Below are positions 1 to 64,000 of a DNA stretch of 64,000 nucleotides, piece by piece. The number at the start of each line of letters is the position of its first letter. Within the stretch, counting starts at the first letter, position 1. The notes under the pieces were generated by a model. It saw only the letters and a program-made list of their open reading frames with translations. It was not told the DNA's origin and did not search any database. This DNA comes from an uncultured virus (IMG/VR IMGVR_UViG_3300010885_066780). Taxonomy: Duplodnaviria > Heunggongvirae > Uroviricota > Caudoviricetes. The stretch lies in IMG/VR virus record IMGVR_UViG_3300010885_066780. One strand, written 5' to 3'. Position numbers and translations under genes: made by a program.

Positions 1-6
1 ACCGCA

Positions 7-3000
7 ATGGATACTGCGACAATTTCTACTTTGGATTTCGACAGACCAGTATTGAATTCTACTGTAATACCATTCACATCTAATGCAAGCACCGTAAGTA
101 CTCAATATGATGGTTGGCAACAAAATTATTTGTCTAACCCTGGGTTAATTAGAAATATACAAACTCAGTTGGTTTTTGATAGGATATCTGCAACTACTGG
201 GGGTGCTGCAACTAGGATTGCTGATTTTTATTGGCCAACTGAAACACAAATTCCCAAGGATGATCCCAATCTAATAAGCGGGGTTGCTTATCGAGGAACT
301 GTATTGGACCAAACACCACTAAATTATGAAACTGGCTGGTCTGTTGCTCCTTGGGATCAATTTGGATGGGATGCCACCCAACAAGATATTGATGCATATA
401 TTGATCTAGCTATCCAAGCAGGTGTTCCGCCAGTTTATAATATATTTTATGGAACAGGATCACAAAAAATATTCGGGTTAAGTTATTCTCCACAGGATAT
501 TACTAAAACTGCGGTTTGGGCAGACGGCCAATTAAAAGAATATATTACTGATTGGATAATACCCGCATCCGCTTCATCAATAACGATTGTTGATGCTGGT
601 ATTGGATATGCGGTTGGAGATCGTTTAACAATTTCAGGCGTGGTTGGTCCAGTGGCAATTGAAATTGAGGTCACTCAAATAGATTCAATTGGGGCTATAC
701 AATCTGTTGAAATAATAAATGCTGGGTCAGTGACTGAACTTACATATGTAACTGAATGGACAGCTACTAACTTAATTGGTACAGGTACAGACGCGGCCTT
801 CTTTATTAATTGGTTGGCTAATCAACTGGTATTCAATGATGCCCCAGGGGCATCAAATAAACCAAACATTTATGTGTTGTTTGCTGGTACAACATTTGAA
901 TCTGCACCTACCAACGCAAGTGATGTAATCTATGATGGTTCTGGACTAGTACAGCCTATTACTGATTCAAATCATCCTGAAGAATTATATCCTTGTAGAG
1001 TGTTTAATGCCGTTTCGATTGATTGTTATCAAATTGCAGCGCCCGGGGCAACTCCAATATATTCAGAATATATTGAACTTGACGGGTCAACTGATCAATT
1101 TACATTGCCATTTAAACCACAAAATATCGCAGCAGTTTTAGTATTCTATAATGGCACACTGTTGCAATATGGTACTATGCATGATTATGTGGTAAACTTC
1201 GAAACCAACCAATTGGTTCTAACACACCGTCTGACAACTGGTAAGTTGGCCATTGTTGCATATGGTAATGGTGGTTCAGGTTCCGGTTTCACTGAAATAT
1301 ATGCAACACAATCTGGTAGTGATTATCAAATTGGCGACACTATATTAATTGGTGGCGGACTCCAGATTAGACCAACTGAAATTCAAATCACTCGAATGCA
1401 AGCTGAATCAGTGAGTGTTGCATTTGGTGGATCTGGATATAAAATTGGAGATTTATTGATTGAAAACTCTGGTGAAACAATTGGAACTGGAATTAGTTTA
1501 AAGGTCGTGGCAGCTGGCGTTCGAGGCAATATTACACAAGTAGAAATTATATCTCCGGGAAATTATATTCAATTACCTGCCATTACTTCATATGTTACAA
1601 CTGGCACTGGATCAGGAGTTGTCATACATCCGAATTGGCAAATAAAAGAATGTAGAGTTTTGGATACTGGATTATATGTAGAAACTCCAGACCAATTAAC
1701 TCAAATATCTACTAGTGGACAGGGATCAGGCGCAGTATTTATTGGCTTGCGCTCTCGTATAATATCAGAAAAACATTTTATAGCAGATGGCACACCCCAT
1801 GCTTGGCAATTGTCTACTGATTCAATTGCAAACCAAGTACAGGTTACCGTAAATGGTGTAGAAACACTTGGCTTTGTAATTTCAAATAAAATCATTACTT
1901 TGAATACCATACCAACAGTTGGAAGTTTTGTTTCAATTGTTGTATTTGATTCAAACCAATTTAGTTTAATAACAGATACGGTATTCGTTGCTGAAAATTC
2001 AATTGAATTTTATACATTGGAACAACGACCCGGATCAATGTTACCTGTTTATCACAGCTTGTTGGTTATGAAAAATGGATTGCGAGTTACGCCTCCGCCA
2101 ATGGTAACATATTTTACTGATGGTATTCAAAGCGCATTCGTCGCTAGGAGTAATACGGTAACTGGCGTATACATTTCAGGTGTTCTAGTTTCAAATTATA
2201 GTCAAACTGGATCAACAGTTGAATTTGCTGTTGCCCCTGAGGCCGGACATGTGCTTACTATAGTAAGTATTGATCTTGGATCAACCTATAACTATCAAAT
2301 AACCAGTTTTGGTCTATTGGAATTACAGCATGTAACTTCAGGAGACCACTATATAGTGAAGACTTGGAAAGAAGATTCACAAATCGGTTTCATAACAGAA
2401 CATTGGGCAGGAACAGGCGGTAATTCATATGAACTGGCTTGCCTTCCCTGGGATGAAAATACAGTCATGGTCTGGCTAAATGGTATGTTGTTATCTCCAA
2501 TCATTGATTATAGAATAATTGGAAAACAGCTTTTATTAAGTGGTCAACAAAATGTGAATGATGAAATTGTAGTAACTTATAATAGATTGCCTCCAAATTC
2601 ACCAGCTATTAACTGGAGACAATCAGTTAATAATTCTGAAAAAATAACATCACAGGCACTGAGTGCAATAAATCAAACGACAACTTTGTCAAATATACTA
2701 GTAAACAGTTCTACTATAGAAATTGCTGATATTACTTGTTTGTCTGCTCCTACTCTAGGAAAACCAAGTCAATGCTGGATAGGCCATGAACTTGTTGAAT
2801 TTTGGGATATGCGATTAGAGCCCAGCCTGTCTTATCCAAACAAAGGAGTATTATCAAATATTAAAAGAAATAGGCAAGGAACTAGTGGCACACCTACTGT
2901 GGATTATGATTGTCAGTTCTACAGCGGTAACGCTATAGACAAACAGTTTGCGTTGGGACAAGTTATAACTGATCAAATACCCGCAGTTTTTGTGGATGAT

Positions 3001-3297
3001 CAATTAAAAACTCCTGCTGTTGATTTTGATTTCGTTGTAGATGGGGGGATTGAATATGTGGAATTTGTTACTCCTCCAAACTGGGGACAACATAATATCA
3101 AAATTGTTACTCAAATTGCAGATAATGCAATCTCAGGACTATGTCATCCTGCAGGAGAAACGGTTGTTAGTGCAGCTATTGATCAATTGATTATACCAAA
3201 TTATGAATGGGAACCCACTCCATTTGGTCTACAAAGAAGCAATTCACCACAAGCGGTCTTTTTAAGGAACCACAGGAGTAATTATGAAGGCGACTGA
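7..3297 (+). CDS. Large virion structural protein (baseplate wedge/tail-associated), probably 5'-truncated by the window edge
   Basis: 1096-aa Thr/Ser/Gly-rich ORF with GxGY repeats and repeated 'DG...F.L...V..NG..L....DY' beta-sandwich units typical of large-myovirus baseplate proteins. Confidence 0.7.
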   Translation: MDTATISTLDFDRPVLNSTVIPFTSNASTVSTQYDGWQQNYLSNPGLIRNIQTQLVFDRISATTGGAATRIADFYWPTETQIPKDDPNLISGVAYRGTVLDQTPLNYETGWSVAPWDQFGWDATQQDIDAYIDLAIQAGVPPVYNIFYGTGSQKIFGLSYSPQDITKTAVWADGQLKEYITDWIIPASASSITIVDAGIGYAVGDRLTISGVVGPVAIEIEVTQIDSIGAIQSVEIINAGSVTELTYVTEWTATNLIGTGTDAAFFINWLANQLVFNDAPGASNKPNIYVLFAGTTFESAPTNASDVIYDGSGLVQPITDSNHPEELYPCRVFNAVSIDCYQIAAPGATPIYSEYIELDGSTDQFTLPFKPQNIAAVLVFYNGTLLQYGTMHDYVVNFETNQLVLTHRLTTGKLAIVAYGNGGSGSGFTEIYATQSGSDYQIGDTILIGGGLQIRPTEIQITRMQAESVSVAFGGSGYKIGDLLIENSGETIGTGISLKVVAAGVRGNITQVEIISPGNYIQLPAITSYVTTGTGSGVVIHPNWQIKECRVLDTGLYVETPDQLTQISTSGQGSGAVFIGLRSRIISEKHFIADGTPHAWQLSTDSIANQVQVTVNGVETLGFVISNKIITLNTIPTVGSFVSIVVFDSNQFSLITDTVFVAENSIEFYTLEQRPGSMLPVYHSLLVMKNGLRVTPPPMVTYFTDGIQSAFVARSNTVTGVYISGVLVSNYSQTGSTVEFAVAPEAGHVLTIVSIDLGSTYNYQITSFGLLELQHVTSGDHYIVKTWKEDSQIGFITEHWAGTGGNSYELACLPWDENTVMVWLNGMLLSPIIDYRIIGKQLLLSGQQNVNDEIVVTYNRLPPNSPAINWRQSVNNSEKITSQALSAINQTTTLSNILVNSSTIEIADITCLSAPTLGKPSQCWIGHELVEFWDMRLEPSLSYPNKGVLSNIKRNRQGTSGTPTVDYDCQFYSGNAIDKQFALGQVITDQIPAVFVDDQLKTPAVDFDFVVDGGIEYVEFVTPPNWGQHNIKIVTQIADNAISGLCHPAGETVVSAAIDQLIIPNYEWEPTPFGLQRSNSPQAVFLRNHRSNYEGD

Positions 3298-3427
3298 TTC
3301 GGAAGATAAATATGAAACAACAGAAGAACACACTGAACCTGATGATACATCTGCCATTGTTATATTTGGTAATATCGTAATACGAGATGTTGAAACTGGT
3401 GAAATTGTAATGAAACAGAGATTTTAG
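3284..3427 (+). CDS. Small hypothetical virion-module protein (47 aa, not in ORF track)
   Basis: MKATDSED...GNIVIRDVETGEIVMKQRF; GGAG upstream; resembles the N-terminus of the next gene (GHVLIRDVNTAEILVDKR). Confidence 0.65.
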   Translation: MKATDSEDKYETTEEHTEPDDTSAIVIFGNIVIRDVETGEIVMKQRF

Positions 3428-3435
3428 GACACAGA

Positions 3436-4026
3436 ATGATAAATTTTATTGATACTGCTATACAGGGACATGTGTTAATTCGTGATGTCAACACTGCTGA
3501 AATACTAGTAGATAAACGCAATGCTATCAACTATGAAAATTTCAGTATCAGTATGGCTAGGACATTGGCTAACCGTCCCGATGGCTGGATTCAAGAAATG
3601 GTATTTGGTAATGGTGCTGCCACTGTCAGTGGAACAGGCACGATTATTTACTTACCTCCTAATACAATTGGACAAACGGCGCAGCTTTATAATCAAACCT
3701 ATTATAAAAATGTTAATGATTTAAGTGCGTTGAATGTTGATCCAACAAAAAACTTTATCACGGTTGCGCATACAGCAGGAACAACTTATACAGACATTGT
3801 TGTGAATTGTCAATTGGGACAATCTGAACCAACTGGACAGGAAGCATTTGATACAAATACTGACCTGTCGGGTGATTATGTTTTTAATGAATTGGGATTG
3901 AAAGCATTCAGTAGCAATGGTGCAAACACAGGACGGTTGCTGACGCATGTTGTATTTTCACCTGTTGCAAAAACCCTGAACAGGCAGCTAGCGATTGAGT
4001 ATACTATTAGGATCCAGACTGCCTAA
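3436..4026 (+). CDS. Putative baseplate/tail structural protein
   Basis: 'FNELGL...LLTHVVFSPVAK...IEYTIRI' motif typical of tail-collar/baseplate proteins; structural gene context. Confidence 0.6.
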   Translation: MINFIDTAIQGHVLIRDVNTAEILVDKRNAINYENFSISMARTLANRPDGWIQEMVFGNGAATVSGTGTIIYLPPNTIGQTAQLYNQTYYKNVNDLSALNVDPTKNFITVAHTAGTTYTDIVVNCQLGQSEPTGQEAFDTNTDLSGDYVFNELGLKAFSSNGANTGRLLTHVVFSPVAKTLNRQLAIEYTIRIQTA

Positions 4027-4374
4027 TTTGAGTTTCTTTTTCCCAATAGGCTTTGACACTGGGATCCAAAATGTCTTCGGGAATTGAAAATATCGCATTC
4101 AGGTTTTGTCGCACGGCAGCAGCCTGTATCATGGGCAATGGGTAATCAATACATTGTATCAACAATCCGTCTTGTTGAACAACATACATTGTATCAACAA
4201 TCCGTCTTGTTGAACAACATATAGTTGAACCTCTAAGCTTGGATGTCTAATACATCGGATAGCAAGCCAGTTAAACTTAACTGCCACCAACTGAATCTTA
4301 GTACTAGGATTCGATATTTCTCGTATACCCCAAGGGTAGTTTTCCACCAAATCAATCTGTTCTTCTTCAGTCAT
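4007..4374 (-). pseudogene. Helical-repeat (QLxAVxQN) protein frameshifted by a 35-bp tandem duplication
   Basis: ORFs 4159..4374 and 4007..4189 join in frame if one copy of the duplication is removed. Confidence 0.8.
4151..4220. repeat. Perfect 35-bp tandem duplication
   Basis: acattgtatcaacaatccgtcttgttgaacaacat at 4151-4185 and 4186-4220. Confidence 0.95.
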
Positions 4375-4412
4375 TTAAATACCAAAATAATTTCCATATT
4401 CATAAAACAATT

Positions 4413-4442
4413 TTGACATCAAGTCAACTCTTTTTATAAAAT
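4413..4442 (+). promoter_or_regulatory. Sigma70-like promoter of the glycosylation cluster
   Basis: TTGACA-N18-TAAAAT ending 5 nt before the ATG at 4448. Confidence 0.55.
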
Positions 4443-4447
4443 AAATT

Positions 4448-5302
4448 ATGAAGCAAGATCTCGTAATCGGTTGCTACACCGGATATAACTGGCAGCAAAT
4501 ACAATATTGGGTAAACAGTTTAAATCAATCCGGATTTACTGGCAAAAAACTGATGATAGTCTATAATAGTCCAGCAGATCCAGTTGAACAACTATTGAAA
4601 TCGGGATTTGATGTTATCACATTTGATAGAAATCCCACAACAAATCAATTTACCTATCCCTATCAATTTCATATCGTAGTTCAAAGATTCTTTCACATGT
4701 GGGAATATTTGAATTCAATTGATTTATCCAATTATCGATACGTTATTACTACTGATGTACGAGATGTTGTCTTTCAATCTGATCCCAGCAGTTGGCTCAA
4801 TACCCATATGAATTTGGAACGAGAACATGTGCTGGTTTCTGGTGAAAGTTTAGCTTACCAGCATGAACCCTGGGGAGCAGACAACATGCAACATAGCTTT
4901 CCCTACTATTGGAGATTCATCCAATATAATCAAATTTGGAATTGTGGTGTGTTGGCAGGTAAAGCAGAATATATGAAAGACTTGTTTCTAAATATTTGGC
5001 AATTGTCACAAAGCAGTCCTATTCATAATCCAGACCAAGCTGCATTAAATTTGCTATTAAGTCAAAAACAATGGCGAACAATTACTAGGTTTGTATCTTC
5101 AGATGAAGGATGGGCTGCTCAATTGGGGACCACCATGGACCCCGCTAAAATCACTGATTTTAGAAATCACTTGTTGACATCAGAACCCATATACGTCAAT
5201 GGTGAAGTTAGAACTACTTCAGATCGCCTCTATCCCATAGTTCATCAATATGACAGAATACCTGAATTAAAATCCTACTTCGAGGCAAAGTATGCAGGTT
5301 GA
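4448..5302 (+). CDS. Glycosyltransferase (GT-A fold)
   Basis: 'TDVRDVVFQSDP' DxD-like motif, 'NCGVLAG', 'DQAALN', 'VHQYDR'. Confidence 0.8.
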   Translation: MKQDLVIGCYTGYNWQQIQYWVNSLNQSGFTGKKLMIVYNSPADPVEQLLKSGFDVITFDRNPTTNQFTYPYQFHIVVQRFFHMWEYLNSIDLSNYRYVITTDVRDVVFQSDPSSWLNTHMNLEREHVLVSGESLAYQHEPWGADNMQHSFPYYWRFIQYNQIWNCGVLAGKAEYMKDLFLNIWQLSQSSPIHNPDQAALNLLLSQKQWRTITRFVSSDEGWAAQLGTTMDPAKITDFRNHLLTSEPIYVNGEVRTTSDRLYPIVHQYDRIPELKSYFEAKYAG

Positions 5303-6275
5303 TTTAAATGCGTTGTTGAAACAACAAAATGAATATATCAATGGGGCAATTCCTCCAACAACATTTGAAAAAGACCGTTGTATAGTTACAACCTGTTATG
5401 ATCAGGAATTTGCTGGCTGTTGGGTATTATTAAAAGAACTAATAAGACTACATACCAATTTACCAATCTTAATTTATTATCGAGCTGGTGAATTAACTGA
5501 ACAACAAATCGTTTTTCTATCTGAAATATCAACGCAAATTGAAGTTAGGCAACTAAAAAGTAATATTAAAAACTTTATAGACAGGTATGGGCACTCAAAA
5601 GGTTGGGCCTGCAAAATATATGCGGTTCTTGAATCAACCGACTATGAACAAGTTCTTTGGTTGGATAACGACAGTATACCAATTAGGAATCCTGATTTTT
5701 TGTTTGATGATCCCGAATATCAAAACAAAGGCAGTTTGTTTTGGCGAGACTTGATGTCAACTGATCAAGCAAATGACTATTGCTGGACCAGTGATTTCTG
5801 GCGAGTATTTAATGTGGTACCAAATGATTCAGAATTATTTGACAGTGGTCAATTTTTTATCAACAAAACCAAATGTTGGCAAGAATTGCAACTAATGAAA
5901 TGTTATGCTGACAACAATCAAGTATATTTTAATTGGGGTGGTGACAAGGAATGTTGGAGAATGGCTTGGCAACATCTTCATCTCAGGCGCGGACTCGGTT
6001 TCAACCAACGTAATTTTCAAATCGGCGACACTCCCTATGGCATGATTGAGTGGGGTCCTTTTATGAAAGGTAATCCCAATCCCTATAAAAAATGGTCTGG
6101 TGGATCTATCATGGTACAGCGTGATAGACAGGGGCAGGAACTTTTCAATCATAGAACTATGGCCAAATTTAAATTAAATCAAACAAATGACTGGCATTCC
6201 AATATTCAAAATGAAACATGGTATCACAGTCATTTACAACAATTGGAATATAAATGGAACAATGTACAAAAATAA
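5292..6275 (+). CDS. Mannosyltransferase-like glycosyltransferase (GT71/MNN-like)
   Basis: 'KIYAVLES.YEQVLWLDNDSIP.RNP..LF', 'GSLFWRD', 'DSGQ..INK', 'GDKE.WR.AW'. Confidence 0.8.
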   Translation: MQVDLNALLKQQNEYINGAIPPTTFEKDRCIVTTCYDQEFAGCWVLLKELIRLHTNLPILIYYRAGELTEQQIVFLSEISTQIEVRQLKSNIKNFIDRYGHSKGWACKIYAVLESTDYEQVLWLDNDSIPIRNPDFLFDDPEYQNKGSLFWRDLMSTDQANDYCWTSDFWRVFNVVPNDSELFDSGQFFINKTKCWQELQLMKCYADNNQVYFNWGGDKECWRMAWQHLHLRRGLGFNQRNFQIGDTPYGMIEWGPFMKGNPNPYKKWSGGSIMVQRDRQGQELFNHRTMAKFKLNQTNDWHSNIQNETWYHSHLQQLEYKWNNVQK

Positions 6276-7399
6276 AATATCCCGACTATTGGAACATAAA
6301 ACGGAATACCCCTCGTCCAATTGAACTCCGCGTATTGGGGTTTAATGAACTCTACGATTGGGACACCCTTTGGTATGACGCAGTTCAAATCAATCCAACA
6401 ACCATTTTGTTGATTGGTCCTCCGCTTTATGATACCAAAGACTATATTCAAAAGCATTGCCAATTTCAGTCCAACAAAGAAAATTTAACGGTTGCATTTC
6501 ATGAATTAGATCGAGTATGTATCACGGTTGTTTCTACAAAAAATAATTTAGAGACTATTGATTTAATTACAGATTATTCCCGAATTTTGCATATTAAAGT
6601 AAATCCTACTCAATCAGACTTTTTTAATAAAAAAACAATAGTCACAATTTCACGTGATCATCCAGTGGATTGGTTGAAGCAGTGGATTGATTATCATAAA
6701 ACAGTTCATGGCATAGACGGGTTACTCCTATATAATAACAACAGTTCTATCTATTCATCTGAAGAACTTGAACAACAGATCAATCGACCGGACATGACAA
6801 TTCGAGTGGTTGATTGGCCCTACCCGTTTGGTGTGATGGGTGGTGGAAATTGGGAAGACAACGGAAAGTCTGGCACCTTCTTACCCTGGGATTCAGACTT
6901 CGCACAATACGTTATGTTAGAACACGCAAAATACCGTTATCTACATTCAGCTGAATTAGTTATTAATGCTGACACTGATGAATTACTGATTACTAAATCC
7001 ATGTCTCTACAACAAATATGTGATTATTCTAAAACCAGTGCCAATTCAGTTTGGTGTTATACTGGTACTTGGGTTGAACCTGTTGATATGACGACAAAAA
7101 CAATTGCAAAATCTCTGGATTTTCTAGAGAGACATTTTCAAAACTACTATTATACATCCAATGATAATCAACGGGGAATTGGTGTCAAATGGATGTTGAT
7201 ACCTAGCCGAAATTTAGAATATCAATGGCGCTTACATAATACAACTGGTCCGCATATGTTGACTAATGACATTGGATTTGGTCATTTTTTGGCAATGAAT
7301 ACCAGCTGGAGTTGGCCTCGTGATGGATATAACAAAAATATACAAGATTTGAAATTATTTGAAACAATGAAACAACATCTGGATCGGTGGAAAAAATGA
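6254..7399 (+). CDS. Glycosyltransferase (GT92/GT2-like)
   Basis: 'WIDYH...HGIDG.LLYNNNS' and 'NADTDELL' DxD motif. Confidence 0.7.
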   Translation: MEQCTKIKYPDYWNIKRNTPRPIELRVLGFNELYDWDTLWYDAVQINPTTILLIGPPLYDTKDYIQKHCQFQSNKENLTVAFHELDRVCITVVSTKNNLETIDLITDYSRILHIKVNPTQSDFFNKKTIVTISRDHPVDWLKQWIDYHKTVHGIDGLLLYNNNSSIYSSEELEQQINRPDMTIRVVDWPYPFGVMGGGNWEDNGKSGTFLPWDSDFAQYVMLEHAKYRYLHSAELVINADTDELLITKSMSLQQICDYSKTSANSVWCYTGTWVEPVDMTTKTIAKSLDFLERHFQNYYYTSNDNQRGIGVKWMLIPSRNLEYQWRLHNTTGPHMLTNDIGFGHFLAMNTSWSWPRDGYNKNIQDLKLFETMKQHLDRWKK

Positions 7400-8052
7400 A
7401 AATAGCAGTAACGAGTTTGCATGATCACAATTATCAAATCATGGCTGACATTACATGGAACCAAAATAAGTTGCTCTATTGTGAGAAATGGGGCTATGAA
7501 TCTTTTCTAAAAACCAAGGATTTTGATCCCGCTATACCAATTGGTTTTGAAAAAATTGTGCTAATTAAAAAGGTAATGGAACTTGGGTTGCATGATTGGA
7601 TATATTGGGCAGGTTGTGATACGCTGATCACAAATTTCCTAATACCACTTACCAATTTTTGTTATCCCGAAAGCCATTTTGTCATAGCAACTGATTTCAA
7701 CAATTTAAATGCTGACAGTTTTCTTATTCGGAATTCCATGGAAGGCCGCGCATATATTGACATGATTTTGCGAAAGCTTCCTGAATATCGAAATAACAAC
7801 TTGTATGAACAGGGTGTTATGATTGATACATATCAAGAATATAGGCACATAATAAAGATTGTTCCGCAAGCATTTTTAAACTCCTATCAATATGATCTCT
7901 ATTGCCCACACAAAGGAGCCAAAAATTCAAATGATTGCATGGGACTTTCAGGTGATTGGCAACCAGGACATTTCCTACTTCATTGTCCAGACCAACAAAA
8001 ACAATTGAGAATAAATTTGTTTAAAGAATATCTTCCTCGAGTAATCAAATGA
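7387..8052 (+). CDS. Glycosyltransferase (GT34, GMA12/MNN10-like)
   Basis: 'NKLLYCEKWGY', 'DWIYWAGCDTLITN', 'LNADSFLIRNS', 'EQ', 'WQPGHFLLH'. Confidence 0.8.
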   Translation: MEKMKIAVTSLHDHNYQIMADITWNQNKLLYCEKWGYESFLKTKDFDPAIPIGFEKIVLIKKVMELGLHDWIYWAGCDTLITNFLIPLTNFCYPESHFVIATDFNNLNADSFLIRNSMEGRAYIDMILRKLPEYRNNNLYEQGVMIDTYQEYRHIIKIVPQAFLNSYQYDLYCPHKGAKNSNDCMGLSGDWQPGHFLLHCPDQQKQLRINLFKEYLPRVIK

Positions 8053-8885
8053 AAGTTTTTATTACAGGTGCGTCAGGCTTTATTGGTAAAACATTGGCCA
8101 ATTATTATCGTCCTTGGTATGTTGTTAAAGAATTTGTTCGTGGGCAAGATATTGAATCCGAGTTAAAAGCATTCAATCCCAACGTGATCATAAATTGTGC
8201 AGCAGATATTTACAATGAAGAAAATATGTGGGTCAGTAATGTTGAATTAGTTTACAAGATTTTAGAATATGCTCGCAAAGCGGGTGTGGATCGAATCATA
8301 CACTTGGGAAGCAGCAGCGAATATGGTAGGAAAACAGTTCCGTCGGCAGAAAAAATGGTGCTTGAACCACAGACAATTTATGAAGCAACCAAAGCAGCAG
8401 CAACGCAATTATGTTTAGGATACGCACATACACATAAAATTCCAGTAGTAGTTGCTAGGCCATATAGTGTATTTGGTCCATTGGAAAAACCACACCGATT
8501 ATTCCCCCGATTGGCGAATGCATTTTTAAACAATCAGTCTATGACTCTAAATCAAGGATATCATGATTTTATTTATATTGATGATTTTGTTGCTGGAATA
8601 GACACCCTGTTTTGTTCAAATGAAGATACTATACGTGGAGATATTGTGAATTTTGGTAGTGGTATTCAAACATCCAATTTTGAAGTATTGCAAATATTCC
8701 GAAAAATATGTAATATAGAGGGTGCGGTTGAAATCAAGGAATCATTTGCAAAATCATTTGAATCTCAAGTTTGGGTATGTGACACACAGCATGCCAAAGA
8801 ACGTTATGGTTTTGAAACACGTATTACATTAGAAGCTGGAATTGAAAAATTAATTGAGTATCATAGGAGTAGCCCTTTTGACTAA
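8049..8885 (+). CDS. NAD-dependent nucleotide-sugar epimerase/dehydratase
   Basis: 'TGASGFIG' Rossmann motif, 'SSSEYG', YxxxK ('YEATK'), 'DFIYIDD'. Confidence 0.9.
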   Translation: MKVFITGASGFIGKTLANYYRPWYVVKEFVRGQDIESELKAFNPNVIINCAADIYNEENMWVSNVELVYKILEYARKAGVDRIIHLGSSSEYGRKTVPSAEKMVLEPQTIYEATKAAATQLCLGYAHTHKIPVVVARPYSVFGPLEKPHRLFPRLANAFLNNQSMTLNQGYHDFIYIDDFVAGIDTLFCSNEDTIRGDIVNFGSGIQTSNFEVLQIFRKICNIEGAVEIKESFAKSFESQVWVCDTQHAKERYGFETRITLEAGIEKLIEYHRSSPFD

Positions 8886-9537
8886 ACAATCTGATCCATT
8901 TGTTATGAGACGATTAAAAGCTCGTGCACTGGAATTGACATTCACCCACAAATTAAGTCATTTAAGCTCGGTGTTGAATGCAATTCCGGTATTGTATGAT
9001 ATCTACAAAACTGATCTGGATGCCATTTGTATTTTGAGTGCTGGGCATGCAGGATTAGCGCAATATGTGGTTTTAGAACATTTTAAGAATGTTGATGCTG
9101 AGGAACTTCTCAACAGGCATGGAATACATCCCAGTCGAGATGTCAAAAATCATATCTATTGTTCAACTGGAAGCTTGGGATCAGGTTTGCCTATTGCAGT
9201 TGGATTTGCTATTGCCAATCCAGCGAAGAAAATTTATTGTCTAATGACAGATGGTGAATGTGCAGAAGGCAGTATTTGGGAATCACTTCGTTTTATCAAT
9301 GTCAAGGCAATTGGTAACTTGATGCCTATTGTGATTATAAACGGGCAGTCAGCATATGAATATCTGAGTCTCAGCTATTTGGAAAGTCGATTACAAGCTT
9401 TTTTACCACGTATTAAAATAGAACTCGCAAGTTCATATCTAACAGAAAACATCAATGGCCTGTTAAGTCATTATAGAGTAATGGACCAAACAGATTATGA
9501 CCGAATGAAATATTTGATTGAAACAGGTGTCTTATGA
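8854..9537 (+). CDS. Transketolase-like N-terminal (TPP-binding) subunit
   Basis: 'LSAGHAG', 'STGSLGSGL', 'DGECAEGSIWE...N' TPP motif; start codon uncertain. Confidence 0.85.
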   Translation: MSIIGVALLTKQSDPFVMRRLKARALELTFTHKLSHLSSVLNAIPVLYDIYKTDLDAICILSAGHAGLAQYVVLEHFKNVDAEELLNRHGIHPSRDVKNHIYCSTGSLGSGLPIAVGFAIANPAKKIYCLMTDGECAEGSIWESLRFINVKAIGNLMPIVIINGQSAYEYLSLSYLESRLQAFLPRIKIELASSYLTENINGLLSHYRVMDQTDYDRMKYLIETGVL

Positions 9538-10019
9538 GAAAACTATTTGCTGAATTACTAAAAGAACAAATGGCAGTGAATCCTGACATTTACTTGATCA
9601 CAGGCGATTTGGGGTTTGGCTTGTTTGATGATATTCGAGACTCTTTTCCTGATCGGTTCTACAATACTGGTTCAGCAGAACAATTGGCTGTAGGATTGTC
9701 AGTTGGCCTTGCTCTAAATGGTAAATTACCTGTTGTTTACAGTATTACGCCATTCCTGCTCTATCGACCATTTGAATTTATTAGAAACTATGTGAATTAC
9801 GAATCAATCCCTGTTAAGTTAGTTGGTAGTGGGCGCGATCAAGATTATGCACATGATGGATTCAGTCATTGGGCCAGTGATGATCGAGAAATATTAGCAG
9901 CAGCTTTCAAAAATGTGCGGGGATATTGGCCCAACTCCAAACAGGAATTGTCTGACATGTTTTTTGGTTTTATGTATGATAATAAACCCAACTATCTGAA
10001 TTTGTCGAGATCCCTCTAA
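9534..10019 (+). CDS. Transketolase-like pyrimidine-binding subunit (no C-terminal domain)
   Basis: 'TGDLG', 'FPDRFYN.G.AEQ', 'R.FEFIRN', 'G.SH'. Confidence 0.85.
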   Translation: MRKLFAELLKEQMAVNPDIYLITGDLGFGLFDDIRDSFPDRFYNTGSAEQLAVGLSVGLALNGKLPVVYSITPFLLYRPFEFIRNYVNYESIPVKLVGSGRDQDYAHDGFSHWASDDREILAAAFKNVRGYWPNSKQELSDMFFGFMYDNKPNYLNLSRSL

Positions 10020-11536
10020 TCGGTTTCCAAACGGTCTAACTCGAAGTTGGACTGTCGGTCAACTGTGACCAATACAACTTTGAATCCCCAAAGTTCACGG
10101 AAATAATCCAGGGTTTTGTTGGCAGTTGATTCATCTAACATTACATTGTTGTTTGTGAAATTAGTTAAAACACAGGTGCGAGTATTAAAATCAACATCTG
10201 TAATTTGAATATCAGCTGATTTATACCCAATACTGGTTTCATATGCCAGTGAATTCCTAATGTTTTTATAACCACTTTCATTTCCAATATCGGCAATTTT
10301 GTAAAAACGAGAATTTTCTCGGTTATCAAAACTAAACAGTTTCATATCACGTATTACTTTTGGACTCAAAAATTGTTGTATTAATCCGTCATCTCGGAAT
10401 TCCTGATACATATAATGCCAATTTTCAACCCAATTTCCACCAGCATAATCAGGAAACCAATAACGATCTTCTTCTGTGGGATTTTGACTCATTCGTTTCA
10501 TATCAGCAAATATGCTAAACCCTAAATGATAGGGATTGAATCCAGAAAAATATTTATGGTCGTATTCTGGTTGAAATACTACAGACGTATGCAATTTGAT
10601 AAATTCAAGAAAGGCACCATCGTCAATCAGTACTTTTTCATGAAGGCGTGTCATAATATAATAGTGACAAGTACTAGCCCAGCCCTCATTGATAGTCTTG
10701 GACATCGCTTGGGGTCTATAATAGCTAGCTATTTTACGGACTATCCTGAGTATTTCTCGTTGCCAAGACTTCAAGATTGGTGAATTTTTTTCAAGAAAAT
10801 AAAGCAGATTTTCTTCAGGCCCATTGGGTAAAAACCTATTAGTTGGGAGTTCAGCAGCTCGTTTGGTATTGGGTATTAGTGACCAAAGCTCGTCATAATT
10901 AGCTTCATGAGCTGCATCACGCATTTTTTGTTTTTCACGTTCTTCTTTAGCACTTAAAATCTTTGGTTTGGCATACATGTCAACACTGTGGTCCATGAGT
11001 GAATGTGCTGCATCCAATATTTTTTCAACTTCATCAACGCCAAATTGTTCTTCACATTGTGTAATATACTTTTTAGCAAATCCCAAGTAATCGATAATTG
11101 AATCAGCCGATGTCCATTGTTTAAACAAATAATTGTTTTTGAAGAATGAATTGTGTCCAATTGCAGCGTGGGCAATAACCAATGCCTGTGCTGTAGCAGT
11201 ATTTTCATCCATTAGATAATTTACGCAGGGTGATGTGTTCAGAACCATTTCCAGTGCAAGGCCCATCTTACCTGCTTTATACAATTCAGAATTGTTGATG
11301 AAACTTTTGCCAAAACTCCAGTGATTGTACATCATTGGCATACCAACACTGGAATAAACATCTAACATGTTTTCATATGAAACAATTTCAAATTGGTTGG
11401 GATACCAAGTTAATTTAAGTTCTTCTTCACCTATGCGGCAACATTCTTCATATATGCGTTCAAGTATTTCTGGAGTCCAATCTGCGTTTTCAAATAATAG
11501 TGTCATTTTGCAAACAACTCCCCGAATATTTTCCAA
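10016..11536 (-). CDS. ycgB: SpoVR/YcgB family protein
   Basis: 'GMP.MY.HWSFGK', 'VIAHAAIGHNSFFKNN', 'NEGWAS', 'NPY.LGF'; real start probably at MTLLFE. Confidence 0.92.
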   Translation of the reverse strand: MENIRGVVCKMTLLFENADWTPEILERIYEECCRIGEEELKLTWYPNQFEIVSYENMLDVYSSVGMPMMYNHWSFGKSFINNSELYKAGKMGLALEMVLNTSPCVNYLMDENTATAQALVIAHAAIGHNSFFKNNYLFKQWTSADSIIDYLGFAKKYITQCEEQFGVDEVEKILDAAHSLMDHSVDMYAKPKILSAKEEREKQKMRDAAHEANYDELWSLIPNTKRAAELPTNRFLPNGPEENLLYFLEKNSPILKSWQREILRIVRKIASYYRPQAMSKTINEGWASTCHYYIMTRLHEKVLIDDGAFLEFIKLHTSVVFQPEYDHKYFSGFNPYHLGFSIFADMKRMSQNPTEEDRYWFPDYAGGNWVENWHYMYQEFRDDGLIQQFLSPKVIRDMKLFSFDNRENSRFYKIADIGNESGYKNIRNSLAYETSIGYKSADIQITDVDFNTRTCVLTNFTNNNVMLDESTANKTLDYFRELWGFKVVLVTVDRQSNFELDRLETD

Positions 11537-12783
11537 ATTTGATTTTGATCAGTAACTCTGGCACATTCCATGTTTTTAAATTCTTGACTTAATTGTGAAT
11601 ATGTATTCCAAACTGAATAATCACTATATGCAAATAGATAACTGTTGATCACATCTTCATCTTCTCGGTCAACTTGTACATATGTGACATATTGCATAAT
11701 AGGCAATAAATCTTCTCGCATTATTTGATCAACTAGTTCATTATCATGTAATGAATTGTCGCCATCACTGACACTGGCCATATAAATGTTCCATTCTGAA
11801 ACTGGATAGTCATCAGCAATGATATCACGGATTAATTCAAGACCAGATGAAATTACAGTACCACCATTTATACGACCATAGAAAAATTCATCCTCACTGA
11901 CTTCCTGGGCGGTAGTGGTATGTCGAACAAAACGTATTTCAATTTTTTCATATTTTCTTTGTAGAAAAAGATAGAGCAATAAGAAATAACGTTTGGCAAT
12001 ATTTTTTTCGCGTTCTCCCATGCTAGCAGAAACATCCATTAAACAAAACATAACTGCCTGTGATCTTGGCTTGGGTTGCGGAGTCCATAAATTATATTTC
12101 AAATCGTTTTCATCAATATAGGGAACTCGTTTTTGTCTTGCGATTAAATCTTCAAGCAATTCAGTGAGTTCTTTTACCAATTTGGGATCAGTAGCAGCGG
12201 CTAATTCTTGCCGTATTTCTTCAATACGCTCATCAGTGGGACGATTTAATGCAATACGTCTAGAGATACTGTTTCTAAAGGTACGTTCCACATTGAGGTT
12301 TGCGGGTGATCCACTAGTAGTCAACCCAGCTCTAGCAGGTTTGTTTAATTCAATGGTCTTCATAGCTTCTTTTATGAAGTCTGGAAGTTCCATGTCCTCA
12401 AATAAGTAGTCTAGGAATTCTTCGCGTGATATTGTGAATTCAAAATCATCTTCTGCATCATCACCGGCCGATCCTTTTTTGCCTTTGGTGCTACCATTTC
12501 CATTAGGTGGTTTTTTTACTAGATCGCCTGGTTCATATTCTTTATTACCAGGCAATACACGACGATGATCTCCGGTATTTCGATCTGGTCGAAAGGTTGG
12601 TTCAGTAAAATCTTTTGAACGAGCCTTAACCTGTTCACCATTTCCAACATCTCGTATTTGTTTTTCAGAAACAGATTTACGAACAGCAGCTTTGATCTGC
12701 TCTTTGGCTCGACGTAAAAACCTCTGACGATTAACTAGGCTTTTGCCAGGAGGATTCTTACGCCGATCAATAATTACAGCCAT
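11503..12783 (-). CDS. yeaH: YeaH/YhbH (DUF444, vWA) family protein
   Basis: 'IIDRR.N...KS..NRQRFLRR', 'AVMFCLMDVSASM', 'GGTVISS', 'SDGDN'. Confidence 0.92.
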   Translation of the reverse strand: MAVIIDRRKNPPGKSLVNRQRFLRRAKEQIKAAVRKSVSEKQIRDVGNGEQVKARSKDFTEPTFRPDRNTGDHRRVLPGNKEYEPGDLVKKPPNGNGSTKGKKGSAGDDAEDDFEFTISREEFLDYLFEDMELPDFIKEAMKTIELNKPARAGLTTSGSPANLNVERTFRNSISRRIALNRPTDERIEEIRQELAAATDPKLVKELTELLEDLIARQKRVPYIDENDLKYNLWTPQPKPRSQAVMFCLMDVSASMGEREKNIAKRYFLLLYLFLQRKYEKIEIRFVRHTTTAQEVSEDEFFYGRINGGTVISSGLELIRDIIADDYPVSEWNIYMASVSDGDNSLHDNELVDQIMREDLLPIMQYVTYVQVDREDEDVINSYLFAYSDYSVWNTYSQLSQEFKNMECARVTDQNQIWKIFGELFAK

Positions 12784-14711
12784 TAATTAGACTTTCTGTT
12801 GCGAATATAATAATCAACCAGTCGACGAACTTGTCGATGCGTGTATCCCGCAGATGCCATGCGATCAACAAAGTCTTCATGTTTTTTAGCAGTTTCTGAA
12901 TCCTTTTTCGCAGCATATGAAATAACAGGAATTAGATCTTCAGTTGAACTGAATATACGCTTTTCAATTACATCACGAAGCTTTTCATAGGCAGTCCACT
13001 TAACTTTTTTACCACCACGCTCGGCACGCAACACAAAGTTTACAACTTCATTTCTAAAATCTTTGGGATTTGCTATGCCAGCAGGCTTTTCAATTTTTTC
13101 TAATTCTTCATTAAGCACAGAACGATCCCAAAGTGTTCCGGTATCAGGATCCTTGTAATCAGTGTTTTGTATCCAGTGATCTGCATACATTACATAGGTA
13201 TCAAACAAACTTTGTCCATATTCTGAATAGGATTCAATATAGGATTTTTGTAGAGCTGATCCAATATATTCCATATACTTATTGTTCAACTGTTTAATAA
13301 ATTCCTGATACTTTTCTTCAGTTTCTTTAGGGAATTGTTCTTGCTTAATCGATTCTTGCAATACTAACATTAGATGTACAGGATCAGCTGAAACTTCTTC
13401 TGAATCGTGATTGAATGTTTTACTCAATATTTTAAATGCGAATCGAGTTGAAATGCCATCCATTCCTTCATTGACGCCTGCAAAATCACGATATTCTTGT
13501 AGTGTTTTAGATTTAACATCAATATCACGCAGGTTTTCACCATTATAGACTCTCATTTTAGCATACAAGCTGGATGATTCATGTGGTTTAATTCTGCTCA
13601 TTACAGAAAATTCAGCCAGCATTTTTAAAGTTTCTGGAGCACATGGTGCAGCACTAAGTGAAGATGAGTTTAACATTTTTTGATAAATTTCAACTTCTTC
13701 ATCTGCACGAACACAATAGGGGACTTTGACTGTATATATTCTGTCAAGGAATGCTTCGTTCTTTTTGTTGTTTCTAAATTCTGCCCATTCACTTTCATTA
13801 GAGTGGGCAATAACAATACCCTGGAATGGAATAGCCCCAATTTCTTCAGTGCCCACATATGTACCTTCTTGCGTAGCAGTCAGTAGTGGGTGAAGAGTCT
13901 TAATGGGCGCTTTCCAAATTTCCACCATTTCTACTATACCTTGGTTACCACGGCACAGGGCACCAGAATATGAATAGGCATCTGGATCACACTGTGAATA
14001 ACGGTCCAACTTTCGCAAATCCACTTTACCAACCAGTTGTGACACGTCTTGGTTGTTTTCATCACTGGGTTCAGTCTTCATAATACAACGTTGACGTAAT
14101 TGGTCCGGATATAGTTTGATGACTCCAAATTTGGCGAGATCATCTGCTGAATTGCAACGTTTAATTGCCCATGGACTGGGAATGGTCTTGAAGTATCGGA
14201 TTGGGATTCCATATGTCTTGCTGGCTTCTTCAGCCGCACCCATATATGCGATTAATCCAAGTGGACTTTCAAAAACTGGGGAAATTTCACCAGCATATGT
14301 CAAACAATAGACTGGGTTCTTTTCCATTAGTTTTTTGACATGTTCTGCCAGGCTCGACTTTCCGCCTCCTACAGGCCCCAGCAAATATAAAACTTGTTTG
14401 CGTTCTTCAAGACCCTGTGCTGCATGTCGGAAAAATGAAACAATTTTTTCCACTGTTTCTTCCATGCCATAAAATTCACTAAAGCTGGGATAAATTCTAA
14501 CTGCTCGATTTTGAAAAATGCGACTCAGTCGCGCATCTTTACTGGAATCAAGTAATTCAGGTTCACCTATTGCAGACAACATGCGCTCAGCAGCTGATGC
14601 GTATGCCAGTGGATCTTTTTTACATAATGTTAGGTAATCATCAATTGAAAATTCTTCTGTTTGGGATTTGGCAAAACTGTCTTTATATTTGCTGAATAAA
14701 GTTGAAACCAT
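12783..14711 (-). CDS. yeaG: PrkA/YeaG family AAA+ ATPase/serine kinase
   Basis: 'LLGPVGGGKSSL' Walker A, 'DPDAYSYSG.L', 'LHPLLTATQEG', 'NEAFLDRI'. Confidence 0.93.
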   Translation of the reverse strand: MVSTLFSKYKDSFAKSQTEEFSIDDYLTLCKKDPLAYASAAERMLSAIGEPELLDSSKDARLSRIFQNRAVRIYPSFSEFYGMEETVEKIVSFFRHAAQGLEERKQVLYLLGPVGGGKSSLAEHVKKLMEKNPVYCLTYAGEISPVFESPLGLIAYMGAAEEASKTYGIPIRYFKTIPSPWAIKRCNSADDLAKFGVIKLYPDQLRQRCIMKTEPSDENNQDVSQLVGKVDLRKLDRYSQCDPDAYSYSGALCRGNQGIVEMVEIWKAPIKTLHPLLTATQEGTYVGTEEIGAIPFQGIVIAHSNESEWAEFRNNKKNEAFLDRIYTVKVPYCVRADEEVEIYQKMLNSSSLSAAPCAPETLKMLAEFSVMSRIKPHESSSLYAKMRVYNGENLRDIDVKSKTLQEYRDFAGVNEGMDGISTRFAFKILSKTFNHDSEEVSADPVHLMLVLQESIKQEQFPKETEEKYQEFIKQLNNKYMEYIGSALQKSYIESYSEYGQSLFDTYVMYADHWIQNTDYKDPDTGTLWDRSVLNEELEKIEKPAGIANPKDFRNEVVNFVLRAERGGKKVKWTAYEKLRDVIEKRIFSSTEDLIPVISYAAKKDSETAKKHEDFVDRMASAGYTHRQVRRLVDYYIRNRKSN

Positions 14712-14868
14712 TAAATGACCTTCGTTTCTATACTACATAAGTATAAGGTTATTTATGGCTATTTTCTAATTAATTGATGAAAAAATATAACTAGATGGTC
14801 ATAAATTAATCGAACTATTCAGTCAATAATATATTGAGATTTTTCTTGAAAAGTGATTATAATTGTTG

Positions 14869-15036
14869 ATGCCAGTAATTTGCCAATTGTGTAATCAATC
14901 ATTTGAAAAACAAATAACCAATAGTCATTTAAAACATGCACATGGAACTACCACCGCAGCTTATAAAGAGCAGTTTGGTGCAAAAAGCTTAATATTTGAT
15001 TGTGGTAGAGAAAATTATATTTGGTTAAAAAAATAG
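14869..15036 (+). pseudogene. 55-aa zinc-finger peptide, probable internally deleted homing endonuclease remnant
   Basis: MPVICQLC...HLKHAHG...YKEQFG joined to 'IFDCGRENYIWLKK', resembling the C-terminal I(W/Y)DCG motif of phage homing endonucleases. Confidence 0.55.
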
Positions 15037-15055
15037 CTGCCGAAGCAGCTATTTT
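15030..15055. terminator. Bidirectional intrinsic terminator
   Basis: AAAATAGCTGC-CGAA-GCAGCTATTTT just downstream of the sheath stop codon. Confidence 0.85.
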
Positions 15056-15060
15056 CTGGA

Positions 15061-18000
15061 TTAATTTTGTACTGCACCGGGGAGTGGATCTCCGGTATTG
15101 AGTAATCTAATAGGGATAAAAATCATTTCCACGCTCTTCTCCGGCCGTATGGCTATATCCACCCAAAGTTCATTTCTATCTATGCGCGCAGAATCATTGT
15201 TAGAGGCGGAACAATTGATCGCATAATCGTATAGACCACGTAATCCCACCAAATTGCCCATGAAATTCGTAAATACGGCCGTAACTGCTGCGCGAGTTTG
15301 ATTGTCGTTTGGTTGGAATAGGAATGGCATTCCCAGTAGATCCAAATTGTAATTCAAGTAGTTTAACAAACGAGCAACATTGATGCGATCCATTGCACTA
15401 CTTGTTGGACTCAAAGTCTTTTGTCCAAATATTACAAGACCTTTGTTGGGAATATAAGCAATGGGATTTATATTATTAGTATAAAGCACATCACGTTGAC
15501 CTTGGTTTAGTACGACTGGGATGTAATTATCTGAAGAATCCAAGTAACCAACTGAACTAAACACTGTTACAATGCCTCGGTTGAATCCAGCTGGAGCAAA
15601 CCAGGGATAAGCAACTTGGTCATTGTAAGAGAATGTTACAAGTGCAGCAACTGATGCTGGCGCAAATACTTCATTGCCGTCAATGTTTGTTGCCAATCCC
15701 CATGGATAATGTAAGCTGGTATATTGGTCTGCAACAGTAAGACCAGCATCACCGGTGACAACTGCATCAGCAGCATTGGTTGCCCAATTTTGAATACTGG
15801 TACCATCTGATGCTAGATGACTTGGGCAATCCCCTAGAACAAATGCCACTTGTTTTTTGTCAATATTTAAATTGATCATTGCATTAATGGTTTCTGGATA
15901 ACCAGGGCATGCAATCAAGTTAAAGAAGTTTTGTTCTGCTCTAACAGCTTGATTAGCTACAATTACTGCATTCAATGCATCTACCACAATTTGTCGTTGC
16001 GCTGCACTTCCCATATAAGGACGCCCTAGATTGTCATTGCCACTTGCAGTTACCCAACGATCTCGGTATGTGGCACCAACTGGCAAATAGTTTGGTGTCC
16101 AAACTTTGACGTTATTTGAACTGAATCTAGTATTGAATAACATGAGTCCTGTGGGATATAGTTGTGCATTTGGTGCATCATTATCAACGTAATCACTCAA
16201 TACCAAATCTTTTGTTGCAGTGCTGCCAGTTACGGTGCCGTCTATATTGGGACGTGCATCGGCAAATATAATGCCGCCTGGACTTGAATGGTCAGTTGAA
16301 TTAACCAATGTCCAAGTTGCTGACGCAGCGGTATATCTATAAATTACTGGATAATTTGTGGAGTCACTAGTGTCAAGCCACAAATCATAATCAACTAGTG
16401 GAGTTAAATCACTTTGGGTAGTTGGTGCACTGGCATTCAAAATAATACCAGCGGGATCTGTTGCAGGATACACATTCCGATACCCTTTCCAAATAGACCC
16501 ATTACTTACCATCACGTCTGCTTGTAAATAGGAATTGTACCAATATGTTCCAGCTACCGGTGATCCCAAAGGAGCTATAGCAGCAGGAGTATAAACAAAC
16601 TGTGACCAAGCAGAACCATCCCATTTTAGGAACATGTGATCTGCTTGTGCATTTGAAGTTCCAGTATAATTATAACGAACATATATACTACCAATTGCCT
16701 TATTTGCTCCAAATCCAATGTTAGCAGCCGCATCACTAGAATACATTGGAATAGTTCCTGTATTTGGAAGTGTATTTAAGCGTGTCCAAGTACCATTGAT
16801 ATTTTCTTTCATTACATAAGACGCACCCAAATCACTTGGAGTAGTATTAATCCAAATATTGTTGGTTGCCAAACTAGCCAAGCTGCTTGGAACAGTCAAC
16901 GTTGGAGAATACCCTTGGAAAGTCAATTGGCGTCCAAATACTGTGCCTACTTGTATACCAGCTGACATCAGAGGTGTTCCGCTGATATCCTGTAAAGTGA
17001 AATTTGTACCATTAGTATTTGTAAGAACCAGCGTGTTAGCAACATTTGATGCAACAATAGGTCCACCAGCAAATGCAGTATTGATTGCAGAAATCACACC
17101 AGCTAGCGTATTATTTGGGCTTGCTGGTACGTTAATGAGTATTGGGCCTGATCCAGCATCAATAGTGAATGCATTGCTTGTTAAGAAACCCGGAGTTAAT
17201 GTAAAGGTTGCTCCTGAACCAGATCCACCAGTAATTGAAACTGGGTTGCTGGGATATACTGTATAGTTACCAGCAGTGCTGACAGTAACAGTTGATACAC
17301 CCCAAGTAAAGTTGAAGCTAGCACCAGATCCGGATCCACTAGTAGTGGTTTGAGTTATTGGGTTGCTGGGAACGGAACCAGTATATTGACCAGCCTGAAC
17401 AACCGTTGTACTTGTAATAGCGCTTCCTGAAATAGTTGCCACTTTTAATATAATGGGGCTTGCATATCCTGCACCACTGAATGTCAGTGTATCATTGACC
17501 GCATAACCAGTACCACCAGCAGCAATAGTATTGGATACCAGCTTGATAGCCGCAACAGTTAACTGGCTTGCGACCGTATTTGTTCCGCCAACCACTGTCA
17601 ATACGTTGCCAACTTGATATCCAGCGCCAGCAGCAGTAACCGCAGCAGAACTTGTTAGCAGTGTTGCAGCAACAAAACTAGGACTAGTAACTGTTCCGGC
17701 TACTGATCCAAAATAGGTCTGTGTGGCAAAAATACCGGCATTTCTTAGTGGATGATGGGTTGCAGTTTGATCATCATTGTCTTTCAAATAAATGTTTGTT
17801 CCATCATAATTTGTCAATTGTAGATAACTATTTGCACCACTGGTTGAAATTGAAGCAACACAATTTGTTCCTGACCCAGAATTCAATTGACTGTTGATTG
17901 CATCAACAACAGTTGCTAGAGTGGGTGTACTTGGGACCGTAACGGTAAGTGTGTTGCCTGTACCAACTTTGATCGTAAATGTATCATTTGCAGTAAAAGT

Positions 18001-19101
18001 GGGATTAGCAACAGTTCCTAAAACAACTTTTGGAACAGCTTCTCTCCAACCGAATCCAGGATAATTGGCGGTATTTGATCCAACCTTATACCACCAAGCA
18101 GTGATACCCAGGCTAGTGGTTTGGTTGATTTTTTCCCAAATTTGATTGCTTGGTGCGGTGTTACCTGAAACAACACTATATGTATCTACTGCTAGATCAC
18201 CTGCTGATCCAAAACTGCTAGCGGGAGCAATAATATTGGTTGGTGTATTACTATTGAATCCCAGATCAGTAATTACTGAACCTGTTGTTCCAGTTAGTGT
18301 AATTGGTTGTCCAGCCAATGCACTGACAATTCTGATATTGTAGATATCGCCATATGAACTAGCAGTAGCAGAATATTTTCCGACCTGTGCATAAATGGTT
18401 GCTGTGATTTGTTTTTGTGTTAAGTAGGTGTTTGAATTAATTTTACTGGTAAGAGAAACCACAGTATCTGAAGTTGTAACTGGAATAGTTACTCCATTAA
18501 TTACCAGTGATCCACTAACACTGATTACTGTAGTTGAACTGCTTGTAACAGCAGTTGCAAAAGCTGTTTGAATAAAGCTTTCTAGATTTGCAGCAGAATT
18601 AATCACGGTGGGTGAATATGATTGCCATGCTAGTGCAGAATTAATGTTGCCATTAGATCTAAAAATGCCCCAGGTTGACAAGCTGGTATCTTGCCAATAA
18701 GCGCCATTAGCAGCAGCTCCTTGTGGAGCGGTTTTGCTGGGAATTAATTGGCTAGTATCCAAATCTGCACGCAACGCATATGCTGTGTTGTTTTGTCCAA
18801 GATATTGATACAATGCAAATAAACCATGTTCATTGAGTTCATTTCCGTACTGTTGTGTGCCACCAGCCGAATAATAAGTTGGCATGCCAAATGTTTGTAA
18901 AACATCTCGCTGACTTGTTAGTCTATATAATGCTCCAGCATTTGCTGAAGTGGTACCAGCTGCAATTGCAGATGTTCCTGATTGTGTTTTGTTTGCAGCC
19001 GTCGCAAAAATTACTAGCGGTACAGTACCGGCACCTGCTGTAGCATAAAAAGACTCATTGGTTAATGAGACTGAAACGCCAGGTGATACTAGAGTTGCCA
19101 T
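15061..19101 (-). CDS. Contractile tail sheath protein (gp18-like) with large insertions
   Basis: N-terminal 'LVSPGVSV', C-terminal 'PWFAPAGFNRG', 'DRINVARL', 'IDRNELWVDIAIRP'. Confidence 0.93.
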   Translation of the reverse strand: MATLVSPGVSVSLTNESFYATAGAGTVPLVIFATAANKTQSGTSAIAAGTTSANAGALYRLTSQRDVLQTFGMPTYYSAGGTQQYGNELNEHGLFALYQYLGQNNTAYALRADLDTSQLIPSKTAPQGAAANGAYWQDTSLSTWGIFRSNGNINSALAWQSYSPTVINSAANLESFIQTAFATAVTSSSTTVISVSGSLVINGVTIPVTTSDTVVSLTSKINSNTYLTQKQITATIYAQVGKYSATASSYGDIYNIRIVSALAGQPITLTGTTGSVITDLGFNSNTPTNIIAPASSFGSAGDLAVDTYSVVSGNTAPSNQIWEKINQTTSLGITAWWYKVGSNTANYPGFGWREAVPKVVLGTVANPTFTANDTFTIKVGTGNTLTVTVPSTPTLATVVDAINSQLNSGSGTNCVASISTSGANSYLQLTNYDGTNIYLKDNDDQTATHHPLRNAGIFATQTYFGSVAGTVTSPSFVAATLLTSSAAVTAAGAGYQVGNVLTVVGGTNTVASQLTVAAIKLVSNTIAAGGTGYAVNDTLTFSGAGYASPIILKVATISGSAITSTTVVQAGQYTGSVPSNPITQTTTSGSGSGASFNFTWGVSTVTVSTAGNYTVYPSNPVSITGGSGSGATFTLTPGFLTSNAFTIDAGSGPILINVPASPNNTLAGVISAINTAFAGGPIVASNVANTLVLTNTNGTNFTLQDISGTPLMSAGIQVGTVFGRQLTFQGYSPTLTVPSSLASLATNNIWINTTPSDLGASYVMKENINGTWTRLNTLPNTGTIPMYSSDAAANIGFGANKAIGSIYVRYNYTGTSNAQADHMFLKWDGSAWSQFVYTPAAIAPLGSPVAGTYWYNSYLQADVMVSNGSIWKGYRNVYPATDPAGIILNASAPTTQSDLTPLVDYDLWLDTSDSTNYPVIYRYTAASATWTLVNSTDHSSPGGIIFADARPNIDGTVTGSTATKDLVLSDYVDNDAPNAQLYPTGLMLFNTRFSSNNVKVWTPNYLPVGATYRDRWVTASGNDNLGRPYMGSAAQRQIVVDALNAVIVANQAVRAEQNFFNLIACPGYPETINAMINLNIDKKQVAFVLGDCPSHLASDGTSIQNWATNAADAVVTGDAGLTVADQYTSLHYPWGLATNIDGNEVFAPASVAALVTFSYNDQVAYPWFAPAGFNRGIVTVFSSVGYLDSSDNYIPVVLNQGQRDVLYTNNINPIAYIPNKGLVIFGQKTLSPTSSAMDRINVARLLNYLNYNLDLLGMPFLFQPNDNQTRAAVTAVFTNFMGNLVGLRGLYDYAINCSASNNDSARIDRNELWVDIAIRPEKSVEMIFIPIRLLNTGDPLPGAVQN

Positions 19102-19181
19102 TATTTACCTCTTGTTGTGAAAGAATTTGTCATATCTATATTTATGCTCGGCGCATTTTTATGGCGGTTTTCCAAATAGAG

Positions 19182-19210
19182 TTGATTTTGAAAATCTGAT
19201 TTCATATAAT
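19182..19210 (+). promoter_or_regulatory. Sigma70-like promoter
   Basis: TTGATT-N17-TATAAT, 6 nt before the ATG at 19217. Confidence 0.6.
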
Positions 19211-19216
19211 TTCACT

Positions 19217-19834
19217 ATGAATCAGAAAAAAATCATAATTGGTGTGGTGGGCCTTATCGGTAGTGGCAAAGGAACAGTTGGTGATTATCTATCCTATCAG
19301 CGAGATTTTGTGAGTTTGAGTTTTGCCGCAGCCTTAAAGGATGCGGTTGCTGTTATTTTTGGTTGGAATCGATTTTTATTAGAAGGCTCAACTTCTGTCA
19401 GTCGGGTTTGGCGTGAACAACCAGATGAATATTGGAGTGGTAAACTTGGTAGAATGATTACCCCACGTCTTATTTTACAAGAGATGGGAACTGAAGTCAT
19501 GCGTAAAAATTTTCATCCCAACATTTGGATTGACAGTCTGGAAAAAAGGATTCAATCTGAAACTGGATCTATCGTAATAACAGATGTGCGTTTTCCCAAT
19601 GAAGCTGATCTAATCAAACGTTTGTCAGGGCAGATTGTTTGGGTTCGAAAAGATCCACTCCCGGACTGGTTTTTGGAAGCACAACAGGGGAATATGGCGC
19701 CTGCTATAGAATTGAATATTCATGAATCCGAACGTGCTTGGATTGGAACATCTGTTGATTGGACAATTACTAACAATGGTTCTTTGACAGAACTTTATGA
19801 GAAAATAGAACAATTGATTAGAGACATCAATTGA
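19217..19834 (+). CDS. Deoxynucleoside monophosphate kinase (T4 gp1-like)
   Basis: 'GLIGSGKGT' P-loop, 'FA..LK', 'TPR..LQ..GTE', 'ITDVRFPNE', 'HESE'. Confidence 0.9.
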   Translation: MNQKKIIIGVVGLIGSGKGTVGDYLSYQRDFVSLSFAAALKDAVAVIFGWNRFLLEGSTSVSRVWREQPDEYWSGKLGRMITPRLILQEMGTEVMRKNFHPNIWIDSLEKRIQSETGSIVITDVRFPNEADLIKRLSGQIVWVRKDPLPDWFLEAQQGNMAPAIELNIHESERAWIGTSVDWTITNNGSLTELYEKIEQLIRDIN

Positions 19835-20394
19835 CTCTGTTGCTCAGTGGTGGAGCAGAAGGAGCAGACAGCTTATGGGATGCCTATGCTCGACATGCAG
19901 GACATGATGTGATTCACTGGAGTTTTGCTGGACATAAATCCAAATTGTCGAATGTCTATCAACTAAGTGACCAGGAATTGGCACAAGCAACACAATTTGT
20001 GGTCCGAGCCAACAAAACACTGAAGAGACGATTTCCTAGCCAAAATGCCTATGTTGATAATCTATTGCTCCGCAACTATTTTCAAATAGCTGAAACGTCA
20101 GCAGTCTATGCAATTGCTCCATTTGGTCGAGGAACTGGTTTGAATATTGAAGGTGGCACTGCTTGGGCATGTCAAATGTATGTCGATCAATTCATTTATG
20201 ATCGACGAAGTTGGAAAAAATGTCAGTTATTTTTGTTTGAAACTGCATCACTTCAATGGTTTGAATGGGAAATTGATAACTGGATACCCAAATTGAATAC
20301 TCCGGTACCCAAAGACACTTACGCTGGGATCGGTTCTAGAAAACTCAATCCCAGCGCTCTAATGGCATTTGATGCTTTTATTGTCGACCAATAG
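19831..20394 (+). CDS. SLOG-family (YspA/DprA-like) protein
   Basis: 'SGGAEGAD' and 'GGTAWA' motifs. Confidence 0.6.
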   Translation: MTLLLSGGAEGADSLWDAYARHAGHDVIHWSFAGHKSKLSNVYQLSDQELAQATQFVVRANKTLKRRFPSQNAYVDNLLLRNYFQIAETSAVYAIAPFGRGTGLNIEGGTAWACQMYVDQFIYDRRSWKKCQLFLFETASLQWFEWEIDNWIPKLNTPVPKDTYAGIGSRKLNPSALMAFDAFIVDQ

Positions 20395-21106
20395 CTGCCA
20401 TTCCGGCACCCTGGTTAACTGGTCGGGTCAAGTTAACCTTATCACCCGCTGCCTTGCCTGCATAGTATGCATAGCCGTCAGTTGTCCTTGACGTTGCAGT
20501 TTCTTTTCGCATCTTAATTCCAATCTGGTCATTATATGCATTTTCGACCAGTTGATTTTTCAAAAGCACCAAGGAATTGTTTCCTCGGGCATTGTTAAGT
20601 TCTTTGGAATTTTCAAACGCCATTTGTTTGAGTCGCTGAGAAATCCTGGTGACCATGCCCATTTGGAAACTTGTGCTTGCACCCTTGCGATTGGTTGCGA
20701 AGATCCAAGAATCTGATTTCTTAAATCGCGATGTTTCGGAATCAATTGCAGTGACGATCAAGCTATACAGATACTTAGCCATAAGCACATCACTCTCTTG
20801 ACCAAAGAAGCTGTACTTTAACCCTGTTCTAGTACGATTAAGCCAAACTTTTGTGCTAGTGAATTTTGCAACAGCACTTAGACAAAAATAAACCGCATGC
20901 CGTTGTTTGCGTCCAGTGTCAATATTATGAGTTTTATATTCTTCAGCTTCAAGTTCAACTTGCGTCATGCTGAGATTGTATTGGTTCAAAAGCTTGCCGA
21001 CCATTTCCATGGCTGAAAGGGCCTCAGCTTCCGTGCAACCATTTTCAACAGTTTTCGCTGCCAGTGCACGAATGCGATTCTTAATGCTTTCCAAATTCGC
21101 TGACAT
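20378..21106 (-). CDS. DUF2786-containing protein
   Basis: 'RIRALAAKT..NGCTEAEA..A......LL.QYNLS'. Confidence 0.75.
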   Translation of the reverse strand: MSANLESIKNRIRALAAKTVENGCTEAEALSAMEMVGKLLNQYNLSMTQVELEAEEYKTHNIDTGRKQRHAVYFCLSAVAKFTSTKVWLNRTRTGLKYSFFGQESDVLMAKYLYSLIVTAIDSETSRFKKSDSWIFATNRKGASTSFQMGMVTRISQRLKQMAFENSKELNNARGNNSLVLLKNQLVENAYNDQIGIKMRKETATSRTTDGYAYYAGKAAGDKVNLTRPVNQGAGMAAIGRQ

Positions 21107-21162
21107 GTTTTGTTCCCGTTCGCTATTGCAATACTGGTATCATAGCAGGAAATGACGGAAAG

Positions 21163-21639
21163 TCAACTCAGCAATTTCAAATTTTCAAAAACTGATCGGA
21201 AAGTAGCGTTGTTTCTGTCACCCAGAGCCCAAGCTACTGTTAACTCATGACGAGTAAACAAGTCTCGATCCCCCACTGAATGGATATAAGTTAATTCAGA
21301 ATTGGTTGTTAAAAACGTTGTCAATTCAGGATCAACCAAAAATGGATAAGCGGGATCAATAATGATGTCATATACACAATTTTCAATATGCTTGACTCGT
21401 GCCATAGCAACTTCAATGTCTTGTACATTGGCGCTCAAAACAATTGTGGTAGCAAAATGATCAGCCCCATCTGTTTGTCCACTGGCAATATATTGTTTGA
21501 CCACAGGGTTGTTGGCATATTTGCTGAGCATTTGCACGCCTGCATGATGCACTTGTGCTGCTATTTTGCCGTTGGTTAGGCTGGCAATGTCGGTTCTCAC
21601 TAGAACATAGACACAAAGGTTTGATGTATTTTCTTCCAT
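21163..21639 (-). CDS. Peptidyl-tRNA hydrolase 2 (PTH2)-like protein
   Basis: 'YVLVRTDI....GKIAAQVHHAG', 'TIVL', 'IID', 'LTV...LG', terminal 'LKLL'. Confidence 0.7.
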   Translation of the reverse strand: MEENTSNLCVYVLVRTDIASLTNGKIAAQVHHAGVQMLSKYANNPVVKQYIASGQTDGADHFATTIVLSANVQDIEVAMARVKHIENCVYDIIIDPAYPFLVDPELTTFLTTNSELTYIHSVGDRDLFTRHELTVAWALGDRNNATFRSVFENLKLLS

Positions 21640-21691
21640 ATTTCGATTATATAGAGTGTTTCCAATTAAGTCAATTGACGGTAAATAATAT

Positions 21692-22480
21692 GTGGAAGTT
21701 CACCGCAAAGGAGTGCACCACTTGAGCAGACGTCAAAGACAACAAGCAACAGAAACACAACAATCTAAAAACACACAGCCCAATAGACGAGGCAAAAATA
21801 CAAATAATATAGTTGACATCAATAGTTTTAGAAAGCCACTTAAAAATAAAGTCATGTTATTACCAAAAAACTTGGCCCAGGAATATTATGTGGAATGCCT
21901 AGAAGACCCAAACACTGATATAGTTTTTGCGTCAGGACCCGCTGGAACAGGAAAAACATTAATTGCCTGCTTAGCAGCACTCAAAGCATTTCAAGAAGGA
22001 CAAGTCAGTAAAATTATTATTACTAGACCAGCAGTAAGTGTTGATGAACAACATGGCTTTTTACCAGGAAGTCTTATTGAAAAGATGCAACCTTGGGTTC
22101 TTCCAATATTGGATTATTTTTATGAATATTATACCAAAAAAGATATTTTAACCATGATAGAAAACAATGAGTTAGAAATTTCGCCATTAGCGTACATGCG
22201 AGGCCGAACATTTTCTGATGCATTTATCATTTGTGATGAAATGCAAAATGCAACTCCGAGTCAAATGAAAATGGTTTTAACTAGGATTGGTAAAAATTCA
22301 AAAATTGTATGTACGGGTGATGTCACACAGCATGATCGCGGATATGAAGACAATGGATTAAAAGATATTTGGTCTCGGTTTGATAACCAACCTGGTATTG
22401 CATTCTGCAAGTTTACCAATGGTGATGTTGAACGTCACCGAATTATTGAAACTGTTTTGAGAATGTATGACGGTCATTGA
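21692..22480 (+). CDS. phoH: PhoH-like ATPase
   Basis: 'GPAGTGKT', 'IIITRPAV', 'GFLPG', 'AYMRGRTF', 'DEMQN', 'LTRIG'. Confidence 0.93.
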   Translation: MEVHRKGVHHLSRRQRQQATETQQSKNTQPNRRGKNTNNIVDINSFRKPLKNKVMLLPKNLAQEYYVECLEDPNTDIVFASGPAGTGKTLIACLAALKAFQEGQVSKIIITRPAVSVDEQHGFLPGSLIEKMQPWVLPILDYFYEYYTKKDILTMIENNELEISPLAYMRGRTFSDAFIICDEMQNATPSQMKMVLTRIGKNSKIVCTGDVTQHDRGYEDNGLKDIWSRFDNQPGIAFCKFTNGDVERHRIIETVLRMYDGH

Positions 22481-22487
22481 TAAGTAG

Positions 22488-23153
22488 TTGGTGACAAATT
22501 TTTCAGAAACTCGAAGAATAGGTAGGTATAATTTAGAACCTGTCCTACCTATTTTTCAAATTGATCAAATGACAGTTATTGGATCAGTGGACCAATATCA
22601 AGTCTTTACTGCACCAAACCAATCTGGACAAGGTGATTGGTTTGTTTTGTTTCATGGTGACCAGCCTGCGTTTGCCAATTTGTTTATAGAAAAAACATTG
22701 TTTGGGCAGAATTACTTGGAATCAAAAATTTCCTATTGCTATCCCAATTATTTGGGTAGAAATTTGATGAGTCGCATGGTTTGGTTTATTGTTCATGAAC
22801 AGAAACAGGCAATTGTTTGTGATGAATTAATCAGTCGTGCTGCTTTTGCGTCAATTGATAAAATGCATAAAACGCAGCAGTTTTCATTGCAATGGAAATC
22901 AGCAGATCAAACGGTTGCTTATCAACCTACAACGGTTGATGATTTTTTGGAAGATCCCATCACTCACGAAAATAAATGGTGGTTGATTGTCCGACAATAT
23001 ACAGACAATATATTTGAAAGCTACTATAAAAATACCATGCCAGATTTTGATTATCGGCAACATATTACCATATTTGATGAGCCATCAGGAATTGATCCAT
23101 TGACTGATCTGGAATTGAGTCGAGGATTATTTTCTAGTGGTGAATTTCTATAA
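22488..23153 (+). CDS. GNAT-like hypothetical protein
   Basis: 'PNYLGRNLMSRMVWFI...IVCD..IS'; paralog of 23816..24526. Confidence 0.45.
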   Translation: MVTNFSETRRIGRYNLEPVLPIFQIDQMTVIGSVDQYQVFTAPNQSGQGDWFVLFHGDQPAFANLFIEKTLFGQNYLESKISYCYPNYLGRNLMSRMVWFIVHEQKQAIVCDELISRAAFASIDKMHKTQQFSLQWKSADQTVAYQPTTVDDFLEDPITHENKWWLIVRQYTDNIFESYYKNTMPDFDYRQHITIFDEPSGIDPLTDLELSRGLFSSGEFL

Positions 23154-23156
23154 ATA
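23149..23156 (+). promoter_or_regulatory. T4-type late promoter TATAAATA
   Basis: Exact T4 late consensus 4 nt before the ATG at 23161; TAAATA variants precede many other genes. Confidence 0.75.
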
Positions 23157-23160
23157 AAAG

Positions 23161-23805
23161 ATGAAATCCAGTATTTGGCGAGCTTTATTTGAAACTGACT
23201 CACATGATGAAACGTCTGTTAAAAAACAACAGCTTTTAGATTCTGGTGCAGCACAAATAATTTGTCAGAATAGTTACTTCACTGTGGTGAAAATAAATAC
23301 CTATGAAGCTGCAAAATTTTATGACTGGGATTCCAATTGGCGATTTTCAAAAAATAGTCAATCTTTTGATGAATGTTTGGTAGTATTTCCGATTTATATC
23401 ATTCTTAGACTCGCAACACAAAATACTAACGAACCTCATTATGCCTTTTATAAAATGACATTTAATATCTATCCAAGACTATATGATATGTCTGATGAAG
23501 TTATATGGGTATGTGACTATTTTAAACAAGACATAAATAGATTCCCCAAAGAATTTTTGAAAATTATGGTTAGTTCATATTTCAGATATCTCGAATATAT
23601 TGATTCGCCTAGCATAGAATTACAGTTATTGGCAATTGAAAATGATTCGGATGCTATCAAATATATTGAATCACCTGCACCCATGGTTCAATGGGCTGCA
23701 TTTAAAAAATCACCAGATTCCATAGAATTGGTTCAGCCTCCCAAATGTCGTGATCCCAGCCTTGTAGCAAAATATAAAGACATAAAAGCTCAAAGAGGCT
23801 ATTGA
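23161..23805 (+). CDS. Putative virion internal protein with QLxAV helical repeats
   Basis: MKSSIWRALFE leader; 'PSIELQLLAIE...PAPMVQWAA...DPSL' repeats. Confidence 0.55.
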   Translation: MKSSIWRALFETDSHDETSVKKQQLLDSGAAQIICQNSYFTVVKINTYEAAKFYDWDSNWRFSKNSQSFDECLVVFPIYIILRLATQNTNEPHYAFYKMTFNIYPRLYDMSDEVIWVCDYFKQDINRFPKEFLKIMVSSYFRYLEYIDSPSIELQLLAIENDSDAIKYIESPAPMVQWAAFKKSPDSIELVQPPKCRDPSLVAKYKDIKAQRGY

Positions 23806-23815
23806 TAAATAACAG

Positions 23816-24526
23816 ATGAAATCCAGTATTTGGCGAGCGTTGTTTGAGAATTCGCCGATGGAAGAAACTCAAATCGGAGTTACAATTGGCGATTGGATCT
23901 TGAAAAAATTGTCAGTTTTTCAAAAAGCCACAATGTCACATTGTGGTGAAACAGATGGTTATCAAATTTATTCTCAGCCACACGATCACGGCGGAATTTG
24001 GTTGGTATTTTTCCATGAAGAAACACCAGCCTTGATTTCAAGAATAATAGATGAAATTTGGCATGGTCGAACATATAGTCGTCTACAATTCGTCTATATT
24101 TCAGAACTCTACAGAGGACGCCAAATGATGGCCCGTTTGCTTTGGTTTATCAAACAACAAATGAAAATGCCCATCATATGTGATAATTCAATGTCTGAAC
24201 CAGCTCTAAAATCGATTGGGCAAGTCAAACAAGAACGTCCCAACTATTTTCAAATATATTGGTCAGATGGTACTCAAACTGTGCCACTAGAATCAGAAAC
24301 TGTCCGATCTTATGTCAGTGAAATTGGTGAGCCTGACAGTCTTTGGAGATTGATTATTGAACATTCTGAAGATCAGCGTTTCACTCCTTTGTTCGATACG
24401 GCCGATTCCTGGTCTACCCAATTTTATCAAATATTTGAAAGCAAATTGGGATTTGAACCACTGAGTGATATTGAATTGTTCGCCGCAAATTTTCACGAAC
24501 CTGAAATCTGGGGATCCTATAAATAA
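23816..24526 (+). CDS. GNAT-like putative virion internal protein
   Basis: MKSSIWRALFE leader; 'YISELYRGRQMMARLL' acetyl-CoA-motif-like segment. Confidence 0.5.
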   Translation: MKSSIWRALFENSPMEETQIGVTIGDWILKKLSVFQKATMSHCGETDGYQIYSQPHDHGGIWLVFFHEETPALISRIIDEIWHGRTYSRLQFVYISELYRGRQMMARLLWFIKQQMKMPIICDNSMSEPALKSIGQVKQERPNYFQIYWSDGTQTVPLESETVRSYVSEIGEPDSLWRLIIEHSEDQRFTPLFDTADSWSTQFYQIFESKLGFEPLSDIELFAANFHEPEIWGSYK

Positions 24527-24529
24527 GGG

Positions 24530-26335
24530 ATGACGTCTAGACTTGTTGATCTTCTATGGGAATCTGTTGATGAAGAACAGAAATTATTGTCATCTGGACA
24601 AGCTGAAATAGTCTATTCAAACAATAGAAATCAAATTGTTAAAATCAACAGTTGGAAAGCATTGAATTTTTATAGCAGTATATTGCATTTATTAGTAATA
24701 TTACCATCCAAAGACTTTCAACAAATTAAACAGAATGGTGATATTTTCTTATTTTTTTCAAATATAGACGATAATATCTGGCTTCCGGAATACATATTAT
24801 ATAAAACCGATGAACCTTCTCCATTATATGCGCGGTATGTTTTATATAGGATAATCGATGGTAGATCTCAGCGAGTTGCGAGTCAATTAGAATTTAGAAT
24901 CTTTTTCAGATCTTTCACTGATGTACCAGAATTTATATTAAAATTATTATTAGCAACTAATCAAGGCTTGATTCAGTTTATTGGCCAGCCATCAATTAAC
25001 TTACAATTGACTGCTGTTCAACAAAATGGAATGGTAATTGAATATATAGAACATCCAAGTCCCCTAGTTCAATTTGCTGCTATCAAGCAAAATCCAGACG
25101 TAATTAAGTTTATCAAACCGGAAGATCTAACTCCATCATTGAAATCAGAAAAGTCTGACACATTGAATGAATCTAATACTAATAATATTGAGCAAGAATT
25201 GTTGTCCAGTGATCAAGCACATATTGTTTATGAAGATTCCGATATTATAATGGTCCAAATTGAAAGTTTTGCAGCATATCAATATTATTCTCGTAATCGA
25301 TTTCCAGTATTGAATAATACAGATTGGTTTGATAGATATATTAATTATGTACCATTGTGGTTGATACGATCTAAACCCAGTGATCAAATTTGGAAATTTT
25401 GGTTCCCGGTTGGCAATAGGATGCCAAAATTAGTTGACGAATATAAGAACTCAGTTGATATAGCTCAGTACTTACATACATTCAGTTCAATAAATCATGG
25501 TAGAGTCGCCTCTGGAAAATTTGATCCGTTTTTAAAAGTATTCTTGAGATATTATGGTAAGGCAATTGGTGTAATTAGAGAAGCTACTGTATCACTGCAA
25601 TTGTTTGTAGTAAATCGAAATGGACTAGATATTGAATATATAGAACACCCAAGCCCACTAGTTCAATTTGCTGCTATCAAGCAAAATCCAGATGCAATTA
25701 ATTTTATCAAATCAGAAGATCTTACACCATCATTGAAAAACGATAAGCCAATAACTGAATCAACAAACTCATCGGTAACAGAATCAGAATTAATTTCAAG
25801 TGGACAAGCTGAAATTGTTTGGGAAAAAGACAACCGAAAACTCATTAGAATAGAATCATATGAAGCTGCGGCCTACTATGACACCTATCCACACGGTTGG
25901 TATTTTTCAAAATCTCAAAGTAATTTCAACATTTGTTGTGGTAAAGACATTTATATTTTTCTTGATTCTAATCAGCAAAGAAATTGTTTTGCATTTTATG
26001 CAGAATCTCAAGATTTGCTACCTAGATTATATCGTAGGTTGGATGATAGAATAACATTAAGTACACTTTTTATACAAAACAGAGACTTGCCAGACAAAGC
26101 TCTTGAAATATTTTTGCGGGATCATCCATGGCTTCTTTATCAAGTGGAAAATCCCTCTATCCCACTACAACTACTTGTAGTTGGCATCGATGGTACCGCC
26201 ATTGATCAAATAAAACATCCCAGTCCACTCGTACAGACTGCCGCATTAAAACAAAACCCAAAAGCTATTAATAATATTGATCCTGCCATTCTGGATCCAA
26301 AGTTAAAAGAAAAATATAAGGAATACATAACATGA
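24530..26335 (+). CDS. Three-module repeat protein, putative virion internal polyprotein
   Basis: Three 'LLSSGQAEIV...QLxxV..NG..I..I.HPSPLVQ.AA.KQNP' modules; TATAAATA at 24518-24525. Confidence 0.6.
   Translation: MTSRLVDLLWESVDEEQKLLSSGQAEIVYSNNRNQIVKINSWKALNFYSSILHLLVILPSKDFQQIKQNGDIFLFFSNIDDNIWLPEYILYKTDEPSPLYARYVLYRIIDGRSQRVASQLEFRIFFRSFTDVPEFILKLLLATNQGLIQFIGQPSINLQLTAVQQNGMVIEYIEHPSPLVQFAAIKQNPDVIKFIKPEDLTPSLKSEKSDTLNESNTNNIEQELLSSDQAHIVYEDSDIIMVQIESFAAYQYYSRNRFPVLNNTDWFDRYINYVPLWLIRSKPSDQIWKFWFPVGNRMPKLVDEYKNSVDIAQYLHTFSSINHGRVASGKFDPFLKVFLRYYGKAIGVIREATVSLQLFVVNRNGLDIEYIEHPSPLVQFAAIKQNPDAINFIKSEDLTPSLKNDKPITESTNSSVTESELISSGQAEIVWEKDNRKLIRIESYEAAAYYDTYPHGWYFSKSQSNFNICCGKDIYIFLDSNQQRNCFAFYAESQDLLPRLYRRLDDRITLSTLFIQNRDLPDKALEIFLRDHPWLLYQVENPSIPLQLLVVGIDGTAIDQIKHPSPLVQTAALKQNPKAINNIDPAILDPKLKEKYKEYIT
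25037..25738 (+). repeat. Near-identical ~108-bp intragenic direct repeats (25037-25144 and 25631-25738)
   Basis: Both encode IEYIEHPSPLVQFAAIKQNPD.I.FIK.EDLTPSLK. Confidence 0.85.
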
Positions 26336-26964
26336 AAATTTCCGATCTAAAAATATCAAAATTATTTGAAGCTGAATTGAATCCTGCTGAACAGCAATTT
26401 GTTGATCAAAGAGCAGTAGAAGTCATTCATTCACGCGACACGCTGGAAATATTCAAAATATTGACTTATGATGCTGCTCGATTTTTTGCTAAAGAAGCTA
26501 AATGGCCATTTCTAAAATCAGAAGAACTGTTTAATACTATTAATAGTTCAGGACCCATATATTATATTAGGAGTCCGAATCACGCAAACTCTACCATTGC
26601 GTTTTATAACATCCGACAAGGTAGAAATATACCATTGTTTGAATTTCGTGGTATAGAAAATAAAAAACAGACTACATATGATCAAGCAGTGATACTTGAT
26701 TCACCAAAAAGCTTTGTGAAGACTGTATTAAGTTTAAATGGCATGTATCTACGATATGTTGAACAACCAGATGTTGATCTTCAAATGACAGCTATAAGAC
26801 AAAATCCGCTGGCGATTCAATATATTGAATATCCGGCACCACTGTTACAAACAATTGCTCTACAAAAAATGCCGCTTGCCATCAACTGGATTCGTCCTGA
26901 CAAGACCGCAATAGACCCCACATTGTTGGAAAAATATCAGGATTCATATTATGCGGATAATTGA
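26332..26964 (+). CDS. Putative virion internal repeat protein
   Basis: 'KLFE' leader; same module as neighbours. Confidence 0.55.
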   Translation: MKISDLKISKLFEAELNPAEQQFVDQRAVEVIHSRDTLEIFKILTYDAARFFAKEAKWPFLKSEELFNTINSSGPIYYIRSPNHANSTIAFYNIRQGRNIPLFEFRGIENKKQTTYDQAVILDSPKSFVKTVLSLNGMYLRYVEQPDVDLQMTAIRQNPLAIQYIEYPAPLLQTIALQKMPLAINWIRPDKTAIDPTLLEKYQDSYYADN

Positions 26965-28093
26965 TTTATTTGAGTCTGATGAACCGGTTCTAGAAGCTGA
27001 TTTGCTAGCCAATGGTGATGCTGAATTGGTTTACCATGGACCGAATATTGAAATCATAAAAATTAACTCGTTGAAAGCAGGGCAGTTTTATTCTGCAGGC
27101 ACTGAGTGGATTTTTGCAAGATCAAATGCCAGCTTTGATCAAGCTAGTAAATCTTGTCCCATATATTTTATTCGATCTCTAATTCCGGGCGTTCCAAAGA
27201 GAATTATTCATTGTGGAAATTCAAAACAGTTTTTTGATACTTTTCCAGTTTCAGATAGTATATATTTTAGAGATCCTTCGAATGACTGTTTAAGTGCAGA
27301 AGAATATCGTAAAATATTAGCGTATATTCCACCATTTTTATTAAAGCTGCTGATTATGTCTAATCCAAGTTGGATTAGATTCCTTGAAAATCCCACCATT
27401 GATATTCAGTTGATTTCAGTTCAAAAAAATGGCCGTAACATACAATATATAGACAGTCCCACTCCCATGATACAATCAGCTGCGTGTCGGCAAGATGCCG
27501 AATTAATTAATTTGATAAAACCTGTGGAATCAATTGACAAGGGTCTTTTAAAAAAACATAAACTAGTTTTAGATCGACCTAGGCGAGAATACTTGTTTGC
27601 AATAGAAGCTGAAGAAAACAAATTGACAGAATCAAAGCACTTTGATCCCAATGACATTAGTACTTGGTCAGATGGTTCTATATTTGGCCAAATTAAATTA
27701 CTTTTGACATCGGGTAATGGACCTTACGATCAAGCAAGAGACTTTTTGGCGAAAGTTAATAATATAAGTCCATCATTGATGAAACGTTTAGTGAAAACTG
27801 ATGGTTGGTTGATAGAGGAATTGCAAACTTTATTTCCTGAGAAAGTAACAGAAGAAATTCGTGAGCTGGCGATTAAAAACAGACCAGATTCAATCAGTTT
27901 TATAGATAATCCCAGTATATCTCTTCAGTTATTGGCAGTTAATTTGGATGGTCTGTCTATTGGAGATATACGTGCTCCGTCTCCAATGATACAATCAGCT
28001 GCTTGTCGGCAAAATCCCAATGCTATTAATTTTATATCTGAAAAATGTCGTGATCCCGGTTTGGCGGAAAAATATAAGGACTATTTAAAATGA
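26951..28093 (+). CDS. Putative virion internal repeat protein (two modules)
   Basis: MRIIDLFE leader; two 'P.PMIQSAACRQ' repeats. Confidence 0.55.
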   Translation: MRIIDLFESDEPVLEADLLANGDAELVYHGPNIEIIKINSLKAGQFYSAGTEWIFARSNASFDQASKSCPIYFIRSLIPGVPKRIIHCGNSKQFFDTFPVSDSIYFRDPSNDCLSAEEYRKILAYIPPFLLKLLIMSNPSWIRFLENPTIDIQLISVQKNGRNIQYIDSPTPMIQSAACRQDAELINLIKPVESIDKGLLKKHKLVLDRPRREYLFAIEAEENKLTESKHFDPNDISTWSDGSIFGQIKLLLTSGNGPYDQARDFLAKVNNISPSLMKRLVKTDGWLIEELQTLFPEKVTEEIRELAIKNRPDSISFIDNPSISLQLLAVNLDGLSIGDIRAPSPMIQSAACRQNPNAINFISEKCRDPGLAEKYKDYLK

Positions 28094-28698
28094 AACTTCA
28101 AGATTTATTTGAGTCCACTTCAAAAAACGTGCTAGTCATTTATGGTGGTCGTTTCCAACCAATCCACAAAGGGCATGCTGCCGTATTTAGATACTTGCAA
28201 TCCAGGTTTGGAGATCAAGTTTTTTTGGCTACCAGTAATTTGGTCAAATTACCCAACAGTCCATTCACGTTTGAAGAAAAACTTGAACTAGCAAAGTTTA
28301 TTGGAATTCCAGAAGATAGAATTGTTCAAACTCGGAGCCCCTATAAGCCAACTGAAATCCTGGATTTGGTTGACCCCACTACAACAAAATTAATTTTTGC
28401 AATTGGTGCCAAAGATTCAGACAGATTTGCAGGCGCCAAAAGCATACGTCCATTTGAAAAGTTATCTAAATGCCTTACTATGGATCAAACTGCCTACTCA
28501 ATTGTTGTTCCTACCGTGGAATTTGAATTGTTTGGACAAACTATAACTAGTGCAAGTCAAATACGAGAGATTTATCCCAACTTGGATGATTTTGAAAGAC
28601 GCACATTCATTGTAGAATTGTATGGCTCCTATTCAGCAGATATACAACAATTGCTGGATGCCAAGCTGGCACTAAGTCAACTATTCATAAATAGTTGA
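28090..28698 (+). CDS. Cytidylyltransferase-like (HxGH) nucleotidyltransferase
   Basis: 'YGGRFQPIHKGH', 'SPFTFEEK', 'SASQIR'. Confidence 0.8.
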   Translation: MKLQDLFESTSKNVLVIYGGRFQPIHKGHAAVFRYLQSRFGDQVFLATSNLVKLPNSPFTFEEKLELAKFIGIPEDRIVQTRSPYKPTEILDLVDPTTTKLIFAIGAKDSDRFAGAKSIRPFEKLSKCLTMDQTAYSIVVPTVEFELFGQTITSASQIREIYPNLDDFERRTFIVELYGSYSADIQQLLDAKLALSQLFINS

Positions 28699-29735
28699 TG
28701 TCAAACATTGTATTTGCAATAGGAACAGAATCCACCAAATATTTTACCACAAGCCGCTTGATCAGTTCACAAGATGGGCTGAGTTGGACTAACAATAATT
28801 TGGAAATATTTCCTGTACATACAAATATTCAAACATTAATTGCTACTGACAGTCAAATTTTAGTATTCAATTCACTGGGAGAAGTAGCACGCACTCTTAC
28901 TCAGGGTCAATCATGGCAAAAGACTCAAATAGCAATTGGATTTTTGCCACTGTCTGCTATTAGAGCAAATTCCATATACTATGTTTGTGGAATGTATAAA
29001 TATCAAACTGATATCGGCGGCTTTTCTCAATGGGATGAAGTTGCTAGGATATATTCAAGTACTGATGGTATTAGCTGGACGATAGAATTTTCACACACGG
29101 CAATCAATAGTTGTTTTTATCAAATTAAAAACACTGGTAATGATTTATATGTAGCGGGTGCAGTGAACAATCAATCCAGTTGTTGGACCAATGCGTCAAA
29201 TACCTGGGAACCAATTGAGCTGGGTGATATTGGTCCAACATATGGCTTAACAATTAATTCAGTTACTGAAAAAATTTGGTTCTCCGGAGCAGGATATATA
29301 ATAAATTTTGATATTGGTTCTGAAACATATCATATCAACTGGATCACAAAAAAAACAGTACCAATTACTAACATAGAACGCAAAACTAATATTGATAATA
29401 TCAATTATGATTTGGATCCCAGTTTGGTCGCTGCTAGTTATGAAGCCATTTATTTTACAGCAGATGGAATCAATTGGACTAGTTTTCAAGCACCCGGTTA
29501 TTATTTCAAAGACGTTATTTGGTTCAATAATAGTTGGATAGTAAGTGCAATATCAAACCAAACATTGACGACTTATTGGCGATCAACGGATGGAAAAATT
29601 TGGGAGCCACAAAATAACCAAATGCAAATGACTGGGTTTTCTGCATTCGTGCAAGCACCTCCAACTGGAACAGCACAATTGGATTATTCAGATCAAGACA
29701 GCCTGATTTGGAACTGGTGGGAAAGAAACATATAA
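28695..29735 (+). CDS. Beta-propeller (BNR-like repeat) protein
   Basis: Repeated S-x-D-G-x-x-W motifs. Confidence 0.65.
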   Translation: MMSNIVFAIGTESTKYFTTSRLISSQDGLSWTNNNLEIFPVHTNIQTLIATDSQILVFNSLGEVARTLTQGQSWQKTQIAIGFLPLSAIRANSIYYVCGMYKYQTDIGGFSQWDEVARIYSSTDGISWTIEFSHTAINSCFYQIKNTGNDLYVAGAVNNQSSCWTNASNTWEPIELGDIGPTYGLTINSVTEKIWFSGAGYIINFDIGSETYHINWITKKTVPITNIERKTNIDNINYDLDPSLVAASYEAIYFTADGINWTSFQAPGYYFKDVIWFNNSWIVSAISNQTLTTYWRSTDGKIWEPQNNQMQMTGFSAFVQAPPTGTAQLDYSDQDSLIWNWWERNI

Positions 29736-29765
29736 CGATAAATATATGACAGACCAGGAAATCAA

Positions 29766-30707
29766 ATGGGAAATGTAGTAATTTTACAAGTCAAAGATGG
29801 CATTGGCGTTTATCGAAATGCAGAATTTTGGAGCTCAGATGGTACCACGTCTGGAAACCTAATCCCCGTAAGTATATTGTCTGATACTTCAGGCAATGTT
29901 ATGTTGCCAGCCAGTCAAACAGATATAACAACATTACAGCAGTCTTTAACTAACAATCTACAAAATGTTATTATATCATCCGGTAATATTAGAATTTCAA
30001 ATTTGCCAACCACACAGCAAATTTCCGGAAATACAGCAATTACAAATTTTCCTGCAATACAAACCATAGTTGGAAATGTTAATGTAAAAACTGGTTCTGT
30101 TACAATTACAAATTTCCCAGCTACCCAAAATGTTAATATAAGTGCCCCAGTATCAATTGCTAATTTCCCAACTCAACAAAAAATTGTTGGATCAACTCCT
30201 TTTGAAGCTATCACAAATATTGTTAGGCCTACTAGCAACCTTTCCTATACAATTGGGCAATTAATCAACAATTCTAATGTTGGAATGACATCACTACCAG
30301 TAATTTCAACCGGGCTAGGGTCAAACACACGAGTAACAATTAATTCAGTTGTGGTTTTGAGCAACAATGGCCCTGCCGCCTCGCCTGCGAACTTTGCAGT
30401 TCATTTGTTCCCCACACAAGCGCCATCTGGGCAAAATTTAAATGATGGCAACTTGTTTGCTCCGGATTCAAATGTGTTCATCGCAACAGGGGTTGGGTTG
30501 ATTGGTTCAGTTAATGATAAATTTTCAAATATTGGAACAACGAGCTATATGATTGGTACAAAAAGTTATGGTTATTGTTTAACCAACTTGTCAACCCAAG
30601 CACAGACTGATAGTGCAGGCAATCTATATGCTGCGGTTATATTAGAAAATCCCTATGATGCAGTTGCAGGCGAAACCATTACTGTAAAGATAACAGGAAA
30701 ATATTGA
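29766..30707 (+). CDS. Putative virion structural/fibre protein
   Basis: 'I.NFPA.Q' repeats; GATAAATA upstream. Confidence 0.5.
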   Translation: MGNVVILQVKDGIGVYRNAEFWSSDGTTSGNLIPVSILSDTSGNVMLPASQTDITTLQQSLTNNLQNVIISSGNIRISNLPTTQQISGNTAITNFPAIQTIVGNVNVKTGSVTITNFPATQNVNISAPVSIANFPTQQKIVGSTPFEAITNIVRPTSNLSYTIGQLINNSNVGMTSLPVISTGLGSNTRVTINSVVVLSNNGPAASPANFAVHLFPTQAPSGQNLNDGNLFAPDSNVFIATGVGLIGSVNDKFSNIGTTSYMIGTKSYGYCLTNLSTQAQTDSAGNLYAAVILENPYDAVAGETITVKITGKY

Positions 30708-30758
30708 TTTAGATATCACCAATTTATTACTCTTTGACAACAACAAAGAGGAAATAAC

Positions 30759-31034
30759 ATGACATTACATAGCTTGTCTTCAGGTGATCGAGACAAATTG
30801 AAGAATCTAATTGATAGTGGTACTCAAGTATTGGGTGACATCACAAATCTAAAACTAGGACTAAAAGAAACAGTTGCCGCAGTTGCAGAAGAACTGGATG
30901 TAACTCCCAAGGTTTTGAACAAAGCAATACGAGTTGCCTACAAACTAAACCAAAACAAGAATGAACTCACTGACGGTCGTGAAGAACTTGATGTGGTTGA
31001 ACAAATATTACTGGGCGCAGGCACACAGGTCTAA
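30759..31034 (+). CDS. T4 DsbA-like dsDNA-binding protein
   Basis: 'LKETVAAVAEELDV.PKVLNKAIRVAYK' helical pattern; located before the DNA polymerase. Confidence 0.6.
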   Translation: MTLHSLSSGDRDKLKNLIDSGTQVLGDITNLKLGLKETVAAVAEELDVTPKVLNKAIRVAYKLNQNKNELTDGREELDVVEQILLGAGTQV

Positions 31035-31047
31035 GGGTATTTGATCA

Positions 31048-32742
31048 ATGTATGTGGATTGCAGACTGGATCGTGAACAAAATCAAATACATGTGGTAGA
31101 ACGGGATGCAGCTGGCCAAAGACGATTTGTCAGCTATCCCACTAGATATGTGGCCTACTGGCCTTCAGAATCAGGAAAGTATACCAGTATATTTGGTGAT
31201 CGATTAGAACGGTTTCAAACAAACAAGCTGAAAGAATTTCAAAAAGAAATTCGAATGCTTAATTCCAAGCGACTATTTGAAACAGATATCAATCCCATTT
31301 TTAGATGCTTGTATGACAACTACAGACATTTGCCTGCGCCAAAGTTGCATATTGCAACGCTGGATATTGAAGTGGACTTTGATCCTGTTCGTGGTTGGTC
31401 CAAAGTAGAAGAAGCATTTTCACCAATCACAGCAATCAGCGTCTATTGTGATTGGATTGATAAAAACTTGACTTTGGTACTTAAACCTAGACTAATGGAC
31501 CAAACAACTGCGATCAACATTGTCAATAAGTTTCCAGACACCCTATTGTGTGAAACTGAAAAAGAACTACTTGATATATTTCTTCAAATTATTGAAGACG
31601 CGGATGTGCTTACTGGTTGGAATTCAGAACAATATGATATTCCCTATATTCACAACAGAATTGTTCAAATCCTGGGTAAACAAGAAACTCGCAGATTGTG
31701 TCTCTGGAATCAACTGCCCGCTAAACGAACATTTGAAAGATTTGGAAAAGAAAATGTTACCTATGATTTAGTTGGCCGTGTACACTTGGATTATCTTCAA
31801 TTGTATAGAAAACATGCTGAACAAGTGCTTCACAGTTATCGATTAGATTTCGTAGGTGAACATGAAGTTGGTGAGCATAAGATTCACTATGAAGGCAGTT
31901 TGGACAGTCTCTACAATCAGGATTTTGAAAAGTTTATTGAATATAACCGACAGGACGTGATGCTGTTGGTTAAGATTGATCAAAAGAAAAAGTTTATTGA
32001 ACTGGCCAACCAAATGGCTCACGAAAATGGCGTTTTGTTACAGACTACCATGGGTGCAGTTGCGCAGATTGACCAAGCAATCGTCAATTCAGCTTGGAAT
32101 CAAAATCTACAAATACCAGCCAGAATACGAGACAAGCCCATTGAATTGGATGACTTGTTGGCCAATTCTCGTGATTCAGCAGATTGGGATCCTGAAGCTG
32201 AAGAAGAACCAGTTTTTGAAAAAATCGCTGGTGCGTATGTGGCTGATCCCAAACGAGGAATGCATGAATGGATTGGCAGCATGGACATTTCAAGTCTGTA
32301 CCCATCAACTATTCGTGCATTAAATTTGAGTCCAGAAACCATTGTTGGACAAATTAGACTTGACGCAACTAATCAACTTTTGATGAGTCGAGTAAAAAAT
32401 GAAAAGATGAGCTTTAGTGAAGCTTGGACTGATCTATTTGCAGTGCTGGAATATACTGCTGTCATGGAAAAAGCAATTACTCCAATTACGGTAGATTTCA
32501 CAGACGGATCAACTATTTGTGTGCCAGCTAAAGACATCTATGAATTGGTATTTGGCAAAACCAGCAATTTAATCTTAACTGCAAATGGTACCATAGTTGA
32601 TGGTTCCAAGATGGGAATTATCCCAGCAATATTGAGTCAGTGGTACACAGAACGTAAAATGCTACAATCAAAAATGCGAGCTGTGAATGAGCTATCAGCT
32701 GGTATTGCCATTCCTGATAATTTGAAGGTTGCTTTATGTTAG
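31048..32742 (+). CDS. Family B DNA polymerase, N-terminal subunit (3'-5' exonuclease plus motif A)
   Basis: 'LDIEVD', 'GWNSEQYDIPY', 'YNRQD', 'DISSLYPS'. Confidence 0.93.
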   Translation: MYVDCRLDREQNQIHVVERDAAGQRRFVSYPTRYVAYWPSESGKYTSIFGDRLERFQTNKLKEFQKEIRMLNSKRLFETDINPIFRCLYDNYRHLPAPKLHIATLDIEVDFDPVRGWSKVEEAFSPITAISVYCDWIDKNLTLVLKPRLMDQTTAINIVNKFPDTLLCETEKELLDIFLQIIEDADVLTGWNSEQYDIPYIHNRIVQILGKQETRRLCLWNQLPAKRTFERFGKENVTYDLVGRVHLDYLQLYRKHAEQVLHSYRLDFVGEHEVGEHKIHYEGSLDSLYNQDFEKFIEYNRQDVMLLVKIDQKKKFIELANQMAHENGVLLQTTMGAVAQIDQAIVNSAWNQNLQIPARIRDKPIELDDLLANSRDSADWDPEAEEEPVFEKIAGAYVADPKRGMHEWIGSMDISSLYPSTIRALNLSPETIVGQIRLDATNQLLMSRVKNEKMSFSEAWTDLFAVLEYTAVMEKAITPITVDFTDGSTICVPAKDIYELVFGKTSNLILTANGTIVDGSKMGIIPAILSQWYTERKMLQSKMRAVNELSAGIAIPDNLKVALC

Positions 32743-34499
32743 ATGTTGGGCTATTAAAAACAGCAATTGAAGCTGGAGATGTAACAGAAATTAAAAAATT
32801 GATGACTGAATACAATCTAAAGATTGTTGATGGTCAAATAACAGCTGACAAAGACACTTGCAAAAAATACTATGACTATTGGGACATGCGTCAGGGAATT
32901 AAGAAACGGCTTCTTAATTCTCTTTATGGTGGAACAGCCAACGAAGGCAGTCGATGGTCTGATACTAGAATTGCGCAAAGCACAACATTGAGTGGCCGTT
33001 CAATTGCCAAACACATGCAATCCAAATGCAATGAAGTAATTACTGGTAGTTATAATCATTTGGGTGAATCCATCATATATGGAGACAGCGTAACTGGTGA
33101 TACTGTTATTAGAACTGATTCAAGTCTCATCACAATTGCTGAATTATTCAAAGACAGTCAAGAATTTTATACGATTGGTGAAAAAGCATATGGTGAACAA
33201 AACCCCCATAAAGTTTTGGGAATGACGTTAAACAGTCAATCTATTAATTGGGGAAACATACATTATGTAATGCGGCACAAAACTGCCAAAACAATTTATA
33301 AAATTTATCTGGCGAATAACAAATCAGTAAAAGTTACACAGGACCACAGCATTATGGTTTTGCGAGATGATAAAATTACGGAAGCAAAGCCCACTGAGTT
33401 ATATGATAATGATCTAGCCATATCACTTGATCTACTGGGAAATACTACAAGCGTTGAACTAACAAAGATAGAAAATTTGGGTGAAATTGACGACTATGTC
33501 TATGACATAAGTATTGCTGATTCAGATCCTGTTTTCTTTGCAAATGACATCCTAGTACACAACACTGATTCGGGATTTTTCTCTGCATACCAAGTTTTGA
33601 AAGACAATCCTGACTTTTCGGATTATGAGTGGACCAAAGAAAACGTGGTGCAACTCTACAATGACATAACTGAAGTCGTTAACAGCAGTTTCTCAGAATT
33701 CATGCAGCAAGCATTTCATACTACTCCTGAACGAGGTAGCTTTATCAAAGCAAGTCGTGAAACATGCAGTACCAAAGGCATGTTTATGACTAAGAAGCGA
33801 TATGCGGTTCTTATGTATGACAAGGACAATGTTCGTAAAGACGTCAATAATAAACCTGGCGAAGTCAAAGCCATGGGACTGGATTTGAAGCGAAGTGACA
33901 CACCAGAAACAGTGCAACATTTTTTGAGTAATTTGCTGTTGATGGCATTAACTGAAACAGATCAATCAAAGATCCTAGCAGCAATTGCTGATTTTAGACG
34001 TGAGTTTAGAAATTGGCCTGGTTGGGAACAGGGTTCTCCCAAACGTGTGAATAATATGACCATGTATGGGGAAATTTACCGAGCTAAACAGATTGTTGAC
34101 TGGGAAAAAGAAGTTAAAAAAACAACAGTCAAACAATCTGACAATAGAAAAAAAGGCAAAAACACAGACCCACTTAAGAAAACAATTCCGGGTCACGTAC
34201 TAGCCAGTCTAAATTGGAACAAACTTAGAAAAATCTATGATGATCAATATAGTCTGGAAATACAGGATGGATTCAAAGTAGTAGTTTGTAAACTTCGCCC
34301 CAATCCATCTGGTATGACTAGTGTTGCTTATCCAGTTGACCAACTACAACTACCAGACTGGTTCAAGTCTTTGCCGTTTGATAATGATGCCATGGAAATA
34401 GCCCTAATAGATAAAAAGATCAGCAATTTGTTGAGTGTATTGGGTTGGGATTTGACTGACAGAAAAGACTCTACTTTTGATGATTTGTTCAGTTTCTAA
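32736..34499 (+). CDS. Family B DNA polymerase, C-terminal subunit, intein-containing
   Basis: 'KRLLNSLYG' motif B, YGD[intein]TDS motif C, 'KKRYA', 'KAMGL'. Confidence 0.93.
   Translation: MLDVGLLKTAIEAGDVTEIKKLMTEYNLKIVDGQITADKDTCKKYYDYWDMRQGIKKRLLNSLYGGTANEGSRWSDTRIAQSTTLSGRSIAKHMQSKCNEVITGSYNHLGESIIYGDSVTGDTVIRTDSSLITIAELFKDSQEFYTIGEKAYGEQNPHKVLGMTLNSQSINWGNIHYVMRHKTAKTIYKIYLANNKSVKVTQDHSIMVLRDDKITEAKPTELYDNDLAISLDLLGNTTSVELTKIENLGEIDDYVYDISIADSDPVFFANDILVHNTDSGFFSAYQVLKDNPDFSDYEWTKENVVQLYNDITEVVNSSFSEFMQQAFHTTPERGSFIKASRETCSTKGMFMTKKRYAVLMYDKDNVRKDVNNKPGEVKAMGLDLKRSDTPETVQHFLSNLLLMALTETDQSKILAAIADFRREFRNWPGWEQGSPKRVNNMTMYGEIYRAKQIVDWEKEVKKTTVKQSDNRKKGKNTDPLKKTIPGHVLASLNWNKLRKIYDDQYSLEIQDGFKVVVCKLRPNPSGMTSVAYPVDQLQLPDWFKSLPFDNDAMEIALIDKKISNLLSVLGWDLTDRKDSTFDDLFSF
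33087..33563 (+). mobile_element. Mini-intein (159 aa) in the polymerase YGD/TDS motif
   Basis: Starts SVTGDT, block B 'VTQDHS', ends 'VYDI...FFANDILVHN' followed by Thr; too short to hold an endonuclease domain. Confidence 0.92.
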
Positions 34500-34547
34500 A
34501 TTGATCGAAATCAATAGTTTCAGCATACTTGATAAAAGAGGTAATAA

Positions 34548-34754
34548 ATGGCAACCAAAACACAACAATATACGCCCGATGAATTGAAGGCAATATTTGA
34601 AGCACTCAATATTGCACCCGGTTATTTGAGTAAGAGATTTATTTTGAAGAATCTCGTGGGATTTTCAGACGAACTCCTGGCAGAAAACATAAAAATGCGT
34701 GATGAAGAAGAAAACGCCAATAAACAAGCAGATCGAGTAAGAGGATATCGATGA
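34548..34754 (+). CDS. Small protein resembling the C-terminal helices of T4-like portal proteins
   Basis: 'YLSKRFILKNLVGFSDELLAEN....EEE'; GAGG SD. Confidence 0.5.
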   Translation: MATKTQQYTPDELKAIFEALNIAPGYLSKRFILKNLVGFSDELLAENIKMRDEEENANKQADRVRGYR

Positions 34755-35494
34755 TTACACTAAAGGATTTCATACAGGATTTAAGCAAGTTTGCTATTTC
34801 TCCACAGTTTTTTGAAAAGATCAAAATTACTAGTACGCCGGATTCAGCTGTTATTGAAGCAGTATCAAATGACCGTGAAGTAATTCTAAAAGCCAAAACT
34901 AATGCCATTGCTGATCTCACTGGTGATTTTGGTTTGAGTAATATTGGTTTGCTAAACCACATTGTTAGTGACTCTCTGTTTGCAAACACTGAATCAACGT
35001 TGGAAGTAGTTTATGAAAGTCGAAATGGAAAAACAATTCCATCAGAACTCAATTACACTAATAAGAGCAAGAGTCACATTAACTACCGTTTTATGAATGT
35101 TGAGCATACCCCTGCACAACCAGTGTTTAATAGTCCAAAATGGGATGTTGAAATTGAGCCTTCCAAAGCTGCTATCCAACAATTTACTTGGGCGGCAGGT
35201 GGTTTGAGTGGTTATGAACTGCATTTCCTACCTAAAGTGGTTGGCAATCAACTCAAGTTCTTCATTGGCGAAGAAAAGGCTGCTAGCCAACGTGGCGGAG
35301 TGGTGTTTGCTGAAGGAACTTTTGCTGCATTCGATCCCGGTTTGAAGTGGAAGATTGCTCCTGTTATTTCAGTATTGAAATTGTCTGAGTCTTCTAAAGC
35401 CACAATGAGCTTTAGTGCCAAGGGTGCAATTCAAATCACGCTAGCAACTGGCATTTCCAGCTATCAATTCATATTCCCTGCTAAAACCAAGTAG
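34751..35494 (+). CDS. DNA polymerase sliding clamp (gp45-like)
   Basis: 247 aa, downstream of the polymerase, 'G.FGL.N...L', 'YRFM', terminal 'YQFIFPA'. Confidence 0.7.
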   Translation: MITLKDFIQDLSKFAISPQFFEKIKITSTPDSAVIEAVSNDREVILKAKTNAIADLTGDFGLSNIGLLNHIVSDSLFANTESTLEVVYESRNGKTIPSELNYTNKSKSHINYRFMNVEHTPAQPVFNSPKWDVEIEPSKAAIQQFTWAAGGLSGYELHFLPKVVGNQLKFFIGEEKAASQRGGVVFAEGTFAAFDPGLKWKIAPVISVLKLSESSKATMSFSAKGAIQITLATGISSYQFIFPAKTK

Positions 35495-35499
35495 GGATC

Positions 35500-35634
35500 G
35501 AGTTGAGGAGACTGGTTCAGTGGGTGTGATTCGATTGAGCACAATGGCACGCCTTACAACTCAAACAGGGTTGTAATAGTAGACAAATATCCAAAGGAGG
35601 TGGTTCTTTTATTCAAGAGCAGTCTCCTCAACTC
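35500..35634 (+). ncRNA. Candidate structured RNA closed by a perfect 15-bp stem
   Basis: GAGTTGAGGAGACTG (35500-35514) / CAGTCTCCTCAACTC (35620-35634); internal TTACAAC...GTTGTAA hairpin. Confidence 0.5.
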
Positions 35635-35656
35635 AACATTTTTCAAAGGAACATTT

Positions 35657-36055
35657 ATGGAACATCTCAAGTCAGCATTAAACGAACTAAGTCAAGAAAT
35701 ACATAACCGCAATCAACTAGCTGGTTGGTGGACAGACATTAAAACTGGTAAAACACTCTTAGGTAAGGATGAATTTGGTCGAGATAGACGAAATGTACCT
35801 GAACTGTTATGTCTGGTACACAGTGAAATATCTGAAGCCATGGAAGGCTATCGTAAAAATCTACAGGACGACAAGCTTCCACATCGATCAATGTTTGAAG
35901 TGGAATTGGCGGACTGCCTGATTCGAATTTTCGACATAGCTGGTGCACATGATTTGGATTTGGGTGGCGCATTAGTAGAAAAATTGAACTACAATCAAAA
36001 CCGAGCAGACCACAAAATTGAAAACCGACTCAAATCTGATGGCAAGAAGTTTTGA
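35657..36055 (+). CDS. MazG-like NTP pyrophosphohydrolase
   Basis: 'LCLVHSEISEAMEG.RK', 'EVELAD.LIRIFD', 'K..YN..R'. Confidence 0.88.
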   Translation: MEHLKSALNELSQEIHNRNQLAGWWTDIKTGKTLLGKDEFGRDRRNVPELLCLVHSEISEAMEGYRKNLQDDKLPHRSMFEVELADCLIRIFDIAGAHDLDLGGALVEKLNYNQNRADHKIENRLKSDGKKF

Positions 36056-36106
36056 TAGTTGACAACTCCTAATTTGATTGTATAATTTCGTAATAGGAGT
36101 TGAACC

Positions 36107-36424
36107 ATGACACAGTATATTCACAAGAAGGTCAAAGAGCTGATTCTTGATGATGCCAAGATTACCAAAGATCAAGTCGCTGCAATGATGACTAACCCAC
36201 TTAGTGTAGCAGGTGTCTATGAATCACTTTTAGTTCTGAGGTTCACAGTCAATCAAACGGTTCAGCAGATCACTAAGCCACATAATGAAAAGATTGCCGC
36301 TCATAAGCAGCAATTAGATTATTTGAAATCCAATCCCCTTTGGAAACGGGTTTGGCTGGCCGTCAAAAATGATTACTCTTATCCTGAGCCTGAAGATACA
36401 GAAGACGTCAAATCCAAGAAATAA
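36107..36424 (+). CDS. Hypothetical protein
   Basis: AGGAG SD; TTGACA-N16-TATAAT at 36059-36086. Confidence 0.7.
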   Translation: MTQYIHKKVKELILDDAKITKDQVAAMMTNPLSVAGVYESLLVLRFTVNQTVQQITKPHNEKIAAHKQQLDYLKSNPLWKRVWLAVKNDYSYPEPEDTEDVKSKK

Positions 36425-36682
36425 ATGAAAAGGAATATCATGGCATTTCATGAAGTAGTATGCAGCTATGAACGACACCAAATTTTGGTAAAAGTAGAAC
36501 AGTGGGAAGAAGACCAATTGACTCCGGCTGCGATCAAGTGGCAGGTTGATAACATCCTGACGTCTGATCCTGAAGCCAAGACGAGTTTCGAAAATGTCAC
36601 CCGCGCGGAATCCTGGTTAACTGCAAAATGCCAACCGCTGTTTTATAACAGAAAAATATCAGTTATAATCTATTCAATGTGA
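36425..36682 (+). CDS. Hypothetical protein
   Basis: Operon-like packing. Confidence 0.55.
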   Translation: MKRNIMAFHEVVCSYERHQILVKVEQWEEDQLTPAAIKWQVDNILTSDPEAKTSFENVTRAESWLTAKCQPLFYNRKISVIIYSM

Positions 36683-36691
36683 GGGAGCAGG

Positions 36692-36877
36692 ATGACAGAC
36701 AAGACATATAATCAATTTCAATTTGATGATGGCACAGGACGAGTGATCAATTATAGTTTCACCAAAGAGGTGGCTGAAGAACTAGCTGAACTTGGAATTG
36801 ATGTTGATACAGAAATTCAACAGGGAATCAAGTCTGCTATTGAGGATGAGCAAACGGGCTTTGACATCAGCCCATAA
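36692..36877 (+). CDS. Small protein resembling an internal segment of gp23-like major capsid protein
   Basis: 'RVINYSFTKEVAEELAELGIDVDTEI...I...I..E' compared from memory with gp23 'RQLKAAYSIELAQDLRAVHGMDADAEL'. Confidence 0.4.
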   Translation: MTDKTYNQFQFDDGTGRVINYSFTKEVAEELAELGIDVDTEIQQGIKSAIEDEQTGFDISP

Positions 36878-36889
36878 ATAAGATATAAT
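36861..36889 (+). promoter_or_regulatory. Consensus sigma70 promoter
   Basis: TTGACA-N17-TATAAT. Confidence 0.85.
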
Positions 36890-36896
36890 TAGTTAA

Positions 36897-37097
36897 GTGT
36901 GTTATATTTTAAAAAAACTGGAGACAAAAATGCTAAAGCAAGAATTAAAATTTCCTCGAAATCGAATAATGACTGAAGAAGAAGCAATGGAATTTTTAAA
37001 AAACTTGTGTATTGCAAGTAGAATAGAGCAACAAAAATCAAGAGAAAGAATTAATCTTTTTAAAGAAGAACAACGCGCATTGAGAGAAGGTAAATGA
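36897..37097 (+). CDS. Hypothetical protein
   Basis: ORF with internal GGAG-ATG (likely start MLKQE). Confidence 0.5.
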   Translation: MCYILKKLETKMLKQELKFPRNRIMTEEEAMEFLKNLCIASRIEQQKSRERINLFKEEQRALREGK

Positions 37098-37417
37098 ATT
37101 TATATGAAATAAATGCGTCCAATAAAATGTCTTTATCTTTGGCTTCTGCAACAGAAATTCCATTAGAATTTGAATTTGAAAAAGAATTTGAATTATGTTT
37201 AATTCAATTTGAAATGTATTATCCTTATCATGCACACCCAATGCACGACCTTGTTTCTTCTATTGAAAGTTTGATAGACAAATTAGATGAATTCATTGAA
37301 TTCACCGCTACATATTTGGATACATCCGATTTGTCAGCAATTATAGTAATTAACAAAAATAAAAAATTCAGAAAACGTTTGATGGAGATGTTGCAAAAAA
37401 TAGCTGAGTTAAATTAA
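37094..37417 (+). CDS. Hypothetical protein
   Basis: Overlaps the upstream stop codon. Confidence 0.5.
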   Translation: MNLYEINASNKMSLSLASATEIPLEFEFEKEFELCLIQFEMYYPYHAHPMHDLVSSIESLIDKLDEFIEFTATYLDTSDLSAIIVINKNKKFRKRLMEMLQKIAELN

Positions 37418-37457
37418 TATTATTGGACATTTCAAATGAATAGGACATTTTACATTT

Positions 37458-37817
37458 ATGAACCAAAAGACTTATATTAAAATTAGAACACAATTTGAAG
37501 GATTCCATTTTTATCCCGGCGCAGGGTCAATTGATCCACGTATCCAATTCTTAGAAAATGAACATCGCCATATGTTCAAGGTTGATGTGAAAATTGCAGT
37601 AACGCATCTTGACCGGGAACTTGAATTTTTTCTGGTCAAATGGGCATTAGAAGAATTCATCCAAGGCGGTAATCAAAATCACAAATCATGTGAAATGATT
37701 GCAACTGATATTTTAGACAATCACTTGATTCCCAGTTATGGTACCGATCGATACTATGAAGTAGTGGTTTCAGAAGACGGTGAATCAGACGGTATAGTGG
37801 AATATATTCCTGAATAG
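37458..37817 (+). CDS. QueD/PTPS-like T-fold protein
   Basis: 'FEGFH', 'HRH.F', 'SCE.IA', 'V.VSED'; ~120 aa; near TGT-like gene and folE. Confidence 0.7.
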   Translation: MNQKTYIKIRTQFEGFHFYPGAGSIDPRIQFLENEHRHMFKVDVKIAVTHLDRELEFFLVKWALEEFIQGGNQNHKSCEMIATDILDNHLIPSYGTDRYYEVVVSEDGESDGIVEYIPE

Positions 37818-37851
37818 AAACCGGTTTTGACAAACTTGCGTTTTTGATGGA

Positions 37852-38106
37852 ATGGTCATAATGGAATACTACCCGCATTCATTATTGATATATGACAATA
37901 CTGTTTATATAAGTGGATTAGATTTTTATATCAATTATTGTGTTCAACAACCTGAAAAAGCGAGCTCTAAAACAACATCACTGATCTTAAAAGAAAAATA
38001 TAACGCCGTAATTAGAAAAGAATATATAGATTCTGATATTATCAAAGTTTATTTGGATTTTGAAACGGAAGAAGACAAACTAGCATTCTTGATAGAATGG
38101 TCATGA
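37852..38106 (+). CDS. EDKLEF-family short protein
   Basis: Ends DFETEEDKLAFLIEWS. Confidence 0.8.
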   Translation: MVIMEYYPHSLLIYDNTVYISGLDFYINYCVQQPEKASSKTTSLILKEKYNAVIRKEYIDSDIIKVYLDFETEEDKLAFLIEWS

Positions 38107-38381
38107 TGAATAAAAATATGGACAAAATCTTGCTCGTCAGTGAATCCAATACTGGGAGATACATGATATACTATAGGAATTTTTTGAGATATTGTAAGAT
38201 TCAATATTCACTTCCATTTTCGAAACATGAAACGTTCATGGATCTGGTTGAATCTATCCTGGCAAAAGAATACAACTCGAAATTCAATATCATGATTTGT
38301 TCTGTACCATTGCACTATGTTGGTTATTTGGAATTTGAGTCGGAAGCAGACAAATTGGAATTTCTACTAACTTGGTCCTAG
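38097..38381 (+). CDS. EDKLEF-family short protein
   Basis: Ends EFESEADKLEFLLTWS. Confidence 0.8.
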   Translation: MVMMNKNMDKILLVSESNTGRYMIYYRNFLRYCKIQYSLPFSKHETFMDLVESILAKEYNSKFNIMICSVPLHYVGYLEFESEADKLEFLLTWS

Positions 38382-38440
38382 ACATTTATTGAATACAGAT
38401 CCAATTATTCATATAATTGATCATAATATAGGAGCATCAT

Positions 38441-39613
38441 ATGAAAATTGGTTACTGTGGACTGGAAAAATATGAAGGTAGGTATACTCTACAACTTCAA
38501 GATTGGAATGAACGCGTTTTTAAAAAACGTGGTATTGAATATATCTTAATTGATGGTGATACCTTAGATGATTCCAAATCCATTGTAACAGGACAGGTAC
38601 TGGATGCACACGGGCGTTCGTTCTTTTCGCTAACACAAATGGCAAATCTTGTAAAACAGCTGAAGCAAGGCGTTTTTAACAAGGACGACGTCATTTATTT
38701 TGAAGACATGTTTACACCTGGCATTGAAAGCTTGCCCTATATATTTGATCAAATAGATCCCAACTATCGACCTCGAGTAGCAGTTCGTTGCCTAGCACAA
38801 TCAATTGATCCTGATGATTTTGTTCATGTCTGGAAAATGGAACAGTGGATGGCGACTTATGAACGCATGGTAAACGAATTCGCTGATATTGTGTTGGCAT
38901 CAAATGAAGAAATGGTTGCTCATATGCGGATAGCAGGATGGAAAGCACCAATTTATAATATTTCCGGACTGGCTTTTGGTAAAGAGGAAGTTCAATCTAG
39001 AGTCAAGACAATTACTGAATTCAGCCAACGTAAGAACCGAGTTTGTTTTGCAAGTCGCTGGGATCGAGAAAAGAATCCTAATTTCTACATGGATTTGATT
39101 GAAGCTTGGTATAAAGCTTATCCAGATGAACCTGTTGAATTTGCTCTATTCATTGGCTCAAAGCTCCGGTCAAATGATGACAGCTATATGACTAGAACAA
39201 GACAACTACAAGATGAAGGTAAGCTGGTTATATATGAAGATTTGAAAAAAGATCAATATTACGAATTGCTAGCAGATTCCAGAGTCCTATTTAATTCAGC
39301 AAGTCAAGATTGGACTTCCAATACAGTAAGTGAAGCAGATGCACTGGGAACAAATGTCCTATTCCCCGCATATAGATCATTTCCGGAAATATTCGCAAAT
39401 GATCCTGATCGCATGTATATTCCGTGGTCCATTCCAGACGCTATTCAAAAGTTGGAAAAACTGTTGGTTGAACCACATCAAAACAAGGGGAAAATCAGTG
39501 ATTGGACAGATGGGACCATTGATCGCATTATAGATATTTTGACTGGTACTGGTGAAACCTGGAACCGATCAAACAACAATTATAGAACCCGACTCTTGGA
39601 AAACAAATACTGA
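38441..39613 (+). CDS. GT-B fold glycosyltransferase
   Basis: 'FASRWDREKNP', 'YYELLADSRVLFNSA.QD......EA..LG...L.P...SFPE'; AGGAG SD. Confidence 0.8.
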   Translation: MKIGYCGLEKYEGRYTLQLQDWNERVFKKRGIEYILIDGDTLDDSKSIVTGQVLDAHGRSFFSLTQMANLVKQLKQGVFNKDDVIYFEDMFTPGIESLPYIFDQIDPNYRPRVAVRCLAQSIDPDDFVHVWKMEQWMATYERMVNEFADIVLASNEEMVAHMRIAGWKAPIYNISGLAFGKEEVQSRVKTITEFSQRKNRVCFASRWDREKNPNFYMDLIEAWYKAYPDEPVEFALFIGSKLRSNDDSYMTRTRQLQDEGKLVIYEDLKKDQYYELLADSRVLFNSASQDWTSNTVSEADALGTNVLFPAYRSFPEIFANDPDRMYIPWSIPDAIQKLEKLLVEPHQNKGKISDWTDGTIDRIIDILTGTGETWNRSNNNYRTRLLENKY

Positions 39614-41250
39614 TGTTTAAAGCCAATCCTGATATTACAGTAAATCCCAATGCCAATGACTTGAGTAAGAACATTGAAGATGCAGCTTTGTTCTTACCCA
39701 GCATCAGTTCAATCTATGCAAAAATTGTCAGTATGGAAACCTATAGTCAAAGGACTGAACTTCCCAAAGGGTTGACAAATGGATTGAAGGAACTGCATTT
39801 CCTAGATCCCGCCAATAACCTATTCTATTACCCAGCAGCACTCTATTCAGCTGGACATGCTGATTTGAATCCCGAATCCAGTTGGTCAGTTGAGGCCATG
39901 GTTCAACAACGTGACAGAAACAGCACTGTAATAATTGGTGACTCAGGAGGATTCCAAGCTGCTAACGGAGTACTAAAATATCCTTGGCAACCCAAACCCA
40001 ATCAAACATTAGAAGATCTAAAATCAGACCAAGACGGGTTCAAACTCAAAATATTAAAGTGGTTGGAAGCAACTGCTGATTATAGCATGTTACTTGACTG
40101 GCCAACGCATAGTATGTTGCGATATGGGGTGGATCCAGTAACAGGTGAATGTCTACATCCTGGTCTAAAAACATTCGCAGATTGCTTGAATGGTAGTTTG
40201 GAAAATCACAAGTTTTTTGCCAAACACCGAACACCTGGTAAGACCAAGTTCCTAAACGTGCTACAGGGACGCAACCAAGAAGAGAATGACATTTGGTGGG
40301 AAGCTGTCAAAGACTTGCCTTTTGAAGGTTGGGCTTTGGGTGGTGCACAAGTAATGAACAATGCTATCAGTCTAAGACGATTGATTAGAATGCGTGATAC
40401 TGGTTACTTGCAGGGACGTGAATGGATCCACTATCTGGGTATTGGTAAAATTAAAACCGCTTGTTATTTGACTACCATACAAAGAAGTCTGAGGAAATAT
40501 GTTGATCCCGAATTGACTGTCAGTTTTGATGCATCAAGTCCATTCGTGTCTACTGCCATGGGAAAGGCCTACTATGGTTGGTTTTTAACTCATGAAAGAA
40601 ATGGGTTTACTTTGGATAACATGCCTGATGCCAAGGAATTGAAAAACAATCCCATGTTATTGAATGATTGGTTGCAGGATAAAACAGCTAATTTCAAACC
40701 CAGCACAATTGGTAGTAGGATTAACTTGGGTGATATTTGTGTTCGTGGATATGAAGATTTGGAATACAAATTGATTCCTTGGTCCAAAAAAGAACAGGCA
40801 ACTGATCATTATAAAAACAGTCCAGAAGCACGAGCCAATGACCAATTCAAATGGACACGTGCCTACAAAGAATATATTACTCATCATCCTGAACAGGGCG
40901 GATTGTTTGATTGGGGCACTGTGGATTTTTCTGATCCCACTAAAAAATATCAAACTAAATGGCCTAGTAGTTTGGATGGATTTAGCTATTTGTTGATCAT
41001 GAACCACAATCTGGAACTGCATATCAATTCCATGCGCGCCGCTACTGAAGCACAGGATCTGCCGATTGAACAAGCAAGTCAGTTACTGACCTCTGATTTG
41101 TTGGAATTCAAGGATTTATGTCCCGATATTTTTACAAGTGAACGTCCCATGGATTTGATTGCAAAACATGAAAAATTGTTGCAGAGTTTGGGAGGTCGTG
41201 ACATGGAAAGCACGACAGTGAAGAACGTGGAAGATATTTTTTATGAATGA
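39613..41250 (+). CDS. TGT-family transglycosylase (DpdA-like)
   Basis: 'GDSGGFQ', 'LDWP', 'VLQG', 'WALGG', 'HYLG', 'SFDAS' in TGT order; no CxCxxC zinc site. Confidence 0.8.
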   Translation: MFKANPDITVNPNANDLSKNIEDAALFLPSISSIYAKIVSMETYSQRTELPKGLTNGLKELHFLDPANNLFYYPAALYSAGHADLNPESSWSVEAMVQQRDRNSTVIIGDSGGFQAANGVLKYPWQPKPNQTLEDLKSDQDGFKLKILKWLEATADYSMLLDWPTHSMLRYGVDPVTGECLHPGLKTFADCLNGSLENHKFFAKHRTPGKTKFLNVLQGRNQEENDIWWEAVKDLPFEGWALGGAQVMNNAISLRRLIRMRDTGYLQGREWIHYLGIGKIKTACYLTTIQRSLRKYVDPELTVSFDASSPFVSTAMGKAYYGWFLTHERNGFTLDNMPDAKELKNNPMLLNDWLQDKTANFKPSTIGSRINLGDICVRGYEDLEYKLIPWSKKEQATDHYKNSPEARANDQFKWTRAYKEYITHHPEQGGLFDWGTVDFSDPTKKYQTKWPSSLDGFSYLLIMNHNLELHINSMRAATEAQDLPIEQASQLLTSDLLEFKDLCPDIFTSERPMDLIAKHEKLLQSLGGRDMESTTVKNVEDIFYE

Positions 41251-41503
41251 AAATAATAAGAAGTTATACATGAGAGATTTTTCTTCTAGTATGGCAAAAA
41301 ATATCACCAATCATTTTTCAGAAAATTATGATGCTAGAATAGATAATGAATTATTTTCATTGGTTGCTATAATGGGGATTTCATTAAATTATAAAGTAGA
41401 ACCATATTGGCGGAAATACCACAATGCTGCATTGTATTCAATGGGTGTGGTGATTTTTGATTCTGAAGAAGACAAATTGGAATTCCTATTGACATTCGGA
41501 TGA
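41243..41503 (+). CDS. EDKLEF-family short protein
   Basis: Ends IFDSEEDKLEFLLTFG. Confidence 0.8.
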   Translation: MNENNKKLYMRDFSSSMAKNITNHFSENYDARIDNELFSLVAIMGISLNYKVEPYWRKYHNAALYSMGVVIFDSEEDKLEFLLTFG

Positions 41504-41507
41504 TCAA

Positions 41508-41840
41508 ATGACTGCAATAAAGACAGAACGTCCCCAACCTATTGATATGTGGGAGTTACCTAATGTTTACAATACAAATTGCTGCCTTCAAATACGGTAT
41601 CAATGCGACATAGATGACGATATCGATGTTTTTTCTTCCTGTGGTTTGAAATTGCATAGCGCATATAAAAATTTTAAAAAAAGATTTAAAGATCAAAGAA
41701 CTTTTGACAAATCTTTGAATGATGTGTTAGAGATTGAATGGCGCGCAAAAATATTTTTTCATTCAGATGATTCAGATTTACAGTATTTGCTATTTGAAAC
41801 ACCAGAAGATAAACTAGATTTTGTCATGACTTTTGGATAA
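41508..41840 (+). CDS. EDKLEF-family short protein
   Basis: Ends LFETPEDKLDFVMTFG. Confidence 0.8.
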   Translation: MTAIKTERPQPIDMWELPNVYNTNCCLQIRYQCDIDDDIDVFSSCGLKLHSAYKNFKKRFKDQRTFDKSLNDVLEIEWRAKIFFHSDDSDLQYLLFETPEDKLDFVMTFG

Positions 41841-41848
41841 ATATATTT

Positions 41849-42538
41849 ATGAAAACATTACATGAATATATAAGAGAAATTGAAATCAATTTAAATATTC
41901 CTGCTGCAAGCAATGCTAAACTATTGAAAAAAATAAAACCTCGAGATTGGTCAGAATCTACTCTAACAGTTTATTTTAAGGAAAATGAAACAGAATGCTT
42001 GTATATTGTGGTAGATTCAAGGTTTGGAGTATCTGACCCAATTGGATTTTTAGGTTTCGAGAAGGTCGGTGATAAAATGTTGTGTGCAAGAAATGCTGCT
42101 GTAAAACCAAATTTTCAAAAGCGTGGGATTTTGAGTGAGTTGATGTTGTTCGTGAAAAAAACTACCGGTTTTGAAATAATAAGTGATACCATAATGTCTG
42201 ATGCCGGCATTGCATTGTGGAAAAGTTTGAGTAGATCCCCCTTCTTTTCAATGAAAATAGTTGATGTGAAAAATAACATAAAATTTGATTTTTCTGATAT
42301 TGGTAGTGAATTACCAGATGGTGATATTGCCATTGATCCCAAAGATGATAATAAAAATGAAAAATTCTATGAGGTTGGAAATCCTAATGGACAACGGTTT
42401 TTCTATATATTGGAATCAGCTGACAAATTCAATATGATGGTAGAAACAACATCATATGCATATGGTTATTTGATGCGCAGTAGAGAACCACATGGGTTAT
42501 TAAGTCCACATGGGTATTTTGAAACAGGTGATCTCTAG
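41849..42538 (+). CDS. GNAT-like putative virion internal protein
   Basis: MKTLHEYIRE leader (compare T4 capsid-targeting MKTYQEFIAE); 'VKPNFQKRGILSEL...SD..MS..G..LW'. Confidence 0.55.
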   Translation: MKTLHEYIREIEINLNIPAASNAKLLKKIKPRDWSESTLTVYFKENETECLYIVVDSRFGVSDPIGFLGFEKVGDKMLCARNAAVKPNFQKRGILSELMLFVKKTTGFEIISDTIMSDAGIALWKSLSRSPFFSMKIVDVKNNIKFDFSDIGSELPDGDIAIDPKDDNKNEKFYEVGNPNGQRFFYILESADKFNMMVETTSYAYGYLMRSREPHGLLSPHGYFETGDL

Positions 42539-45173
42539 TTGTTTGAACTTGAATGGAAAAATTGTTTATTGATCGGAACTTTGAAAAATGATCAATATGA
42601 TTTGATTGATAGTTATTTGAATTTTTGTACTAATTGGCGGAAATTAAAACAAGTGAATCTTTCATTGAAAATATTTCTGAGAAATGAATTTGGTGCAGAA
42701 ATAGTTTTTCATGAAAATCACATATTTCTTGAATTCCCCTCAGAAGAAATTAGAATGGAATTCCTATTGACTTATTCATGAGAATTTGATATGAGACACA
42801 AATTGATACAAATATACACTTTTTTGAGTACCCGGTGAAACCAACCCCAATCTGGCAGAATTATTTGGACTCAGTTTTTCAGAGAAAATTAACTTACACT
42901 GAATATTTAGAATATACATATTACCCAGATTACCCTAGGGTGCTTCAGTCTTTAGAAAAAATCGGTGCGAAAAAACACAATTGGTATATTGAATTTGACA
43001 CAGATGAAGACAAGTTGGAATTCCAGTTGACCTATGGATAATCAACCAGATACAAACTGCAAACTTCTTTTGTATGAAAATAACGGGGCAATACCAGCAT
43101 GGAAAACGGTTCTCACCCAATTCAAACCCTTGTTGGGTAATACAGAGCTCATCAACTCGAAATATGAAAAACTATTGTCTGATTTTAATTGTATCCGAGA
43201 CCGAGACTACTTGATTTTTGACACCTTAGAAGATAAATTGGAATTTATAATGACATATTCATAGGTGGATTGGTGCTCATGCATAAAATACAAGTCAATG
43301 AAGAATCCAGCATGTGGAAAAATTTTGAAAAAGCTGTTGAGCAATTCAGTTTTCCATATAGATACGCCTATCAACAATTTTTGCAACAATTATATGCAGA
43401 TGCCAAAATTACCGAATGGTTTGAAGAAGATGAATTTGTTTTTGCAGTTTTTGAATTTATATCAGCTGAAGATTTATTTGAATTTAAAATGAAGTTTAGT
43501 TGATGGTACAAAACACCGAATACAACAATAGGCTGTCATTACTGTCAGAAGATAGATCTGACTGGGCGACGTATTGGATAAATTTCGTTGACAAATTCAA
43601 AGACCAGATAGATTTTAAAACATCTCTAAGTATGCAAGATAGATACAATCCGATTCTACAGGAATACAACGCTAAATTAAATTTGGGATCAATTGAATTT
43701 GAAATAGCAGAAGACAAACTGGAGTTCATGTTAACTTATGGATAAATCAGTGGTATATAATAAACGTACTTGGTTAGAAATCACGTATCTGAGCGGCACT
43801 TCTATGATCGCCTATTATACTGACATTTTTAGGAATTTTTTAATATCGATTGCAGAAACCCATGATTTTTATTCATCAGAATTTTATGATTATTTAAAAG
43901 ATAAATGGAATGCAACCGTCTATGAATCTCCGGATGATTGGAGTTCAAGCTATATTATATTTGAAACAGCAGAAGACAAACTGGAGTTCATGTTAACTTA
44001 TGGATAATCTCTATATGAATCACGACAGAATACATATGATTTATATCATGGATAATGACTCTATTTTTCAGAATGAACGATTGTGGGAACATTTTTGTGA
44101 GAAGGCAGATGCTTTTGATGAATGTGGATTTTATCATGCTCCAAAATATTGGCGAAATTGTCACAATGCCTTAATATTTTATAATGATGATAATGACGGA
44201 GTACTGATATTTGATACAGCAGAAGACAAGTTGGAGTTCATGTTGACTTATGGATAATATTTTGGTTGTACAAGGTGACGATTATTTGTGGCTTCACATA
44301 TGGCAAAATGCCATCAAAGTCATTAACATGAAAAATCCGCGCTCTTGGACAGGTGAAAATAGAATCATTGAATACAATAATTTTTTGTTGGATTATAATG
44401 CAGAATTTATAACTGCTGTTAATCAGCGCTGGTATGTCAAATTTAAAACAGTGGAAGACAAATTGGAGTTCATTTTGACTTATGGATAAACCAACATTAC
44501 AAAGAATAGAAAATAATAATTGGACAAGAATTTGGACAAGATTTGTAATGGCACTTCGAGAAGAAAGTCCCCATCAAACGGGTGAAGACATGTGCGAAAC
44601 ATATAACTTGTTTTTGAAACCATATAATGCTAGAATAGAAAACATGTTTTCAATGTCAATTGAGTTTGATTCTGAAGCTGACAAGTTGGAATTTCAATTG
44701 GTATTCGGATGAAAAAGAAAAAATTGCAAATTATGTCATATGGATACCAAAGAGGACCACTACCAGCTTGTTGGGTGAATGTCATTGAACCCATATATCA
44801 GGCTAACTCAAATTCACCCGACGAATACTTTGCTGCAATAGATAAAAAATTAAAGGAATATAATGCCATTAGAGTCGGGTTCACCCTTGAGTTTGATTCG
44901 GAAGCCGATAAACTGGAGTTTCAAGTAACTTGGGGATAACGAGTGACTGATTTGAAATTGCAGATATCAGATGATGATGGCTATAGTGCAGGCGCTCAAT
45001 GCTGGCTCCCCCTCTATCAAAAATTTCTAAAATGTCATTTTGGTAATAGAAGTATAACTAGTATCTTGTATGAAAAATTCAACGCCACTCTCACGCGTGG
45101 TATTGACAATTATTGGTATTTGATATTTGAAACACCAGAAGACAAACTGGAATTCATCTTGACTTATTCTTGA
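42539..45173 (+). repeat. Tandem array A of 11 EDKLEF-family ORFs (track starts 42539, 42835, 43034, 43270, 43500, 43738, 44000, 44250, 44482, 44709, 44943)
   Basis: Each ORF ends in the conserved motif; ~230-270 bp period; 40-bp identical repeat at 43706-43745 and 43968-44007. Confidence 0.9.
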
Positions 45174-45233
45174 CTTCAACTGTTAATTGTAAATCACAAT
45201 ATATATCAGGCGGTTGATTAAAACTTAACCAAT

Positions 45234-45668
45234 CTATTCCCGATTCAATAGATTTTCTAGTACGACAGCTTCCCGTCGGTCGATCATATCAGTTAAGAAA
45301 TCAATTATTTCTTCCCGTGATTCCAATGAATTAATCTGGTGCAAAATCGATCTGGCTGCACGGACATATGTACGCTGTCTATAAACAGGCTCAGCTATTT
45401 TGGCATCAATGTGATTTATAAAAATAGAACAAAGCGTATTAGCAGCTTGACTGGGTTTACCAAACCAATTGACTGAACCGTCAGTACCAATTGTCAAAAT
45501 TTTTGCACCAGACTGACTATTGATCTGTATGGCGTTGGCTTGAAAATTAGTGTCACGAATAGTTAAGTAGGTTGGTGATGCTATAGTGGCTGCATGGAAA
45601 GAGCCCGTTGTCAAACTCAAGTTGGCAGTGATATTACCAGAATTGATTGACAACGGGTTTGCAGTCAT
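45234..45668 (-). CDS. Hypothetical protein
   Basis: Coupled to the folE stop codon. Confidence 0.65.
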   Translation of the reverse strand: MTANPLSINSGNITANLSLTTGSFHAATIASPTYLTIRDTNFQANAIQINSQSGAKILTIGTDGSVNWFGKPSQAANTLCSIFINHIDAKIAEPVYRQRTYVRAARSILHQINSLESREEIIDFLTDMIDRREAVVLENLLNRE

Positions 45669-46354
45669 TATGATTTCCTTGATAAGGCTAGACTCATAAA
45701 TTCAGCTCTCAGAGCAGCATCAGCTTTGAATGGTGGACCAAGTTTGCTCGTTATTGTATAGGGATTAGTATCTTCTACTCCTCGAGAACATACACACATA
45801 TGTTTGGCTTCAACTACGACTGCCACTGCATCAGTTTCGAGAATATAACTTAATGCATGATAAATCTGTGCAGTGAGTCTTTCTTGTATTTGTGGGCGGC
45901 GGCTGAAATATTCAACAATGCGTGGAATTTTGCTTAAGCCTAAAATTTTATTTTTTGGAATATAAGCTACTGTTGCAGTTCCTATCACCCCAGATTGATG
46001 ATGCTCACATTGACTTATAAGGGTAATTTCCTTCTCGACCACCATCTCATCGTATTCCATTTCATTTTTTACGGTGGTACATTTGGGAAAATGGTCTTCT
46101 TGCAGTCCATAGAATGATTCCAACACTAACATTTTTGCAATCCGATTTGGAGTTTCTGCAAGACTGTCATTGGAAAGATCCATACCAATAGTTTTGTAAA
46201 CTGTGGTCATTGCGTCTTGAATAATATCAATTTTAACTTTGGGTTCAACTTCTAACATGCTAGGTATCACAGGGGTTTCAACCCCTTGTGATATCAGATA
46301 TTTGCGAACCTCTTTTCCTAGTTTGGGGTCAGTTTTTGTTTTGTCGTAACTCAA
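45668..46354 (-). CDS. folE: GTP cyclohydrolase I
   Basis: 'ETPNRIAK', 'CEHH', 'GLSKIPR.V..FSRRPQIQERLT.QI', 'H.C...RGV'. Confidence 0.93.
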   Translation of the reverse strand: MSYDKTKTDPKLGKEVRKYLISQGVETPVIPSMLEVEPKVKIDIIQDAMTTVYKTIGMDLSNDSLAETPNRIAKMLVLESFYGLQEDHFPKCTTVKNEMEYDEMVVEKEITLISQCEHHQSGVIGTATVAYIPKNKILGLSKIPRIVEYFSRRPQIQERLTAQIYHALSYILETDAVAVVVEAKHMCVCSRGVEDTNPYTITSKLGPPFKADAALRAEFMSLALSRKS

Positions 46355-46364
46355 TTCATTCTCC

Positions 46365-47267
46365 TTAATATATTTGAGTTTTATTCATATAAGTGGGTTT
46401 GGTATTTTTCCATGATGTACCAAATTGATAACGTCTATTTGAGTTAGCTTCAATATCAGCATCAGTTCTATATTTGCCTTTTACTTCACCCTCAAAGATA
46501 ATACGCTTTCCTTTTGGTTTATTAGTTCTACCATACACCAGAGTATACCCGGATGCTTCGAGCTTCTCAATTTCTACTTTGGACAAAAATTTCTCTTCAC
46601 CGTCTATAATGACCCATTTACTTCCTTTGACCGCAGATTTTCCAAACATACCATTAACTTCACCAATTCTTGCTTTGTCTCGACGAGCACCCTGTCGACA
46701 GGGTATTTCAGAATTTATACTAATGTTTTCTTCACCATATATTGATTTGTTTAATGATACTTCAGATTCACTAATGGAAAAATGTTCTTTCAACAAGTAA
46801 TTATAAATGGTAATTCTATCTTGTATGACATTAATATTTGATTTTGGCTTCTGCGGAGATTGTTCGGTCTGTTCTTTTCTTTCACCAGAACCCCAAGTAG
46901 TTAATCTAATATTTGTGAGTCCATATTTTACTTTTAGTTCATTTGCCAATTCTTCTTCCATATTTAAAGCCACTTCTTCAATCAAACCATCCCACAATTT
47001 CATTATAATGGGTGTTTGACCAATGGCTAAAATATTTCTTATGGTGCTAATTTTATGAAGATTATATTGTTTGCTATTTGGTCTTCGGGCTTCTTTTAAA
47101 TGATCATACATGCGATCTTCCTTGCCTTTTCCAATATAAAATGGTTTATACAGAAAAGTAATATCTTTGCTGAAATATCGGCCTGGAGCTCGAGGATCCA
47201 AACAGGCATATACATAAAATTCGGGAACAAGTGATAATTTGGTCGTGGATTTATTTATTGGTTGCAT
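46365..47267 (-). CDS. Free-standing GIY-YIG-like homing endonuclease
   Basis: 'FYVYACLDPR...PFYIGKG...R...H', 'E..L....GLTN', NUMOD-like 'NGMFGK'. Confidence 0.8.
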   Translation of the reverse strand: MQPINKSTTKLSLVPEFYVYACLDPRAPGRYFSKDITFLYKPFYIGKGKEDRMYDHLKEARRPNSKQYNLHKISTIRNILAIGQTPIIMKLWDGLIEEVALNMEEELANELKVKYGLTNIRLTTWGSGERKEQTEQSPQKPKSNINVIQDRITIYNYLLKEHFSISESEVSLNKSIYGEENISINSEIPCRQGARRDKARIGEVNGMFGKSAVKGSKWVIIDGEEKFLSKVEIEKLEASGYTLVYGRTNKPKGKRIIFEGEVKGKYRTDADIEANSNRRYQFGTSWKNTKPTYMNKTQIY

Positions 47268-47390
47268 AAGTTCTTTCCTCCTTACGTTGATAAATTATGC
47301 GCCAAAGACATTCATACTTTGGCAACACTATTTATCTTGTATTTCGGAAGGCTAAAAATTATTTGAAATTATTTTATTATGTGATGTTTA

Positions 47391-48143
47391 TTATTCAAAA
47401 CCTTTTCCAAATGTCATTTTTGGAGGAACATTGCCTAAATTACGTATTTGAATATTGAATTCTAAATGCTCAGCTTCAGTGATAGGAGGTTGAATCTTGG
47501 ATTGAAAAATATAAAACCATTTTTGTCCGGTTTTTGGCTTTTGAAACCAATAATAATTACTTAAATTATCATCTTTTGGATCAACCACAAATACACCGTT
47601 GTGGATTGTGTTTGCTGTGTGCAAAGGATAGGTGTTCAATGTGGGACCATGAAAAATGCCTGTTTGATTAGGACACATTTTAAATAATTTCTCCCAAGTT
47701 TTTAATCCAGAAGTTGACATATGTACATCACTTATCATCGTTTGATTTTCTGCGTTTGCAATAAATAAGTTTAATTCAGAAATAAGTCCTTTGTTTCTGT
47801 GTTCCGGAATACAATAAGAATTCTTTCTTAATAATGGCAACCCATCTTTATAATTAAAACCGATATAACAGACTGGAGTTGTTAAACCCAAATTGGCATC
47901 AATTAAACCATAAAATAAATTGCTGTTATTGAAAAACATTCTATAAATATCTAGTATACCGATAATTGTTGATAGAGTACCAATTTTTGTAGCCGGGGTA
48001 AAATCATGATTTGGGATGACGAAATCATTTAATAATTTAAATTCATTTAAATTTATTGGTCTTTCAATGGCAGTTAATAAAGATAAATCCTTCGAAAGAT
48101 CGATGTTTTTTGTGGAGTTGTTTATTATTTCAAAATATCTCAT
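47391..48143 (-). CDS. GNAT-like protein, paralog of 41849..42538
   Basis: 'PEHRNKGLISEL', 'ISDVHMS.SG...W', 'DPKDDN'. Confidence 0.55.
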   Translation of the reverse strand: MRYFEIINNSTKNIDLSKDLSLLTAIERPINLNEFKLLNDFVIPNHDFTPATKIGTLSTIIGILDIYRMFFNNSNLFYGLIDANLGLTTPVCYIGFNYKDGLPLLRKNSYCIPEHRNKGLISELNLFIANAENQTMISDVHMSTSGLKTWEKLFKMCPNQTGIFHGPTLNTYPLHTANTIHNGVFVVDPKDDNLSNYYWFQKPKTGQKWFYIFQSKIQPPITEAEHLEFNIQIRNLGNVPPKMTFGKGFE

Positions 48144-48145
48144 AA

Positions 48146-48604
48146 TTATTCATCACCTTTGCCAAAATAAGCAGCCGGAAACATGGGTCCTAGATTGCGA
48201 CTATTTGAATTATATAGAAAATGATCTAATTCACTCTCCAATTTTAAACCAGTTTCTTCATCAAAAAATTCATGTTGTTGGATAAAATAAAACAATTCTG
48301 ACAACAAACCACTGCTGGTATATTGTGAATCACACCATTTGGAAACTGGGATCAGTTTATTCAAATTCAATTGGAATTCTGCATAACAGACTGTTTGGTT
48401 GAGACTATTAACCAATCTATAGTTGACTGTTTCATTGACAGTTCTATGAACTTCTTGTATTCCACACAAACTATTGACTTTTCCGATCAATGTGTTCGTA
48501 GGTTTATTTTTCTGAGCCCATTCAAGACTGAGATCCATCTGGCATACGGTGTCTGACCACTCAAGAACAGGTTCAAATTTAATTTCATGATGTTGGTATG
48601 CCAT
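48146..48604 (-). CDS. Shortened GNAT-like paralog
   Basis: 'SGLLSELFYFI', terminal 'YFGKGDE'; TAAATA upstream. Confidence 0.45.
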   Translation of the reverse strand: MAYQHHEIKFEPVLEWSDTVCQMDLSLEWAQKNKPTNTLIGKVNSLCGIQEVHRTVNETVNYRLVNSLNQTVCYAEFQLNLNKLIPVSKWCDSQYTSSGLLSELFYFIQQHEFFDEETGLKLESELDHFLYNSNSRNLGPMFPAAYFGKGDE

Positions 48605-48626
48605 TCTACTATTTATGTAAATTCAA

Positions 48627-49004
48627 TTGGTGTTGACACCATCCAAGAAAATCAGCATAATGCTCCAGCAAAAGGAGACAGCCATGAGCTTGGAAATTCA
48701 CGACGTGGAATGGGTTCGAGATTCAGAAAATGATGTGGTAGTCAACATCTCATATCATTTCATGCCTGGACTAGCAGCACAAACATCGGGCCCACCTGAG
48801 GCCTGTTGGCCAGCTGAACCTGCTGAAGTTGACATTATCAGAGTCTGGGATGACACTTGTTCTGACATTGAATTAACTGATGAAGAACTACACACAGCTC
48901 AACTCCATATCCTAGAGAACCATCAGGAAGACGACCGGGATTGGGACCGAATTCGGGAAGACCGTTGGGAGAGAAGCCGTTTGAGTGTAGAGTACAGTGA
49001 CTGA
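48627..49004 (+). CDS. Hypothetical protein
   Basis: 'GPPEACWPAEPAEV'; TTGACA-N17-CATAAT promoter and AAGGAG SD suggest the start is MSLEI. Confidence 0.65.
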   Translation: MVLTPSKKISIMLQQKETAMSLEIHDVEWVRDSENDVVVNISYHFMPGLAAQTSGPPEACWPAEPAEVDIIRVWDDTCSDIELTDEELHTAQLHILENHQEDDRDWDRIREDRWERSRLSVEYSD

Positions 49005-49197
49005 GTGTTACTACTTGTCCATGACGCATCAAGCTGCGGAAAATTTGTGAATGTCAATTAACTCCATTGATGATTATTTGTTGTATTTGAATATCTATGA
49101 TGAACTCCTTGCCAAATTCCGAATGGTAGAATGGTGAGAATATCTTTATTTTGAAACGCCTGAAGATCGCTTGGAGTTTATTTTGACTTATGGATAA
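48997..49197 (+). pseudogene. EDKLEF-family member with two in-frame TGA codons
   Basis: One frame from GTG 48997 to ...FETPEDRLEFILTYG with TGA at 49048 and 49135. Confidence 0.7.
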
Positions 49198-50621
49198 TCA
49201 GTTCATTTATTTGGAGAGTGATTCACGCCCTGCTTTGAAATGGTTACAGCTCCATCAAAGAACTTGGCCCGGACCAGAACATTCATTGTCCAATTTCAAT
49301 GCGATACTGGTGAGTAGGTTTATTCGATTTGATTCTGAAGCCGATAAATTGGAGTTTATATTGACTTATGGATGATATTAAGTTGCATTGTTTATCCGAC
49401 CCAGTTCAAAATTGGGCAAATGCATGTTTGCTCGCGGGGATCCACGGTGAACATTTGTTGGATGAATTCCACGCATTTTATCGTCACGAAGACGGAGTTG
49501 GATACATTGCTTTTGAAACAGCTGAAGATCGCTTGGAGTTCATTTTGACTTATGGATAAAGAAGAAATTTCATTGTTTTTATATTTGTATGGCACAGGCA
49601 GAATTCTGGTGTGGAACAACTTTATCATCGCCATCACTGGAAATGAAGATGCTTTCCTTTTGCAATATGATAAAATATGCCTTGCTTTAGAAAAGTTTGG
49701 TGCTAGGTTATCAGATGCAAACTTCAATTCAGAAACGCGTTTGATTTTTGAATCAGAAGATGACAAACTAGAGTTTATGATATCATATGGATAAAACACT
49801 TATTGTATTAGGTACGTATTCTCCGATTGTAGAAAATTGGGTTACACATAATATAAAAAACTGGCGAGATCAAGAAAAATTGAAAGCACACCGGCTTGAC
49901 AATTTTAATGCTCGACTAGAAGGCAGTTTTATAGTATTTGCTTCTCAATCTGACAAGCTGGAGTTCATGTTGACTTATGGATGATCTTTTGTCTATTGAT
50001 TTATATCCGGTCCCTCCTGACTGGAACAATGCCTGGAACAACTGGCTTAAAGACAACACCAACGCCAATGATAGGTTTGGTACTGAAAGATTGCGAGAAG
50101 ACTGGGGAGCAAATTTGAATTACAGAACAGGATGTTTGGAATTTGTCGATCTAGAACATAGAATGGAATGGTTGATTGCATGGAGTTAACTGCTTTGGAT
50201 CCAAAACTTGTTCTACAAGTCTATGACGATAATCGCATATTACCTGCCTGGGATAATTTCATGTCAGCTAGACAAGAACTTGAACCATATCATATGAAAT
50301 ATGTTCATCGTCGGGATCTAGAAACGGATGCTACTTGCTCACTAGTGGTTTTTGAAACTGAAGCTGATAAACTGGAATTTTTGATGACATGGAGTTGAAA
50401 TGTCAGACATTGATCGACTTAAGTTAACGTTGTATGGATATGGTTTTGCCAACCATGAAGCTATTGCTGTTTGGCGAAATTTTGCAAATCATAGTTATTT
50501 CAATGACAATAGCCCCTATTGCGAGCTTGCGCAATATAATGCTAGGTTTACCGACTCTTATTCAGAGTTGATTTTTGATTCCGAAGACGATAAACTGGAA
50601 TTTTTGTTGACGTGGAGTTAA
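49190..50621 (+). repeat. Tandem array B of 7 intact EDKLEF-family ORFs (49190, 49368, 49552, 49787, 49977, 50168, 50400)
   Basis: Conserved C-termini; ATGGAT(A/G)A start/stop overlaps. Confidence 0.9.
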
Positions 50622-50622
50622 G

Positions 50623-50904
50623 GTGATGAAATTTAGCAGCATTCGGTATTGGGCCACCGATTCCAAAACCCATAATTTCACTTGGATGATTTCAGCGTTG
50701 CGAACTGCTGATGTCACATTTGCTAATCAGATGTTTGATTCCGTTGCGTGGAACACTTTGGATTCGGAAATCAGCCTAATTGAACTCAGCCTGCCTGACA
50801 CCGGAATCACTAAACGAAAATACAAAAATCCACAGCTGGCATATGACATTGGTTGCAACTCAAGCGCACAAAAATATTTTTCAAGCACTGAAGAAAACTA
50901 TTGA
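50623..50904 (+). CDS. Hypothetical protein
   Basis: Operon-like packing. Confidence 0.5.
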   Translation: MMKFSSIRYWATDSKTHNFTWMISALRTADVTFANQMFDSVAWNTLDSEISLIELSLPDTGITKRKYKNPQLAYDIGCNSSAQKYFSSTEENY

Positions 50905-50954
50905 CGAGACGTTTGTGTACCGTTATCATTGACACCTAACCAAGGGTGGGTTCA

Positions 50955-51101
50955 ATGAAAAAGGCAGTCAAACTTCCCAAGTCTCGCAATCCTGTTGCAA
51001 AGAATATGCACAAGGTGACTCGTCCTGTTGTAGTTCCTGCCAAAAAAGGACGTGGTTCTGTCTATCGGCGAAATCAGCTTCCCAAACAAGATGTGGAATG
51101 A
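50955..51101 (+). CDS. ArfA-like basic peptide (48 aa, not in ORF track)
   Basis: MKKAVKLPKSRNPVAKNMHKVTRPVVVPAKKGRGSVYRR...; resembles the ArfA KKGKGSYxR motif; TTGACG-N17-TATCAT promoter upstream. Confidence 0.6.
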   Translation: MKKAVKLPKSRNPVAKNMHKVTRPVVVPAKKGRGSVYRRNQLPKQDVE

Positions 51102-51165
51102 TTTGACAATTTGACTTCGTTGTCTTAGATTTAATTGATATGATATTTACAGGGTTTAGGAAATT

Positions 51166-51624
51166 ATGACACAACGAACGAGAGATGAGTGGGAACGCGA
51201 GGCTATTAACTGTCGGCGCGGTGAAACATCACCCGCTTACAGCGATGCGGTCTTGGACGTGCTGATGCTCTACGCTCAAGTAGACCGGCTGAAGGTCGAG
51301 AACGCGGTCCTCAAAGTAGAGTACGACAAGTTGGATCAAGCTTGGCTCAACGCGGAAGGTGAGATCGAAACCCTCAAGGCGAAAGTGGCTGAACGGGACT
51401 GGCGACCGATTGAAAGTGCGCCCAAGGATGGGACACGCATCCTTTGTATGGGCGGAGGCTGCCAACCGGCTATTTTCCAGTGGGACGGCCCGTCTGATGG
51501 GGCAATTTATGCCGCAACTCCATCGCACTTCAATTGGTGCGACGATAGCGGAAGTCACTGTCCAGACGATGCCCTTACCCACTGGATGCCCCTTCCCGCC
51601 CTCACAAAGGATCCCAACCAATGA
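51166..51624 (+). CDS. DUF551-like protein with coiled coil
   Basis: 'WRPIESAPKDGT.IL...THWMPLP'. Confidence 0.75.
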   Translation: MTQRTRDEWEREAINCRRGETSPAYSDAVLDVLMLYAQVDRLKVENAVLKVEYDKLDQAWLNAEGEIETLKAKVAERDWRPIESAPKDGTRILCMGGGCQPAIFQWDGPSDGAIYAATPSHFNWCDDSGSHCPDDALTHWMPLPALTKDPNQ

Positions 51625-51791
51625 CGATTGAAAAATTGCTGCCCTGGATTGCAATGGTAATAATCATAGCCCAACATGTGTTGCTCTGGGCATTGGTGTA
51701 CATGACACGAACAGCACAGAAACATGCGAATGAAGCATGGGATTATGTTGTTACTCTCTACGACTTAGAAAAGGATCCTCATAATGAGTGA
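51621..51791 (+). CDS. Small membrane protein (56 aa, not in ORF track)
   Basis: MTIEKLLPWIAMVIIIAQHVLLWALVY...; overlaps both neighbours. Confidence 0.55.
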   Translation: MTIEKLLPWIAMVIIIAQHVLLWALVYMTRTAQKHANEAWDYVVTLYDLEKDPHNE

Positions 51792-52029
51792 TCAAAAAAC
51801 GTGGCAACCAACGCCCGAACAAATGATCGAAATCATGAACCTTGATGGACTATTGTCACGCGGCCAAATTCATCCAGTTGATTATATTTCTAGAATCTTG
51901 GCTGCTGGTCCAGACTGGCAATCTATAGCCGTGGATTTAGCGAACGGTATTGATGCTTCTTGGTGGGGTGACTGGGAACCGTTGAAAACTGCTTTAGAAC
52001 GCTACCGCGCGGCTGGAGAGAAGCCGTGA
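51784..52029 (+). CDS. Hypothetical protein
   Basis: AAGGA SD, operon packing. Confidence 0.6.
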   Translation: MSDQKTWQPTPEQMIEIMNLDGLLSRGQIHPVDYISRILAAGPDWQSIAVDLANGIDASWWGDWEPLKTALERYRAAGEKP

Positions 52030-52135
52030 ACTATCCGAAATGGTGCTGTCAAACATGTGGCTACCCTATCGGGTATATTGGATGGTTTCTGCAATGGGCC
52101 CGACTGTCGCCACATCAATGTAAAGGATCCGGCCG

Positions 52136-52384
52136 ATGACAACCCTTAGGGAAAAGATCGCAGACGTTGTTGACGAAACCGTTGAACCGGATGGGAGAGG
52201 CGGATCTATAACAAGTTCAGTTACATTAGATGCTGTTATCGCCGCCGTGATTGAACATGCGACGAGCGATGAGGCGGTGGAGCGGGCAAATAATGCATGG
52301 GTCGAGAAAAACGAAACACACGGCTATGACCCAAGCAATTACCATTTCCGCGCAGCTATCCGCGCAGCTATAGAAGGTGAGTGA
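52136..52384 (+). CDS. Hypothetical protein, paralog of 52508..52753
   Basis: Shared 'TLREKIA...AVIEHAT..EAV.R...IRAAIEG'. Confidence 0.7.
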   Translation: MTTLREKIADVVDETVEPDGRGGSITSSVTLDAVIAAVIEHATSDEAVERANNAWVEKNETHGYDPSNYHFRAAIRAAIEGE

Positions 52385-52507
52385 TGACCACAGTGCATAC
52401 TTGCAAACAGTGTGATAAAAATACGGGAATTTGGCTATATAAAATCAGTCAATTACCCAAATTCATTACAATTGAACAGATGAAAACGCGTCGAGAATTG
52501 AGGGATA

Positions 52508-52753
52508 ATGTCTACACTTAGAGAAAAGATTGCAGTAGAAATTTGGAAGGCACAGATTCGTGAGCAGGATAATTCAGAAGCTGTCACTGCTATTTTGGTG
52601 GCTGTGATTGAACATGCGACTTGCGAAGAAGCAGTAAAACGTTTTCTTTTAGAACAATATGGAGAACCAGATGAAGATGATCCGTCCCACAATTGGGCGC
52701 CGGATACTTTTCAAATTATAAGTGATTCCATTCGAGCAGCAATAGAGGGGTGA
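52508..52753 (+). CDS. Hypothetical protein, paralog of 52136..52384
   Basis: Same shared motifs. Confidence 0.7.
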   Translation: MSTLREKIAVEIWKAQIREQDNSEAVTAILVAVIEHATCEEAVKRFLLEQYGEPDEDDPSHNWAPDTFQIISDSIRAAIEG

Positions 52754-53067
52754 ACATGGATCCAATTTCATTTTTATTGGGATTTTTTTTAGGTGGTATG
52801 ATAGGAATTACAGTGCTGGTTATTGTGATTTCAATACAACCTAAATCAAAGAAAAAAGATGCTCAACAAGTTTGGCTCAAATATGACGGTGGTCGGTTTG
52901 CCAAAGCCAATCTCAAAACCAATCCCTGGCGAGAAAAATATTGCTGGTGGGATGAAGAATCTGAACAGGGCTTGATTTTCCTATTAGAAGACGGTACTGT
53001 GAAAACAGACGAAGTGAGCCAGCACGTGACAAACTGGAAATTTGTGGAAACAGGAGATTCCCGATGA
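52750..53067 (+). CDS. Membrane-anchored hypothetical protein
   Basis: N-terminal hydrophobic helix. Confidence 0.6.
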   Translation: MNMDPISFLLGFFLGGMIGITVLVIVISIQPKSKKKDAQQVWLKYDGGRFAKANLKTNPWREKYCWWDEESEQGLIFLLEDGTVKTDEVSQHVTNWKFVETGDSR

Positions 53068-53378
53068 GTGATTATCAAAATATTAATAAGATCAGATATA
53101 ATCTACGAGTACTTCGTTATTACCCTGGCACTGACTACTGGTTTGATATTTGGAATCGAAACAAGCATGCAGTTGATCTAGTAGACGAAGCAGTCAAGTG
53201 GTTTGACATTGGCATTAACTATATTGATGATCCTGACTTGCAATCAAAGGTCCGGACCATTCGTGATCAACTGGCCAAGTCCAAAACTAGCAAGACGCCT
53301 TTCGATGAATATTTTGCTGCCTATGAAGCAGTTCGAGCACTTAGCCGAGAGGATGAACGTCTGCTGCTTACCAAATAA
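53064..53378 (+). CDS. Hypothetical protein
   Basis: ATGA overlap, AGGAG SD. Confidence 0.6.
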   Translation: MSDYQNINKIRYNLRVLRYYPGTDYWFDIWNRNKHAVDLVDEAVKWFDIGINYIDDPDLQSKVRTIRDQLAKSKTSKTPFDEYFAAYEAVRALSREDERLLLTK

Positions 53379-53477
53379 ACGAATATAACACCCGGCAGAG
53401 TTTTCCAATCGATAACTTTTTGTTGACTTCTTTCTCAGAACTGTTACTATGTCTTTGTTAAACAAAGGAGCTACAAA

Positions 53478-53768
53478 ATGTCTTATGTAATTTACAGCAA
53501 GAATTCGGAAAATGGTCGAGTCAAGCGTATGACCACGCATGCTACTCTGCGTGGCGCAAAGATCAGCATGGCCGCACTGCAAAAGCGAGAAAATGCACGG
53601 TGGGGTGATCGAGCTGCACAATATCAAATTACAGATGTCGAAAATTATAATGCCACTGTGAATGGAAAGATCATGGTGCGCAACTTGATGTCGGGCGCGA
53701 TGGTCGAAGAAGATGCAGACACCCCACACTTTTGCAGTGTTAGCAGTGAAAGCTACTGGTCGATGTGA
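53478..53768 (+). CDS. Hypothetical early protein
   Basis: TTGACT-N17-TACTAT promoter, AAGGAG SD. Confidence 0.7.
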   Translation: MSYVIYSKNSENGRVKRMTTHATLRGAKISMAALQKRENARWGDRAAQYQITDVENYNATVNGKIMVRNLMSGAMVEEDADTPHFCSVSSESYWSM

Positions 53769-53800
53769 CCAACGATTTATATAGTTTTATACCAAATTGG

Positions 53801-53828
53801 TCCCAGGCTTATGTCTGGGATCTTTTTT
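53801..53828 (+). terminator. Intrinsic terminator
   Basis: TCCCAGGC-TTAT-GTCTGGGA followed by a T-run. Confidence 0.7.
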
Positions 53829-54892
53829 CAACTGAATGTCATGAGAAATTCTAATCGGTCTGATTCGGATTTGAAAATCAATGAAGTTTTGAAATGGTTT
53901 TCAAAACTAGCATTCCACTCACTTTTGAGAGTCTGTTCAATGTCCAATTCATATTGTCGTACTTGATCATACATGGTTTTTATATGTTTGGGTTTGGAGT
54001 TTGAAATGGGTATAGAATCTCTGAATTTCTGCCAATAGGACAGTTTATTCCAGTTAATGTCATAAAGTTTCAAAATTATATCAGTCATTTGATCATCCAA
54101 ACGTTATCAAAAATTCAAATTTATCGGCTTCAGATTCAAAAATCAATACTTCATTATCAGGATCATATGTGGCAGAAAATTTCGATACTGCATTTTGAAT
54201 TTCCTCATTAATTTCTTCCGCGTATTCACTCCTCGCAGAAAACCTTCTCCAATACCATTCAGTTTCATAAATATCAATTGAATTCAACATGTTGTACCAG
54301 CAATCATGAGTTGAATCAATGGTTGCAGATTGTTGTTTAAAAATTTGAAGAATAATTTCAGTCATTAGCTTATCCAAACGTCAAAAGGAATTCAAATCTA
54401 TCTTCAATAGAATCAAATCGAATTATGAAATCAGCGCCCAGTAATTGCAAGCGACCATTGAAATTTTTCAAGACTTGATCACGCCACAGATAAATTGATT
54501 CGCCGTTTGAATATTCTGAACTGTATTCATAGGTTGTTTCATAGTGGTTTTTAAAATTCCACCAAACATTGGTGAACATGTCAAAAGATCCCAAATGTAG
54601 ATCAGCGGGTTCCATTAGTTTAACTCCACTGTAATTTAAATTCCAGCTGGAGATCTGGGTCATCAAACGTGATTATATTGCCATTCTCTTCTATAGCAGC
54701 TGAATATTCAGCCAATAGTTGTTTTTCTAATTCAAAATTATACCGATTCAAGCGATCTTGTAAAATAAAATTTATGAATTTTGGATAATCGCCGATATCT
54801 ATTTGATTTTTTTCCAAAGCTTTCACACCCATGTTAACATGTAAAAATCCAAAATAGTAATATAAAGTAATATAAATTAATTGATTTGTCAA
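53828..54892 (-). repeat. Array C, distal part: 4 EDKLEF-family ORFs (stops at 53828, 54093, 54370, 54620)
   Basis: End EFLMTFS, EFLITFG, EFLLTFG, EFKLQWS. Confidence 0.85.
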
Positions 54893-54917
54893 TCAATTTA
54901 TCATATAAATAAAACAA

Positions 54918-56129
54918 ATGAAATCAATCAAACTCGAAGCTGATTATGATTATGAACAAGTAGCAGACATACAACGTGTCTATTCGTCTGCTGTGCGATC
55001 TGCTTTTCAATTCCCCAAATCAACTAAAGAAATTGATGTTCGAGCTGATTTACGTTCCAAATTCCCCGAGTTGGGAAGTTGGCTATTGCAATGTGCTGTG
55101 CAACAAGGGCGCGGCATACGAAAACGATTCCCAGATCAACAAATTGTATTTGGTGGCAAGAAAAACTTTGCAGATCGAACAAGAAACCGAATAACTCAAT
55201 CAGAATATCGAGCTAACAGATTAATTCCCATGACAATTCAAGGCGAAGCATCACAAAAAAGCAATAGGTTGTTTGAATTCGATTTAGCAAACCAAACAAT
55301 TGTATTTAAACCAAAGTCGGGAATTCGAATCAACATTCAATTAAAAGGCATCGGTACAAATCGACAACTAGATTTGAATTGGTTACAAACACAAATCGGA
55401 TTAAAACCAATCACCGTTGTTTTATCAAAAGGATACGTTGTTATTCAATTTGATGATAATCGAACGTATGATACACCAAAAATAATTGGTCGCACAGCTG
55501 GTATTGATCAAAACCCGAACTCAATTGGTTTGGCTATACGAGATGGCCAAAAGATCGTCCATTCAGCTATGTTTGACTTGCATGAGATAGCAGATCAAAA
55601 CAAAAAGCGACACGAAATAATTCAAATAACACAAAAAATAATTGAGTTGCTAGTTCATTTCCAAGTTGCGAGTTGTAACTTGGAAAAACTAACTATGGGT
55701 GCTAAAGACCAGGGAAAAGGACTTCGTTTTAATAGAACTGTTAATAATCAATGGCATCGTATTTTATTTCAAGCACAATTAAAGAAACGACTCAGAATGT
55801 ATGGTGTTGAAATACGTGAAGTCAAATGCAATTATTCCAGTTATATTGGCAACATAATAAATTTTACCTATCCAGATGCAATTGCAGCAGCAATTGAGAT
55901 CAGTTATAGACATACGCGATATCTACCCGAAGAAAAACTAGATTCCCACAACACATTTTTTTACCTATGGAAGGAATTAGGAGATTGTTGTGCTAGTTGG
56001 CTGGAGTTGTGTAAATCTATCAAAAATGCGAAATTGAAATATCGTGTTTCCCACAAACCGGGTTCAAATACCTGCAGTGGTTTTAGATTAATGAGTGAAC
56101 GTAGTCTTGTTACTATTTTTACTCGTTAG
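54918..56129 (+). CDS. tnpB: TnpB-like (IS200/IS605/IS607-related) RuvC nuclease, no transposase nearby
   Basis: RuvC-I 'AGIDQN', RuvC-II 'NLEKL', 'NNQW.R', 'YSSYIG', RuvC-III 'PDAIAAA'; lacks the usual CxxC finger. Confidence 0.82.
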   Translation: MKSIKLEADYDYEQVADIQRVYSSAVRSAFQFPKSTKEIDVRADLRSKFPELGSWLLQCAVQQGRGIRKRFPDQQIVFGGKKNFADRTRNRITQSEYRANRLIPMTIQGEASQKSNRLFEFDLANQTIVFKPKSGIRINIQLKGIGTNRQLDLNWLQTQIGLKPITVVLSKGYVVIQFDDNRTYDTPKIIGRTAGIDQNPNSIGLAIRDGQKIVHSAMFDLHEIADQNKKRHEIIQITQKIIELLVHFQVASCNLEKLTMGAKDQGKGLRFNRTVNNQWHRILFQAQLKKRLRMYGVEIREVKCNYSSYIGNIINFTYPDAIAAAIEISYRHTRYLPEEKLDSHNTFFYLWKELGDCCASWLELCKSIKNAKLKYRVSHKPGSNTCSGFRLMSERSLVTIFTR

Positions 56130-56131
56130 TT
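56086..56131 (+). ncRNA. Long hairpin at the tnpB 3' end (candidate omega-RNA / right-end element)
   Basis: ~19-bp stem (G-U pairs, one mismatch) around loop CTTGTT (56106-56111). Confidence 0.45.
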
Positions 56132-57149
56132 ATTTTAATTTAAATTCCAATAAATCTTCTGAAGAATCAAATATTATTATTCCGCCAGGAACATATTCAC
56201 CGCGGTATTTTTTGGCTTCTTGACATCTGATATCATATATAATAGGATACAATACACCAGTTTGACGACCACCGCATATTGCCATTGCCAGATTATCACA
56301 GTGCTCGTCAAATTTTTTGGTGATTGAAGTTGCAAATTCAGGTTGTGTCACTTCACTGTATTGTATCATCTTATCCCCAATAGATCTGAAATTCAAATTT
56401 ATCTTCTGCTGTTTCAAAAATTATGTTGTCATCTGTGAGTGTTGCATTGAATGGTAGAAGTTCATGATTTAAAATCGCGTTCCAAGTTTCATACATGCTA
56501 GATTTTATAGGTGTTCTGTAAAAAATTTCTGAACAATGATCAATAAAATGAGAAAACGAATAGATAGAAGTACTATCACGTTTGATGACAATTAATTCGT
56601 CTTGCGTTATCATCTTATCCCCATACCATTTTGAATTCCAAAAGATCGGTTTCACTGTTAAACATGATAAGATCACGTTTTTTGTACCCGTTGAATTTGG
56701 CTAATTCTTGATCACACAAATCTTCGAATGATTTATATGGGAATTGAATTGATCTACCACAATCACGCACAATGTTCACCCACTTGATGTCACAATATAG
56801 TATAAAATTCAAAAAATATATAGGCATGTGATTTGGATTTGTGCCTTGATGAAATCCAATAAATGGTTCGTCATTTGAAGTAGTCATCTCATCCCCACGC
56901 CAACTTGAATTCCAGCATGTCTTCAGCTGATTGAAAAACAAGGTGTCTTTCAATATATTTCCCATTAAATTTTTCAAGTTCAAGATGTGTCAATGTACGT
57001 CGTATGTCTAAAAACTCTCCATAGTTTTTTGAACGTTCTGCAGCACGATCACCTACCCAATCATAAAATTTCTCTACTGACATCCATGGATAAATCATGA
57101 AATCAGTTTTCCAGGGTGTTTTGTCCACAGCTAACATTTTGATACTCAT
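56130..57149 (-). repeat. Array C, proximal part: 4 EDKLEF-family ORFs (56130-56369, 56371-56613, 56615-56887, 56889-57149)
   Basis: GGGGAT(A/G)AGATG junctions; last member ends short (EFKLK*) at the tnpB boundary; TTGACA-N16-TATAAT at 57189-57162. Confidence 0.85.
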
Positions 57150-57247
57150 TAATCAAACTAAATTATATGAAAAAACCAACCGATGTCAAATAGCTTTCTT
57201 GACATGTGAAAGCAAAACTGCTATTATCATCAAGTAGTTAACTGTTT

Positions 57248-57697
57248 TTGGTAATTCAAATGTATGAACGCAGGCATCAAAAGATTTTCAGAGAATTGGA
57301 CAAGGTCACTCAAACTCTGGAACCAGTTTTCAAAGCTCGCATTGCCGCGGCACTAGTTTATAAAAATGAAATTATCGCACTGGGAATCAACAGCAACAAA
57401 ACGCATCCACTGCAAAAGCGATTTGCAATTCCCAAGTATTCCAGTCCCAATACTGAACGTATCTACAAGCATGCAGAAATCGATTGTTTGCGGCAAGCAC
57501 TTAGAAACACTGATGATGCCACCATTCAGCGAGCGACTATGTATGTTTATCGGTCAAAGATTCAGGATCAATTCAGTGGCAAGTCAATTCCAGCATTAAG
57601 TCGACCATGTCCCGGATGTCAATCGGCGCTGACTGCATTTGGAATCAGTCGAGTTTGTTATTCAACTGAAGAAGGTTATGCGTGGCTTGACGATTAG
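57248..57697 (+). CDS. Zinc-dependent cytidine/dCMP deaminase-like protein
   Basis: 'HAE' and 'PCPGC' motifs. Confidence 0.85.
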   Translation: MVIQMYERRHQKIFRELDKVTQTLEPVFKARIAAALVYKNEIIALGINSNKTHPLQKRFAIPKYSSPNTERIYKHAEIDCLRQALRNTDDATIQRATMYVYRSKIQDQFSGKSIPALSRPCPGCQSALTAFGISRVCYSTEEGYAWLDD

Positions 57698-58338
57698 ACA
57701 ACTTGTTTTTTAAGACCATTTAAAAATTGATCCCATTGCATCAGCAACTTTTCAGTTTCAAACCAAATTTGTGTACAAGCAAGATTGATGTCGGCTTGTT
57801 TTTCCAAACTTGGTCCTGCACTTTGAAACTCTTTTAGTTTTTGAGGACGTTTGTCAGTTATTTTAATGCTTGGTAATCTTGGTTGAGCAACAGTTTTATG
57901 CTCTTCCAGCAATCGGTTGACGATTGTGGTTAGTTCTGGAATTTTTTCCTGCAATTTGTCTAAAACGTCTTTGTATTTGTAGCTGGTGGCGGCTTCAGGA
58001 TCCTTGGATATTTGTAGGATAAAATTGTTGGTTTCAACAATGCGCGTGCAACAAGCATCTTCAGCTTTAAACAAACTTGCTACAAGTACTTTGGTGTCTT
58101 CTTTGGCAGCTTCTTTCAATTGTTTGGCTTGTTCTTCTAGTTGTTCCAAACGTAGAAGATTCATAACCAATTTGTTATATCGACGATTTCTATAACCGTT
58201 TAGGAATGCCACAATCTTGTTGACCACTCCCTTGCTACCACTAGCCGTATATGTTGTGGTGGGATCTGCATTTTCGGGTGGTTCATAATCCAGCTCTTTG
58301 GCTTCTTTTATGCTTTTTGCAAAATCTGAATATCTCAT
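57694..58338 (-). CDS. Putative virion protein (coiled coil)
   Basis: MRYSDF...IKE leader, TAAATA upstream. Confidence 0.5.
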   Translation of the reverse strand: MRYSDFAKSIKEAKELDYEPPENADPTTTYTASGSKGVVNKIVAFLNGYRNRRYNKLVMNLLRLEQLEEQAKQLKEAAKEDTKVLVASLFKAEDACCTRIVETNNFILQISKDPEAATSYKYKDVLDKLQEKIPELTTIVNRLLEEHKTVAQPRLPSIKITDKRPQKLKEFQSAGPSLEKQADINLACTQIWFETEKLLMQWDQFLNGLKKQVV

Positions 58339-58400
58339 GTGTTTCCTAAATTTGTAGACTATTTATTTATTCTGTTGGGCAGTATCTGTATAATTGAAAA

Positions 58401-58595
58401 ATGAAACTAGAACTATTCAGAGACTGGCCAGATGATGTGCTTCCTTGCTGGGAAACTAATCGACTACTGTGGCAAGAATTTTTGAAATTGAATCAATTGA
58501 AAAATTCACAAACGGTTTGGACAGAAGCTGAAGTAGTGCAGTGGATAGATTTAGAATTTTCAGAAAATAACATGTTGGAATTACAAAGGAAATAA
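58401..58595 (+). CDS. Hypothetical protein
   Basis: ORF after TATAAT. Confidence 0.5.
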   Translation: MKLELFRDWPDDVLPCWETNRLLWQEFLKLNQLKNSQTVWTEAEVVQWIDLEFSENNMLELQRK

Positions 58596-58787
58596 ATGAA
58601 AAAGTCCAATAATGATGCTTTGATTGGTGCAATATTTAATGCCAAACGCGCACTGGAAAATGCCCTCAGATGGAACAAAGATCCTCCTGTAATTTTAATG
58701 TGCCATGACGTGCAAGCTCTGACCAAAGCTGCTGAAGCTCAATTGGTGATTATCGAGTCTGCTGAAAAAACAGATCCACCGTCTTAG
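58596..58787 (+). CDS. Hypothetical protein
   Basis: AAGGA SD. Confidence 0.5.
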   Translation: MKKSNNDALIGAIFNAKRALENALRWNKDPPVILMCHDVQALTKAAEAQLVIIESAEKTDPPS

Positions 58788-59100
58788 AATTTTCAGCAGT
58801 TATTTCCACAATACCTTTTATAACAGCATCTGGTACTCTTTTTTGAAGTTGTTTTAAAATGTCATCTGTTTTGGATTCCAAACAACAGGCAATTACCCAG
58901 CTTTGTCGATGTTCAGATTGAAATCGAACTATTTCAGTTGCATTTAAATTTTTCCAAAGTTCATAGTAGCGTTCATTTTCTATGACCGTGTTGGTTTTGA
59001 TATTAAGCCAACTTCCCATTTCAATTAATTGGAACGGTGGATCGATATCTATTCTACCTTCTTGCCAAGTTTCAAAAATACAATAAAATTTTTTCACCAA
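58750..59100 (-). CDS. Hypothetical protein
   Basis: TAAATA directly upstream. Confidence 0.5.
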   Translation of the reverse strand: MVKKFYCIFETWQEGRIDIDPPFQLIEMGSWLNIKTNTVIENERYYELWKNLNATEIVRFQSEHRQSWVIACCLESKTDDILKQLQKRVPDAVIKGIVEITAENSKTVDLFFQQTR

Positions 59101-59122
59101 TTATTTATGATAAATAAACTGA

Positions 59123-59362
59123 ATGGCAAAAAATACTGACAATATACAAGTCACTGGAAAAATAGTTGAACTGCTTCCTAATGCGTTCTTTAGAGTTGAG
59201 CTGGAAAATTCTGTGAGAATATTGGGTCACTTGAGTGGTAAGATGCGGATGCACAATATTAGCATCAAATTGGGTGACCGAGTTGACATGGAAATGAGCC
59301 CCTATGATTTGACCAAGGGCCGAATCATATTCCGACACAAGGTTGATAATTTCAAAAAATAA
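59123..59362 (+). CDS. infA: Translation initiation factor IF-1
   Basis: '[18 protein letters not shown]...[33 protein letters not shown]'. Confidence 0.95.
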
Positions 59363-59890
59363 TTATTGATCAGATTCCAACAATAGACCATTGTTGAAAA
59401 TTCTAAATAGTGTCAGCTCTTCAGAATCTGGTCGAGATTGATACGGTAGAATTTGATACTGCCATCCCAATCTTCGAGCTAACTTGGGAACTATATTTTT
59501 GTAGGATTCGATCCTAACAGGTTCTTTGGCGGAGAACATGATTTCGGTTGCAGATTCTGCCTTTATAAAATCCAGTAATATATTGTAGATTGTACTGAAA
59601 AGTCGAGTGGCACTAACTATTTTATTTTTTGCCAAGTTGTTCAATGCATAGGGATCGTGGAGGGGACGGTCCGGCCCAAATGTTCCAAACTCCATACTCC
59701 AAACTCGAGGATATTTTGCTAATCCACCGCGTTGAAAAGTAACTTCATATTTGATGTCTAATTTTTCAGTTGGTCGAAATTCCCAGGTATAGAGATTGCT
59801 GGTCTGAAAAGACAGGCTATATGTGAATGGTGCATCACCTGTTTCAAAAATTACAATTCTAGTGTTTTCAAATAAGTCAGTCAATCGCAT
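59363..59890 (-). CDS. Putative virion internal protein
   Basis: MRLTDLFE leader. Confidence 0.5.
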   Translation of the reverse strand: MRLTDLFENTRIVIFETGDAPFTYSLSFQTSNLYTWEFRPTEKLDIKYEVTFQRGGLAKYPRVWSMEFGTFGPDRPLHDPYALNNLAKNKIVSATRLFSTIYNILLDFIKAESATEIMFSAKEPVRIESYKNIVPKLARRLGWQYQILPYQSRPDSEELTLFRIFNNGLLLESDQ

Positions 59891-59897
59891 TCATTAT

Positions 59898-60167
59898 TTA
59901 TATATTTTTCAAGCTTGGGTCCCGACATGATTCAGATATGTAATGATATGCTTCAGGACTTTGTCTGCATGCGGCTGCTTGTATCATGGGTGCTGGAAAA
60001 TCTAAATAGGTAATTGCTCGCCAATCTGTTTTGACTGCTGATAATTGAACTCTCAGACTGGGATTTTTAATAAGCCGGATTAGGGTATGTCCGAGTTGTA
60101 CATAGAGCATTTGTCTATCTTCAGTCCAATTATTTGGATCATTATTTGGGTCAAAGTACTTAGTCAT
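59898..60167 (-). CDS. QLxAV helical-repeat protein
   Basis: 'PSLRVQLSAV...PAPMIQAAACRQ...CRDPSL'. Confidence 0.65.
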   Translation of the reverse strand: MTKYFDPNNDPNNWTEDRQMLYVQLGHTLIRLIKNPSLRVQLSAVKTDWRAITYLDFPAPMIQAAACRQSPEAYHYISESCRDPSLKNI

Positions 60168-60657
60168 CTGATTTCACCAAGATATCCAAAATACCTTCGG
60201 CCATAGTGGTATATACTCGTTGCACGATGTCAGAATTCCAAGTTCCATCAACGGCGTTGACTCCTCCCTGCACACTAAACAATGCTTGTGCTAATTGTTC
60301 AGGATCAATTTTGATCAGCAGAGCAGGGCAATCAGGTTCACCATATTTGCAGCTATGATCATAAGGCCAAATATTACAATGTGATAAATGTGTTTGTAGA
60401 TTGTGTTCTGCCAAGCGATATTTTTCAAGTTCAGTTAAAATATCAATTAACACAGATGATTCAACTGAGACAAAAGCATCGTCTCCAGCAGGAACTGACT
60501 TAATTGATTCTCGACTTTTGCCCAGCAATTCTTCAATCACATCATCTGAAATTGAATAGATTTCTAAATCTTGATCCTGATCCTCGATATTGAAAAACTG
60601 TTCCATGTCAAACCCCATTTCTTTCACTATACAAGATTTTTCAAAGAAATCAACCAA
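60160..60657 (-). CDS. Hypothetical protein
   Basis: ORF overlapping the next gene; start uncertain. Confidence 0.55.
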   Translation of the reverse strand: MVDFFEKSCIVKEMGFDMEQFFNIEDQDQDLEIYSISDDVIEELLGKSRESIKSVPAGDDAFVSVESSVLIDILTELEKYRLAEHNLQTHLSHCNIWPYDHSCKYGEPDCPALLIKIDPEQLAQALFSVQGGVNAVDGTWNSDIVQRVYTTMAEGILDILVKSDD

Positions 60658-60671
60658 AATTTCATAAATAG

Positions 60672-61181
60672 TTGTGGTTGTGGAAACATGTCATGAAATT
60701 AATAGAATTGTTTGAAAAAAAGATTTTCAGCTTGTTTGAAGACAGTGAAGTGTTGACGGCTGAATCAGAAAAACTATTGGATCAAAGGTTTACTGATAAA
60801 TTTATCACTACCTTAAAATTGGGCCAAAAAGAAGTTGGATCTTTTATATTCACTAGGTACTCGCATGTAGAAAATAACAAGAGAATTGTTATCAATAATT
60901 ATTCTTCTGTGAATTCTAATTTTAGAAATTTGGGATATGGTAAGATACTTTTGTTGGCTGCAATTGCTTCAGCAGATCATTATCACATTATATTTGAAAA
61001 AGATAATTCTGGAATTAGCCCAACTCAGAAATCAGTTTATGATAGTTTGTTAAGATCAGGGTATATAACACAGCAGCCAGCCTTTTATGATATGGCTGGA
61101 TTTGAACATCGAGAATGGAGATTGACGACTTCAGGGCTGGATTTTTTGAATCATCAAATCGGCTCGATCAACTTTCTTTGA
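60672..61181 (+). CDS. GNAT-like acetyltransferase with LFE leader
   Basis: 'VNSNFRNLGYGKILL' motif A; likely start MKLIELFE. Confidence 0.6.
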   Translation: MWLWKHVMKLIELFEKKIFSLFEDSEVLTAESEKLLDQRFTDKFITTLKLGQKEVGSFIFTRYSHVENNKRIVINNYSSVNSNFRNLGYGKILLLAAIASADHYHIIFEKDNSGISPTQKSVYDSLLRSGYITQQPAFYDMAGFEHREWRLTTSGLDFLNHQIGSINFL

Positions 61182-61328
61182 ATCTGCAATGTCACCCAAA
61201 TATTCTCCCAGCATCTGATAAGCCCGTTCACCTGCTAGTTCATCAGCTGCTTTGGGATCCATGCCAGATTCAATCAAGTCATCCAGGATTTCAGTATATA
61301 ATTTAAGGTAAATGTCTTTCATTACCAA
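61131..61328 (-). CDS. Hypothetical protein
   Basis: AGGAG SD. Confidence 0.5.
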   Translation of the reverse strand: MVMKDIYLKLYTEILDDLIESGMDPKAADELAGERAYQMLGEYLGDIADSKKVDRADLMIQKIQP

Positions 61329-61594
61329 TCTCCTGAACTTCCGCCACCACCAAAATCACCACCGCCTCCAGAGAAAGAATCCGGCGTACTGGTGTCAGTT
61401 GAAGTAAACCCAGATGAACTGTCGAAAACTGAAAGTGAATCAATTGTTGAAGCGCTTTCTTCACGCCGCGTGGTTTTGAAATTCTCACTCAGTGCCACAT
61501 TCGTGTGACCACAATGAACACATCGACTTTGACCATATACAACGGTAGTCATATAAGTCTTCTTACATGAGTTGCAGGTTACTTTCTGAGACAT
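61322..61594 (-). CDS. Zinc-ribbon protein with Gly-rich GGGDFGGGGSSGDW tail
   Basis: CxxC...CxxC plus a Gly-rich tail like that of TPM-domain proteins. Confidence 0.65.
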   Translation of the reverse strand: MSQKVTCNSCKKTYMTTVVYGQSRCVHCGHTNVALSENFKTTRREESASTIDSLSVFDSSSGFTSTDTSTPDSFSGGGGDFGGGGSSGDW

Positions 61595-61734
61595 TGTGAA
61601 TTCCTTTTTAAAAGCAGTGATTAATTTATAGCTTGGTAATATTCTGATGTCAATCCCGTCGGTTCTTTTTCAGCTCCTTATTCATTCCATGAACAAAACA
61701 CCACGCTATATACAACCCAATAATTTGCAACATT

Positions 61735-62541
61735 TTAGAGTCCTTCTCTTTTGACCAATACATCTGCTACACTGGCAGCTAGGTCTGCATCATAATTTGG
61801 TAGCTCATCATTAAGAGCATCCATGTTTTTCATTGCCCACATATAGTAATCAGTGGGTATATCTACTAGATTGGTTCCGCGATATTTACCAAATGGCCAG
61901 GTCGCAATTGTGATTGGCGCATTTGATAGTGCTACTAACTGTTCTGCAATATCAATGTTGGGATCCAATTTGCCGGACTCCAGCCCATATGATACCAGCA
62001 GTTTTAAAAATTCACCACATACCAAACAATCAACATCTGCTCTATGGAGCGCCCGATTTTCAACAGGTAGATCAAAATAGTATCGGAAATAATTTAATGA
62101 AAAGGTAGTTATTGGAAAATCAGGAAGCAGTAATTGTTTTGCCAGACGCAGTGTACAAATCCAATTATCTGTATTTGCTAATTGAGCTGCCTGTTCCAAA
62201 AAATTTAACTTTTTATAATTGTTGACTAGAATATCCCTGTCGAATTTAGCATTATGTGCGACCCATATTGGCATCTCGTCAAATCCCAGCAAATTATTTG
62301 CAACTGGAATTGATTCAGAAAACTTGAGTCGGCCAGCCAGTAATTGTCTGCTTATATTATTAACCGCCGAAGCTTCAGCTGGGATCGGAATCCAAGAATC
62401 AAACAAGCTGGAATTAGTCTGCCAGTTGTCAACGTTGAAATTCCAAACTGCCATGCCGATTTCTACTAGCTCAGCAGCTTCTATATCGGTGAATGTTGTT
62501 TCAGTATCTATGACGCGAATTTTTGATAAAAGTTTTTTCAT
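61735..62541 (-). CDS. DnaQ/ExoX-like 3'-5' exonuclease
   Basis: 'IDTETT', 'AHNAKFD', 'HRADVD', C-terminal 'WPFGKYRG'. Confidence 0.88.
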   Translation of the reverse strand: MKKLLSKIRVIDTETTFTDIEAAELVEIGMAVWNFNVDNWQTNSSLFDSWIPIPAEASAVNNISRQLLAGRLKFSESIPVANNLLGFDEMPIWVAHNAKFDRDILVNNYKKLNFLEQAAQLANTDNWICTLRLAKQLLLPDFPITTFSLNYFRYYFDLPVENRALHRADVDCLVCGEFLKLLVSYGLESGKLDPNIDIAEQLVALSNAPITIATWPFGKYRGTNLVDIPTDYYMWAMKNMDALNDELPNYDADLAASVADVLVKREGL

Positions 62542-62555
62542 AGTCTAATTATAGG

Positions 62556-63344
62556 TCAAAAATACTCAATGTCAACTTTGGCATAATTGTCTCTGTTTTC
62601 TCGGTTATGGATATTCAAATAATAAATTTGATTGGGGTTGATCCACTGATAATAGATTGCTTCTTGTATCAAACTGTTTAAGATACCAACGTCATACAAA
62701 CATATGCTGGCAATTTGTGATTTGGCAAGTGGTTGAGCAGAAATATTTCCAGTTAGTGTAATGGGCCTACCAAGTAAATTTGTGCCATTGATAAATTGGC
62801 TGGGCCACATTGACAAAGCGAATTGCTGAGTAGGCTCAAACAGTTCTTGTATGGCTGTAAAGCGAACCTGTGCTCTATCACGTACTTCAAAAGGAAAACA
62901 GATTGTTTGACCACGCGGAATGAAATATATGTTATTAGGTGGGGTTTCTGTGACTATTTGAACATTTTCTGGAAGTGGGAATTGGTTTTCAATTATTGTG
63001 CGGGGGATTCCGGGTACATAGGGAGTTTCCCATAAAACTCCTGTTAAAACAAAATTCGAAAGTCCATATCTACTATAAACTTGAATTATGTCACCGGTGT
63101 TTAAATGTAAATTTTGTAGATGCAGTGGCCGATTACCGGGAATTTCAACTTCATAGGCAATCCACATAGTATTGTTTGGTATAGAACCAGCTGGGGCTAT
63201 TCTAACTCGAATGCGATCCGCTTGATTGCTGGTATTGTTACAAACCAACATGGCTTGTATTTGAGATCGTTCTGGAACCAAATACATGTCAACTAAATCA
63301 TTGGCATCTGGTTTCGTTTCAGAAAATATTTGTCGAGTGATCAT
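62556..63344 (-). CDS. Putative structural protein
   Basis: Beta-rich 'VCN...L..GD.I.V' domain common in virion proteins. Confidence 0.5.
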   Translation of the reverse strand: MITRQIFSETKPDANDLVDMYLVPERSQIQAMLVCNNTSNQADRIRVRIAPAGSIPNNTMWIAYEVEIPGNRPLHLQNLHLNTGDIIQVYSRYGLSNFVLTGVLWETPYVPGIPRTIIENQFPLPENVQIVTETPPNNIYFIPRGQTICFPFEVRDRAQVRFTAIQELFEPTQQFALSMWPSQFINGTNLLGRPITLTGNISAQPLAKSQIASICLYDVGILNSLIQEAIYYQWINPNQIYYLNIHNRENRDNYAKVDIEYF

Positions 63345-63347
63345 TCG

Positions 63348-63788
63348 TCAGATCCTAGATATAATCCACCAATTTGGTTGATCAAAAACAGGAGCATAGA
63401 CCACAGTAATAGAACCATATGCAGATGATATAACCGCATCAATTTGATTTTCTATGTATCCTGTATCTGGCAATAAGTTGATTTGATTTGTTGCAATTCC
63501 CAAATTACCACTCAAATCTTTTATACTGCATGTCCAACCAGGAGTCATTTGTGACGTTATTAATGTGACATTTGTTATGGTGTCATTAATTATGCCAATG
63601 AATCGATCTTGATTGGTCATCACATAGGAATTTGATGTGACTATTACAGAATTGCCTATTGCAGGACCAGTAGGGCCGATTGGACCAGTATAACCAGAAT
63701 TGGGTCCGGTGGGACCTATTAGGCCAGGTGAGCCAGTTGGTCCGGTGGGTCCTTGTACTGTTGTAGGGGGATAGGAATAAAGTGTCAT
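63348..63788 (-). CDS. Collagen-repeat fibre-like protein
   Basis: G-P-T repeats, 'IKDLSG', 'YGSITVVY...W'. Confidence 0.7.
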   Translation of the reverse strand: MTLYSYPPTTVQGPTGPTGSPGLIGPTGPNSGYTGPIGPTGPAIGNSVIVTSNSYVMTNQDRFIGIINDTITNVTLITSQMTPGWTCSIKDLSGNLGIATNQINLLPDTGYIENQIDAVISSAYGSITVVYAPVFDQPNWWIISRI

Positions 63789-63791
63789 ACC

Positions 63792-64000
63792 CTATTTATT
63801 GCGAGTCGGAACAGGAATTTCCCAACCATCAGTTATGAATTCCAGTTGCCCAATTCTACAAATGAAATTACGTTGTCGAGGTTTCTTTTCCAGCGTCATT
63901 TGAAATCCACTGGGCAATTCGGCTTTGATACGAGTGTCAGTTCTTTCAATAACAAAGCTTTTGACTTTTTGAGTAACCGTATTGCATTCAATAATTATTC
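63792..64000 (-). CDS. Partial hypothetical protein (runs off the window)
   Basis: Open frame ...CRIGQLEFITDGWEIPVPTRNK*. Confidence 0.5.
   Translation of the reverse strand, partial: IIIECNTVTQKVKSFVIERTDTRIKAELPSGFQMTLEKKPRQRNFICRIGQLEFITDGWEIPVPTRNK

What the first reader, a model, noticed from the sequence alone, without database searches (positions are those of the whole stretch)
37852..57149. About 31-member cassette-like gene family: variable bodies with a constant C-terminal motif, in head-to-tail arrays
Seen: about 31 ORFs of ~60-110 aa at 37.9-38.4, 41.2-41.8, 42.5-45.2, 49.0-50.6 and 53.8-57.1 kb. They share little beyond a W-x-N-F-like patch, 'YNA' and the terminal F-E/D-x-x-E-D-K-L-E-F-x-L-T-Y/W-G/S. 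At DNA level this forms a repeat-spacer pattern of ~40-50 bp conserved repeat plus ~150-230 bp unique coding spacer. Inference: the constant segment could be a docking helix for one common partner and also a recombination platform for adding, deleting or swapping cassettes, giving a diversified library, possibly of anti-defence or host-interaction proteins. Function is unknown.
Basis: partly seen in the sequence, partly recalled or inferred. Interest (0 to 1): 0.85.

Follow-up and report, generated by a model that had tools for sequence, protein, structure and literature searches.

The report
Expanded small-protein family in jumbo phage
A large phage carries 31 tandem genes for small acidic proteins of an undescribed family that share a strand-plus-helix ending, turn over quickly between close relatives and reach about 150 copies in another huge phage, so they look like a fast-evolving toolkit for dealing with the host, though their function is untested.

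Summary
The window holds 30 intact genes and one broken gene (61-110 aa) in six head-to-tail arrays. All share W-x-N-F, (Y/F)-N-A and the ending F-x-S/T-x-E-D-K-L-E-F-x-L-T-Y/W-G/S.

The genome is a jumbo contractile-tailed phage. The family matches no Pfam, PHROG, NCBIfam or PDB entry, but a profile finds 347 metagenomic cluster representatives. Related jumbo phages also carry arrays: 27 copies in a sister phage, 14 in a 365-kb genome, at least 149 in a 561-kb genome, and a small cluster in cultured Sinorhizobium phage Phosso.

Within the window the bodies are weakly homologous, with a predicted beta-alpha-alpha-beta-beta-alpha fold. Across subfamilies only the last 20 residues align.

Against a sister phage with 84-92% identical flanks, 10 of 24 and 13 of 27 members have no orthologue. 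Orthologues show dN/dS 0.28, against 0.086 for flanking genes.

The constant segment is not homogenised across the family, but adjacent tails share silent codons more than other pairs (19/5000 permutations; bodies show no such effect), which suggests short gene conversion between neighbours.

All members are acidic, and many overlap stop-to-start. My best reading is a birth-and-death library of early host-interaction or anti-defence proteins. The function is untested.

The parts
37852..38381 (+). Array A: 2 family genes (37852-38106, 38097-38381)
   Evidence: HMM E 2.3e-8 and 5e-12. The first gene is absent from sister phage L001: the blastn blocks jump from 37868 to 38062, and it has no orthologue.
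41243..41840 (+). Array B: 2 family genes (41243-41503, 41508-41840)
   Evidence: HMM E 8.8e-17 and 3e-18. Gene 41508-41840 is only 41% identical to its syntenic L001 orthologue. A contig of run X2 has a joint at 41504->41782 that spans exactly this gene's body (single contig, what lies between is not known).
42539..45173 (+). Array C: 11 family genes (42539-42781, 42835-43041, 43034-43264, 43270-43503, 43500-43745, 43738-44007, 44000-44257, 44250-44489, 44482-44712, 44709-44939, 44943-45173)
   Evidence: HMM E 4.3e-21 to 1.3e-10. 48-nt repeat in 9 copies. Only 2 of the 11 have an L001 orthologue. The tails of 43500 and 43738 share 13/13 comparable codons.
49054..49197 (+). Broken family member (in-frame stop), first unit of array D
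   Evidence: Reading frame shown. It is 79% identical to the intact L001 orthologue at L001:14833-15039.
49190..50621 (+). Array D: 7 intact family genes (49190-49375, 49368-49559, 49552-49794, 49787-49984, 49977-50189, 50180-50398, 50400-50621)
   Evidence: HMM E 2e-19 to 2.8e-6. All 7 have L001 orthologues at 50-95% identity, but L001 has 4 extra members here and the 49552/49787 pair is in swapped order.
53828..54892 (-). Array E: 4 family genes (53828-54088, 54093-54365, 54370-54615, 54620-54892)
   Evidence: HMM E 4.5e-18 to 3.3e-10. Each next ATG lies 4 nt after the previous stop.
56130..57149 (-). Array F: 4 family genes (56130-56369, 56371-56613, 56615-56887, 56889-57149)
   Evidence: HMM E 2.8e-18 to 5.5e-7. 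The junctions read GGA-TAA-G-ATG. Gene 56130-56369 lacks the last two residues that its relative P0046 has.
57162..57189 (-). Sigma-70-type promoter-like site, a perfect 12/12 match (TTGACA-16-TATAAT), 13 nt upstream of the first gene of array F
   Evidence: This is a consensus match only; the total promoter-like count in the region is not above chance (85 against 77.9, sd 9.1).
48633..48661 (+). Promoter-like site (11/12) upstream of the leader ORF (ATG at 48684) and array D
   Evidence: Homology to L001 begins at 48684.
53799..53822 (+). Terminator-like hairpin (10 pairs, 6 G-C, T-run) between the plus-strand block and the converging array E
54918..56129 (+). 403-aa distant TnpB-like ORF that separates arrays E and F; not part of the family
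   Evidence: TIGR01766 E 2e-4, below the curated cut-off; no Pfam or PDB match. An X2 contig joins 54591 to 56313 with 14 other letters between, so it lacks this ORF (depth 2.9, one contig).

Best explanation
What it is. This is a phage-specific multigene family of small (61-110 aa), acidic, soluble single-domain proteins. The predicted fold order is beta-alpha-alpha-beta-beta-alpha. The genes sit in six operon-like arrays. In most of them the next gene's ATG overlaps or closely follows the previous gene's stop, often inside the conserved Tyr-Gly-stop codons (ACTTATGGATAA).

Shown here. (1) The 31 copies are old, deeply diverged paralogues, not recent duplicates. (2) They are under purifying selection but change amino acids about five to six times faster than neighbouring genes. 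(3) Gene content, and in one place gene order, differ between two phages whose backbone is about 90% identical, in whole-gene units. (4) Adjacent constant segments share silent codons more than other pairs do, and the bodies do not, which fits short gene conversion between neighbours. (5) The family or superfamily forms arrays in several distant jumbo phages, with at least 149 copies in one genome. (6) Across subfamilies only the terminal strand-helix module is recognisably conserved.

Inferred. The conserved C-terminal strand plus amphipathic helix (an S/T-x-x-D/E helix cap followed by F-x-L-x-W/Y) is the folding core of a common scaffold. The variable N-terminal helices and the loop between them present different surfaces. 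Each array would then be co-expressed, probably early from host-type promoters, as a set of binders aimed at different host proteins such as defence or takeover targets. The repertoire would be reshaped by birth-and-death and recombination in an arms race.
For: Family is real and beyond chance.

Whole-length homology within the window: the HMM covers positions 4-68 in most members, and the body-only profile test works.

Fold: two AlphaFold2 models, pLDDT 78 and 81, give the same order of elements.

Physical properties: all 30 members are acidic, pI 4.1-6.7 (median 4.6), and no hydrophobic run of 15 or more residues (the script's cut-off) was found.

Coupled junctions: an ATG overlaps the last codons or the stop in 20 of the 31 ORFs the HMM reports in the window (30 members plus one doubtful ORF), 16/27 in L001, 10/18 in L006 and 37/39 in L007.

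Old paralogues: the best-scoring within-window pair is 43% identical, 47.8 bits.

Selection: 12 orthologue pairs pooled give dN 0.18, dS 0.65, dN/dS 0.28. 14 flank genes give dN 0.033, dS 0.38, dN/dS 0.086. 30 of 31 copies are intact.

Turnover. In 5 of 5 edges inspected, homology switches at the motif or the junction. One mosaic allele (window 43034 against P0035): 23/25 against 21/51 identical residues, p 1.7e-5.

Tail-specific neighbour effect at silent sites.

Breadth: 347 representatives at E <= 1e-3 out of 1.84 billion. G003 has 14 copies, 11 of them in one array. G004 has at least 149. Phosso has 7, including genes 499-503. DNA polymerase identity to these phages is only 46-49%.

Viral only: the nearest ESM Atlas clusters are 100% viral, and the scan of 185,579 species' genomes returned no locus (motif-limited).

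Promoter-like sites before arrays F and D.
Against: No experiment or annotation links any member to a function. No listed run holding the stretch is on record as RNA, so neither expression nor its timing is shown.

The promoter evidence is two consensus matches in a region whose overall promoter-like count is at chance level, and the host is unknown.

The scaffold-core reading rests on AlphaFold2 models without coordinates or burial analysis. No solved fold matches (best VIA Z 3.7), so the models cannot be checked against a known structure.

Acidity and small size are common among phage early proteins of many functions.

The two subfamilies are linked by only 20 aligned columns, so common descent of the bodies is not shown.

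Gene-unit turnover could come from differential loss alone.

The neighbour effect is modest (0.68 against 0.59). In L006 it is not significant (445/5000).

Strain-level copies from another assembly (L002, L003) are collinear and 99.9-100% identical, so the arrays are stable over short timescales.
Confidence: 0.5

Rival explanations
1. Address-tag or docking model. The conserved C-terminal strand-helix is a shared recognition module that plugs many different small proteins into one common partner, for example a packaging or ejection route into the virion, a phage-encoded hub, or one conserved host machine. The N-terminal bodies are the variable cargo.
For: Across subfamilies only the last 20 columns align (probability 96.4%, E 1.2e-9), while the bodies differ (W-x-N-F ... 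Y-N-A against E-W-C ... P). Nearly every member listed ends one residue after the conserved aromatic residue; a few carry short C-terminal extensions (for example P0068, P0086, P0120). Longer forms of 149-185 aa in G004 keep the module at the extreme C-terminus behind unrelated extensions, two of which start with a hydrophobic segment. Tail dN is lower than body dN (0.085 against 0.215).
Against: Both AlphaFold2 models pack the segment into the domain with high confidence (block pLDDT 86-95). The pattern F-x-S/T-x-E-D-x-x-x-F-x-L-x-W reads as a capped amphipathic core helix. No candidate partner gene was found co-occurring with the arrays. Acidic proteins would be unusual passengers beside packaged DNA (recalled knowledge: T4 internal proteins are basic). 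Fixed termination may simply follow from the overlapping stop/start design.
Confidence: 0.2
2. Nucleic-acid-binding regulators. The beta-alpha-alpha-beta-beta-alpha order is that of a type-I KH domain, so the arrays would encode many RNA- or ssDNA-binding regulators of phage or host gene expression.
For: The order of elements in the second model matches. Several weak structural rows are KH domains (BICC1, KSRP, FUBP1, PCBP2, ASCC1; VIA Z 2.6-3.5). A KH-S1 chimera and a mimivirus KH protein appear among the weak Foldseek rows.
Against: All these scores are below the tool's stated noise level (typical best Z is 7-8). The consensus has no conserved G-x-x-G between alpha1 and alpha2. All 30 members are acidic, median net charge about -6, which is unfavourable for binding nucleic acid.
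Confidence: 0.07
3. Functionless or selfish filler. The arrays are leftovers of tandem duplication that pad a head-full packaged genome and drift neutrally.
For: Hua et al. 2017 (PMC5646251, passages read) proposed tandem duplication as a route to jumbo genome growth. One copy is broken. Content varies freely between relatives.
Against: 30 of 31 frames are intact despite paralogue divergence down to about 20-40% identity. dN/dS is 0.28. The motif is conserved across phages whose DNA polymerases are only 46-49% identical. Coupled stop/start junctions are maintained.
Confidence: 0.05

Closest known systems
[quoted passage not shown] 2017, mBio, PMC5646251; passages read; cited in the review PMC13282480)
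   Same: A jumbo phage carrying about 30 or more head-to-tail paralogous genes, read as genome growth by tandem duplication.
   Different: The family profile A4 finds nothing in either genome at E <= 0.1. The same profile does match Phosso. The G and 121Q copies are described as 'very similar', whereas here the best-scoring pair is 43% identical. Here the copies lie in six arrays on both strands, interleaved with other genes.
Genomic accordions and viral multigene families: poxvirus K3L amplification (Elde 2012, seen only as a reference in PMC13359090); accordion-like expansion in large phages (statement in PMC13359090, passages read); ASFV MGF families (recalled)
   Same: Copy number and content of a viral gene family differ between close relatives. 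The setting is plausibly an arms race with the host. Recombination between repeated units is involved.
   Different: Accordions are recent amplifications of near-identical copies that expand and collapse quickly. Here the copies are ancient and each is distinct; strain-level copies are collinear; only short tail-to-tail conversion is seen.
Amplification of a counter-defence gene in experimentally evolved T4 (bioRxiv 10.1101/2022.04.14.488369; only the search listing and the start of the abstract were seen)
   Same: A phage changes the dosage or content of small accessory genes by recombination in response to a host defence.
   Different: That work concerns a single gene of known function in the laboratory. 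Here the function is unknown and the diversity is natural and old.
Type-I KH domain fold
   Same: The predicted order of secondary-structure elements, beta-alpha-alpha-beta-beta-alpha.
   Different: There is no G-x-x-G loop, the proteins are acidic, and structural scores are at noise level. It is not a member.
CRISPR-like repeat-spacer arrays
   Same: A regular alternation of a conserved segment of about 48 nt with unique segments of about 130-215 nt.
   Different: The 'repeat' is the in-frame 3' end of a protein-coding gene and the 'spacer' is the rest of the next gene. Repeat identity is 63-100%, with variation at silent codon positions. It is not a CRISPR array.

Membership tests
Any curated protein family (Pfam-A, PHROGs v4, NCBIfam 20, PDB sequences) | Score above the family's threshold against a curated profile | tested here: not met
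   Pfam: 8 window members and 4 foreign or L007 members give no hit above the cut-off; the best is DUF4884 at E 0.0066 and 16.6 bits against a cut-off of 30. PHROGs: 10 members, 0 families. NCBIfam: 4 members, 0. PDB profile search: best E 0.16.
Phage G / 121Q tandem-array gene families (Hua 2017) | About 30 or more head-to-tail paralogues in one jumbo phage | tested here: met
   31 copies in six arrays within 19.3 kb.
Phage G / 121Q tandem-array gene families (Hua 2017) | Copies 'very similar' to one another | tested here: not met
   The best-scoring within-window pair is 43% identical (47.8 bits). Identity to the first sequence in alignment A1 is 16-43%.
Phage G / 121Q tandem-array gene families (Hua 2017) | Detectable sequence homology to those genes | tested here: not met
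   Profile A4 gives 0 matches at E <= 0.1 in JN638751 and KM507819. The same profile matched Phosso. Very remote homology is not excluded.
Type-I KH domain | beta-alpha-alpha-beta-beta-alpha topology | tested here: met
   DSSP on the AlphaFold2 model gives E8-10, H16-34, H39-45, E48-50, E56-59, H62-72. This is a prediction only.
Type-I KH domain | Conserved G-x-x-G loop between alpha1 and alpha2 | tested here: not met
   The consensus of A1 (30 sequences) and A4 (120 sequences) has no conserved Gly pair there; the stretch is the most variable and most gapped part.
Type-I KH domain | Significant structural superposition on solved KH domains | tested here: inconclusive
   The best KH rows have VIA Z 2.6-3.5 and rmsd 3.1-3.9 over 53-59 residues, below the tool's noise level. 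Foldseek gives no row at E <= 0.001.
Genomic accordion (recent tandem amplification) | Near-identical copies generated recently | tested here: not met
   Paralogues are at most 43% identical (best-scoring pair). Silent-site sharing in bodies is 0.50-0.51.
Genomic accordion (recent tandem amplification) | Copy number and content differ between close relatives | tested here: met
   24 against 27 members over the shared span, with 14 orthologue pairs, 10 window-only and 13 L001-only members.
Phage anti-defence proteins (Acr-like, Ocr-like; a functional class, not a sequence family) | Small, acidic, phage-only, and located in a variable accessory region | tested here: met
   These features are permissive, not diagnostic.
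Phage anti-defence proteins (Acr-like, Ocr-like; a functional class, not a sequence family) | Demonstrated inhibition of a defence system | not testable with these tools
   This needs plating and biochemical assays.

The most novel reading that the evidence does not exclude
The roughly 20-residue C-terminal strand-helix is a universal address module of a jumbo-phage effector system. It would let up to about 150 different small proteins per genome dock to one common machine, such as a delivery or packaging route or a single host hub. Short gene conversion between adjacent modules would keep the address readable while the cargo bodies diversify and are exchanged as whole-gene cassettes.
Probability: 0.15. 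Interest if true: 0.85.

Novelty: new variant of a known kind. Interest (0 to 1): 0.62.

Why it matters
Most genes of jumbo phages have no known function, and why their genomes grow so large is an open question. This family has no entry in the curated libraries searched, yet it supplies 31 genes in 19 kb here and at least 149 genes in one 561-kb phage, so it can account for a visible share of that growth.

The combination of features marks it as a strong candidate for host-interaction or counter-defence functions. The proteins are small and acidic, the operons are translationally coupled, amino acids change quickly under purifying selection, whole genes turn over between near-identical backbones, and conversion is specific to the tail.

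Because cultured Sinorhizobium phage Phosso carries a small cluster (genes 499-503), the question can be tested at the bench. If the shared ending proves to be a common docking or targeting module, it would define a new phage effector architecture.

Tried and rejected
Whole genome of the window: none is held, so copies outside the window could not be counted.

Close DNA relatives among deposited phages: none by megablast.

Single-sequence searches: tblastn of three members (window 43738-44007, P0105, P0057) against 50,697 phage records gave no match. The word-index search of 5.8 billion proteins returned only the query. The 'longer' mode found no fused forms; 7 candidates were scored and none passed.

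Scans of the larger collections: the full alignment was too degenerate for the metagenome and genome scans, so the tighter sub-alignment A2 was used. It gave three metagenome loci: two contigs of the same phage plus the L001 contig again. It gave no locus in cellular genomes. That scan is limited to one peptide pattern, so absence from cells is weak evidence.

Fold searches: Foldseek against PDB twice, BFVD once and VIA-wide twice gave nothing significant. The best BFVD rows are unnamed small phage proteins (probability 0.84-0.96, E 0.06-0.17).

ESM Atlas: only unnamed viral clusters.

Fusions as functional clues: seven longer G004 forms and two tandem-domain proteins have no Pfam domain above threshold.

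Cultured relatives: Atu_ph07, PA5oct, Vibrio phage 2.275.O and LR756502 gave 0 matches with both profiles.

Expression: no RNA holder was listed among the sequencing runs.

Population variants: all four runs are kept as contigs, so rare variants cannot be seen. Joints with a side under 30, and those in the glycosyltransferase and 545-aa genes, were disregarded as likely coming from other organisms.

Complex prediction (homodimer of a member, prompted by the natural tandem fusions P0062 and P0075): the queue was full on every try and the tool was then declared unavailable. Nothing was folded.

Earlier notes of this scan: nothing by place or by sequence.

Literature: four searches found no paper on this family. 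Supplements were not consulted.

CRISPR reading of the repeat-spacer look: rejected, because the repeat is coding.

Other points: no tRNA genes in the window. A doubtful ORF at 63586-63795 (E 0.0075) lacks the motif and was not counted.

Full report
WHAT THE WINDOW IS

The 64-kb window comes from a contractile-tailed jumbo-type phage.
- It encodes a 1346-aa tail sheath (PHROG 10581, E 3e-222), a DNA polymerase B split into two ORFs, PhoH, a deoxynucleoside-monophosphate kinase, and a PrkA/YeaG-type kinase cluster.
- It also encodes a MazG-type pyrophosphatase, GTP cyclohydrolase I, a dCMP-deaminase-like protein and a GIY-YIG endonuclease.
- No deposited phage is close in DNA. The nearest DNA polymerases are those of Sinorhizobium phage Phosso and Agrobacterium phage Atu_ph07, at 46-48% identity.
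- No whole genome is held for the window.

CHECKING THE OBSERVATION

- A regex for the terminal motif gave 21 hits, each ending at a stop codon.
- An HMM built from them, run over all 1029 six-frame ORFs, gave 30 ORFs at E <= 2.8e-6. The next hit was at E 0.61.
- A 31st copy at 49054-49197 carries an in-frame stop. Its orthologue in the sister phage is intact.
- D-K-L-E-F written as degenerate DNA occurs 18 times against 0.03 expected.
- The copies form six head-to-tail arrays of 2, 2, 11, 8, 4 and 4 genes. The last two arrays are on the minus strand and are separated by a 403-aa ORF.
- The shared W-x-N-F, (Y)-N-A and F-x-S-x-E-D-K-L-E-F-x-L-T-x-G patches appear in the consensus.

ANATOMY

With corrected start codons the proteins are 61-110 aa (median 80). 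All are acidic, with pI 4.1-6.7 (median 4.6) and median net charge about -6. None has a long hydrophobic run.

The junctions are distinctive. In many genes the next ATG lies inside the previous gene's Tyr-Gly-stop codons (ACTTATGGATAA, an 8-nt overlap). In the minus-strand arrays it lies 1-4 nt after the stop. Overall an out-of-frame ATG overlaps the last codons or the stop in 20 of the 31 ORFs the HMM reports in the window. Those 31 are the 30 members plus one doubtful ORF. In 5 more ORFs an ATG follows within 12 nt. This is the layout of translationally coupled operons.

A perfect TTGACA-16-TATAAT lies 13 nt upstream of array F. An 11/12 site precedes the leader ORF of array D. A strong hairpin with a T-run closes array E. 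These are consensus matches only, and the overall promoter-like count is at chance level.

ARE THE BODIES UNRELATED?

Within the window they are related.
- The HMM aligns most members over positions 4-68 of 68.
- After removing the last 18 residues, a profile trained on array C bodies ranks 8 of 19 held-out bodies above all 999 decoys. The reverse training ranks 7 of 15 above all decoys, at weak E-values.
- Two AlphaFold2 models agree on a compact beta-alpha-alpha-beta-beta-alpha domain in which the constant segment is strand beta3 plus helix alpha3. One used 30 paralogues (pLDDT 78) and the other 120 diverse sequences (pLDDT 81).
- The motif reads as a helix cap (S/T-x-E-D) followed by an amphipathic helix (F-x-L-x-W/Y). 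That reading is my inference.

No solved structure matches.
- Foldseek gives no row at E <= 0.001.
- The order of elements is that of a type-I KH domain, and several weak rows are KH domains. However, there is no G-x-x-G loop and the proteins are acidic, so this is a topological resemblance only.

HOW WIDE IS THE FAMILY?

Curated libraries have no entry: Pfam, PHROGs, NCBIfam and PDB sequences all give nothing above threshold.

An exhaustive profile search of 1.84 billion representatives found 347 at E <= 1e-3. Of the best 150, 16 are the window's own and 134 are foreign.
- Nearly all are 60-110 aa and matched end to end. Two (P0062, P0075) are tandem two-domain fusions.
- Public sources give them no name beyond 'hypothetical protein'.
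- The nearest ESM Atlas clusters are 100% viral.
- A pattern-limited scan of 185,579 species' genomes returned no locus.

Viral-contig scans found a sister phage (L001) and three jumbo-phage genomes of 365, 385 and 561 kb, classed 97-100% complete.
- With the window's profile, the 365-kb genome has 14 copies, 11 of them in one 6-kb array.
- With a broader HMM, 20-kb loci hold 18 copies (L006) and 39 copies (L007).
- The L007 subfamily ends F-x-S-E-E-D-A-x-x-F-K-L-K-W-L. Its own profile finds at least 149 matches in the 561-kb genome, with only 150 of 261 candidates scored.
- These phages share only 46-49% DNA polymerase identity with the window phage.

Profile-profile comparison links the two subfamilies at 96.4% probability (E 1.2e-9), but only over the last 20 columns.

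Overlapping stop/start junctions are general: 16/27 in L001, 10/18 in L006 and 37/39 in L007.

Among cultured phages, only Sinorhizobium phage Phosso carries members.
- It has 7 matches at E <= 1e-3.
- They include a tandem cluster, genes 499-503, annotated as hypothetical proteins with 4-nt overlaps and lying among nucleotide-metabolism genes.
- Atu_ph07, PA5oct, Vibrio phage 2.275.O and a 642-kb uncultured phage gave none.

EVOLUTION

(1) The paralogues are old. The best-scoring pair in the window is 43% identical, 47.8 bits. Neighbours are slightly closer kin than other pairs: body amino-acid identity is 0.183 against 0.162 (71/5000 permutations), and same-array pairs score above different-array pairs (9/2000 permutations).

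(2) Turnover is fast.
- Sister phage L001 is 84-92% identical in DNA across most flanking genes; one block across the end of array D is 80.7%.
- Inside the arrays, homology breaks into patches. 14 members pair as orthologues at 41-95% amino-acid identity. 10 of 24 window members and 13 of 27 L001 members have no orthologue. Two further reciprocal-best pairs at 35-36% were not counted as orthologues.
- The 49552/49787 pair is in swapped order.
- In 5 of 5 edges inspected, homology switches on or off at the motif or the stop/start junction. That fits crossover there, but it is also expected if only whole-gene changes survive and because any two tails align.

(3) Selection.
- For 12 orthologue pairs the pooled dN/dS is 0.28 (dN 0.18, dS 0.65). 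The pair with a truncated L001 copy and the pair with the broken gene were left out.
- For 14 flank genes the pooled dN/dS is 0.086 (dN 0.033, dS 0.38).
- The genes are therefore functional but fast-evolving.
- Body silent-site identity (0.756) is lower than that of the backbone (0.831, p 0.0014). The tail (0.84) equals the backbone. This suggests some bodies are older alleles brought in by recombination.
- One clear mosaic allele exists. Window 43034 and metagenomic P0035 share 23/25 residues in the tail part and 21/51 in the head part (p 1.7e-5). The breakpoint lies mid-gene, upstream of the motif.

(4) Is the constant DNA a recombination platform?
- Across the family it is not. Same-codon share among same-residue pairs in the last 17 codons is 0.59 against 0.53 expected from the phage's codon usage, and the D and E columns are more varied than expected.
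- Locally it may be. Adjacent tails share silent codons at 0.679 against 0.586 for other pairs (19/5000 permutations). Bodies show no effect (0.514 against 0.499; 1784/5000).
- There is no array-wide effect; only immediate neighbours differ.
- The effect recurs in L001 (0.644 against 0.586; 195/5000) and L007 (0.561 against 0.462; 36/5000). L006 shows a trend (445/5000, 6 pairs).
- The extreme pair 43500/43738 shares 13 of 13 comparable codons (47 of 48 nt), while the proteins are 36% identical overall. Recent duplication cannot explain this pair; short gene conversion can.

(5) Short-term stability and population hints.
- Two contigs from another assembly are the same phage, 99.9-100% identical and collinear over 37699-53489. 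They break inside array C, between the near-identical tails.
- Four runs from four studies hold the stretch, all kept as contigs.
- Run X2 carries a diverged strain. One of its contigs joins 54591 to 56313 with 14 other letters between. This removes the TnpB-like ORF and the adjoining family sequence, so arrays E and F are contiguous there.
- Another X2 contig has a joint spanning exactly the body of gene 41508-41840. Each joint rests on one low-depth contig and is only a hint.

INTERPRETATION

Shown:
- A new, phage-only, very large family of small acidic proteins.
- Organisation in translationally coupled arrays.
- Purifying selection with fast amino-acid change.
- Whole-gene turnover between near-identical backbones.
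- Silent-site sharing between neighbours that is specific to the tail.
- A terminal module that is the only part conserved across subfamilies.

Inferred:
- The module is the folding core of a common scaffold.
- The variable N-terminal helices and loop give each member its own binding surface.
- The arrays are early operons supplying many binders against host proteins, possibly defence systems.

I put about 0.5 on this package. The structural and evolutionary parts are well supported; the function is not.

The main rival, at 0.2, is that the module is a shared address or docking element for one partner. The 20-column result, the usually fixed C-terminal end and the longer forms that keep the module at their end all leave this open. 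A nucleic-acid-binding role (0.07) and neutral filler (0.05) are unlikely.

COMPARISON WITH WHAT IS KNOWN

[quoted passage not shown] The present family is not detectable in those genomes, and its copies are far from 'very similar'.

Reviews state that large phages undergo accordion-like expansions (PMC13359090, passages read). Classical accordions are recent amplifications of near-identical copies, which is not the case here.

Four literature searches found nothing on this family.

I therefore rate it a new variant of a known kind: a known phenomenon (expanded paralogue arrays in large viruses) carried by an undescribed family with its own architecture and dynamics.

LIMITS

- No expression data, no known host, and no experimental structure.
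- The whole genome of the window phage is not held.
- The complex prediction could not be run.
- The link between subfamilies rests on 20 columns.
- Contig-only read data cannot show rare variants.

Noticed in passing
window 54918-56129 (+): A 403-aa ORF with only a distant TnpB-like signal (TIGR01766 E 2e-4, below the cut-off; no Pfam or PDB hit) sits between arrays E and F. One contig of run X2 joins 54591 to 56313 without it, which suggests a mobile insertion into a once-continuous array.
   Followed up: partly
window 46387-48684: A 2.3-kb stretch is present in the window but replaced by about 120 bp in sister phage L001. It holds a GIY-YIG (LEM-3-like) endonuclease gene (46365-47267, minus strand) and two ORFs of 250 and 152 aa, and looks like a homing-endonuclease-associated insertion.
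   Followed up: partly
window 41849-42538 (+), 47391-48143 (-), 48146-48604 (-): Three paralogous ORFs (BLASTP E 1e-18 and 1e-7) are interleaved with the arrays; the first has a weak GNAT acetyltransferase signal. All three are absent from L001, so they form a second, smaller variable family.
   Followed up: partly
window about 50600-53800: An island of higher G+C (0.42-0.44 against 0.33-0.38 around it) holds a DUF551 protein (51166-51624). It also holds two visibly similar small ORFs, 52136-52384 and 52508-52753, which both start M-x-T-L-R-E-K-I-A and end I-R-A-A-I-E-G. Part of the island (51403-52756) has no match in L001, and an X2 contig replaces two segments there.
   Followed up: no
window 31048-34499 (+): DNA polymerase B is split into two overlapping ORFs (564 and 587 aa), here and in L001. 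In the three related jumbo genomes the match lies in a single open frame of 934-993 aa.
   Followed up: no
window 10016-14711 (-): Three adjacent genes look like an auxiliary stress-response module. One is a 642-aa PrkA/YeaG-type kinase, 61% identical to a gene annotated YeaG in Enterobacter phage LAU1 and also found in several 600-kb uncultured phages. One of the other two matches a PHROG labelled 'sporulation protein'.
   Followed up: no
window 15061-19101 (-): The tail sheath gene is unusually long, 1346 aa. Its C-terminal 700 residues match the sheath PHROG, while the N-terminal half is unassigned apart from a short repeat-like match.
   Followed up: no
window 57162-57227: Two back-to-back strong promoter-like sites face opposite ways: a perfect TTGACA-16-TATAAT towards array F, and TTGACA-17-TATTAT with an extended TG towards the deaminase-like gene at 57248.
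   Followed up: no
window 43785-43882 (ends of L002 and L003): Two contigs of the same phage from another assembly overlap only here, inside array C, between two tails that are 47/48 nt identical. This is an assembly break at the repeat.
   Followed up: partly
L026 (G004 99600-101400): Two longer members of the divergent subfamily (149 and 154 aa) begin with a hydrophobic, membrane-anchor-like segment, so some members may be membrane-tethered.
   Followed up: no
L029 (Phosso 369506-370992): In Phosso the cluster of family genes 499-503 lies between a nucleotidyl transferase and a polynucleotide kinase, near a 6-pyruvoyl-tetrahydropterin synthase. This echoes the window, where the arrays are interleaved with GTP cyclohydrolase I and other nucleotide-metabolism genes.
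   Followed up: no
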